In this document: positions 1 to 43,839 of the stretch, piece after piece
Layout: each line of letters starts with the position of its first letter
How positions within the stretch are numbered: position 1 is the stretch's first letter
Origin: Thermodesulfobacteriota bacterium
Lineage (GTDB): Bacteria; Desulfobacterota_D; UBA1144; Nemesobacterales; N074bin48
Length of the DNA stretch: 43,839 nt
Assembly (NCBI GenBank): GCA_041572575.1
Contig: JBFFSH010000016.1
Location: 1-43,839, forward strand
Direction of reading: 5' to 3'
The notes under the pieces: generated by a model
What the model was told of the DNA's origin: nothing
The model's input: only the letters and a program-made list of their open reading frames with translations
Database searches by the model: none
Made by a program: the position numbers and the translations under genes

Positions 1-69
1 AAAATCTTTCTTAGGATTAAAAGTCCTGTCTTCCTTAAGAAGCACTTCAAAAGTGTTTGAGTTTTTCAT
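1..69 (-). CDS. 5' end of probable acetate--CoA ligase (acetyl-CoA synthetase), running off the window edge
   Basis: Reverse strand from ATG at 69 reads MKNSNTFEVLLKEDRTFNPKKDF, resembling the Acs N-terminus (IExLLxExRxFxPxxEF). Only 23 codons are visible. Confidence 0.55.
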   Translation of the reverse strand, partial: MKNSNTFEVLLKEDRTFNPKKDF

Positions 70-212
70 TATTCACATTAAATTTGGAATATTTAAAATT
101 TTGATAAACACCAATAAGAATATATTATTTTAAATCTTACTAATCATTATACTACTTTACTTTTTTTATGTAAATACTATAAATTCATAATGACAATTAA
201 TAACAATTCTAA

Positions 213-2552
213 ATGTCTGAGCTAAAAAAACACAGTTCAAAAGATACTCTGTCAGTGTTGCTGATATTATTTTCCTGCCTCTATGTTGGTATAGGAATTA
301 CTATATTCCAGGTATTTTCATCGGATTTTAAAGAGTTCCCTCCGCCATTTTTAAATCCTCTAGTTAATTCACTTACTCTACCCACACTTATATTAATCAT
401 TCCAACAATTTTATTAACTCTATTATTTACCATATTAAGTTTTATAAATAAAAGAGTATCCATGATATATCTATGTATTATAATTGCTGTCAGTATTACT
501 CTATATTCTCTTAGAGCTAATTATTTGTTAAATTCCGTTTATACACCCTCAAGCCTCATAATCGGTTGTTTTTTCATCATTCTATTCTTAGCTGCATATC
601 GTTTTAATCGTTTTATATTCACTTTTTTTCAAATTCTAACATTAGTATCCGCCCCGCTTACTCTGTATTTTAGTTATCAATACTATAATTTTCTTAAAGA
701 AAACAAGTCAACAATAATAAATAAAAACGAAGTTGATTATTTTAGTAAGATCGGAAACAAAAATACTCCCGTATTTTTTATAATTTTTGATGAACTGAGT
801 TCATATATATTAATGGATGAGAATAAGCAAATTAATAAAGCCTTATTCCCGGAGTTAAATGAATTTGCGAAAATTTCAACATGGTACCCAAATGCGGTCA
901 CACAGGTATCCGAAACTCTAACAACTACAAGCTCAATGTTTTCAGGACATGATGAGCTTAAAAATTGCAGTGGTAGTGAGGAACTTTGTGGACATACTGT
1001 TATCTGGAATCTCGTTAAAGGTAAAATCCCTACAAAAGATATACGCAATCTAAATGGTATAAAACAAAAAACTAATAAGATTGATTTATGGACATCAATA
1101 GATAAATATAAGGTTCAAAAAGATACACTCAGAATTTTAATTGAACCTGGGTTGAATAACAGTTTAAAGAATTTCCTTAAACAGATCATAGATTTATATC
1201 TATTATCAATACAAAATTCCAGCTGGTCAGTAAAGATATTTGGTGCTGATACTTATTTAGACCTAACAAGTTCAAATCACGCAAAGGGTGCTATCGTTGA
1301 TGGTATTCCTAAATCATATGGATTTTTAGCTTGTGCCACAAAAGCAAACAGAGCCATAATCAGGTTTAATTTGTTCACTGACAGAATTGATCCCCAAAGA
1401 TATTTTATCAACAGTATTCTTACCAGCCTTACACATACCCCTCTTTGTTTTGACTCTGATGGAATAATTGAGGTTGTATATCCTATAAGACCCTTATTGG
1501 ATGATAATGAAAAAGTCAATTATCTGCCCGATGCCGTAGCGATGTCGGAATATGCTCAAACAAGCTGCACTAGTGACGAAATTTCCATCAACATCAGAAG
1601 AGCAAGAATTAATCAATCAATGCTTGCAATGAAGATGTTTAATAAAACAATTACCAGAATTAAGGAACTTGGATTATTTGATAAATCACTGATTATCGCA
1701 GTTAGTGACCATGGTGTGGGATTTTTAGGACCTTCATTTGGCAGGGCAAACCATAAATTAAGAAATAGTGAAGATATACTGGATAACAGAATGATGAATG
1801 CTTCTACATTACTTATGATTAAATATCCTCATCAAAAACAGCCACAAACAGACTATAGAATGGTAAGACCTATAGATATTGGTGCCACTTTGATGGACAT
1901 TATAGAGTTTGATCCACCATGGGATATCGACGGACAATCCCTTCTTTCTGACAATTGGAAAAACCTTTCACCACCCCTGGACTTTTTTCAGATAATGTAT
2001 GAGGATAATCAATGGAAAAACAAGACGGATAGTGGAACATTTTTAAAAGGTAAAATCAGTGAGCCATTAAAATATTTTGATACAATAAAACATAAATTTA
2101 ATAAACTCACTGTTTATAAATCAAAATGGATTGATAAAAATGCTGAACAGCTTCCCCTAATGAGACAAAAATCCGGCAAGCTCGAGTATTTAAAGATAGA
2201 GAAGACATTGCCAACAGAAAATTCACAAGACTATATTCTTACTCTAGGAGGATACTCGGTAGATCCAAAATTAAATCCAGCAAGTCTCACCTACATATCT
2301 GTTAACGGTAAAATTATTAAAGCTATAAAACCATGTCTGAGTTTTAACAAATCTTATCATTATATAGGCTCAATCCTGGCTGGATGGGTAGTTAGCATTC
2401 CTTCTGAGTTTATTAAATCAAAAAATATAAAAATAAGGGCATTTAGCAAAGTCGAAAATAGTAATGAGGAGTTCTTTTATGAGCTGGAAAACCCTATAAA
2501 TATAGAGCTTACAGATGAGCAGTTTAATAAAGTAGGTTACTACGATAATTGA
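213..2552 (+). CDS. Membrane-anchored sulfatase-like / alkaline phosphatase superfamily protein
   Basis: About 5 N-terminal hydrophobic helices, then IIFDELS metal site, SDHG motif and DIGATLMDI...DGQSLL tail. Visibly AT-rich. Confidence 0.75.
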   Translation: MSELKKHSSKDTLSVLLILFSCLYVGIGITIFQVFSSDFKEFPPPFLNPLVNSLTLPTLILIIPTILLTLLFTILSFINKRVSMIYLCIIIAVSITLYSLRANYLLNSVYTPSSLIIGCFFIILFLAAYRFNRFIFTFFQILTLVSAPLTLYFSYQYYNFLKENKSTIINKNEVDYFSKIGNKNTPVFFIIFDELSSYILMDENKQINKALFPELNEFAKISTWYPNAVTQVSETLTTTSSMFSGHDELKNCSGSEELCGHTVIWNLVKGKIPTKDIRNLNGIKQKTNKIDLWTSIDKYKVQKDTLRILIEPGLNNSLKNFLKQIIDLYLLSIQNSSWSVKIFGADTYLDLTSSNHAKGAIVDGIPKSYGFLACATKANRAIIRFNLFTDRIDPQRYFINSILTSLTHTPLCFDSDGIIEVVYPIRPLLDDNEKVNYLPDAVAMSEYAQTSCTSDEISINIRRARINQSMLAMKMFNKTITRIKELGLFDKSLIIAVSDHGVGFLGPSFGRANHKLRNSEDILDNRMMNASTLLMIKYPHQKQPQTDYRMVRPIDIGATLMDIIEFDPPWDIDGQSLLSDNWKNLSPPLDFFQIMYEDNQWKNKTDSGTFLKGKISEPLKYFDTIKHKFNKLTVYKSKWIDKNAEQLPLMRQKSGKLEYLKIEKTLPTENSQDYILTLGGYSVDPKLNPASLTYISVNGKIIKAIKPCLSFNKSYHYIGSILAGWVVSIPSEFIKSKNIKIRAFSKVENSNEEFFYELENPINIELTDEQFNKVGYYDN

Positions 2553-2579
2553 TAAAATACAGTAGGAAATGTAATCATA

Positions 2580-3560
2580 CTAATTGTCATTAACCATATT
2601 GTTCTTGATCCATTTTACCCGTTCAAATCTCCTGTCTTTGCGATCCTCAGATTGTTTCCATAATTTTTTTTGATACTTCGTTGAAGGAGTAATTATCTTA
2701 TCTATGGCTTTTGGTCTTCCCTCTTTACTAATATGCACAAAATTGAGATAAGCCGTGCACGAATGTTTTTTTACAGCAGTTGTAAGGTTTTCTGTATGCA
2801 CATTTACTTCTATATCCATTGATGACCTGCCGATGTAATTTATCCTTGCATGCAGTGTTATCAGTTCTCCAACCCTTATAGGCTCGTAAAAATGCACATC
2901 ATCCACTGAACCTGTTACAACGACACCTCTGGTAAATTTTCTTGCTAGTATCGCCCCGGTTTCATCAATATCCATCATTAGTTTTCCAACTGAAAGATAA
3001 TTTCCATAAAATGCATCTTCTGGAAGCACAACTCTTATAGTTTCTATCTGCCACTCATAATTTTTTAGATACTTAATATCCTTTAATTCTGGTTTAGTGT
3101 CCTTAAGTCTCTCAATCCTTTGTGCTTTTCTTTTTTTAGCGTCCTTATAGACCTTCCTTTCATCATCATCTGCCGGACTAATTTTGTTTTCTACTTTTTT
3201 TGGACTGCCATTTTCATCTATCGCTACATATGCTAAATGAGAAAATGTAGTAAGCTTTTTCTCCCCGGTGCTCGTGTTTTCTGACTCTACCTTTACACCA
3301 ATCTCCATAGAACTTGTACCGATATATTCTACCCAGCTGTTTAACAACACTACCTCACCTGTTCTCACAGGGTTTAGGAAATCAATGCTGTCTGCAGTGC
3401 CAAGTACAATAAGCCCCTTTGCAATTCTCGATGAAGTGATGCTACCCAGCACCATGATCCAGTTCATTAGTCTTCCGCCATGCAAAGTGCCGTAGTTGTT
3501 TGCATGCTCCGGAAATACAAACTGAATCATCTGATTGGACGTATCTTTTATGGAAGGCAT
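2580..3560 (-). CDS. Double-hotdog acyl-CoA thioesterase
   Basis: Two hotdog repeats: VFPEHANNYGTLHGGRLM...GTSSMEIGV and VLPEDAFYGNYLSVGKLM...GRSSMDIEV. Confidence 0.88.
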   Translation of the reverse strand: MPSIKDTSNQMIQFVFPEHANNYGTLHGGRLMNWIMVLGSITSSRIAKGLIVLGTADSIDFLNPVRTGEVVLLNSWVEYIGTSSMEIGVKVESENTSTGEKKLTTFSHLAYVAIDENGSPKKVENKISPADDDERKVYKDAKKRKAQRIERLKDTKPELKDIKYLKNYEWQIETIRVVLPEDAFYGNYLSVGKLMMDIDETGAILARKFTRGVVVTGSVDDVHFYEPIRVGELITLHARINYIGRSSMDIEVNVHTENLTTAVKKHSCTAYLNFVHISKEGRPKAIDKIITPSTKYQKKLWKQSEDRKDRRFERVKWIKNNMVNDN

Positions 3561-3603
3561 TTAGCTAATTTACTATAAAGAAGTAACAAATGAAAATGAT
3601 ATT

Positions 3604-4164
3604 TTATATAAAGTCCAAAGCACAGAGATGATCAAAGAATGCCCGTTTGTTATAACTACTCTCACCGGGATATTTTTTCTTTAGTATTCTATATGCACTC
3701 TTTAGTTTCTTACTTGAACTTCTAACTAAACTCTCACTCCTAATCATCGAATAATCAAACGAACTGATTTTCCATTTAAAAAGCGTTTCTTTTTGTTCTT
3801 TAATGGAACTGATTATCAGATTATGAAAATTGTCTAATCCGGACGGTGGATTTAGATTATAAAGACTCGATATTATATTACTATAATGTTTAGCAACTTC
3901 GCCTTTTTGTCCGTTGCTGCCAAGCCACATCAACATATTAACTTTTTCGATCGTAGCAAGATCAGTTAATTCAAATACTTCTGATAAGTAAGTTTTTTCT
4001 TCTAAAGACATTTTTGCAGAGTTGTAATCAAACTCTGTTCTTCTATGAGGTATTGCACTATAAGCCTCTTCTATTGTAAGAGAATAACTATGAGGACTTA
4101 TGTAGAAAGAGCATGCGAAAAGAGCAAGTATGATTAGATGATTGCTTATACTATTCATAATCAC
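3604..4164 (-). CDS. Hypothetical exported protein
   Basis: 186 aa ORF with signal-peptide-like N-terminus; ends AFFDHLCALDFI. Confidence 0.7.
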   Translation of the reverse strand: MIMNSISNHLIILALFACSFYISPHSYSLTIEEAYSAIPHRRTEFDYNSAKMSLEEKTYLSEVFELTDLATIEKVNMLMWLGSNGQKGEVAKHYSNIISSLYNLNPPSGLDNFHNLIISSIKEQKETLFKWKISSFDYSMIRSESLVRSSSKKLKSAYRILKKKYPGESSYNKRAFFDHLCALDFI

Positions 4165-4209
4165 ATCTCAATATTGTTTAATTGGTGTTTTTATGAAACT
4201 ATACCTATA

Positions 4210-4674
4210 TTAATTCTTTTTCTTCTCTTCCTGTAATTTTTGTATCTGTTGCTGCAGCTCGGGTAGATTCTTTTCTATATTTTTCTGGCCTGCGGCAATA
4301 GTTTCTAGCATTAGAGTTGGGACTTCAGCAAGTGCTTTCTGTCCAACTGGAGATTTATAAAATCTTGCAAGTTCATTTAACTCAGCTTCAGTAAATTTTA
4401 TAGTATACAATTCTATAACATCATCTTTCACAATATCCCAGTTAGAGTATTTATTATAAAAGTTGTTTAATACTTCTTCATATCCAGAAATTCTTTTATT
4501 TCTTGCAACCTGTATGGCTACCATTCTTTTATTGGACTTCTCAAGCATATTTTGAATGTCCATTGTTACCAAAAGCTCTTGTGCGGCTTTTTTGTGTGAG
4601 GTTTCATCGGCAATAGAAAATGCTGTAAATGTGAGAAAAAGACTAAACGCAGCTAATATTATTTTATTATTCAA
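4210..4674 (-). CDS. DUF2059 family exported protein
   Basis: Signal peptide; YxxxFTEAELNELARFYKSPVGQK motif; AGGAGA SD before TTG start. Confidence 0.85.
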   Translation of the reverse strand: MNNKIILAAFSLFLTFTAFSIADETSHKKAAQELLVTMDIQNMLEKSNKRMVAIQVARNKRISGYEEVLNNFYNKYSNWDIVKDDVIELYTIKFTEAELNELARFYKSPVGQKALAEVPTLMLETIAAGQKNIEKNLPELQQQIQKLQEEKKKN

Positions 4675-4721
4675 ATCTATCTCCTTAAAAATCTTTGTTT
4701 ATATAATTATAGCAAATTATT

Positions 4722-5348
4722 CTATTGTCCAAATTTATTACCCTGTTTCGATAAAAAAACTAATTCTTCATTTGTAGATTTTCTGTTCAGTACTTCATTC
4801 CTGTGTGGAAATCTTCCAAATTTCTCTATAATATTTCTGTGTAAAACTGCATAATCCAAGGAATTTTTTACAATACTTACCTTGTTGCTATCAACTGTAA
4901 CCAGCAAATCCTCAAATAGTTTCACACACTTGTCCTGCTCTTCCAGATTTTCAGAGTGTTCAAGTGGTAAGTAATAAAAGCATTTTTCAATAACTTCCAA
5001 CTCTCTATCATGACCTCTTTGGATTCCGGCTTTACAAATCCTAAGTGCTTCAGCATCGAACTGAAACGCCTCCCTTTTGCCCCTGTATATGTTTCTTGTG
5101 AACTGATCCAACAATATAATTAGTGCCAAAGTTCCCTTAGCCGACTGCTCCCAGTGTATTAATTTTCCTTTTCCAGCCTTAACCACAAGCTCTTCAAACT
5201 CTTCCCTGATAGTATTATCAATCTGAGAATTTGGCATAAACCAGAAATCATTTCTGTTTTCTACTATTAAACCATCTCTTATATCGCCAAACCAAAAATC
5301 TAGGACATATTCAATATATTTATTCATATATTTGTGACTTGATACCAA
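4722..5348 (-). CDS. DUF924 family protein
   Basis: VLDFWF, LALIILLDQFTRNIYRG, YLPLEHSE and FGRFPHRN motifs. Confidence 0.9.
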   Translation of the reverse strand: MVSSHKYMNKYIEYVLDFWFGDIRDGLIVENRNDFWFMPNSQIDNTIREEFEELVVKAGKGKLIHWEQSAKGTLALIILLDQFTRNIYRGKREAFQFDAEALRICKAGIQRGHDRELEVIEKCFYYLPLEHSENLEEQDKCVKLFEDLLVTVDSNKVSIVKNSLDYAVLHRNIIEKFGRFPHRNEVLNRKSTNEELVFLSKQGNKFGQ

Positions 5349-5436
5349 TAGTTTGTAAAATAACTATAGATATTTTATTAAAAATGAATTACTATTTCCT
5401 AATTACATATTATTCATATTTTAATCTCACAATTCA

Positions 5437-7832
5437 ATGAGGATAGGACTTCTACTAATTCTAATTGCTGCACTTGGTACCGCTGTATACATGTACAGGA
5501 CGGAGATACCATATCTTAATGATTTCTTTCCTAGCGAATCAAAATCCAAATTCCAATCTAAAAAAAAGCACAAAAAGAAACCTCATTCACCTACTCAAAG
5601 AAATACTTTCAACATCGATGAGAAAACGAAAGAAGAAATAAAGGCGTATTTCAAAGGGATAAAATTGAACCCCAAAAACAACTATATGAAATATGCCATG
5701 GACTTAGACAGTAAAAAAGGCAGAAAACAATTATCTCGGGGAAATTATAAAGGAGCATATAAAACTTATCAAGAAGTATTAGCCATTAGTTATAACAATA
5801 AAAACTTAAGAGGTATTGGTGTTTCTCTTGGCTATATTGCAAATATTCTTAATAAAGCAGGCGATAAAGAGAATGCTCTTAAAACATATTTACTGCAGCA
5901 TAAAATAACTGAAACTATGCATGCCCCCCATGATCTTGGTGTAGTGCAATTGAGTATATCTAGGATGCTAGCTTACAAAAATGAAAGTTTATCACTCATG
6001 TGGTTAATGAAAGCCCGAGATAATCTAAAAGGCACACATTATAAACGCGATACAGTCAGTGTTCTAGAAGAATTAGGATCCAAACATTATTATCAAGGAC
6101 ATAAGGAAAAGGCCGGCATATTTTATAAGGATGCATGGGATTTAGCACTTACTTTAGGAAAATCTAGATATGACAGATGGGCCAGATGGGAAGCTGGCAA
6201 ACTATATTCTATCTATCTCCAAAAAACAGATAATTATCAAAATTCACTAAACATTTTAGAACATATTACAAAAGAATTTCCAGTAGTTGAAATGCAGGGG
6301 GAAATGTACTCTGAAACATTATTTCTTATTTCTAAGTCATATTCAAAACTGAAATATACAGAGCAGGCCGATAATTCATATCATAAAGCTTATATAGCCT
6401 ATCAGCATGCTAGATCTAAATCATTGGGAGATGTAGGTAGAGCAAAATTGGATTCTAAATTTAATAATTATATAGACGAATACATAAATCATTTAATAAC
6501 AAACAACAAGTATATGCATGCTCTTGTAACTATCGAATCAAATAAAGCTCCTACTTTAAATGATATAATGGAAGATGTTTATCAAAAGGATGTTTATCAA
6601 AAGCTTTCCGATCTAAATACTAAACATCAACTAGAAATACAAGACTTTATTAAACAAAATTCACAAACATCAGAAATATCAGATGAAAATATATTAATCA
6701 AGTACTCTCAGATAACTCAAAAACAGCAACAGGAAAAAAAGGAACTTGAAATATCACTTAACATAAGAACTGTTCCAGTAAGCAGTTCACTTTCTGCTAA
6801 TGATATTCATTTAGCTCAAAATCATCTACCAGATGATACTGCAATTTTATCATTTTATATTAGCAAAGAACTTTCAGGATTATTTATTTTACTTAATAAT
6901 AGTAAAAAGTTTGTAAAATTAAATATTGATGAGAATTCACTCTATCTTCTTGCAAGTGAGTTAAGAGCTTCAATAATTAATCCTTATACAGACTATTACA
7001 AAGAATCTTCTGTAAAATTATATAGTGCTCTATTCGGTGAAGTACTAAAACATTTAAACAAGAACATAAAGAACCTTATTGTTGTATCTGATAATGTATT
7101 AAGCAGTATCCCCTTTAGCCCTCTTTATGACGGAAAATCATTTCTGATAGAAAATTATTCTATATACCGTGTCCCTTCTTTAAGGTTTATAAAGAGTTTT
7201 GCAATTTAAATAAAAAATCATTAGATAGTGGAATTGCTTGTGTTGATCCAGAAGTTCGAGGTGCACGTCTGCCATTCCAGGCTGAAACCGGTGATTATTT
7301 AAAAAATCTATATAATTCTAAGTTAAACCTGATAGCAGGCAAAAAATGTTCAATTTCTGGATTATCCGATGAAATAAGTTCAGTTAAAATCCCTTCTTTT
7401 CTGCACATTGGCGCACATGGGAGTTTCTACTCTGGAAAACCTATGGAATCTTCAATTTATTTATCAGTGTCTGAAAATTCTCAATCAGGAATTTGGACAG
7501 CACATGATATTGCAACCACCGATCTTGGCAATTTCCCGCTTGTAACTCTCAGCAGTTGTGAGACAGGACTATCAGACATAGATACTGAAAGAGATGTTTT
7601 TGGGTTTCATAGGGCATTGTTTTTTGCAGGTGCACAATCTATTTTATCTCCCCTATGGGCTGTCCATGACAAGGGCACCGCATTTTTAATGCAAAATTTT
7701 TATAAATCATATTCATCAGGTGATAATCCTGCAACTTCACTTAAAAAGGCACAATTATTATCAATCAAAAATAAAGAATACAATCACCCTTATTTCTGGT
7801 CAGGATATACAATTACGGGATTACTATTATGA
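5437..7832 (+). pseudogene. TPR + CHAT (caspase-like peptidase) protein split by a -1 frameshift near 7190
   Basis: ORF 5437-7209 has a TM anchor, TPR-like helices and the CHAT N-half (IPFSPL...PSL). The -1 frame is open 7131-7832 and encodes LPFQAE, HIGAHG, LSSCETG, LWAVHD and HPYFWSGY. Confidence 0.8.
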
Positions 7833-8713
7833 TCAAACGTTTTATATTAAATACAACCGTATTCCTTTTATTCTCCAACATTGCAATCTGTGACGAGATT
7901 GATCAACTGCTTCAAAAAGCACTTGATGCTAAATTTTCAGAAGTAGGTAATGATTCATCAGCAAGGCAAAGATATCTATTTGAAATACTGCAAAAAGAAC
8001 CCGACCATCTTGAAGCATTGTGGCAGGTAACACTAATCAAGCTAAATTCTATTCCAAGTAGCAGCTTGAGCAAAGAAGCCCCATATCTTGCTATGCTTGG
8101 GCCGGAAGTAAATAAGATATTGGATACTGCAATATCCAAAGGAAATAGAGCATTTTATCACTATATAAATGCTGTATATGCTTCAGCACATAAAGCATAT
8201 GATACTGCTCTGATTGAAATTGAAAAGTCGATAAACCTGGAACCTCAGTCTGCTCGCTATGTATTAAACAAAGGTAAAATACTTATAGATAAAGGTAGGT
8301 GGACATATAATGATGATAATATTGCGCAGGGACTTGATATGATAGAAGCAGCTCTTATTTTATCGAAACAAAATAAAAATCCTTTTCATTCACCATGGCA
8401 CTACAATTTTCAATTAGCTTTAGGAAACTCCTATTTTGAAAACCCGAAATGGCAGGAAGTTATATCTAATTACCAAATTAGTATAGATATTATGGAAAAA
8501 GTTAATGCTACACAAAAATCGAGCTATGCATATGCGTGAAGAAACATGAGCACTGCATACAGAAAAATTGGTGACTGCACAAATGCACTAAAATCAGCAG
8601 ACAAAGCATTAGAAGTAATGGATTTCAAAGCTGCTCAATATGCTAAAAGTACAGCAGAGCTTTGTATTGAAATGCAGAAGATGGTTTATAAGGATATAGT
8701 TAAATCAAAATAA
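7829..8713 (+). pseudogene. Exported TPR protein with in-frame TGA at 8537-8539 (294 aa if read through)
   Basis: After YAYA-TGA the frame continues RNMSTAYRKIGDCTNALKSADKALEV... to TAA at 8711-8713, completing a TPR helix pair. ATGA-coupled to the CHAT gene. Confidence 0.75.
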
Positions 8714-8729
8714 ATGTAGTAGTCGTACC

Positions 8730-9446
8730 CTAATTAAATTTTATAAATTCTTCCTCAATTTGGTTATAAAGCTCACCAAGCCAGATTGGATTACTTCCCT
8801 CAGGAACAACTAAATCTTGCTTTCTCGGATCAAATGGAGCTATAACCACTTTTACGTTTTGTTTACCTACATTCTCCACTAATACGAATAGCTCTTCAAT
8901 AGCATTATCTCCCATGGCAAGGCAGCCGACAGACAAAGCTTTACCGTGAATGAAAATATCAGAGCCCGGGTTTGTTCGGCCGTCCTTTTTAGCTTGTAAA
9001 AGATCAAAATCATTTGGGTAATTCAGTTTCAATGATAGGTGATATGAGCTGTTTGGATTCAGACCAATAATTCGGTAGATACCTTCGGGTACCTGATGAT
9101 CTCCTTCCCTCAGTTTCGGCCCTAATTTACCACTTGTCTTTTTTATATCATAGGTTCTTATATATTTAAAATCTGCTCCGTCTGATGCCCACAGCTCAAG
9201 TTCTTTATCATCCTTTGTTGCAAGCATTACTACTTGTTTAGGTGGATAGATAACACCTGCATTTTTGAAATAAGGTGCTAAACGTGCTACAGCCTGCTCG
9301 CCATATATTGAGATCACATCCGCAACCGTCCTTTGCCCCGCTAATGCACGATACTTAGGTACCCAAACACTTCTGCCGTAATAATATAATAGAAAGATTG
9401 CTGCAGGGAAAAGAACTAAAAGAAAAAAAAGGTACTTTTTAGGCAT
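8730..9446 (-). CDS. L,D-transpeptidase family protein (YkuD domain, YafK-like)
   Basis: GPKLREGDHQVPEGIY, YHLSLKLNYPN and IFIHGKALSVGC (His/Cys) motifs; N-terminal TM. Confidence 0.88.
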   Translation of the reverse strand: MPKKYLFFLLVLFPAAIFLLYYYGRSVWVPKYRALAGQRTVADVISIYGEQAVARLAPYFKNAGVIYPPKQVVMLATKDDKELELWASDGADFKYIRTYDIKKTSGKLGPKLREGDHQVPEGIYRIIGLNPNSSYHLSLKLNYPNDFDLLQAKKDGRTNPGSDIFIHGKALSVGCLAMGDNAIEELFVLVENVGKQNVKVVIAPFDPRKQDLVVPEGSNPIWLGELYNQIEEEFIKFN

Positions 9447-9475
9447 ATGAATCCTATTAATTACTTTACATCAAC

Positions 9476-9844
9476 TCAAGTATATCTATTTCTATAAATC
9501 GCATTAGAATATACCTGGATCCGGTTTTGTTCGGGATCTCGGAAATCGAAAACTATATTGCCGTCCTTATCAGGCTCAGGCAAGCGAACTCTGGGCTTAT
9601 ATGCTTTAACACGCTTTACTAATCCGTCTATGTCATCAGTATAGAGCATTAATTTTTGCCTGCCGCCGTTTGGTTTGGTGCCGCTGTGCAGGCACAGTTC
9701 AGCCCCTTTTTTTGAAACAAATTTAAAGAATTTATGTGCAGGAAACGGCTGAGTATCGAGCGGCGTAAGCCCGACAACATCACGATAAAATGCAGTCATG
9801 TTTTTAATGTCTTCACAAAAAATCATTATGCCTGTGATGTTCAT
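9476..9844 (-). CDS. VOC / glyoxalase family protein
   Basis: FYRDVVGL and FRDPEQNRIQV motifs; GAGGT SD. Confidence 0.85.
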   Translation of the reverse strand: MNITGIMIFCEDIKNMTAFYRDVVGLTPLDTQPFPAHKFFKFVSKKGAELCLHSGTKPNGGRQKLMLYTDDIDGLVKRVKAYKPRVRLPEPDKDGNIVFDFRDPEQNRIQVYSNAIYRNRYT

Positions 9845-10046
9845 GCTGACTACCTCATTTTCATATAGGTTTTATTATAATACAATTTGAAGTTAGATGC
9901 CGACTAAATACTAAAATTTCAGTTCATCTATAACTGCACCCAAATCTCCCCGCCTCAAATCCTTTTGCATTGAGATCGCTGTACTCTTTAAGTTCTCTAG
10001 GTTAGGACTTTGTATAAATGAGTGTAAGTGTTTTTGCATTTCTTTT

Positions 10047-10991
10047 TCAGAGTATAAAGTTTCTTAGCGTGACTATATTTGGTGTCTCTACAGATGTCTT
10101 GTTAATAAGAGTCTGGAATTCAACTGACAGCTCTCGCATCTCGTCCTGTGCAGCTCTGGCATGCAGTGAGAATGCTACTTCTGCAAACTTGCTTTCGAGA
10201 AGACCCTCAACTGCCTTCACATTCAGCATCTCGGGTAACCAGTAGAACAGGTTGAATTTAAAAGGGTAACGCTTTGTGTACCCAAGAGCTTTCAGGACCC
10301 TGCCACCTTCCTTGACAGCTTGTATCATCACCTTGATCGTTTTTTTATCTTTGGCAAGTGAATAGTTCTCACAATTGTGCTTATAGAGAGCATTACCCAA
10401 TGGACTTATCAATGCGACATGGCACTTCAACCACCCATCTATATCCCCGACCAGATCAACAGGAATTCCACTCATCTCAAAGAGAGACTTGATCTCAAGT
10501 GTTCTTCTTTTAGTTTTCCCGTCGATTTCCCCAATGGTGACTGGTCTTCTTTTATCCTTTGGCTTTTCTCGGTCGGCATAATGAACAACTTGCTCGCTTA
10601 TTCCACCACCCGCTCCAGGAAATCCTAATAGCAACTTCTCCTTAGGTAGGTACCGTAAGTAATCTACGAAGCCAAGCGAGTTGTTGCCCATAAACAGGAT
10701 ATTCTTGATGTTGGCATTTGTCCTAAGAACCTCAAACACAGGAAGAAGCTTATTTTTTCTTATTAATACGACCACCAGATCGTACTCATCGTCCTCCTTC
10801 AGTTCATTAACTACCCTAAGCTTCGAGGCCCCTCTATCCCCAGTGATTTCGTTTACCAACTCAATACCCTTGGTCTTAATGAACTCGTACCGTTTACCTC
10901 GAGCGAGAATAGTCACATCCTTTCCCGCTTGACAGATGAGATGGGCATAGAGGGAACCAATAGGACCTGCTCCGAAGATCAAAGTTTTCAT
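10047..10991 (-). CDS. Ketopantoate reductase family (ApbA/PanE-like) oxidoreductase
   Basis: IFGAGPIGS Rossmann motif, VTILARG, GFPGAGG. Confidence 0.82.
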   Translation of the reverse strand: MKTLIFGAGPIGSLYAHLICQAGKDVTILARGKRYEFIKTKGIELVNEITGDRGASKLRVVNELKEDDEYDLVVVLIRKNKLLPVFEVLRTNANIKNILFMGNNSLGFVDYLRYLPKEKLLLGFPGAGGGISEQVVHYADREKPKDKRRPVTIGEIDGKTKRRTLEIKSLFEMSGIPVDLVGDIDGWLKCHVALISPLGNALYKHNCENYSLAKDKKTIKVMIQAVKEGGRVLKALGYTKRYPFKFNLFYWLPEMLNVKAVEGLLESKFAEVAFSLHARAAQDEMRELSVEFQTLINKTSVETPNIVTLRNFIL

Positions 10992-11057
10992 AGGGTTGTC
11001 CCCTTATAGTTTAAATCTAACATTTATTTTTATGTTAATTTATTTATGGGATAAAAC

Positions 11058-11843
11058 TCATAAATGTATTTCAATCTCTCCAATCAAATAAAGAACCGCC
11101 TTTCCCGAAATACTGACACTGTATAATTTAAGTTCACAAAAAAGCTCCCCTCCTCTTTTAGATAACTGTTTTGCATGCAGTTTTTTCTTCTTTACTTTTT
11201 CTGACCAGTAAGGAGTTAGAGTACAATGTGCAGAGCCTGTGACGGGGTCTTCATCTATACCATATTTAGGAGCAAAGAAGCGGGAGACGAAATCACAGTC
11301 ATTTCCGGGTGTTGAAACAATTACTCCTCTTAGATCAATTTCCCTTAACAAATTTAAATCAGGGTTGATGTTTTCAATCTGCTCCTGATTCTCATAAATT
11401 AGCAGATAATCATCCGCTTCAAACACTTCCATTGGTTCTATATTAAAAGCAGAAACAACTTTTTCAGGTTTCTTAGAGATATTAGGGGGCAGTGAAGGAA
11501 AATTTAATGTTATTAAATCCGAATCTCTTGTGACATTCAGCTCACCACTGTTTGAATAGAACTTGATTTTCTCAACAGATTTATCAATTTCATTGAAAAT
11601 TACATATGCTGCGGCAAGAGTGGCATGGCCGCAAAGATCAACTTCTGTAGTTGGTGTAAACCATCTTATCCTGTAGCCATCATCCTCTCTTACAAAAAAG
11701 GCAGTCTCTGAAAGATTATTTTCAGCGGCTATGGACTGCATTAAAGAATCATCAATCCATTTATCTAAAGGACAGACCGCTGCCGGATTTCCACGAAATA
11801 ACTCAGAAGTAAAAGCATCTATCTGGTAAATAGCAATTTTCAT
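11058..11843 (-). CDS. PhzF family isomerase
   Basis: DAFT...GNPAAV, NLSETAF, EVDLCGHATLA and EDPVTGSAH motifs. Confidence 0.93.
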   Translation of the reverse strand: MKIAIYQIDAFTSELFRGNPAAVCPLDKWIDDSLMQSIAAENNLSETAFFVREDDGYRIRWFTPTTEVDLCGHATLAAAYVIFNEIDKSVEKIKFYSNSGELNVTRDSDLITLNFPSLPPNISKKPEKVVSAFNIEPMEVFEADDYLLIYENQEQIENINPDLNLLREIDLRGVIVSTPGNDCDFVSRFFAPKYGIDEDPVTGSAHCTLTPYWSEKVKKKKLHAKQLSKRGGELFCELKLYSVSISGKAVLYLIGEIEIHL

Positions 11844-11908
11844 ACAAGACCTATTATAACCTGCTAAAGAATATATAGCAGGTTATTTTCAGATCATGTA
11901 TTTATTGT

Positions 11909-12352
11909 TTAAACCTGTGAAGTGCAGTTTGGGCACTTTGTAGCTTTAATGGAAATCGTGCTTATGCAGTGGGGGCATTCCTTTGTGGTTGGTTCTTCTG
12001 GAGCTTCCTCTTCTTCCTGCATCTTGTTCATACCCTTCACTACCATAAAAATAGCAAAGGCTACAATAATAAAACTAACTATCGTGTTTATAAAAGCACC
12101 GTAATTTAAAGTAACGGCACCCGCTTCTTTAGCTGCGGCAAGAGATATATATGGACCTGCCGTGGTACCCTCTTTTAATACAGCATGCAAATTAGAAAAG
12201 TCTACATTGCCAAGCAGCATACCTACAGGCGGCATAATTACATCATTCACTAATGAATTGACTATAAGAGCAAATGCCCCTCCAATCACAATACCAACAG
12301 CCATATCGACTACATTGCCGCGCATGGCAAACTTTTTGAATTCATCAAGCAT
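11909..12352 (-). CDS. mscL: Large-conductance mechanosensitive channel with C-terminal CxxC-CxxC zinc ribbon
   Basis: [32 protein letters not shown]; tail CPHC...CPNC; GGAGG SD. Confidence 0.96.
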
Positions 12353-12378
12353 AAATCATCATCCTCCTATATTAATTT

Positions 12379-12687
12379 CTAAGATAGTCTTTTCGGATTT
12401 AAAAAATTATTAATAAGCACCAAAAGATAATTAATAACAACCGCCCAAAGAATACTGTTAAAAATATAAGGTATATACTTCATATAACCTTCGAATCTGA
12501 TGCCTGTGATATTTAGAAAAGTGCTGGTTGGGATAAAAAGATAGTCTCTAAAAAACCGCAGACATGAGTCAATAAAGCCCCCATCAGAGATTATGAGTTC
12601 TGAAGAAGTAAGGGGTGATGTTGATAATATCAACACTGAAAGTGCATAATGAATAAAAAAAACAATTACTACATTATCCAGTCTCAT
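12379..12687 (-). CDS. Small membrane protein (NSILW motif)
   Basis: 102 aa with 2-3 hydrophobic segments, filling the gap between nrdJ and mscL. Confidence 0.6.
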   Translation of the reverse strand: MRLDNVVIVFFIHYALSVLILSTSPLTSSELIISDGGFIDSCLRFFRDYLFIPTSTFLNITGIRFEGYMKYIPYIFNSILWAVVINYLLVLINNFLNPKRLS

Positions 12688-12710
12688 CTATTGAGCCTAA
12701 GCATAATGCT

Positions 12711-15164
12711 CTAGTCACACTTAGAGTAACCACAGCTTCTGCAAGTTACACAACCTGATTCAAAAGCTAGCGACCTGCTGCTGCAATCCGGGCAAACTTC
12801 AAGATCTATATCAGATGTTTTCTTTGATACTTTCTTTTCGTCCATAAAATGCTTTCTTAAGATAGTAGCAATTGCATCAGGAATGGACATGACGAGCTTC
12901 CCTTCGGAATACACCTGGGAAGCTCCGCCAATACCTTCGAGTTGTTCCACCACATCTTTTACGTTCACGCCGGATCTCAGCGATAGCGACACTAGCCTTC
13001 CGATTGCCTCTGCGTCTGCCATTGTTGAATAGCCTGACTTTCCTATTTGGATAAACACTTCAAAAGGATTACCCTCATAGGTATTTATGGTTACGTACAA
13101 ACTGCCGTAACCAGTTTTGATCACTTCTGTAAAACCCTCAAGAGTCTGAGGACGTTTTACAGGCTTGATTTCATTTTCGGGATGAAGGGGGGTAGAGATG
13201 GGGTGTTGTGGGGTTTTTTGCCCTTCATCCCGGGGTTGGAAATGTTCTGCTTCTTCTTTTGCCTGTTGCTGCTTAACACCTTCTTCGTTGGTGACTAAAA
13301 TACCTTCTCTGGAGCCTTCTCTGTATACTGTGATACCCTTACATCCGAGCTTCCAGGCTAAGAAGTAAATCTGTTCAACTTCTTTAAGCGATATATCCGT
13401 TGGCAGATTGACCGTACTTGAAATACATGAATCTATATGCTTTTGAATTGCCGCTTGGGTTCTTACTCTCATTTCTGGTTTTATTTCATGCGATGTAACA
13501 AATACATCCGGTACTTCCGATTCATCCTCTAATCCGAACTTTTCAAGATATTCACCAACCAGAGGATGATATACTTTAAATTCTTCTTTTGATAATGATT
13601 TTGATCTTCTATAGTAAGAAAGTGCAAATATTGGTTCAACACCGCTTGATGTTCCGGCAAGTACTGAACCGCTTCCTACCGGGGGAACTGTTAAAATACA
13701 TGCGTTCCTTACTCCCTGTTTTTTAATTTTTTGATATACATTTTTATCTATAGCTTTTAAAAACGGCTGATTTAAATGAATTTCCTCATCATAAGCAGGG
13801 AAACTTCCTTTTTGAGCAGCAAGATCAGAGCTTGCTTCATACACTGTATTTTTAATGTGCTCAAACATTTTATCAGCAAATTCAACAGCTTCGTCCGTAT
13901 CGTATTTTATGTTTAGCTTTGCAAGCATATCGCCATAGCCTGTAAAACCCACACCGATTCTTCTGGACAGTGTAGAGGCATTTGTCTGATATTTAAGCGG
14001 ATGCTTTTGCATATTGTAGTCAAGGATATTATCTAAAAATCTAACTGAATACTTGCAGGTCTCTTCGAGGTTTTCCCAATCAATTGAAGCATCTTCAGTA
14101 AATGAGTTTTTAACAAATAATGAAAGGTTAATATTTCCAAGGCAGCAATTGCCGTAATCTTCCAGGGCCTGCTCACTACAGGGGTTTACACCGTTTACCT
14201 CCATTCCATTGTATTCGGTTGGAGAATATCTTTTCACAGCATCCCAGAATATCACGCCTGGCTCTGCCGATGCCCATGCAGATTTGATCAGTTTGTTCCA
14301 AATCTTTCTGGCATGTACTTTTTTAGTAACTTTTACTTTTTCGCTTTCAAATGAGAGCTCAAATTCAGTGTCATTTTCAACGGCCCTCATAAAATCATCT
14401 GTGATTTTTATTGAAATATTGGCAAAATTTACTTTTGCCCTGTCTGCGTCATTTTTTATGTCTATAAATTCTTCAATGTCCGGGTGATTGACGCCCAGTG
14501 TGATCATAAGAGCGCCGCGTCTGCCTGCCTGACCTATTGTGCCCGTAGTAGTCGAGAGCAGTTCCATAAATGATACGGCACCTGTGGAATAAATAGCGGA
14601 ATTGTTAACCGGAGCGCCTTTTGGTCTTAGGATTGAAATGTCTGTTCCCACTCCACCACCAAATGAATACGTCCTGGCTGCTTCTTTGCACCATTCAAAT
14701 ATGCCTTCTATAGAATCCTCTTTAATCGGCATATAGTAGCAGTTTAGAAGAGTGGCTCTTCTTTTCTGTCCTGCACCAAAAAGAATCCTTCCACCAGGGA
14801 TGAACCTGAAATCTGTTAGAAGCCAGAAAAAGTTTTCTTCCCACTCTTTTTTAAGATCAGTTGTTTTTTCGGGAGATGCTATCTCTTTTGCAACCCTTCT
14901 CCACATATCGGCAGGGGATTTTTCTACCATTTTGCCGGATTTGTCTCTCAGGGCGTATTTTTCAAAAAATACTCTTGCTCTAAGCTCATCACCACCGAAG
15001 GCTTCGATGGTTTCTTCGGGAATATCTACTAAACCTTCTGTATATCCACCGTCATTTTTAGCTTCAGTACTGGCTTCGATGTCAGCTGAAATACTTTTTT
15101 GTTTTTCTACGGCGGCTGTTCCGTTTCCGTTTGAATGTGATTCGTCTATCTTTTCTGAAGCCAT
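12711..15164 (-). CDS. nrdJ: Adenosylcobalamin-dependent (class II) ribonucleotide reductase with C-terminal TSCPD/zinc-ribbon domain
   Basis: FIPGGRIL, LLNCY, GGGVG, NPCSEQ, TVPPVGS, KGITVYREGSR; KRPQTLEG...TGYG domain; CPDC...CRSCGYSKC tail. Confidence 0.93.
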   Translation of the reverse strand: MASEKIDESHSNGNGTAAVEKQKSISADIEASTEAKNDGGYTEGLVDIPEETIEAFGGDELRARVFFEKYALRDKSGKMVEKSPADMWRRVAKEIASPEKTTDLKKEWEENFFWLLTDFRFIPGGRILFGAGQKRRATLLNCYYMPIKEDSIEGIFEWCKEAARTYSFGGGVGTDISILRPKGAPVNNSAIYSTGAVSFMELLSTTTGTIGQAGRRGALMITLGVNHPDIEEFIDIKNDADRAKVNFANISIKITDDFMRAVENDTEFELSFESEKVKVTKKVHARKIWNKLIKSAWASAEPGVIFWDAVKRYSPTEYNGMEVNGVNPCSEQALEDYGNCCLGNINLSLFVKNSFTEDASIDWENLEETCKYSVRFLDNILDYNMQKHPLKYQTNASTLSRRIGVGFTGYGDMLAKLNIKYDTDEAVEFADKMFEHIKNTVYEASSDLAAQKGSFPAYDEEIHLNQPFLKAIDKNVYQKIKKQGVRNACILTVPPVGSGSVLAGTSSGVEPIFALSYYRRSKSLSKEEFKVYHPLVGEYLEKFGLEDESEVPDVFVTSHEIKPEMRVRTQAAIQKHIDSCISSTVNLPTDISLKEVEQIYFLAWKLGCKGITVYREGSREGILVTNEEGVKQQQAKEEAEHFQPRDEGQKTPQHPISTPLHPENEIKPVKRPQTLEGFTEVIKTGYGSLYVTINTYEGNPFEVFIQIGKSGYSTMADAEAIGRLVSLSLRSGVNVKDVVEQLEGIGGASQVYSEGKLVMSIPDAIATILRKHFMDEKKVSKKTSDIDLEVCPDCSSRSLAFESGCVTCRSCGYSKCD

Positions 15165-15204
15165 TAAATCCCCCTTTTAATTAGCTCATGCTTAATAAAT
15201 TATT

Positions 15205-15252
15205 TTATGCTATGTTGTACTCTGAATACGATTCAAACACAATATGTTGTGG
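15205..15252. promoter_or_regulatory. Tandem NrdR-box candidates upstream of nrdJ
   Basis: ACACAATATGTTGTGG (15237-15252) matches acaCwAtATaTwGtgt. A degenerate copy TTATGCTATGTTGTAC (15205-15220) is offset by 32 bp. Confidence 0.75.
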
Positions 15253-15546
15253 TTGTCAAGAACTTTTTTTACGATAAAAATAAAATGCAATAAGTACAAT
15301 ATGTTACGATTATAAATTTTTTATTAAAAATCTTGATAATTTACATGACATAAAAAACATAGGCATTTTTGCAAGTTAGCCCCCAATCTTCATATTATAT
15401 GTGAACTATTCAAACTATACCTTAACACAATTCAGCATTTAGTCTAAAACAAGACTATAGTCTTATTTATTTTCATTAATATTGGTATTATAATTAATAC
15501 TAAATTGATTATATAGTTAATACTATAGTTGATTTATGGGAGAAAA

Positions 15547-16035
15547 ATGATGAGAATAATAACTATTTCTTTAAAATTATCAATTTTCTTTTTACTAGCC
15601 AACCTTTACCTAACTTACACTGCGGTTTCCGTTGAACAAATAAATCATACGGTCGGTTTCGGCACTCTTAAATGGGGTACAGAATTAGATTCTTTAGACA
15701 ATTTGAAATTTGTAAAAAGTGGTAAAACCAGCCAGGGCGAGATCAAGATCTACAAAAATACAAATGATAATTTAGATTACAATGGGGTAGAACTTAAAGA
15801 CATTGAATATGGTTTTAATAATGACAAACTATACTTTGTTGCTTTTAAAACCAATGGCCCTGAAAACTGGAAAGAACTTAAGGAACACGCACTCCAAAAA
15901 TTTGGCAATGAATTTAATAAAATTGAAGATTTTGGTTATCAAAACTATGTATGGCAGAGACAAGAGTCCTCTGTATCATTAGAATATAAACCAAAACAAA
16001 ATTCATCGGTAGTTCTTCTTATTGTCTCAAACTAA
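15547..16035 (+). CDS. Hypothetical exported protein
   Basis: GGGAGA SD then ATG at 15547/15550; N-terminal hydrophobic segment; GFGTLKWG motif. Confidence 0.7.
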   Translation: MMRIITISLKLSIFFLLANLYLTYTAVSVEQINHTVGFGTLKWGTELDSLDNLKFVKSGKTSQGEIKIYKNTNDNLDYNGVELKDIEYGFNNDKLYFVAFKTNGPENWKELKEHALQKFGNEFNKIEDFGYQNYVWQRQESSVSLEYKPKQNSSVVLLIVSN

Positions 16036-16131
16036 ACCGGTTACACTTCTATTAATGCCTAATATTTGACTTCTCTTTAATTAAATATTGTAATATAGCT
16101 ATATTTTCAATATTTAAGGAGGAGTTTAGTT

Positions 16132-16575
16132 ATGAAATACCTTTTATTACTGATAATAAGCTTTTCACTTTTTGCAATACCTCAAAAATCCAATGCCGAA
16201 GATGTACCTGAAAGATACAAAGTAGTAATTGAAGAAAGCTACTATGTGATCGCCCATGAAAACAAAGAAGAGTTTATGAAGATTTATAAAGAAAGAATTT
16301 TTCCGTTTTGGAGAGAGATGAAAAAAATGGGGCTTATTGAAGATGATATTAGAATGTACTCGCAGAGAATCCACCCCAAAAAACCGCACTGGACTCATAA
16401 AACAGTAGTCCGGTTTAAAAACTACCATGCAATCGACAAGTGGCTTGCAAGCAGAGAAGAGGTTGTAGACAAGCTTTTTCCTGATGAAGGAAGCTATAAG
16501 GAAATGAGGGGTAAGATAGCCGCAATTACAGAAGCCCACTGGGATGATCTTGTAAGGGAACTGCCGTTGGAATAA
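16132..16575 (+). CDS. Hypothetical exported protein, possible dimeric alpha-beta barrel fold
   Basis: AAGGAGGAG SD, signal peptide; ends HWDDLVRE. Confidence 0.75.
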   Translation: MKYLLLLIISFSLFAIPQKSNAEDVPERYKVVIEESYYVIAHENKEEFMKIYKERIFPFWREMKKMGLIEDDIRMYSQRIHPKKPHWTHKTVVRFKNYHAIDKWLASREEVVDKLFPDEGSYKEMRGKIAAITEAHWDDLVRELPLE

Positions 16576-16644
16576 GGCTAAATACTTTAGAGTCCTTTTA
16601 TATCAAATCCAGATATTTTATTAGTATTTATTATTTAAATTTTA

Positions 16645-17175
16645 ATGTTTAATGTTGATGATTTTGTTAATTGGGCCTATGGCAATCTTCTGAATAACAC
16701 AACTAGAGCAGTTGTAGGAGAATATTTAGTTCACAAAGCACTGGATTCCTCTACAAAACAGAGAATTGATTGGGATGCATATGATATTTTATATAAAGAT
16801 TATAAAATTGAAGTAAAAACTTCAGGTTATTTACAAACATGGAATCAACAAGGCAATTATAGTAAAATTAAGTTTGATATAAGCAAAAAAGATCCCTGAC
16901 TTCCAGAACATAATAAATACTTAGGTAAAGCATGCAGATATTCTGATATATGGATATTTTGTGTACACACCGAAAAAAATATTAATAAGGCACATTCTCT
17001 TGATGAAACCCAATGGGAGTTTTATTGTTCTACAACAAAATGGATTGATGAAGTATTCGGTGAACAAAAAAGTGTTGCATTAGCAAGTTTGTTGAAAAAA
17101 GGATTACAACCAGTACTTTTCAACGAACTAAAATACTATATAGGTTATTTAATAAAACATGAACTAAAAAATTGA
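16645..17175 (+). pseudogene. PD-(D/E)XK nuclease-like protein with in-frame TGA at 16897-16899 (176 aa if read through)
   Basis: GEYLV...WDAYDI...IEVKTSGYLQTW. After KKDP-TGA, 91 more sense codons follow (RYSDIWIFCV...QWEFY...QKSVAL). Confidence 0.7.
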
Positions 17176-17283
17176 GCTTATAATTTTTGCCACATATATC
17201 ATTAAATAGACTCTATAAGTTAAATCACCACTATTGAAACTGCAACTTGTTAATAAACCCCCTTGGTGGTAGTTTTAGGGTTT

Positions 17284-18570
17284 ATGGCACGAGAGCAGAT
17301 AAAAGGTGGGCCTACTTCAATAAAAGGCGAGATTACGCTTCCCGGCGATAAGTCCATCTCTCACAGGGCAGTGATATTCGGCTCTCTTGCAGATGGAGTT
17401 ACAAATGTTGAAGGATTCTTAAAATCAGAAGACACTTTCTCTACCATTAAAGCATTTGAAGCAATGGGAGTAGATATATCCTGGCAGGGTGAGATATTAA
17501 GGATTAATGGTGCTGGGCTGCATGGCCTAAAAGAGCCAGAAGATATGATAAATGCTGGTAACTCAGGTACTACATCAAGACTTCTTATAGGGCTATTAAG
17601 CGGACAGAATTTTTCCTCTTCTATCACAGGCGACAAATATCTTAAAAAACGCCCAATGGGCAGGGTAATTAACCCACTTAGAGAAATGGGCGCAAATATT
17701 GACGCAACAGATGATTCAAAACTCCCGCTTACAATACATGGAACAAATCTGAATGGAATCAGCTACAAAATGCCCGTAGCAAGCGCACAGGTAAAATCGG
17801 CCATACTACTAGCTGGACTCTATGCTGAAGGCCAAACCAAGGTCATTGAGCTTTCTCCAACAAGAGATCATACAGAGAAAATGATGCAGTATTTGGGTGT
17901 AGATATTTCCACAGATTCTAACTCAATCAGGATTTCCAAATCATGCGGATTCAAGGCAAGGGATATTACTGTACCTTCCGATTTTTCAACCGCAGCTTTT
18001 TTCATCGTTGCAGCTCTAATAAACCCTGGCTCTGAGATACTGATTAAAAACGTTGGTGTAAACCCATACAGAATAGGTGCTCTGGAAATTCTTCTATCAA
18101 TGGGAGCAGACATTGAACTCACAAACGAAAGAGAGTTAAACGGAGAGCAGGTTGCTGACATTGTAGCCAGATCAAGCTTTCTTAAAGGAATAGATATAGG
18201 CGGCGACATGATTCCAAAGGCAATTGATGAGCTGCCTATAATTGCTGTGGCCGCTTGTTTTGCTGAAGGTAGGACAACTATATCAGATGCGGAGGAGCTT
18301 AGAGTCAAAGAAACTGACCGAATTACAACTACGGTATCCGAACTTAAGAAGCTTGGTGCAAAGATAGAAGAAACTGAAGACGGCATGATTATAGAAGGTA
18401 CTGATGGGTTAGTAGGTGCTAATTGCAGTAGTTGTGGCGATCACAGAATCGCGATGTCTGTAGCAATTGCAGCTACTAGGGCAAAAGGTCAGACTATAAT
18501 CGAGGACTCAGGTGCAGCAGCAGTGTCATTTCCGGAATTTTTTGAAATATTAAATAATATCAAGGCATAA
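17284..18570 (+). CDS. aroA: 3-phosphoshikimate 1-carboxyvinyltransferase
   Basis: LPGDKSISHRA, NAGNSGTT, ASAQVKSA, ELRVKETDR, DHRIAM. ATG 17284 preferred to the upstream TTG. Confidence 0.97.
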   Translation: MAREQIKGGPTSIKGEITLPGDKSISHRAVIFGSLADGVTNVEGFLKSEDTFSTIKAFEAMGVDISWQGEILRINGAGLHGLKEPEDMINAGNSGTTSRLLIGLLSGQNFSSSITGDKYLKKRPMGRVINPLREMGANIDATDDSKLPLTIHGTNLNGISYKMPVASAQVKSAILLAGLYAEGQTKVIELSPTRDHTEKMMQYLGVDISTDSNSIRISKSCGFKARDITVPSDFSTAAFFIVAALINPGSEILIKNVGVNPYRIGALEILLSMGADIELTNERELNGEQVADIVARSSFLKGIDIGGDMIPKAIDELPIIAVAACFAEGRTTISDAEELRVKETDRITTTVSELKKLGAKIEETEDGMIIEGTDGLVGANCSSCGDHRIAMSVAIAATRAKGQTIIEDSGAAAVSFPEFFEILNNIKA

Positions 18571-18571
18571 A

Positions 18572-19243
18572 ATGGAAAAAAGAGTTGTCATCGCAATAGA
18601 CGGCCCTTCATCGGCAGGTAAGGGAACCGTAGCAAAAATAGTGGCCGATAAACTGGGATTTGCATACATGGACACAGGTGCAATGTATAGGGCTGTTGCT
18701 CTTACGCTCAGAATTAATAAGACAGACATTGAAGATGAAAATGAAATATCAGATGTTTTAAATAATACACATATTTACCTATATAATGATAATAACGGCA
18801 ATCTAGTTGTAGAATTAAATGGTAAAAATGTAAGTAATGAAATAAGAACCCCTGAAATTTCGAGATTTTCATCTGATATAGCAACAAAGAAATCAGTTAG
18901 AGACTTTTTATTGCAACTACAAAGAAATTTCGGTAATAACAAAAGTATTGTAGCCGAGGGAAGGGATATGGGCACTCATGTATTCCCGGATGCCGAATTT
19001 AAATTTTATATAGATGCTTCTGTACAGGAGCGAACAAAAAGAAGATTCGCTCAACTAAAGGAGGCTGGAATCACTGTGGATATTGAAAAATTAAAAAAAG
19101 ATATAGAAAACAGAGATTATCAGGATAAAAATAGACAAATCGCTCCCTTGCATCCCGCTACTAATGCAGTAATAATAGATACTACAAATTTACAAATTGA
19201 TCAGGTAGTAGATATAATATTAAAAAAGACTACAGGGGTTTAG
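18572..19243 (+). CDS. cmk: Cytidylate kinase
   Basis: IAIDGPSSAGKGT, DTGAMYR, EGRDMGTHVFPDA. Confidence 0.97.
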   Translation: MEKRVVIAIDGPSSAGKGTVAKIVADKLGFAYMDTGAMYRAVALTLRINKTDIEDENEISDVLNNTHIYLYNDNNGNLVVELNGKNVSNEIRTPEISRFSSDIATKKSVRDFLLQLQRNFGNNKSIVAEGRDMGTHVFPDAEFKFYIDASVQERTKRRFAQLKEAGITVDIEKLKKDIENRDYQDKNRQIAPLHPATNAVIIDTTNLQIDQVVDIILKKTTGV

Positions 19244-19331
19244 AAACACAAGGATTGAAATAGTAATTTTTTAGATATATATGGAATTTCTCCCCGATCA
19301 AAATAAACAATCAGGCGGGATTTTATAAATT

Positions 19332-21032
19332 ATGGAAGAATCAAGTTTTAGTGAACTATTAAATGAATCATTGGATATCCCCAGTGCCGGCAAGAAAGTT
19401 ACAGGAACGGTGATAAGAGTAGAAAGTGATGAAGTCTTTATTGATTTTGGGTTTAAGTCTGAAGGAGTAGTACCCAGAGAAGAATTTGATGTTAAAAATG
19501 GTGATTCCGAAGTACAAATTGGTGATCAGGTCGTTGTTATTCTCGAAAATTTTAATTCGCAGAGTGGACTTCCCAAACTATCAAAGAAAAAAGCTGAAAT
19601 CCAGGATGAATTTCAGAGAATAAACGATATTAATGCTGGAAATGAAAAAGTAACTGCAAAAATCCTTCAGGATGTTAAAGGCGGTTTCATTGTAGATATT
19701 GGACAAAAAACCGAGATTCGCGCATTCCTCCCCGGTTCACAGGTTGATATCCGACCAGTCAGAGACTATAAGAAACTAATAGGTCAGGAGATTGAAGCAA
19801 GAATCATCAATATGACAGATAAGGGAATTGTTGTTTCCCGCAGAGTGCTTTTGGAAGAGCTGAGAGAAAACAGAATAAATGAGCTTATGTCTACTCTAAA
19901 TGTTGGTGACACCATTACTGGAAAAATCAGCAACACTATCAACTCCGGAGCATTTGTTGACCTTGGTGGAATAGAAGGATTTATACCATTTAGTGAGATT
20001 ACATGGGGAAGAATTAAAAACCCAAATGAAGTATTGAGTATTGGGAAGGAAGTTTCCACAAAGGTTATAAATATTGCAGATGGTCCAAAGATCACACTGA
20101 GCCTAAAGCAGACCAATTTAGATCCATGGGAAAATGTGGCTCAGAAATACAAGTCCGGCAACAATGTTAAAGGAAAAGTGGTTTCAGTAAAGGATTTTGG
20201 AGTATTTGTTGAGCTTGAGCCCGGAATCGAAGGGCTTATTCATAGTTCAGAGATTACATGGACAAAGAAGTTCAGACATCCTAAGGAAATAGTTGACGAA
20301 GGTAGTGTTGTAGAAGCAGTTGTGCTCGATGTAGATACAGAGAAGAAAAGGATAAGCCTTAGCTTAAGACAGATAGAGCCAAGCCCCTGGGAAATATTTA
20401 AAGATAGCAACCCGCCCGGCAAGAAAGTAAAAGGTACAATTAGAAACATAACTGCTAATGGGCTTTTTGTTGAAGTAGCCGAAGGCCTGGTTGGACTTGT
20501 TAGGCCCGATCAGATTTCATGGCAGGGAAAAGAGGATCCAAATCAAAATTATAAAACCGGGCAGGAAATTGAAGTATCCGTTATAAATATAGATGTAAAT
20601 AATCAAAGGGTTGCTCTTGGTATAAAACAGCTTACGACTGATCCTTGGATAGAGGCAAACAACAGCTATAAGGCAAGGGAAAGTGTTGTTACCGCAAAAG
20701 TAACAGGAGTCAACGATTATGGAATATCCGTTGAACTCGAAAATAATATTGATGGTTTTATTAGAATGGCTGAATATGCACAAACAGGTTCGAGAGATTT
20801 AGTAAAACAGGTTAAGGTTGGTGATGAGATCACATGCCTTGTAATGGGATTTGATAAGAGAAAGAGGCAGGTTAACCTGAGCAAAAAAGCATACGAATCC
20901 TTTCAGGAAAAGCAGCAGGTCAATAATTTCATATCATCTCAAGGCGATTCTAATGTAACACTTGGAGATCTGTTTGGTAAAGAGTTTAAGGCACCCGAAT
21001 CAGAACAAAACTCTGAACAGGGAACCGATTAG
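19332..21032 (+). CDS. rpsA: 30S ribosomal protein S1
   Basis: Six S1 domains (AFLPGSQVD, FGVFVELEPGIEGLIHSSE); follows cmk. Confidence 0.96.
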   Translation: MEESSFSELLNESLDIPSAGKKVTGTVIRVESDEVFIDFGFKSEGVVPREEFDVKNGDSEVQIGDQVVVILENFNSQSGLPKLSKKKAEIQDEFQRINDINAGNEKVTAKILQDVKGGFIVDIGQKTEIRAFLPGSQVDIRPVRDYKKLIGQEIEARIINMTDKGIVVSRRVLLEELRENRINELMSTLNVGDTITGKISNTINSGAFVDLGGIEGFIPFSEITWGRIKNPNEVLSIGKEVSTKVINIADGPKITLSLKQTNLDPWENVAQKYKSGNNVKGKVVSVKDFGVFVELEPGIEGLIHSSEITWTKKFRHPKEIVDEGSVVEAVVLDVDTEKKRISLSLRQIEPSPWEIFKDSNPPGKKVKGTIRNITANGLFVEVAEGLVGLVRPDQISWQGKEDPNQNYKTGQEIEVSVINIDVNNQRVALGIKQLTTDPWIEANNSYKARESVVTAKVTGVNDYGISVELENNIDGFIRMAEYAQTGSRDLVKQVKVGDEITCLVMGFDKRKRQVNLSKKAYESFQEKQQVNNFISSQGDSNVTLGDLFGKEFKAPESEQNSEQGTD

Positions 21033-21046
21033 CAAACTACACATAA

Positions 21047-21922
21047 ATGAAAAAAATACTTTATCTGTTTTTTATCTTTTTTCTGTTGGCTGTCGCGTTT
21101 ATGATGGGCTTGGGTGCGGGTTTCATTTTTGATGATGATGATGGCTTTAAGGCTGGAGACAAAGTTGCGCTTCTAAGTGTTGAAGACGTAATCCTGGATT
21201 CAAAGGTTTACCTGGAAAGCATAACGAGTATAAAAAAAGATAAGGATATTAAAGCTCTTGTTCTGAGAATCAATTCTCCAGGTGGTGCGGTTGGTCCTTC
21301 ACAGGAAATTTACAGTGAAATACTAAAGCTAAGAGAAAAAATCCCTGTAATTGCAAGTCTTGGGGCAGTAGCAGCATCAGGGGGTTATTATATTGCATGT
21401 GGTGCAGATAAAATATTAACAAATCCAGGAACAGTAACCGGGAGCATCGGCGTTATAGCCCAGTTTGTAAACTATAAAGAACTCCTTGAGTGGGCTAAGG
21501 TTGATGTTGAGGTGTTAAAGAGTGGAAAGTTCAAAGACTCCGGGTCTCCCCTTAAAGACTTAACCCCAGAAGAAAGGGCATATCTACAATCAACTATTGA
21601 TGATGTTCACAATCAATTCAAAAAAGCTGTAGGAGACACGCGCAAATTAAAACCAGAAGAGGTAAATGCTATTGCTGATGGGAGAATCTTTACAGGTCAG
21701 CAGGCTGTCGATCTTAAGCTTGTAGATGAGATTGGAACAATGAATGATGCCATCGATGCCGCAGCCAAGCTAGGTGGTATAGAAGGTGAACCTAATGTAA
21801 CCCACTACCCTAAAAAGAAAACGAGACTTGTTGATGTACTGTCAAATATTGAATCAAACGTTATTCCGAAAATCCCTTTTAACAGCCGCTTTGGCTTATT
21901 CTATTTAGTAAATACAATTTAA
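21047..21922 (+). CDS. sppA: Signal peptide peptidase SppA (36K type)
   Basis: RINSPGG, AASGGYY, TGSIGV, KSGKFKD, ADGRIFTG. Confidence 0.95.
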   Translation: MKKILYLFFIFFLLAVAFMMGLGAGFIFDDDDGFKAGDKVALLSVEDVILDSKVYLESITSIKKDKDIKALVLRINSPGGAVGPSQEIYSEILKLREKIPVIASLGAVAASGGYYIACGADKILTNPGTVTGSIGVIAQFVNYKELLEWAKVDVEVLKSGKFKDSGSPLKDLTPEERAYLQSTIDDVHNQFKKAVGDTRKLKPEEVNAIADGRIFTGQQAVDLKLVDEIGTMNDAIDAAAKLGGIEGEPNVTHYPKKKTRLVDVLSNIESNVIPKIPFNSRFGLFYLVNTI

Positions 21923-21942
21923 GTTTAGACTAAATTAAAACT

Positions 21943-22422
21943 ATGAAAGTACTCTGGGCTCCCTGGAGAATTGAATATATTACCAAGGAAAAACAGTCTG
22001 GCTGCGTGTTCTGTGATACACCCGCAGAACAAAATGATAAGAATAATCTTATACTCTACCGTGGAAATACATGTTTTATTATTTTAAACCGCTATCCTTA
22101 TACAAATGGACACCTGATGGCAGTTCCATATAAGCACACAAACGAGCTTAACGACTTAAGCTCTGAGGAAAGAGCAGAACTTTTGGATTTAACGATTAAA
22201 TGTAAAAATATTCTTGGTATAATGAATCCAAACGGATTTAACATTGGTATGAATTTAGGTAAAGTAGCAGGAGCGGGTATTGATGACCATCTTCACTTTC
22301 ATGTTGTGCCAAGGTGGGACGGTGATACAAACTTTATGCCGGTATTAGGAAGCGTAAAGATAATGCCCGAATATTTGGATCAAACATATGATAAACTTAA
22401 AGAACAATTAGAATCTAACTAA
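21943..22422 (+). CDS. HIT family nucleotide hydrolase
   Basis: LWAPWR, CVFC, NRYPYTNGH, HLHFHVVPRW histidine triad. Confidence 0.93.
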   Translation: MKVLWAPWRIEYITKEKQSGCVFCDTPAEQNDKNNLILYRGNTCFIILNRYPYTNGHLMAVPYKHTNELNDLSSEERAELLDLTIKCKNILGIMNPNGFNIGMNLGKVAGAGIDDHLHFHVVPRWDGDTNFMPVLGSVKIMPEYLDQTYDKLKEQLESN

Positions 22423-22433
22423 AGGAGAATGAT

Positions 22434-22811
22434 ATGAGATCTATAAAAATTCTTATTCAAGCCTTAATATTTGTAGCATTAATAGTAGTTATTATACAAA
22501 ACATAGATGTTTTCACCTACGAGTTCGAGTTGGGTCTTGATTTAGAAGTTTGGAGTTCTGGAACTTTTATTATTAAAAACATTGTTTTAATTGCATCATC
22601 TTTTCTTTTAGGAGTCATACTCACAATTTTTTGGGGAGCATTCAGCAGTGCATCAAAGAGCTCAACAATTAAGCAACAAAAGAAAAAGATAAAAGAACTG
22701 GAAAGCTCAAAGCCAGAAACTGCATCGACTTATTCAGCTGAAGAAACAGTATCATCTGAAGCACATGAAGTACCATCTGCATCTAATGACCCTTTTAAGA
22801 GCCCAAGTTAA
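22434..22811 (+). CDS. LapA-like (DUF1049) membrane protein
   Basis: TM-QN-loop-TM-coiled coil architecture; position downstream of rpsA-sppA. Confidence 0.65.
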   Translation: MRSIKILIQALIFVALIVVIIQNIDVFTYEFELGLDLEVWSSGTFIIKNIVLIASSFLLGVILTIFWGAFSSASKSSTIKQQKKKIKELESSKPETASTYSAEETVSSEAHEVPSASNDPFKSPS

Positions 22812-22834
22812 TCCCGCATAAATCTAAATTATAT

Positions 22835-23773
22835 ATGGATAGTTCCCTTCAATCAGAGAAAGTAAGAAAACCATCCTGGATAAAAGCAAAGATCCCGGGT
22901 GGGGATAACTATAAAAAACTGAAATCTCTTATGAAAGAAAACAACCTCCACACTGTGTGTGAGGAGGCGAAGTGTCCCAATATAGGAGAGTGCTGGGCAG
23001 CCGGGACACTGACATTCATGATTCTTGGAGATACATGTACACGCAGTTGTGGCTTTTGTCATGTAAAGACAGGCAAAGGCCCCGAGCTTGACTGGGAAGA
23101 ACCAAAAAGAGTCGCACAGACAGTCGAAAAGTTAATTTCTAATAATGCAAACATAACCCATGTGGTGATAACCTCTGTAAACCGCGATGATAAAAATCTG
23201 GAGAGTGCACAGATTTTTGGTGAAACCATTTCTAGAGTAAAGCAACATAATCCTAATGTTAAAATAGAAGTTTTAATACCCGATTTTAAAGGTGAGTCTG
23301 AAGCATTAGAACAAGTACTAATTGCAAAACCCCATGTGCTAAACCACAATATTGAAACAGTTCCAAGACTCTACAACCATCCTCAGAAAACTTCATCTGG
23401 AAGAACGAGGTCAGTGCGCCCTCAGGCAAGATATGAGTGGTCACTTGAGCTGCTTAAGAGAAGCAAGCAGTATGGCAATGACGGAATGCTTACAAAATCA
23501 GGCATCATGGTTGGTCTTAGTGAAGAGATGGATGAGATAATAGATACTCTCAAAGATTTAAAAGAAGTAGGTTGTGATATAGTTACAATCGGCCAGTACT
23601 TACAACCTACAATAGACCATCTTCCCGTCACAAAATTTTACCACCCATCAGAATTCGAGTCTCTAAAACAGTACGGCGAATCAGTTATCGGAATCCCTCA
23701 CATCGAATCCGGCCCTCTAGTGAGAAGCTCCTACCATGCAGAAAAACAGGTTATAAAACTAAACCAGATTTAG
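22835..23773 (+). CDS. lipA: Lipoyl synthase
   Basis: CEEAKCPNIGEC, CTRSCGFC and VRSSYHA motifs. Confidence 0.97.
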   Translation: MDSSLQSEKVRKPSWIKAKIPGGDNYKKLKSLMKENNLHTVCEEAKCPNIGECWAAGTLTFMILGDTCTRSCGFCHVKTGKGPELDWEEPKRVAQTVEKLISNNANITHVVITSVNRDDKNLESAQIFGETISRVKQHNPNVKIEVLIPDFKGESEALEQVLIAKPHVLNHNIETVPRLYNHPQKTSSGRTRSVRPQARYEWSLELLKRSKQYGNDGMLTKSGIMVGLSEEMDEIIDTLKDLKEVGCDIVTIGQYLQPTIDHLPVTKFYHPSEFESLKQYGESVIGIPHIESGPLVRSSYHAEKQVIKLNQI

Positions 23774-23852
23774 GATATCTAATTCCTAAATTTCTTTTAA
23801 CCTCTATTATATTCGTGTTATATTCAATTGATACATCACATTGTGATAAGGA

Positions 23853-24446
23853 ATGATTCTGATGAAAAGCTTACTTACTTCACTACTAATTTTATTCGTC
23901 ACAGTTGTATGTATAAACAGTGCAGAATCTAAAGAACTAAAATATAAAAACACAACTTTTACAACCACAGTCGGCAATGTAAGACTCCAGGCAGAACTTG
24001 CAGACCAGGGAAAAGAAAATAGTGATAAGGTATCTGTAACTGTTCCTGCCGTAATTTTTGATAAACCGATTGTTATTGAAGACGTAAGAAAAGTTACAAA
24101 GAGCCAAGGTAAGGAAATTGATTTTCTAGTTGCCTACCATAAGGCTAATATTGAAGGAGACAAGGAAAAAATATTATCCTTTTGGCACCCTGCAGAAAAA
24201 GAAGAAGTCAGCAAAGATGTAAATGACCCTGAACTACTTAAGCATACGAAAGAATATATGACCAAGAATCCTGGCATGACCATTCATGGAATCATAAAGC
24301 AAAAGAGCAGCATATCAGTGATTACAGGAACGGATTTTGTTTTTGGTATCAGCATAAGACCAAAAGACGGAAAGCTGTTTTTAACAAATAAGCCGGACAA
24401 TGACCTGGAGCTTGCTATTATTGAAGGATCGTTTATGAAGTTTTAG
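23853..24446 (+). CDS. Hypothetical exported protein
   Basis: Signal peptide; 197 aa ORF. Confidence 0.7.
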   Translation: MILMKSLLTSLLILFVTVVCINSAESKELKYKNTTFTTTVGNVRLQAELADQGKENSDKVSVTVPAVIFDKPIVIEDVRKVTKSQGKEIDFLVAYHKANIEGDKEKILSFWHPAEKEEVSKDVNDPELLKHTKEYMTKNPGMTIHGIIKQKSSISVITGTDFVFGISIRPKDGKLFLTNKPDNDLELAIIEGSFMKF

Positions 24447-24626
24447 CATTCAGTAAATTTCCAAAAATTCAAATCATCCTAATTTCCTACAATTCAGAAT
24501 AGCCATCTCTATTCACTACTGCCAGTCTGGTACACCTTCGAAAATCGATATATTATCATATCAATTAATTTGATCTTGTGATAATTACTAATCGTTAAGT
24601 CATACACACAGCTTAATATATAGACC

Positions 24627-25349
24627 ATGCCAAAACTAGATGAATTAGTTAGAAAAATTAATTTCAGATATGTGGGATTTGTTTTTTTTCTTACAATAAG
24701 CCTGTTATCAGGAAAACGTTTATTTAGTGAGATTTATACGGGGGGTAAAAGAGCGCTTACATATGAACCTGTGGAAATGACTATTCACAGATCAGGCGTT
24801 GTTAGAAAGAGGCATAAAGGGATTGAGTATCTTGGAGGCGGTTATGATGAAGTGTTTTATCCAAAGATTACATATTCATATAGTGTAAATGGAGTTCTGT
24901 ACTGGGGTGGTAGTGATATTTACTATGACACTTTTTCTCACAGGGAGGGATTTAGCCATGGTAAGGCATGGGATATTGCAAGAAAATATAAACCTGAGTC
25001 CGTTGTGAGCGGATATTATAATCCCAAAGATCCTGAAGAATCATTTCTTGAAGTAAGATCATCATCATTCATGGGAATGGCTATATTATTTTTTACATTC
25101 CCTCTAACTATTGCGATCATTATTATAAGAAACGAGCCTGATTCTGATGAAGTACACAAAAAGGAACTGTTTATGTACAGCATACCCCCGCTTGCTCTAT
25201 TTTTTATTTACCAGGTTTACCATCTTTCACTAGGTGGAGAGATGGACGGCATATACTGGTTAACGTGGTTATTTATGCTACTGCCCGCATATATATTATA
25301 CTGCGCCCTTAAGCCATCTGATGATAATGTGGAACAGCTTGGATCATGA
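24627..25349 (+). CDS. DUF3592-like membrane protein
   Basis: TM, YPKITYSYSVNG...YYNPKDPEESFL, then further TMs. Confidence 0.7.
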   Translation: MPKLDELVRKINFRYVGFVFFLTISLLSGKRLFSEIYTGGKRALTYEPVEMTIHRSGVVRKRHKGIEYLGGGYDEVFYPKITYSYSVNGVLYWGGSDIYYDTFSHREGFSHGKAWDIARKYKPESVVSGYYNPKDPEESFLEVRSSSFMGMAILFFTFPLTIAIIIIRNEPDSDEVHKKELFMYSIPPLALFFIYQVYHLSLGGEMDGIYWLTWLFMLLPAYILYCALKPSDDNVEQLGS

Positions 25350-25454
25350 TTAGCTTATCTGCTTACATAACGCCCTTCATCCTTGATTTGGCTGTGAGTT
25401 ATTATATATTTTATAAATAAGTCTTATCGAATAGAGCATAATTTGAAAATCGGA

Positions 25455-26363
25455 ATGAATAACAAATACAGAGTAACCATACTAACCTGCTTCATAGTAT
25501 TTTTAAGCCTTATCATTTTTGGTTTACCGACTAACTCATTTGCAGGTGCTAAAGCATGTTCAGGTGATAACATGTGTGCTAAGGGTGAGATATGTGGCTA
25601 CGGACAATGTATTCCAGGTTGCAGAGTAAGTACAGAGTGCAGACCTGGACAGTATTGTATAAATAATGAATGTACAGATGTAATATGCAAACCTGGATCA
25701 TCACGCCAGTGTTATGAAGCTGGAGATGAAACCAAATCTGTAGGTATGTGTAATTCAGGAATACAATTCTGTCTGGAAGATGGAAAGAGTTATTCATTAT
25801 GTACAGGCCAGGTTTTACCACAAATCGAAATATGTGACATGCAGGATAATGACTGTGATGGACAAATCGATAACGGTGTTGATTGTGAGTGTAAGCCGGG
25901 ATCAAAAAGAACATGTTATAACGGACAACAAGGGACGCTTGATGTCGGTGAATGCAAGGCTGGCATACAGTACTGTGAAATGGATAACTCTTGGGGTAAG
26001 TGCCTTGAAGTAGTAAATCCAAGCAATGAAATATGTGATGGAAAAGACAATGACTGTAACGGCATAATAGACGACAACGATAAATGCGAATGTCCTCCGG
26101 CAGCAATTAGATGGTGCTACACTCATGACCCCACTACAGCAGATGTTGGCGAGTGCCGTGAGGGAAGACAGGTTTGTAAGGCAGACTACACATGGGCTTC
26201 GGTCTGTTTAGGAGAAATAGGTCCCGTAAAAGAAATTATGGCCGATGGTAAAGACAATGACTGCGACGGAAAGGTTGATAATGTATTTGCAGACCCCAAT
26301 GAAATGATTCTTGATAAACCAGTAGTTATTGAGCCCGAACCTCCGCTGGAAATTATTGAGTAG
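25455..26363 (+). CDS. Exported Cys-rich repeat protein with putative metal-binding (MopE-like) DxxDNDCDGxxD motifs
   Basis: Signal peptide; three ~67 aa repeats ending EICDMQDNDCDGQID, EICDGKDNDCNGIID and EIMADGKDNDCDGKVD. Confidence 0.85.
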   Translation: MNNKYRVTILTCFIVFLSLIIFGLPTNSFAGAKACSGDNMCAKGEICGYGQCIPGCRVSTECRPGQYCINNECTDVICKPGSSRQCYEAGDETKSVGMCNSGIQFCLEDGKSYSLCTGQVLPQIEICDMQDNDCDGQIDNGVDCECKPGSKRTCYNGQQGTLDVGECKAGIQYCEMDNSWGKCLEVVNPSNEICDGKDNDCNGIIDDNDKCECPPAAIRWCYTHDPTTADVGECREGRQVCKADYTWASVCLGEIGPVKEIMADGKDNDCDGKVDNVFADPNEMILDKPVVIEPEPPLEIIE

Positions 26364-26447
26364 TAAGGATTTTCAATTTCATAATTCTTCCTATCAACAA
26401 TTCTAACTTTGCAACATAAGTTTAATTTTATATGTTAAGCTACCTGT

Positions 26448-26729
26448 ATGAAAAAATGCCCTTTTTGTGCCGAATATATCCAGGATGATGCTATTAAGTG
26501 CCGCTTTTGCAATGAGCTAATTGACAAAACTCCCAAGCCTAAAACAAAGTGGTACCATACTAACACCGGAGTAATTTTTGCCCTGCTTGCCATAGGCCCA
26601 TTTGCCCTGCCACTTGTATGAATCAATCCCGAATATAAAACACACATCAAAATCCTTCTTACAATACTTATCCTGGGTGGGAGCTTATGGTTTTATTTTG
26701 CTACTAAGGATATTTATGAATTGTTGTGA
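26448..26729 (+). pseudogene. Zinc-ribbon membrane protein with in-frame TGA at 26619-26621 (not in the ORF track)
   Basis: MKKCPFCAEYIQDDAIKCRFCNE...KWY...IGPFALPLV-TGA-INPEYKTHIKILLTILILGGSLWFYF... Confidence 0.78.
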
Positions 26730-26790
26730 AATAAATAATTATGTCATTATTTCGTAAATAACCTGTAGGAGTTTCTGCATAACCTGGAAA

Positions 26791-27120
26791 ATGAAAAGGG
26801 TCCTGATAATTATTGGTTTATCGGCAGTTCACTTCCTAATAACTATGGGCTTTGGTATATTAAATTTTTCTGCAGGTATATCCAATTTTGATAATATAGA
26901 CAAAGCCCCCTCAGCAAGTAATGCGATTACAAACTCTATTTCTAATGTTCTGGAATTCCCTTTATTGTTACTGTTCCGGACTTTAGAGCTATCATCGTTC
27001 GGAGAGTTCTTGCCAAAGTTTATCTTCATTGCAATTGCAAATAGTATTCTTTGGGGCACTGCGATATATATAATTTATAAATATGTTATCAAGAAACCAG
27101 AAAAGACCCGGCAGACGTGA
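26791..27120 (+). CDS. Small membrane protein (NSILW motif)
   Basis: 109 aa, 3 hydrophobic segments. Confidence 0.7.
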   Translation: MKRVLIIIGLSAVHFLITMGFGILNFSAGISNFDNIDKAPSASNAITNSISNVLEFPLLLLFRTLELSSFGEFLPKFIFIAIANSILWGTAIYIIYKYVIKKPEKTRQT

Positions 27121-27280
27121 CCTGCATTTCTTGAATAGGGACGGGATGGTCGCATGCAACCCTCGTGACCACGAAGCTGCGCATAGAGCTGAGGTTGAGG
27201 GGATTGCTACTGAGAATAAAGAAGCTTTGACATGCAAGAAGTGTCTAGTTGAAATTAGAAGGGAACTTGTAACTAAATAA
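27083..27280 (+). CDS. Small His/Cys hypothetical protein
   Basis: LHFL...VAC...TCKKC; overlaps the previous gene by 38 nt; start uncertain. Confidence 0.5.
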   Translation: MLSRNQKRPGRRDLHFLNRDGMVACNPRDHEAAHRAEVEGIATENKEALTCKKCLVEIRRELVTK

Positions 27281-27394
27281 TTGAACAGTATTTCATTTTA
27301 AATACTATAATGTATGCTTACTGATATGCCCCCATTCTTATTAGTATTGGCAAAAATCATTTCAAGACAAATCAATATTAACTAGGAGCTCAAT

Positions 27395-28219
27395 TTGAGT
27401 ATATTTGCTATTATCTTCACAGCATTATCTTTTTTGTTTGGATTGATTTTTCTTATAGATTGCATCAGATATAGAAAACAAATTAATGAATTTGTGAAAT
27501 ATGGAATTTGCCTAGGGCTTATTTTAGTATCAATTGATATAGCAATATATTATTTAATATCAAACTATTTATCTGATATTCACATTGTTATATTAGTATT
27601 ATCTGAATTTCTAAGTTTAGTACAAATAACAATCTTTACATGTATGGGAATGTATATTTGTAAACAGCTAAATTTCAAGGACATTCCCTTTGTAAGAAGT
27701 TTTTTTGAAAAATCATATAACATTAATAGAAACTATATATTTCAAAAACGTTTCCTTGTTTATGTGTTTTCAGTAATTTATCTTTCTGTAGCTTATTCAA
27801 TAATTTTATTTAGTCTGACTTCACCTGAGATGTCACAAACATTAAAGCATATGTCAGAATCACAGTTAGAAGAATTACCCAACTTAAACAAACCCTCTTT
27901 TCTAGCAGCTCTTGTAGTATTAGAGTTTGCATTTGCAGAGGAGATAATATTTAGACTTGGTATTCAGAACTACATTCAAAAAATGTTAAATTTAATAGAT
28001 TCACAATATTGGATATCTATTAGCTTAACATCTCTTTTTTGGTCATTTGCTCACGCAAACGTGCTTGATCCTGAATGGGTAAAAATTGTTCAAATATTCC
28101 CGATAGGTCTGGGCCTTGGATATTTATTTAATAAATTCGGAACTGAAGCATGCATACTAGCACATGGTTTTTTCAATATAATAATGATGTTTCTAACTCC
28201 TTATTTATTTACAATTTGA
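27395..28219 (+). CDS. CPBP (CAAX/Abi) family intramembrane glutamic protease
   Basis: AEEIIFR, FWSFAH and AHGFFN motifs; multiple TMs; AGGAG SD. Confidence 0.88.
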   Translation: MSIFAIIFTALSFLFGLIFLIDCIRYRKQINEFVKYGICLGLILVSIDIAIYYLISNYLSDIHIVILVLSEFLSLVQITIFTCMGMYICKQLNFKDIPFVRSFFEKSYNINRNYIFQKRFLVYVFSVIYLSVAYSIILFSLTSPEMSQTLKHMSESQLEELPNLNKPSFLAALVVLEFAFAEEIIFRLGIQNYIQKMLNLIDSQYWISISLTSLFWSFAHANVLDPEWVKIVQIFPIGLGLGYLFNKFGTEACILAHGFFNIIMMFLTPYLFTI

Positions 28220-28274
28220 ACGTATTGTTGATTAATTTTGGAAATAATATAGAAGAATTTAAAAGATATTTCTC

Positions 28275-29030
28275 ATGAAATACATCTATAAATCACTTGA
28301 TTTTTCACAACGAAATTTGGGATTGCTTGGTATATTTATACTTATAAATATCTTTCCTGCCCCTCTGAGCTTACTTTATAATAATGGTGAAGAATCAAAT
28401 ATATCAAATATGTTCTTAATCATATTAATTATAGTATCTCTACTATTATTTATATTAAATATTTTTTTGATATCAGGAACTTATTCTTTGATCTGGAAAA
28501 AATTTAAGGATAAACACATAAGTTATTCATCATTAATATCTGAATCCAAAAAATATTTTTCTAATAATATTGGTATTGGTCTTGCGATAGGTTTCACTGG
28601 ATTTATAGTGGCATTATTTATTATTGTTATAGTTGGAGTATTTAGTAAAGACATAGATAATAGACCGGACTACACGGATTTCTCTATTATAGTACCTTTA
28701 TATTTTTATCTGCTGCTCACAATATTTTGTTATGCAATTCCTTATCTTTATGTAAAAGAAATGAATTATAAAAATGCATTTTTCAATTCTCCAAAGATAC
28801 TTATTAATCATATTAAGCAATCTTTTCCAATAATTTTACTTCTTTTTATAAATCTAGTCATATCTTTTTCGACATCATATGACCAATCTTATTATTTCTC
28901 TGATATCATCATAGAAATAATAATCTATTACATAAGTTTTAATATTTTTATAATCACATGTCAGATATTGGATGAAATAGATATCTCGGATTTTGAAAAT
29001 GGCTCAACACAAAACAGGAAAATCATTTAA
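28275..29030 (+). CDS. Hypothetical multi-pass membrane protein
   Basis: 5-6 hydrophobic segments; very AT-rich. Confidence 0.7.
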   Translation: MKYIYKSLDFSQRNLGLLGIFILINIFPAPLSLLYNNGEESNISNMFLIILIIVSLLLFILNIFLISGTYSLIWKKFKDKHISYSSLISESKKYFSNNIGIGLAIGFTGFIVALFIIVIVGVFSKDIDNRPDYTDFSIIVPLYFYLLLTIFCYAIPYLYVKEMNYKNAFFNSPKILINHIKQSFPIILLLFINLVISFSTSYDQSYYFSDIIIEIIIYYISFNIFIITCQILDEIDISDFENGSTQNRKII

Positions 29031-29667
29031 TCAGGTTCAGGGTGTCAGAGCCAATAGATACAGTGGCTCGAAGCTTACAAACTGGATGGATTTTAATCCA
29101 GCCGGGAGTTCCTTATATAAAATTTATTCTGATCATTACAATGAGTTCATAAACAATAAAAACAAGATTTCGTATTTTAAACAAAAAACACATCCTGATT
29201 TCATAATGCCTCTAAAAATTTCAGGAATTAAAAAATATCTCCAGAATGTACCAGAGAAATATTACAAGGATATAAAAGCTATATTTTTATTATCAGGTTC
29301 AAACAAGCAGGAAAAAGTATTTTTCAGTAAACTATTTTGCTATGGCACTTACATGGCAAACTGTATCTTTATCCATCCCTATCCAAAAAACAATATGAAT
29401 CTGATATTTAAAAACCCCCCAAAACCAAACATTCTTAATGACTATAGGAGAGTCGGAGCGCTGATAGAAAAAGACGACACAAAGGGAACTATTTTAAAAT
29501 GGACAAAAGAATCACTTAAAGATTTCTATTATAGGGATGTACTGATGCATGAGATCGGGCACCACTATGATAAATATGTCTGGGTTAAATCAAACAAAAA
29601 AGCAGAAGGATTTGCAGAGTGGTTTGCTACAGAATATGGATTTAAGTTTAAGCATTTGAAAGATTAG
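28999..29667 (+). CDS. HExxH zinc-metallopeptidase-like protein
   Basis: LMHEIGHHYD followed by AEGFAEWFA. Confidence 0.7.
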   Translation: MAQHKTGKSFNQVQGVRANRYSGSKLTNWMDFNPAGSSLYKIYSDHYNEFINNKNKISYFKQKTHPDFIMPLKISGIKKYLQNVPEKYYKDIKAIFLLSGSNKQEKVFFSKLFCYGTYMANCIFIHPYPKNNMNLIFKNPPKPNILNDYRRVGALIEKDDTKGTILKWTKESLKDFYYRDVLMHEIGHHYDKYVWVKSNKKAEGFAEWFATEYGFKFKHLKD

Positions 29668-29686
29668 TCTGTTAAAAATATTTTTT

Positions 29687-30433
29687 ATGTACAAATCCCT
29701 TATCACCAAACTCACAAACCAAATAAACCAACACTCCAACCCTGCTGAAAAATCCTGGTTTGAAAACTATATAAAAAACAGCGCTCCGTTTAGAGGCGTT
29801 AAGATGCCAGTAGTTAGAAAAGAACTTCATAAATGGCATAAGGATTACATTGATGGCGAAATGGATTTAGACCAGCAGCTTGATTTAGCATTTGCTCTTA
29901 TAGAAGAAAAATATACCGAGGACAAAATTGCCGGGACTATGTTCATGCAGGAAATTTTGATTCCAAAAGGAATCATGAAGCCAAAAAGAAATATTAAAAG
30001 ACTTTCAGAACTTTTCAGCAATGGACACATCTATGACTGGAATGTGTGCGACTGGTTTTGTATGAAGGTGCTGGGTGAGCTAATCGTGAAAGATGAGAAA
30101 TACTGGGCAAGACCAATTCATATGTGGCACAGTGCTGAGAACCTCTGGCAGGCCCGCGCGTCCTTAGTTTCATTTGAAAGGGTTTCCGATAATCAGGATT
30201 ACTTCAGCATGATTGAAAAATCCTGTAAGAAGCTAATCAAAAGAGAAGAACGTTTCGCAAAGACTGCTGTTGGCTGGCTTCTTAGAGAAATATCAAAGCA
30301 GGATGAAGATTTTGTAAAGCAGTTCATCGAACATCACATAAAACATTTTACAGCTGAGACAATCAGAAATGCACTAAAATATTCATCGAAAGATGAGAAG
30401 AAACATTATTTAACCTTGCTGAAATCTGTTTAA
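29687..30433 (+). CDS. DNA alkylation repair protein (AlkD-like)
   Basis: FRGVKMP, DWNVCDW, NLWQARA, KTAVGWLLRE. Confidence 0.85.
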   Translation: MYKSLITKLTNQINQHSNPAEKSWFENYIKNSAPFRGVKMPVVRKELHKWHKDYIDGEMDLDQQLDLAFALIEEKYTEDKIAGTMFMQEILIPKGIMKPKRNIKRLSELFSNGHIYDWNVCDWFCMKVLGELIVKDEKYWARPIHMWHSAENLWQARASLVSFERVSDNQDYFSMIEKSCKKLIKREERFAKTAVGWLLREISKQDEDFVKQFIEHHIKHFTAETIRNALKYSSKDEKKHYLTLLKSV

Positions 30434-30447
30434 TATTCCAACCCTAT

Positions 30448-30759
30448 TCATGCCTCAGTATCCAAAAACACATCAAAAGTCTCCAGATGACTCTCGGTTG
30501 AAAAAGCCTCTTTTGGCAGTGTGCCGCTTTTTGCATGACCTTTAATAAAAGCATCAGATTTTACCCAGTTATTAAAATCATCCTCGGATTCCCAGAAAGT
30601 CATCACCACATATGGCTGCTCAGGCCCCTTGGGTTTCAAGACCACATTGCGAACAAACCCTTTCATCTTATCCACTTCATGTGCCCGGTTTTTAAACCTC
30701 TGCTCAAATCCATCGGTATATCCTTCATTCACAAAAATTCTGTTCATGGTTACAAACAT
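30448..30759 (-). CDS. Antibiotic biosynthesis monooxygenase family, IsdG/HmoA-like heme-degrading type
   Basis: MFVTMNR, KGF, WESEDDFNNWVKSDAFIKGH, with Asn/Trp/His at IsdG-like positions; AGGAGA SD. Confidence 0.85.
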   Translation of the reverse strand: MFVTMNRIFVNEGYTDGFEQRFKNRAHEVDKMKGFVRNVVLKPKGPEQPYVVMTFWESEDDFNNWVKSDAFIKGHAKSGTLPKEAFSTESHLETFDVFLDTEA

Positions 30760-30863
30760 TTTTTTCTCCTTTTTGTACCCTTACATAAAATCAAAGAATC
30801 TACATATTAATTAAACTATCTAAAATAATTGGATATACTATTATATAAATAAGGGTATTCATT

Positions 30864-30962
30864 ATGTTTGGAATAAACTTAAAAGTAATTTTAACATCAA
30901 TATCAATATATATGGGTATTTATGCCGGAAGTTTGATTGCTGAATTTATTATTTACGGCTAG
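30864..30962 (+). CDS. Putative 32 aa single-TM small protein (not in the ORF track)
   Basis: MFGINLKVILTSISIYMGIYAGSLIAEFIIYG; AAGGG upstream. Confidence 0.4.
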   Translation: MFGINLKVILTSISIYMGIYAGSLIAEFIIYG

Positions 30963-31072
30963 AAATTTCTTCTTCCATAATGTTTTCATAACGTTTATTC
31001 CCTCTTCTCCATATAATATACAATCAGCTTTGTAAGCTTTTCTAAACTATTTATAGTAAACTATCAATTACT

Positions 31073-31432
31073 ATGAAAAAGTGGTTAGTAGCACCTTTAA
31101 TAATATTCATACTGATACTAGCCCCCAACTTGATGTGGCTTAACTGGTCTACTTTATTTATAAAAAACACGAGCAGCAAACAGGTAAATAATATAACCGT
31201 AGAAATATGTTCTGAGACATTCCAGGTTGCTTCTAAACCCCATAGCTCCTCTCTGCGTCTCCTTCCAAAATGCGGTGATGCCACGCTCATTCTAAAAGCA
31301 AATGCCAAACTTGTGTGTCAATATTATGTGGAAGGCGAACTGTATAATGTAGAAGCAGACGTTGGCAGTGGTAAGTGTAAAACCGACCTTCCCATTATTT
31401 CATCCCTATTTTTATTAAAATTGATTAAATGA
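31073..31432 (+). CDS. Hypothetical membrane-anchored protein
   Basis: N-terminal TM, four Cys; ATGA-coupled to the next gene. Confidence 0.65.
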   Translation: MKKWLVAPLIIFILILAPNLMWLNWSTLFIKNTSSKQVNNITVEICSETFQVASKPHSSSLRLLPKCGDATLILKANAKLVCQYYVEGELYNVEADVGSGKCKTDLPIISSLFLLKLIK

Positions 31433-31728
31433 AAAAATATGCACTAAATGGATTGTTTGCAGGAATAATATTATTAACTATTGCAGTATTTGTAGTGATT
31501 TATATAGAATGGGGAAAATTTGACGGCAGATGCATCAAAATGGGCTTTCCGTTCCTTGCAGAGGCACAGGAATACGACTGTACGTTTACTGAGTACATAA
31601 AAGATGATTCCAGAAGCATCTTTTGGCTATGGCCATATGATCCAAGGCTATGGGTAGCAATCATATCAATATTGGTAATTCCGGTTGTAGCTGGAAGTAT
31701 TTTAGGATTTAGGAAAAAATCGACATAG
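31429..31728 (+). CDS. Hypothetical two-TM protein
   Basis: TM-loop (2 Cys)-TM. Confidence 0.65.
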   Translation: MKKYALNGLFAGIILLTIAVFVVIYIEWGKFDGRCIKMGFPFLAEAQEYDCTFTEYIKDDSRSIFWLWPYDPRLWVAIISILVIPVVAGSILGFRKKST

Positions 31729-31771
31729 AAAATTGATATATATCAGTTGATTTATATGTTATTATTTGTTT

Positions 31772-32005
31772 ATGCCTATCTCTAAAGAACAACTATTCAA
31801 AGAGGCTATGGATTTAGATGATAATGCTCGGGCAAACCTTGCAGGACTTCTTATTGAGAGCCTGGATACCGAAGCTGAAAATGGCATTGAGAATGCGTGG
31901 TTAAAAGAGATTGAACAACGAATGGAATCTCTCGATTCTGGAAAAACGGAAACTGTTTCTTGGGATACTGTCAAAGAAAGATTGTACAATAATGTGAATG
32001 GCTGA
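31772..32005 (+). CDS. Putative addiction module antitoxin (TIGR02574-like)
   Basis: RANLAGLLIESLD...AWLKEIEQR...VSWD; overlaps the toxin gene. Confidence 0.88.
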   Translation: MPISKEQLFKEAMDLDDNARANLAGLLIESLDTEAENGIENAWLKEIEQRMESLDSGKTETVSWDTVKERLYNNVNG

Positions 32006-32294
32006 TTACGAGGTCAGGTTTCATCCAGAAGCAATTAAAGAAGCTGAATCATCTCAGCATTGGTATGTAGAAAGAAGTCAAACAGCAGCACTTGGATTTA
32101 CTAATGAAATTTCTTCAGCTATTGAAAAAATATTAAAGTCTCCTACTCGCTGGCCAAAATATCAAAAAAATACTCGCAGATATATACTTCCGAGGTTTCC
32201 CTTTAGTGTAATTTATCGCATTAAGGATAATATAATCGAAGTAATAGCCATTGCACATCATAAAAGAAAACCGGGGTTTTGGAGAAATAGATAA
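31998..32294 (+). CDS. RelE/ParE family type II toxin
   Basis: FHPEA...WY...PTRWP...RFPFSVIY...IAIAHHKRKPGFW. Confidence 0.9.
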   Translation: MADYEVRFHPEAIKEAESSQHWYVERSQTAALGFTNEISSAIEKILKSPTRWPKYQKNTRRYILPRFPFSVIYRIKDNIIEVIAIAHHKRKPGFWRNR

Positions 32295-32335
32295 ATATAT
32301 TTAACCTTTTTAAAATCAAACCAAAATTAATAACA

Positions 32336-32695
32336 ATGAATAGAGAAGAATACAACGAAGAAGATTTTCTAAGACAGTATATTTTTAATTATTACCCGCA
32401 TTTATTTACAAAAGTAGAAGAACTTAGTTTTAAAAGAATATTAGCAAATGAAAAAGCTATCCATTCTAGCCCGAAGATGGCAAATATATTAAAAAAGAGT
32501 TGGGGCTCTGAAAACAATCCCAAAGTAGATGATGCATTAAGGGAGGGTATTGAAAAATTTAAACAAGCCGTATTTGCTAGATTAATGCAAGAACACAAAG
32601 ACGAAATTTTTATCAATCGCTGTCCTGAATGTAATAAAATAGTAAGGACACCAAAAGCTAAGCAACGTCCTTGATGCTTTCATGATTGGCATTAG
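32336..32695 (+). pseudogene. Hypothetical protein with C-terminal zinc ribbon, in-frame TGA at 32672-32674
   Basis: INRCPECNKIVRTPKAKQRP-TGA-CFHDWH-TAG. The second knuckle would read Q(C)P(W)C; CGT may derive from TGT. Confidence 0.7.
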
Positions 32696-32823
32696 CCATA
32701 ATATTAAATATATTCAAATGATCAGAAGTGATGACTGACTTGAAAATTTTATAGATATATATGTTATTATTATATCAAAATTTTATCGTAGATATTAATT
32801 GGATTAGTATTTAATGTAACTTC

Positions 32824-32851
32824 TTGACTAAAAAACTATATTTGGTATTTT
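32824..32851 (+). promoter_or_regulatory. Sigma70-like promoter of rplM-rpsI
   Basis: TTGACT-16 nt-TATTTT with extended -10 TG. Confidence 0.5.
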
Positions 32852-32879
32852 TACGGGTCTTTTAGGTAGGGATATATCA

Positions 32880-33308
32880 ATGAAAACATATAGCGCAAGA
32901 AATACAGATTTAGAAAAAACATGGTTTGTGGTGGATGCCGCAGACAAAAACGTTGGTAGGATTGCAACAAAGATTGCAACCACTCTCAGAGGTAAGGATA
33001 AACCGCAGTTTACTCCTCATTCAGACACTGGAGATTTTGTGATAGTGTTAAATGCTGAAAAAGTAAACTTCTCTGGTAAAAAATGGCAACAGAAGAATTA
33101 TTATACTCACTCTCATTATCCAGGTGGTCTGAAATCAATGAATGCCGAGACTATGCTTGAGAAAAAGCCAACAGAAATCATAAGAAAAGCAGTATGGGGT
33201 ATGCTTCCAAAAAATAAATGGCAGAAAAAGCTCATTGCCAGATTAAAAATATATACCGGCACAGAGCATCCGCATGAAGCGCAGACTCCCCAGCCTTTGG
33301 AGGTTTAA
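32880..33308 (+). CDS. rplM: 50S ribosomal protein L13
   Basis: WFVVDA, LRGKDKPQFTPH, HSHYPGGLK, HPHEAQ. Confidence 0.98.
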   Translation: MKTYSARNTDLEKTWFVVDAADKNVGRIATKIATTLRGKDKPQFTPHSDTGDFVIVLNAEKVNFSGKKWQQKNYYTHSHYPGGLKSMNAETMLEKKPTEIIRKAVWGMLPKNKWQKKLIARLKIYTGTEHPHEAQTPQPLEV

Positions 33309-33311
33309 AAC

Positions 33312-33707
33312 ATGGCAGTAACAGAATTTTACGGTACAGGAAGAAGAAAAACATCCACAGCCAGGGTATTCTTAAGACCGGGCGACGGTACAATTACAGT
33401 TAACAACCGTGAAGTTAACACTCATTTTCCTAGAAAAACATGGCAGTTAAAAGTTTTAAAACCTCTCGAACTAACCGGCTCAACAAATAAATACAATGTA
33501 ATGATGCACGTAAAAGGCGGCGGACTAACAGGACAGGCAGATGCCTGTGCTCATGGTCTTTCAAGAGCGCTTGTTAAAGCCGATGAAGCAAACAACAAGA
33601 AACCACTCAAAGCAGCTGATCTTCTAACACGTGATCCTCGTATGGTAGAAAGTAAGAAGTATGGTAAAAGAAAAGCCAGACGCGGACAACAGTTCTCAAA
33701 GAGGTAA
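33312..33707 (+). CDS. rpsI: 30S ribosomal protein S9
   Basis: YGTGRRKTSTARV, GGGLTGQA, LLTRDPRMVESKK...QFSKR. Confidence 0.98.
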   Translation: MAVTEFYGTGRRKTSTARVFLRPGDGTITVNNREVNTHFPRKTWQLKVLKPLELTGSTNKYNVMMHVKGGGLTGQADACAHGLSRALVKADEANNKKPLKAADLLTRDPRMVESKKYGKRKARRGQQFSKR

Positions 33708-33714
33708 TAACAAG

Positions 33715-35046
33715 ATCGCTACTTCTAAACCAAAAAGTAAAAAGAGAATCAAGGCTCCAAAAGGAAAGCTGGGCGTTTTACTGCCCGGTATTGGAGGAGC
33801 AGTCAGCACGACTTTTGTTGCTGGTGTTGAAGCTATTAAAGCTGGAATCGGAAAACCAATCGGTTCTCTTACACAGCTTGGCTCTATTAGACTTGGGAAA
33901 AGAACAGAAAAACAATCCCCGCTCATAAAAGATTTAGTTCCACTTTATGATATAGAAGATCTGGTTTTTTGTGGCTGGGATCCTTATCCTGAAAACTGCT
34001 ATGATGCAGCTCTGAATTCTGGAGTTTTGGAACAGGAACTTTTAGCACAAATAAAAGAACCCCTTCAGAACATTTCTCCAAATAAAGCCGTATTTGAAAG
34101 AAAATTTGTAAAAAACCTAAGCGGCAGACATGTTAAAAAAGCCAAGACCAAGATGGATCTGGCAAATGAATTAATAAAAGACATTGAAACCTTTAAAAAA
34201 GAAAACAATCTCGACCGTCTAGTCATGGTATGGTGTGCCAGCACTGAGGTCTACCTGGAAAAATCAGATGTTCATAAGAGTATAAAGAAATTTGAAAAGG
34301 GGCTTAAAGAAAATAACCCCCATATAGCACCGAGCATGATTTATGCTTATGCGGCAATAAAAACAGGAACCCCATATGCAAATGGCGCTCCTAACCTTTC
34401 TGCCGATATTCCGGCACTGGAAGAACTTGCAAAAAAGAACAAGGTACCAATCTGCGGTAAGGACTTTAAAACCGGCCAGACTCTTATGAAAACCATTCTA
34501 GCCCCGGGGCTTAAATCCAGACTACTCGGACTAAACGGCTGGTTTTCCACAAACATACTTGGAAACAGAGATGGCGAGGTTTTAGACGATCCTTATTCAT
34601 TCAAAACAAAAGAAGCAAGTAAGTTAAGCGTATTAGAATATATATTTCAGCCAGATCTCTATCCTGAACTTTATTCTGATTATTATCATAAAGTCAGGAT
34701 CAATTACTACCCGCCAAGAGGGGATGAAAAAGAGGCTTGGGATAATATAGACATCTTCGGATGGCTTGGGTATCCGATGCAGATTAAAGTTAACTTTCTT
34801 TGCAGAGACAGCATCCTGGCCGCACCGATCGTTCTTGATCTGGTACTATTTTTAGACTTGGCACAAAGAGCTGGTATGTCAGGAATTCAGGAATGGCTCT
34901 CTTTTTACTTCAAATCACCAATGGTAGGCAAACGCCTCTATCCAGAACACGATGTATTTATCCAGCAAATGAAGCTTAAGAACACTCTAAGATATATTGC
35001 CGGAGAAGAACTGATTACCCATCTTGGTCAGGATTACGACGATTAA
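33715..35046 (+). CDS. ino1: Myo-inositol-1-phosphate synthase (start uncertain: ATC 33715 or ATG 33661)
   Basis: GKLGVLLPGIGGAVSTT, WCASTE, GKDFKTGQT, NILGNRDG, CRDSILAAP, LSFYFKSP. Confidence 0.92.
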   Translation: MATSKPKSKKRIKAPKGKLGVLLPGIGGAVSTTFVAGVEAIKAGIGKPIGSLTQLGSIRLGKRTEKQSPLIKDLVPLYDIEDLVFCGWDPYPENCYDAALNSGVLEQELLAQIKEPLQNISPNKAVFERKFVKNLSGRHVKKAKTKMDLANELIKDIETFKKENNLDRLVMVWCASTEVYLEKSDVHKSIKKFEKGLKENNPHIAPSMIYAYAAIKTGTPYANGAPNLSADIPALEELAKKNKVPICGKDFKTGQTLMKTILAPGLKSRLLGLNGWFSTNILGNRDGEVLDDPYSFKTKEASKLSVLEYIFQPDLYPELYSDYYHKVRINYYPPRGDEKEAWDNIDIFGWLGYPMQIKVNFLCRDSILAAPIVLDLVLFLDLAQRAGMSGIQEWLSFYFKSPMVGKRLYPEHDVFIQQMKLKNTLRYIAGEELITHLGQDYDD

Positions 35047-35073
35047 GTATTCTGAATATTTTTGAGTAAGTAA

Positions 35074-36102
35074 TTAACCAAAAACCAACTCCCGAATATC
35101 CTCCGATTCAAGAGATAATTCGACCTCAATATCACTGTCATAATCTCTAATCCATGACAATATTTGTTTATATACATCAACCCTCTGGAATTTCATGTAT
35201 CTGTACTTTCCATCCTCACCGGGGAAAATTTCTCCAAGCAATAGTGGACTTTTTGGAAATCTCATTCTTATTACATCTACAAGAATCTTGTGGATCTTTA
35301 TAGAACCAAGAGTTATATAGTCAATGCATTTTGGATCGAGTGTGGTCATTATCTGGTTTATCATTTCCGAATATCCATTTTCCCAATCCTCATATATAAT
35401 GATCGGATCGATTCGTACACCCACTGTATAACCATTTTCTTGGCATGCCTGTCCAGCTTCTAACCTCTCAGAAAACTTTGGTGTTTTATGTTCCAGTGTT
35501 TCCGAAACTATCTGCGGGCTCATTGTCCATGACGGGATAATATTTGGTGTTGGGTTTTCTATTGATAATAAGTTTTCTATGTTTGTACTTTTTGTCCGAA
35601 ACTCGATTGTGCAGTTTTCATTATTTTTTGCTAGATAAGCCAAGTCCAAAGAAAAATCAGTAAGGTTGTCAAAGGCAAGTGAGTCTGCAATCTCACCAAC
35701 ATGAAAATAAGTAGTAGAATGAAGCTTCATAGCTTCTTTCATCCTGTCCAGAACTTCAGAGCGGTTTACAAATATCACGGGAACTTTAGTCTGGAAGTAG
35801 TATTGAAGATAACAATACTCGCAGTCATATTTACAGTCCATCTCATGAAAGAGATAATACTGCCCATCGTCCATCCTTCCTATACTCTTTAATACCTCTC
35901 CCTTCTTCTGCCCCAGAGCAAGGCTGTTCTTATCCTCATTAGCCCTATCTGTAAAGTTCTTATCAAACCCAATCTTCTTATAGTCCTCTACATACACAGT
36001 ATCGATTGGACCTAGTCTGCTTAATATTTTCTTTGTTAGCTCAAAATCTTCTACACCCTTTTCTATATAAAGCCTGTCTGGTTTTTGCATATTCTTATTC
36101 AA
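35074..36102 (-). CDS. Spore photoproduct lyase-like radical SAM protein
   Basis: CKYDCEYCYLQ, GEIADSL, EFRTKS, EHKTP...RL, DGKYRY. Confidence 0.88.
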   Translation of the reverse strand: MNKNMQKPDRLYIEKGVEDFELTKKILSRLGPIDTVYVEDYKKIGFDKNFTDRANEDKNSLALGQKKGEVLKSIGRMDDGQYYLFHEMDCKYDCEYCYLQYYFQTKVPVIFVNRSEVLDRMKEAMKLHSTTYFHVGEIADSLAFDNLTDFSLDLAYLAKNNENCTIEFRTKSTNIENLLSIENPTPNIIPSWTMSPQIVSETLEHKTPKFSERLEAGQACQENGYTVGVRIDPIIIYEDWENGYSEMINQIMTTLDPKCIDYITLGSIKIHKILVDVIRMRFPKSPLLLGEIFPGEDGKYRYMKFQRVDVYKQILSWIRDYDSDIEVELSLESEDIRELVFG

Positions 36103-36140
36103 AGTTCAGAATGTTTTATACTACCACATAAATACCATAT

Positions 36141-36168
36141 TTGACTCGTAAAATATCGGCATTATTAT
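36141..36168 (+). promoter_or_regulatory. Sigma70-like promoter of mnmG
   Basis: TTGACT-16 nt-TATTAT, ending 14 nt before the ATG. Confidence 0.45.
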
Positions 36169-36182
36169 AGGTTGTTTACATT

Positions 36183-38081
36183 ATGTCTATTAAATACGAT
36201 AAGATTCATGAGGTTATAGTAATTGGCGCAGGGCACGCGGGATGTGAAGCTGCGCTTGCTTCGGCTCGTATGGGATGTAAAACGCTCGTGCTTACGGCAA
36301 ACATTGACACCATTGGGCTTATGTCCTGTAACCCTTCTATAGGCGGCGTTGGTAAAGGGCACCTTGTAAAAGAAATTGATGCCCTTGGCGGCGAGATGGG
36401 AAAAGCAGCAGATGCCACAGCTATTCAGTTCAGAAGACTTAACACCAGAAAAGGCCCTGCTGTACAAGCTACAAGAACCCAGGCTGACAGAAGCCTCTAC
36501 AGACTCTACATGAGAAAAACCATGGAGTCTGAGCCTAATATGGACATAAAGCAGCGCATGGTTGAGGGGTTTATCGTAGAAGGGAACAAGATTGCCGGTG
36601 TAAGAACTAATATTGGTGAAGACTTTTATGCAGGCTGTGTTGTTGTAACCCCCGGAACTTTTCCTAATGGACTTATTCATATAGGAAAAACCCAGATAGT
36701 TTCAGGCAGAGCCGGAGAGCAATCTGCAACAGAAATTTCAAATGCTTTTGAACAGCTTGGGTTTAATGTAGGAAGGCTCAAGACTGGAACACCTCCAAGG
36801 CTTGACGGAAGGACAATTGATTGGCAGAGAACGGAGATACAGCCAGGCGATGAAAACCCCGTGCCTTTTTCACTCTCTACAAAATCAATAGACAGTAAAC
36901 AGCTTCCCTGTCATATCACTTATACAAACGAAAAGACTCATCAGGTAATAAGAGACAATCTGGATAAATCTCCTCTGTACTCTGGCTCAATTAAAGGTGT
37001 GGGCCCCAGGTACTGCCCATCTATTGAAGATAAGATTGTAAAATTTCCCGACAGAGAAAGGCATCAGATATTCTTAGAGCCCGAGGGATATGACACTTAT
37101 GAGATTTATCCAAACGGAATCTCAACAAGTCTGCCGTTAGAAGTCCAATATCAAATCGTAAGAACAATCGAGGGGCTTGAAAATGTAGAAATCATGAGAC
37201 CCGGATATGCGGTAGAGTATGATTTTTGCGATCCTACCCAGCTAAAAAACACATTTGAAACTAAGCTTGTAGAAAATCTTTTCTTTGCCGGACAGATAAA
37301 CGGCACAACCGGTTATGAAGAAGCCGGCGCTCAGGGGCTTATTGCCGGTATTAATGCAGCACTAAAAATAAAAGGTGAACCTGAACTTACTCTTGACCGC
37401 TCTGAGGCATATATTGGAATACTAATTGATGACCTTATCACAAAGGGTGTGGATGAACCGTACAGAATGTTCACTTCCAGGGCAGAGCACAGACTTATAT
37501 TGAGAGAAGATAATGCAGATATAAGACTGAGAGAAATAGGTTATAAGATTGGTCTTGTAAGTGAAGAAGATTTTGCAAAGTTTGAGGCCAAACAAAAAAG
37601 GGTAGAAGAAGAAATGACCAGGCTTCATGGTAAGAAAATTTATCCTACCCCTGAAGTTAATAATATTCTTGAAAAATTTAATTCATCTGCTCTTAAAAAA
37701 CCTCTTAGCTTAAGAGAAGTTTTAAAAAGACCAGAGATTTCATATAATGAACTTTCTTTTATCGATATTAATAGCGTTAAGATGACTAATTCTGATATCA
37801 GATCACAGATAGAGATGGAAATTAAGTATGAAGGCTACATAAAAAGAGAAAAAGAACAGGCTCTTAAATTTAGAAAGTTGGAAAACGTCACAATACCCCA
37901 TGACTTTACGTATGAAAATATTCCCGGGCTTTCCAATGAACTTGTACAAAAACTCTCCAGAGTAAAACCAAATTCCATTGGGCAGGCCTGTAGAATATCA
38001 GGCATAACTCCTGCAGCTATTTCTGTACTTATGGTTTACCTAAAAAAATCTGAGAGTGAACAAGCGGCTAGGATGGATTAA
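36183..38081 (+). CDS. mnmG: tRNA uridine-5-carboxymethylaminomethyl(34) synthesis enzyme
   Basis: GAGHAGCEAA, MSCNPSIGG, LKTGTPPR, GPRYCPSIEDK, AGQINGTTGYEEA, YRMFTSRAE. Confidence 0.98.
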   Translation: MSIKYDKIHEVIVIGAGHAGCEAALASARMGCKTLVLTANIDTIGLMSCNPSIGGVGKGHLVKEIDALGGEMGKAADATAIQFRRLNTRKGPAVQATRTQADRSLYRLYMRKTMESEPNMDIKQRMVEGFIVEGNKIAGVRTNIGEDFYAGCVVVTPGTFPNGLIHIGKTQIVSGRAGEQSATEISNAFEQLGFNVGRLKTGTPPRLDGRTIDWQRTEIQPGDENPVPFSLSTKSIDSKQLPCHITYTNEKTHQVIRDNLDKSPLYSGSIKGVGPRYCPSIEDKIVKFPDRERHQIFLEPEGYDTYEIYPNGISTSLPLEVQYQIVRTIEGLENVEIMRPGYAVEYDFCDPTQLKNTFETKLVENLFFAGQINGTTGYEEAGAQGLIAGINAALKIKGEPELTLDRSEAYIGILIDDLITKGVDEPYRMFTSRAEHRLILREDNADIRLREIGYKIGLVSEEDFAKFEAKQKRVEEEMTRLHGKKIYPTPEVNNILEKFNSSALKKPLSLREVLKRPEISYNELSFIDINSVKMTNSDIRSQIEMEIKYEGYIKREKEQALKFRKLENVTIPHDFTYENIPGLSNELVQKLSRVKPNSIGQACRISGITPAAISVLMVYLKKSESEQAARMD

Positions 38082-38245
38082 TAATCCTCATCCTCATTTT
38101 CCTCGTCATCTTCCTCTTCCAGCATGAGCTCTCTTTCAAGCTCCTCCATCATGTCTTCGTAGTCTCCACCGACGTATCCGGAATCATCAGGATTCTCTAA
38201 CATCTCAACTAAGTCTTTTACTTTCCTACGACTCTCCCTTGCCAT
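38078..38245 (-). CDS. 55 aa highly acidic small protein (not in the ORF track)
   Basis: AGGAGG SD; MARESRRKVKDLVEMLENPDDSGYVGGDYEDMMEELERELMLEEEDDEENEDEDY; stop overlaps the mnmG stop (TTAA). Confidence 0.75.
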   Translation of the reverse strand: MARESRRKVKDLVEMLENPDDSGYVGGDYEDMMEELERELMLEEEDDEENEDEDY

Positions 38246-38314
38246 AGGGCCTCCTGATAAGTGAATTTAAAAATTACCAAAAATATAATATTAGTTATTT
38301 TTAATTTCAAGTAA

Positions 38315-40555
38315 TTATTTTTTTTCTTTATAATTTTTTAATAATGACATCATCTTTTCTGAATCACTCGTGGGAAGATTACAGATATAGTTTTTGCAGA
38401 CATAAGCTGTGGCTTTGTCTTTAATCTGGATATGACTTTTACTATACGGTGCAATTTTATTAAGCTGCTCGGTATCATCAGCTACATTTTTAAATAATAC
38501 AACCTTGCTCGGGAAATACTCATTTCTGAGTGAATCAATCATTTTATTTGTATCAGCTTTACCGGGAGTTCCGACCAGTACTACCTCAAAAGAAGGTCCG
38601 AGAGCAAAATCAAGACCTGCCATAAACTGAGTAAACCCTGCAGGGCGTCTTGAAACATCTTCAAAAAATGCCTGTGAGAGTTCATGAGCTCTATCTTCAA
38701 GATCCGAATCTGCAGTGAGTTTGGCTAACTTTAACAGATTTAGTAAAAACACAGAGTTTGCTGATGGTATTGCGCCATCATAGATCTCTTTAGGCCTAAC
38801 TAAAAGCTGCTCTCCACCATCAGGAGTAAAATAAAAACCCCAACCCTTATCATCCCAAAATTTATCCAGGGCAAACTTGTTAAGCTCCACCGCTTCTTTT
38901 AAATAATCAATATCAAATGTAGTTTCATAGAGCTCAGTTAAACCCCAAATCATAAACGCATAATCATCTATCGTAGCATCTATCGCTGCGTCTCCAAGCC
39001 TGTATCTGTGAAGTAATCCCCCTTCGGGAGTTTTCATTTTAGATAGAATAAATTCTGCAGACATCTGCGCGGCTTTAGTATATTTATCATCATCAAAAGC
39101 CCTTGCTGCCTTTGCTAGAGCCGCAATCATAAGCCCGTTCCAGTCTGTAAGGATTTTATCATCTTTATATGGATGTATTCTTTTTTCTCTTATTTTAAAA
39201 AGCTTTTCTCTTGCACTTTCGAGTTTTCCGAGAAGTTCTTTTTCGGACTGTTTTATATCTACAGCATGCTGACTAATAGTTTTTTTAAGATGAAGGATAT
39301 TATCTCCTTCAATTTTGCCGCTTGCTTCATCTGCAAAATTACCTTTATCTGTTGCTTCAAATATTTGAGAAAAAAGCTCCCCCTGCTCCTTTCCTAAAAC
39401 CTTTATAAGCTCCTCTTTTTCCCAGACATAAAATTTTCCTTCTACCCCTTCGCTATCCGCATCTTCTGCCGAATAAAACCCTCCGTTGTCAGAGGTCATA
39501 TCCCTTAACACATATTCGAATATCTCCTTAGCTGTTTCTTTATAGAATTCATCCTTTGTTGCCTGGTAGGTTTCTACATAAGCCATAGCAATCATAGCCT
39601 GATCGTAAAGCATCTTTTCAAAATGAGGTACAAGCCACTCCGGGTCAGTTGAGTAGCGGTGAAATCCGTAGCCTATATGATCAAAAATCCCGCCCATTCT
39701 CATTTCCTTTAGCGTTTTTTCTACTATTGCAAGTGCTTTTTCGTTTCCCGTTCTCTTCCAGTATCTTAGCAAAAACAGGTTGTTGTGGGGTGATGGAAAT
39801 TTTGGAGCTCTGCCAAACCCTCCATGAATTGTATCAAACCCCTGCTCCAACTGTGAAAATGCAGTATCCAGAATTGAAACTTCATAACTCACGGTAGAAT
39901 CCAGAATTTTTGTGCTGGAATTCTGTTTTAGTGCAAATGTAATTTTGTCGGCTGATTTTACTAAATCTTCTCTTTGCTTTTTCCACATTTCGCCTACTTT
40001 GGGTACTAAATCCATCATACCCGCCCTTCCAAACCTGTTATGTTTTGGAATATACGTAGCTGCAAAAAAAGGTTTTTTATCTGGTGTCATTATAATATTT
40101 AGCGGCCAGCCGCAGCTTCCCTGTGAGAGCATATGGCAAACACTCATATATACGTTATCAATATCAGGACGTTCCTCCCGGTCTACTTTTACAGAAATAA
40201 ATACTTCATTCATAAGCTTTGCTACTTCTTCGTCTTCAAAAGACTCATGCTCCATCACATGGCACCAGTGGCATGTGGAATATCCAATAGAGAGCAAAAT
40301 GGGTTTGTCTTCTTTTTTAGCTTTATCAAATGCCTCCTTCCCCCATGGGTACCAGTCCACGGGGTTGTCTGCGTGCTGGAGCAGATATGGACTCTTTTCT
40401 TTACTAAGCCTGTTTTGTTTTCCCATTTTGTTTGTTTCAGCTCCTTTAACATTAGTTGGATTTATCACAACAAATACAGCAAATACAGCAGATAGAACCA
40501 TGCACGCAGCTGATCCAAAGTTACTTAACAATTTTTTTATTAAATGGTTTTTCAT
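38315..40555 (-). CDS. Thioredoxin domain-containing DUF255 (YyaL/SPATA20-like) protein
   Basis: [48 protein letters not shown]. Confidence 0.93.
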
Positions 40556-40721
40556 TATAGATTACAGAACCTGCTTACGTACCGGTTAGTTTATCAAACC
40601 CTTTTAAGTATAATGTATATTAGTATATTTTAATAAATATTTTAGTTATTTGTGTGGAAACTGTATTCTTTATCCTAAACTTTGACTATATAGGTTAGTT
40701 CAGATAATTTAAGGCTTACTG

Positions 40722-41723
40722 ATGGGACTTACAGACATATTATCAATAATTTCAGACGATTTGAATAGGGTAGAGCAAGAGATAGACAAAAATATTCAGT
40801 CCCCTGCTCCTCTTGTTTATGAAATATCAAAGTATTTGCTCGAAGGCGGTGGCAAAAGAATACGGCCTGCAATTCTTCTTCTTTGCAGCGGCTCCCTGGG
40901 ACTTAAAAATGGAGCGCTTCAGGACGGATGGAAAAAGATTGCCTCTGCTGCTGCTATTGAGTTAATTCATACTGCATCCCTTCTTCATGATGACGTAGTT
41001 GATGAAGCTTCAGTCAGAAGGGGCAAGGAATCATCTAATGTGGTATGGGGTAACAAACCTACAGTTCTTGTGGGTGATTTTCTGTTATCAAAGGCTCTGG
41101 GGTTAATTCAATCCTGCGGAAATTTGGACCTCATCAAAGCAGTTACAGATGCTTCGGCCAAGCTTGCAGAAGGTCAGGTATTGGAAGTCATGAGCTCTGC
41201 AAGCATGATTGAGACTACTGAGGATGTTTGTTTTGGAATAATAGAAAACAAGACCGCTTCTCTTATTGAAAGCAGCGCAAGAGTAGGAGCGCTTCTTGCA
41301 ACGGATTCAGATGAAACAAATAAGGTAGATGCTGTAGGAAATTACGGACTCAACCTTGGTATAGCATTTCAGTTAGTTGACGACGCTCTTGACTATAGCT
41401 CCACTGAGCAGGAGTTTGGAAAGCAGGTAGGGCAGGATCTTGTTGAAGGAAAAATGACACTACCGCTCTATTATTCCATTCAGGACGCAACTAAAACAGA
41501 ACAGGAAAAGGTAAGCAGAATTCTTGGTAAAGACATTTTTGATGAACAGGAACTATCTTTTATCTTTGAAATTGTAAGCAAATACAAAGGTGTAGATAAA
41601 ACAAAGGACTCTGCAAAATCTTTTGTTAATAAAGCAAAAGAGTCATTAACTTATCTGCCTGTCAATGAATTTAATAAATCCCTGGATATGCTTGCTGATT
41701 TTGTTGTAGAGAGAACAAACTAA
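40722..41723 (+). CDS. Long-chain polyprenyl diphosphate synthase (IspB-like)
   Basis: GGKRIRP, LHDDVVD...RRG, FQLVDDALD, GKMTLP. Confidence 0.92.
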   Translation: MGLTDILSIISDDLNRVEQEIDKNIQSPAPLVYEISKYLLEGGGKRIRPAILLLCSGSLGLKNGALQDGWKKIASAAAIELIHTASLLHDDVVDEASVRRGKESSNVVWGNKPTVLVGDFLLSKALGLIQSCGNLDLIKAVTDASAKLAEGQVLEVMSSASMIETTEDVCFGIIENKTASLIESSARVGALLATDSDETNKVDAVGNYGLNLGIAFQLVDDALDYSSTEQEFGKQVGQDLVEGKMTLPLYYSIQDATKTEQEKVSRILGKDIFDEQELSFIFEIVSKYKGVDKTKDSAKSFVNKAKESLTYLPVNEFNKSLDMLADFVVERTN

Positions 41724-41749
41724 CTTCTAATGATCCTTCAATTATTAAA

Positions 41750-43360
41750 ATGAGTAAAAAGCCAAAAGAAAGAAGAGAATCATTTACCACACCCTCAGGA
41801 ATAGAGATTAACAGACTCTATGGTCCTGAAGACACTAAAAACATAGACTATGAAAGCGAGATAGGACAGCCCGGAAGCTATCCGTTTACTCGTGGAGTTC
41901 AGTCTACCATGTACCGCGGAAGGCTGTGGACAATGCGCCAGTACGCTGGCTTTGGTACTGCTGAAGAAACTAATGAAAGGTTTAAATATCTTCTGGATCA
42001 GGGACAGACGGGGCTTAGCGTAGCATTTGATCTTCCCACTCAGATGGGATATGACTCAGACGATGCTATAAGTAGGGGAGAAGTTGGAAAGGTAGGGGTA
42101 GCAATAGATTCACTTGAGGATATGGAAATCCTTTTTTCCGGCATTCCGCTCTCAGATGTAAGCACATCAATGACAATAAATTCTACAGCATCAATGCTCC
42201 TTGCGATGTATATGGTTGCAGCAGAAAAACAGGGAACAGGCCCGGAGCAGATTAAAGGCACTGTACAAAACGATCTGCTTAAAGAGTTTATTGCCAGAGG
42301 GACTTATGTTTTTCCTCCAGGCCCGTCTGTGAAAATCACAATAGACATCCTTGAGTACTGCCGGGATCATATACCAAGCTGGAATCCCATTAGTGTGAGT
42401 GGTTATCATATCAGAGAAGCCGGGTCTTCAGCAACACAGGAATCTGCCTTTATGCTTGCAGATGCAATAGAATATCTTGAAAATGCCAGGCAGAGAGGCC
42501 TGGATATTGAAAAAATAGCCGAAAGGGTTTCTTTTTTCTTTGCTGTTCATAATAACTTTTTAGAAGAGGTTGCAAAATTCCGAGCCACTAGAAGGCTATG
42601 GGCAAAAATCCTTAAAGACAGATTTAATGTAACAAACGAGCGAGCACAAAAGTTCAGGGTGCATTCTCAAACATCAGGCGTCACACTCACGGCACAGCAG
42701 CCAAAAAACAATATAATGAGAGTTACGATGCAGGCTCTTGCTTCTGTTCTTGGAGGTACACAGTCACTGCACACAAATTCTTATGATGAAGCCCTTGCTC
42801 TGCCATCAGAAGAAGCGGCCACTATTGCTCTTAGAACCCAACAGCTCATTGCACATGAAAGCGGTGTTGCAGACACAATAGACCCTCTGGCAGGCTCTTA
42901 TGCAGTTGAATCACTTACAAATGAAATTGAAGATAAAGTTTTAGAATACATTACAAAGATTGATTCAAAGGGCGGGATGATAAAGTGCATTGAAGACGGA
43001 TATATCAATCAGGAAATAGAAGAGGCTTCTTATAACTATCAACTTGAGGTCGAAAAGAAGGAAAGAATTATTGTAGGCGTTAATGACTACGTTGCAGATA
43101 ATGAGCAACCGGTTGATATTCTTAAAATTAATCCTGAAATAGAATCAATTAAGAAAAAGAAATTAAAAGACCTAAGGGAAAAAAGAGATAATAAGAAAGT
43201 TGCAAATGGTCTCGATGAGCTTGAAAATGCGGCAAGAAACAGCGAAAACCTTATGCCCTATATAGTTCAAGCTGTCAGGGACTATGCTACAATCGGAGAG
43301 ATGACAAGAGCATTAGAAAAGGTCTATTCTCGCTTTGGCAGGCAAAGTCAGGCTGTGTAA
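41750..43360 (+). CDS. Methylmalonyl-CoA mutase family, substrate-binding (large) subunit
   Basis: PGSYPFTRG, WTMRQYAGF, AFDLPTQMG, QNDLLKE, GGTQSLHTN. No B12-binding DxHxxG domain. Confidence 0.92.
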   Translation: MSKKPKERRESFTTPSGIEINRLYGPEDTKNIDYESEIGQPGSYPFTRGVQSTMYRGRLWTMRQYAGFGTAEETNERFKYLLDQGQTGLSVAFDLPTQMGYDSDDAISRGEVGKVGVAIDSLEDMEILFSGIPLSDVSTSMTINSTASMLLAMYMVAAEKQGTGPEQIKGTVQNDLLKEFIARGTYVFPPGPSVKITIDILEYCRDHIPSWNPISVSGYHIREAGSSATQESAFMLADAIEYLENARQRGLDIEKIAERVSFFFAVHNNFLEEVAKFRATRRLWAKILKDRFNVTNERAQKFRVHSQTSGVTLTAQQPKNNIMRVTMQALASVLGGTQSLHTNSYDEALALPSEEAATIALRTQQLIAHESGVADTIDPLAGSYAVESLTNEIEDKVLEYITKIDSKGGMIKCIEDGYINQEIEEASYNYQLEVEKKERIIVGVNDYVADNEQPVDILKINPEIESIKKKKLKDLREKRDNKKVANGLDELENAARNSENLMPYIVQAVRDYATIGEMTRALEKVYSRFGRQSQAV

Positions 43361-43369
43361 CCTATTGGT

Positions 43370-43813
43370 TTACCAATCATTATCATAATCCCCGCTTATA
43401 TCAAGCATCATAACAAGCGCGTCTTCTCCTGTGTCTGAGTAATATTTTTTTCTGGTTCTCAGAACCTCAAAGCCCATTTTTTCATAAAGATTTTGTGCAG
43501 CTATGTTACTTGTTCTCACTTCTAAAATAACTGTCATTGCCCCCTTTGGTCTAAAGTGAGCAATAGTGTATTCGATAAGCTTCCTGCCTATACCGCCTCG
43601 TCTATGCTCAGGATGTACAGCAACGTTTAGAATATGTATTTCATCATAAAGCATCCATGAAATAAGGTACCCCACTACTTTATCCTCTAATTTAAAGACC
43701 GAGTGAAATGAGCGCGGCTTCCCGATTTCCAGCTCAAAAATCCTCTTGTGCCATGGGGTAGGAAAACTGACTTTTTCTATCTCCATGATCTGAGAGATAT
43801 GATCTTTGTTCAT
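43370..43813 (-). CDS. rimI: Ribosomal protein S18 alanine N-acetyltransferase
   Basis: SFPTPW, HILNVAVHPEHRRGGIG, LEVRTSN...LYEKMGF...YY...EDALVM. Confidence 0.92.
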   Translation of the reverse strand: MNKDHISQIMEIEKVSFPTPWHKRIFELEIGKPRSFHSVFKLEDKVVGYLISWMLYDEIHILNVAVHPEHRRGGIGRKLIEYTIAHFRPKGAMTVILEVRTSNIAAQNLYEKMGFEVLRTRKKYYSDTGEDALVMMLDISGDYDNDW

Positions 43814-43839
43814 AGGCTCGATTTTATAGCTGCTACCAA

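Follow-up and report, generated by a model that had tools for sequence, protein, structure and literature searches.

Four unrelated genes in a 43,839-nucleotide stretch of DNA (the window, meaning the whole stretch that was analysed) are each interrupted by a single in-frame TGA, and this raises the question of whether their host has begun to read UGA as tryptophan. The bacterium in question comes from sediment and marine settings, and its genome is a 137-contig draft, 96% complete; proteins sharing its 90% clusters are labelled Candidatus Dadabacteria by NCBI. UGA-to-Trp reassignment has reportedly been the subject of an earlier Codetta screen. To catch a free-living bacterium that still has RF2 at an early stage of stop-codon reassignment would be rare and valuable, and our evidence indicates that this is not such a case. 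The host reads the standard genetic code, and the four TGAs are TGG-to-TGA nonsense mutations at conserved Trp codons, most likely ordinary loss-of-function alleles still segregating in a near-clonal population.

The interrupted genes and the residues at their stops

All four in-frame TGAs described in the sequence-only reading were recovered (Table 1), and the frames continue past them for 57, 91, 35 and 6 codons, as it had described. It had noted that none of its four internal stops is TAA or TAG. A junction scan, which required 25 or more open codons and coding potential to both sides of the stop, found no gene of the window interrupted by either codon, giving only the rplM/rpsI boundary and two weak minus-strand matches. 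Two further lesions that it had suspected are real. In the CHAT gene, whose stop overlaps the start of gene 1 (ATGA), model positions 3-65 and 162-288 fall in two ORFs and reading continues in another phase; in gene 4, residue 111 has changed from Cys to Arg. The strand switch near 15.2-15.5 kb was considered as a replication origin and rejected, since DnaA-box-like words occurred at chance level, with none in the spacer.

Table 1. Features of the window discussed in the text (the asterisk marks the interrupting stop)
Feature	Position	Strand	Remarks
CHAT-domain gene	5437..7832	+	adjoins gene 1 upstream; frameshifted near 7190-7210; CHAT model split over two ORFs
Gene 1, TPR-repeat protein	7829..8713	+	N-terminal hydrophobic leader; 294 codons with read-through; TPR_12 spans the stop
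TGA, gene 1 codon 237	8537..8539	+	followed by A; YAYA*RNMSTAY; TPR motif position 4
Gene 2, uncharacterised family	16645..17175	+	~176 aa; D...E-V-K motif; 29% GC; own terminator TGA
TGA, gene 2 codon 85	16897..16899	+	followed by C; KKDP*LPE
Gene 3, zinc-ribbon protein	26448..26729	+	93 aa; two predicted membrane helices; terminator TGA
TGA, gene 3 codon 58	26619..26621	+	followed by A; GPFALPLV*INP
Gene 4, zinc-ribbon tail	32336..32695	+	119 aa; C-terminal CPxC...CxWC zinc ribbon
Second lesion, gene 4	32666..32668	+	CGT (Arg111) replacing Cys, third zinc ligand; Cys in homologues and one allele
TGA, gene 4 codon 113	32672..32674	+	followed by T; QRP*CFHDWH

The assignment of the four positions to Trp in the sequence-only reading is borne out by alignment. 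The stop column holds W in 4/4 full-length conspecific alleles of gene 1, in 11/11 of the gene 2 homologues that cover it (12 were aligned), in 29/29 aligned homologues of gene 3, and in 5/5 sequences for gene 4, namely three of three full-length alleles and two of two distant homologues. In gene 1, residues 234-262 match positions 1-29 of the TPR_2 model, though below the curated cut-off. Gene 2 gave no Pfam match in profile scans and its product is putatively PD-(D/E)xK-nuclease-like. The extension of gene 4 past its TGA, at six codons, carries no weight from its size alone. The site in gene 4 is supported because the full-length 119-aa alleles and the homologues have C-x-W-C there. Among 40 relatives, we found one weak match to gene 1, two matches to gene 2 and one full-length ortholog of gene 3, which lacks the stop.

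In other samples, three of the window's four genes also exist as intact alleles, as do six further broken genes of the genome. For gene 1, the 294-aa full-length protein is recorded on 19 contigs and the 236-aa truncated one on 102. Residue 228 is K in all W alleles and T in all truncated alleles, and the two forms therefore represent separate haplotypes. Gene 3 has its 93-aa W form on 25 contigs and, on 50, a truncated protein of 57 aa. Its W allele stops at the gene's own TGA terminator, indicating a table-11 call and therefore TGG at codon 58. Gene 4 is found as a 119-aa protein on 66 contigs and as a 112-aa protein on 48. Indirect arguments suggest TGG at codon 237 in the W alleles of gene 1 and at codon 113 in those of gene 4. 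For gene 2, the stop is carried on 136 contigs and no intact conspecific allele was seen; the sole conspecific protein with 'W' is a code-4 gene call. Public protein collections hold such code-4 calls on short contigs, which give rise to artefactual 'Trp read-through' proteins. The 'W' versions of a methyltransferase and a CDGSH gene, found only on ~1-kb contigs, probably stem from code-4 calling as well and were therefore not counted as Trp.

The stops themselves are not confined to one assembly. Reads showing TGG had been named as evidence that would speak against a special role of UGA; the contigs of runs X1, X16, X18 and X20, from four studies and at a depth of 9-31, match the window and carry TGA at 8537, 16897 and 26619. 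They all differ from it at position 20046. Assemblies in NCBI, ENA and Logan record the truncated proteins of the four genes on 48-136 contigs. The population is nearly clonal (0-1 differences in each aligned contig piece), which is too little variation for dN/dS downstream of the stops.

UGA in the decoding apparatus and as a terminator

The sequence-only reading had pointed to prfB and tRNA-Trp as places where altered decoding might be visible, and both turned out to be of standard type. The prfB product scores 522.8 bits in a profile search (cut-off 370). It has a ...GDYL-TGA +1 frameshift site of the CTT-TGA-C type, and the SPF and GGQ motifs. A prfA gene is also present, and RF2 is neither lost nor disabled. 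The single tRNA-Trp has a CCA anticodon and five Watson-Crick pairs in its anticodon stem. No tRNA with a UCA anticodon was found in the 96%-complete genome down to 90% ARAGORN thresholds, and the anticodon is absent among 43 Rfam tRNAs and one partial tRNA-Arg (which reads TCT). No match to the tRNA-Sec model RF01852 passes the threshold of 47 bits, the best reaching 45.4. Selenocysteine recoding does not fit, with no tRNA-Sec above threshold and homologues having Trp, not Cys, at the sites. Nor does a conserved programmed read-through, in which relatives and alleles would keep the stop; the homologues and sister alleles have Trp.

TGA is in regular use as a terminator. It ends 414 of 2288 long ORFs (18%), and 10 of the 43 ORFs of the window have a genuine terminal TGA. 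Extensions past terminal TGA are not longer than those past TAA or TAG, and back-up stops show no excess in the 5 or 10 codons that follow it. ORFs cover 85.3% under code 11, 86.4% when TGA is taken as sense (a gain of 1.1 points) and 86.0% when TAG is. Under code 4, TGA would be frequent at Trp columns inside genes and unused as a terminator; neither is the case here.

Premature stops across the genome

The TGA-only pattern, from which partial decoding or reassignment of UGA had been argued, does not hold for the genome as a whole. A Pfam census reduced 272 candidate junctions to 17 domain-interrupting stops, comprising 8 TAA, 4 TAG and 5 TGA, so that 12 of 17 are TAA or TAG. All three codons occur in mutation-like proportions, and the split fits a neutral nonsense spectrum (chi-square p 0.41-0.83 against three mutation models). 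The census covers domain-bearing genes and would catch one of the window's four sites. On coding potential alone, the junction candidates numbered 395-694; most of them were gene boundaries or shadow frames, and the set was too noisy for counting stops without homology.

Ancestral residues were assigned for six of the nine TGA and TAG sites of the census. Intact conspecific alleles identify G>TGA in a peptidase M20, Q>TAG in an ADH and Y>TAG in an MmeI-like methylase; among the TAA sites they identify E>TAA in a GAF protein and an SBP, and S>TAA in an AsnB-like protein. The TGA in IS3 orfA likely replaces Arg, judging from a second copy, and the TGA in a HisKA H-box presumably replaces Gly, going by the family consensus. 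At the TAG site of a sigma factor, four of four aligned PDB chains have Phe, which is not one step from TAG, so that Tyr, Leu or Trp is still possible there. PDB alignments show no conservation of the column that holds the TGA of the methyltransferase.

Four TGAs out of four would arise by chance with p about 0.003-0.004 for a set fixed in advance, and four TGG>TGA changes with p 2e-7 to 7e-5 under simple mutation models, values that are not valid test probabilities because the window was picked for the pattern. The density and uniform type of the cluster are nevertheless unusual, since four of four events within one 24-kb stretch are TGG>TGA, against only 2-9% of nonsense events in simple mutation models. 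Six nonsense alleles were characterised outside the window, and neither TGG>TGA nor TGG>TAG is among them. The cluster is a residual curiosity. It also carries a practical caution, namely that one window can show a TGA-only pattern although premature stops across its genome involve all three codons.

Competing explanations and known systems

Because the host uses the standard code and carries TAA- and TAG-broken genes elsewhere in its genome, the four TGAs are likely ordinary segregating loss-of-function mutations. The relatives and conspecific alleles have a sense codon at the sites (for gene 2, in other species only). With 57 of 294, 91 of 176, 35 of 93 and 6 of 119 residues missing in genes 1 to 4, truncation would be expected to cause loss of function. 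Each truncated product would be non-functional or nearly so, and the genes would be dispensable; all four appear accessory, with a second lesion in the gene or its operon partner for two of the four. Any Trp inserted at these UGAs would reflect basal leakiness only, as known in bacteria generally. A different account of the same alleles is that the ordinary tRNA-Trp (CCA) misreads UGA at a low basal rate and inserts the native residue, with no special machinery; we regard it as unlikely, though worth weighing. Equally unlikely is its corollary that TGG>TGA alleles are privileged in this lineage as knock-downs and pile up in weakly selected genes. As knock-downs rather than knock-outs, they would more easily escape purifying selection and therefore accumulate, and the four-site cluster would be the visible trace of this, and possibly a starting material for UGA reassignment. 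The location of all four sites in conserved Trp columns, a TGG>TGA share far above expectation and an A after the TGA at two of four sites agree with this account, and Trp insertion at TGA occurs at low frequency in E. coli and Salmonella, with 6% read-through in B. subtilis (cited in PMC7918605, in the part drawn on here). However, TGG>TGA alleles are not commoner than others: the broken form makes up 42-100% of contigs for the four genes and 87-99% for the six other genes. The Pfam census, which is less biased, has TGG>TGA as one of 17 events (two if the methyltransferase site was Trp), and this is within expectation. In addition, gene 4 has already lost a zinc ligand, the operon partner of gene 1 is frameshifted, and the terminal TGAs lack an excess of back-up stops within five codons.

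The remaining explanations are far less probable. A local, strand-coordinated burst of G>A changes, for example by minus-strand cytosine deamination, might have converted four TGG codons, as each of the four is a plus-strand G>A change and they lie within 24 kb. We consider this very improbable, for in genes 3 and 4 the stop codon is the only difference between intact and broken alleles, those of gene 1 differ at 1-4 further residues by other mutation types, and many other G>A differences would be expected if a burst had been dense enough to reach four of some 80 TGG codons. Moreover, a longest contig of 35,779 is recorded both for gene 1 in a truncated allele and for gene 4 in a full-length one; these probably lie on one contig, and the stops are apparently not all linked. 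Incipient or partial reassignment towards code 4 through altered translation machinery accounts only for the window's four Trp-column TGAs, and three of the features that define it already speak against it. RF2 is intact and its autoregulatory frameshift site depends on UGA, the standard tRNA-Trp and the lack of a UCA tRNA speak against it, as do terminal TGA usage and the lack of a gain in cover under code 4, elsewhere in-frame TGAs stand for Gly and likely Arg, and in relatives and sister alleles the codon is TGG or the gene is free of the stop. It is thus extremely improbable. An artefact of sequencing or assembly in this metagenome-assembled genome might be suspected from the fragmented draft and the mismatch at 20046, but the independent contigs agree at three sites and the truncated proteins recur across assemblies, leaving it a negligible chance. 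The samples together depict a near-clonal, widely sampled Dadabacteria-like lineage with many nonsense alleles at high frequency; a literature search on Dadabacteria with stop codon found nothing relevant.

Among known systems, code 4 can be reached by one route via a tRNA-Trp(CCA) whose anticodon stem has 4 bp, as outlined in the part of PMC13092985 considered here. The window resembles code 4 in having TGA at conserved Trp columns. Unlike the code described in that part, the host has an autoregulated RF2 and a tRNA-Trp with the canonical 5-bp stem and CCA, uses TGA as a common terminator, and has few in-frame TGAs, some of which replace Gly or Arg. Basal UGA leakiness and the 'pseudo-pseudogenes' of Salmonella proteogenomics (PMC9122581) are similar, in that near-cognate reading of UGA at Trp would restore the native protein, and the A-after-UGA context cited there is present at two of our four sites. 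In contrast, the window genes are known from sequence alone, and the Salmonella read-through in the portion of that study used here is mostly at UAG, not UGA. The in-frame stops in prokaryotic genes of Belinky et al. 2021 (PMC7918605), as far as that account was drawn on, are single-base sense-to-stop changes in non-essential genes, as here. Like nonsense pseudogenes and loss-of-function alleles that segregate in bacterial populations, the broken genes of our host use all three stop codons, coexist with intact alleles and show further lesions in the gene or operon; unlike them, the window's four events are all one codon change, TGG>TGA.

Four broken genes and the residue lost at each stop

Four genes of the window are each interrupted by a single in-frame TGA, at exactly the positions that the sequence-only reading had given. 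The base directly after the TGA is A, C, A and T in genes 1, 2, 3 and 4, respectively. It had also held all four positions to be Trp, and this was borne out in every gene by homologues, conspecific alleles or both. In gene 1, a TPR_12 match (Pfam) spans the stop. A TPR_2 match, which lies below the Pfam cut-off, has its model position 1 at residue 234 and places the stop at TPR position 4, presumably the Trp of the TPR consensus; all four full-length conspecific alleles have W in this column. W is likewise found in each of the 11 gene 2 homologues that cover the column (12 were aligned) and in 29 of 29 aligned homologues of gene 3, which were taken from 575 matches. For gene 4, it is present in three of three full-length alleles and in both distant homologues, inside a C-x-W-C zinc knuckle.

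The window is ordinary chromosome, encoding ribonucleotide reductase, aroA, cmk, rpsA, sppA, lipA, rplM-rpsI and mnmG. TGA ends 12 of its 43 ORFs of at least 100 codons, and 10 of these 12 are genuine terminators (next stop 0-14 codons on). A CHAT-domain gene upstream of gene 1 is frameshifted. Its 3' part and the start of the TGA-broken TPR gene share the bases ATGA, and the two genes thus seem to form a CHAT-TPR unit that is decaying together. An islet of 23-30% GC, compared to 37% for the genome, separates the ribonucleotide reductase gene from aroA. It holds two ORFs without Pfam matches and gene 2 (29% GC); these features suggest acquired DNA. Further downstream, two ORFs of 251 and 224 aa without Pfam matches (29% GC) share 38 bases in different frames and may represent either two genes or a single frameshifted one.

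Features discussed in the text. Plain coordinates refer to the window, those beginning with G000 to contig and position in the source genome; allele counts are contigs carrying each form, by exact protein look-ups.
Feature	Coordinates	Strand	In-frame stop or other break	Truncated form (contigs)	Full-length form (contigs)
Gene 1, TPR protein	7829-8713	+	TGA at 8537, then 57 open codons to TAA	102	19
Gene 2, 176-codon protein with D...E-V-K motif	16645-17175	+	TGA at 16897, then 91 codons; own terminator TGA	136	2, short contigs only
Gene 3, 93-codon zinc-ribbon membrane protein	26448-26729	+	TGA at 26619, then 35 codons; terminator TGA	50	25
Gene 4, 119-codon protein with C-terminal zinc ribbon	32336-32695	+	TGA at 32672, then 6 codons to TAG	48	66
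CHAT-domain gene	5437-7832		frameshift near 7190-7210
Low-GC islet	15250-17200
251- and 224-aa ORF pair	28275-29667
prfB (L001, L142)	G000:C4:5497-6600		TGA after short leader frame
CDGSH iron-sulfur gene (L083)	G000:C44:1077		TGA
Serine recombinase and MmeI-like methylase (L069)	G000:C32:16726 and 18959		TGA and TAG
Phage portal gene (L075)	G000:C36:21176-22433		TAA; TAG junction adjoins

Broken and intact alleles in a widespread lineage

The stretch 26000-33000 recurs almost letter for letter in public metagenomes of sediment, marine, estuary and soil origin, comprising 20 runs and 11 studies, and near-identical DNA extends across 8000-33000 in the same number of runs and studies. We compared window positions 8000-27000, which cover the stops of genes 1-3, with contigs of four runs, each from a different study. 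At 8537, 16897 and 26619 these contigs had a depth of 9-31 and no difference from the window was listed. The TGAs thus recur in the contigs of four studies, and therefore these three stops are no artefact of this assembly. The truncated 112-aa product of gene 4 is recorded from NCBI, ENA and Logan assemblies. Across the 19 kb, the contig pieces from the four studies contained 0-1 other letters each; at position 20046, the contigs of all four runs have C where the window has A. The source lineage is strikingly clonal and widely sampled. Proteins of the same 90% clusters and a 78%-identical homologue of gene 3 are labelled Candidatus Dadabacteria at NCBI.

The full-length protein of gene 2 (public entry P0138) was rejected as a W allele. 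It shows W at the internal TGA and also at the gene's terminal TGA and is therefore a gene call under code 4, in which UGA is Trp, and no allele. Such calls on contigs of about 1 kb sit in public protein collections (P0138, P0152, P0156-P0158 and P0162) and concern gene 2, G000:C95:2262 and the CDGSH gene at G000:C44:1077. They mimic alleles with Trp read-through and may mislead allele counts, so care is needed with the W forms of genes 1, 3 and 4. The W allele of gene 3 terminates at the gene's own TGA; therefore, it is a call under the standard table 11 and its codon 58 must be TGG. In gene 1, the W and truncated alleles are distinct haplotypes, because residue 228 is K in all W alleles and T in every truncated one. 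The figure for the largest contig is 35,779 both for the W allele of gene 4 and for a truncated allele of gene 1, which suggests that both lie on one table-11 contig and that the stops are incompletely linked. Gene 4 forms an allelic series in public assemblies (window 32666-32674): 2 contigs carry Cys111/Trp113, 64 carry Arg111/Trp113 and 48 carry Arg111/stop. The loss of the zinc ligand therefore preceded the stop.

Premature stops across the genome

We searched the genome for junctions, defined as in-frame stops that are flanked on either side by 25 or more open codons and by sequence whose coding score is the best among the six frames. Of 395 junctions, the 272 without a start codon within the first two codons past the stop were compared with Pfam, the stop being written as X. 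The best domain match crossed the stop in 17: eight TAA (SBP_bac_3, P_proprotein, GAF, PAS, adh_short_C2, SNase, ParE, DUF5677), four TAG (Asp_protease_2, Sigma70_r2, ADH_N, MmeI/N6 methylase) and five TGA (HisKA, Peptidase_M20, Methyltransf_11, IS3 HTH_Tnp_1 and the window's TPR gene). Probable cases outside this strict set are an AsnB-like and a phage portal gene (TAA each) as well as a serine recombinase, a CDGSH protein and a Glyphos_transf-IspD pair (TGA each). The 8:4:5 split fits the nonsense spectra expected from the genome's codon usage (TAA 38-45%, TAG 30-39%, TGA 23-25%; chi-square p 0.41-0.83), and the TGA-only pattern noted in the window does not hold genome-wide. The census is limited to Pfam-covered genes and, of the four sites in the window, would have detected one; broken genes may therefore be several times more numerous than the 17 counted.

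Intact conspecific alleles, obtained by cluster look-ups, revealed Gly>TGA in the Peptidase_M20 gene, Gln>TAG in the alcohol dehydrogenase gene, Tyr>TAG in the MmeI-like methylase gene (intact allele 1043 aa), Glu>TAA in the genes for the GAF and solute-binding proteins, and Ser>TAA in the gene resembling AsnB. The HisKA stop falls at what we take to be the Gly position of the H-box, and in IS3 orfA the corresponding residue of a second copy is Arg. Premature stops are therefore of all three kinds, and because the residues lost include Gly and probably Arg, in-frame TGA is not tied to Trp.

The TGA of the CDGSH gene is located within a 16-codon segment flanked by repeated KIEK, and another allele (195 aa, 4 contigs) is devoid of this segment, an indel polymorphism by which the stop is gained or lost. 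The large serine recombinase and the MmeI-like methylase, 2.2 kb apart, are probably a decaying mobile element, and the lambda-family portal gene belongs to a prophage remnant with several stops.

The TGG>TGA cluster and the reading of UGA

TGG>TGA is expected to make up 2-9% of nonsense events, and it accounts for none of the six characterised nonsense alleles outside the window. Four of four in 24 kb would give p <= 7e-5 for a pre-chosen set, but this is no valid p-value because the window was selected for the pattern from a very large scan. A strand-coordinated burst of G>A mutations in the region is unlikely, as in genes 3 and 4 the stop is the only difference between intact and broken alleles. 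The most interesting reading that survives, and an improbable one, gives TGG>TGA alleles a milder effect than other nonsense alleles, in that basal misreading of UGA by tRNA-Trp would restore the native residue. Such leakiness has been described in E. coli, Salmonella and B. subtilis (PMC7918605, PMC9122581). However, the frequency of the four alleles does not exceed that of other nonsense alleles, independent decay is visible in two of the four genes, and back-up stops just past terminal TGAs are not enriched among the genome's ORFs.

The genome (2.6 Mb, 137 contigs, 96% complete) contains prfA and an intact prfB (522.8 bits) with the SPF and GGQ motifs kept. A short leader frame of prfB ends in ...GDYL-TGA and the RF2 body follows in the +1 frame, presumably the autoregulatory programmed frameshift site, which works only if RF2 reads UGA. 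TGA terminates 414 of 2288 long non-overlapping ORFs, and in these read-through extensions are not longer after TGA than after TAA or TAG. Treating TGA as sense raised ORF cover from 85.3% to 86.4%, compared to 86.0% when TAG was treated in this way. ARAGORN found no tRNA with a UCA anticodon in the 96%-complete genome at thresholds down to 90%; an Rfam scan returned the same 43 tRNAs and one partial gene reading TCT, and no tRNA-Sec above threshold was detected in the genome. Nothing suggests a different reading of UGA in this organism. The sequence-only reading was thus correct in observing TGAs at Trp positions and over-reached in interpreting them as possible UGA read-through or incipient reassignment.

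A full-text literature search pairing Dadabacteria with stop codon returned nothing relevant to that pairing. Accessory genes broken by nonsense mutations are already known, as are their polymorphism and basal UGA leakiness. The single tRNA-Trp gene carries the anticodon CCA and five Watson-Crick pairs in the anticodon stem; therefore, it differs from the tRNA-Trp with a 4-bp anticodon stem described in PMC13092985 as the type reading UGA.
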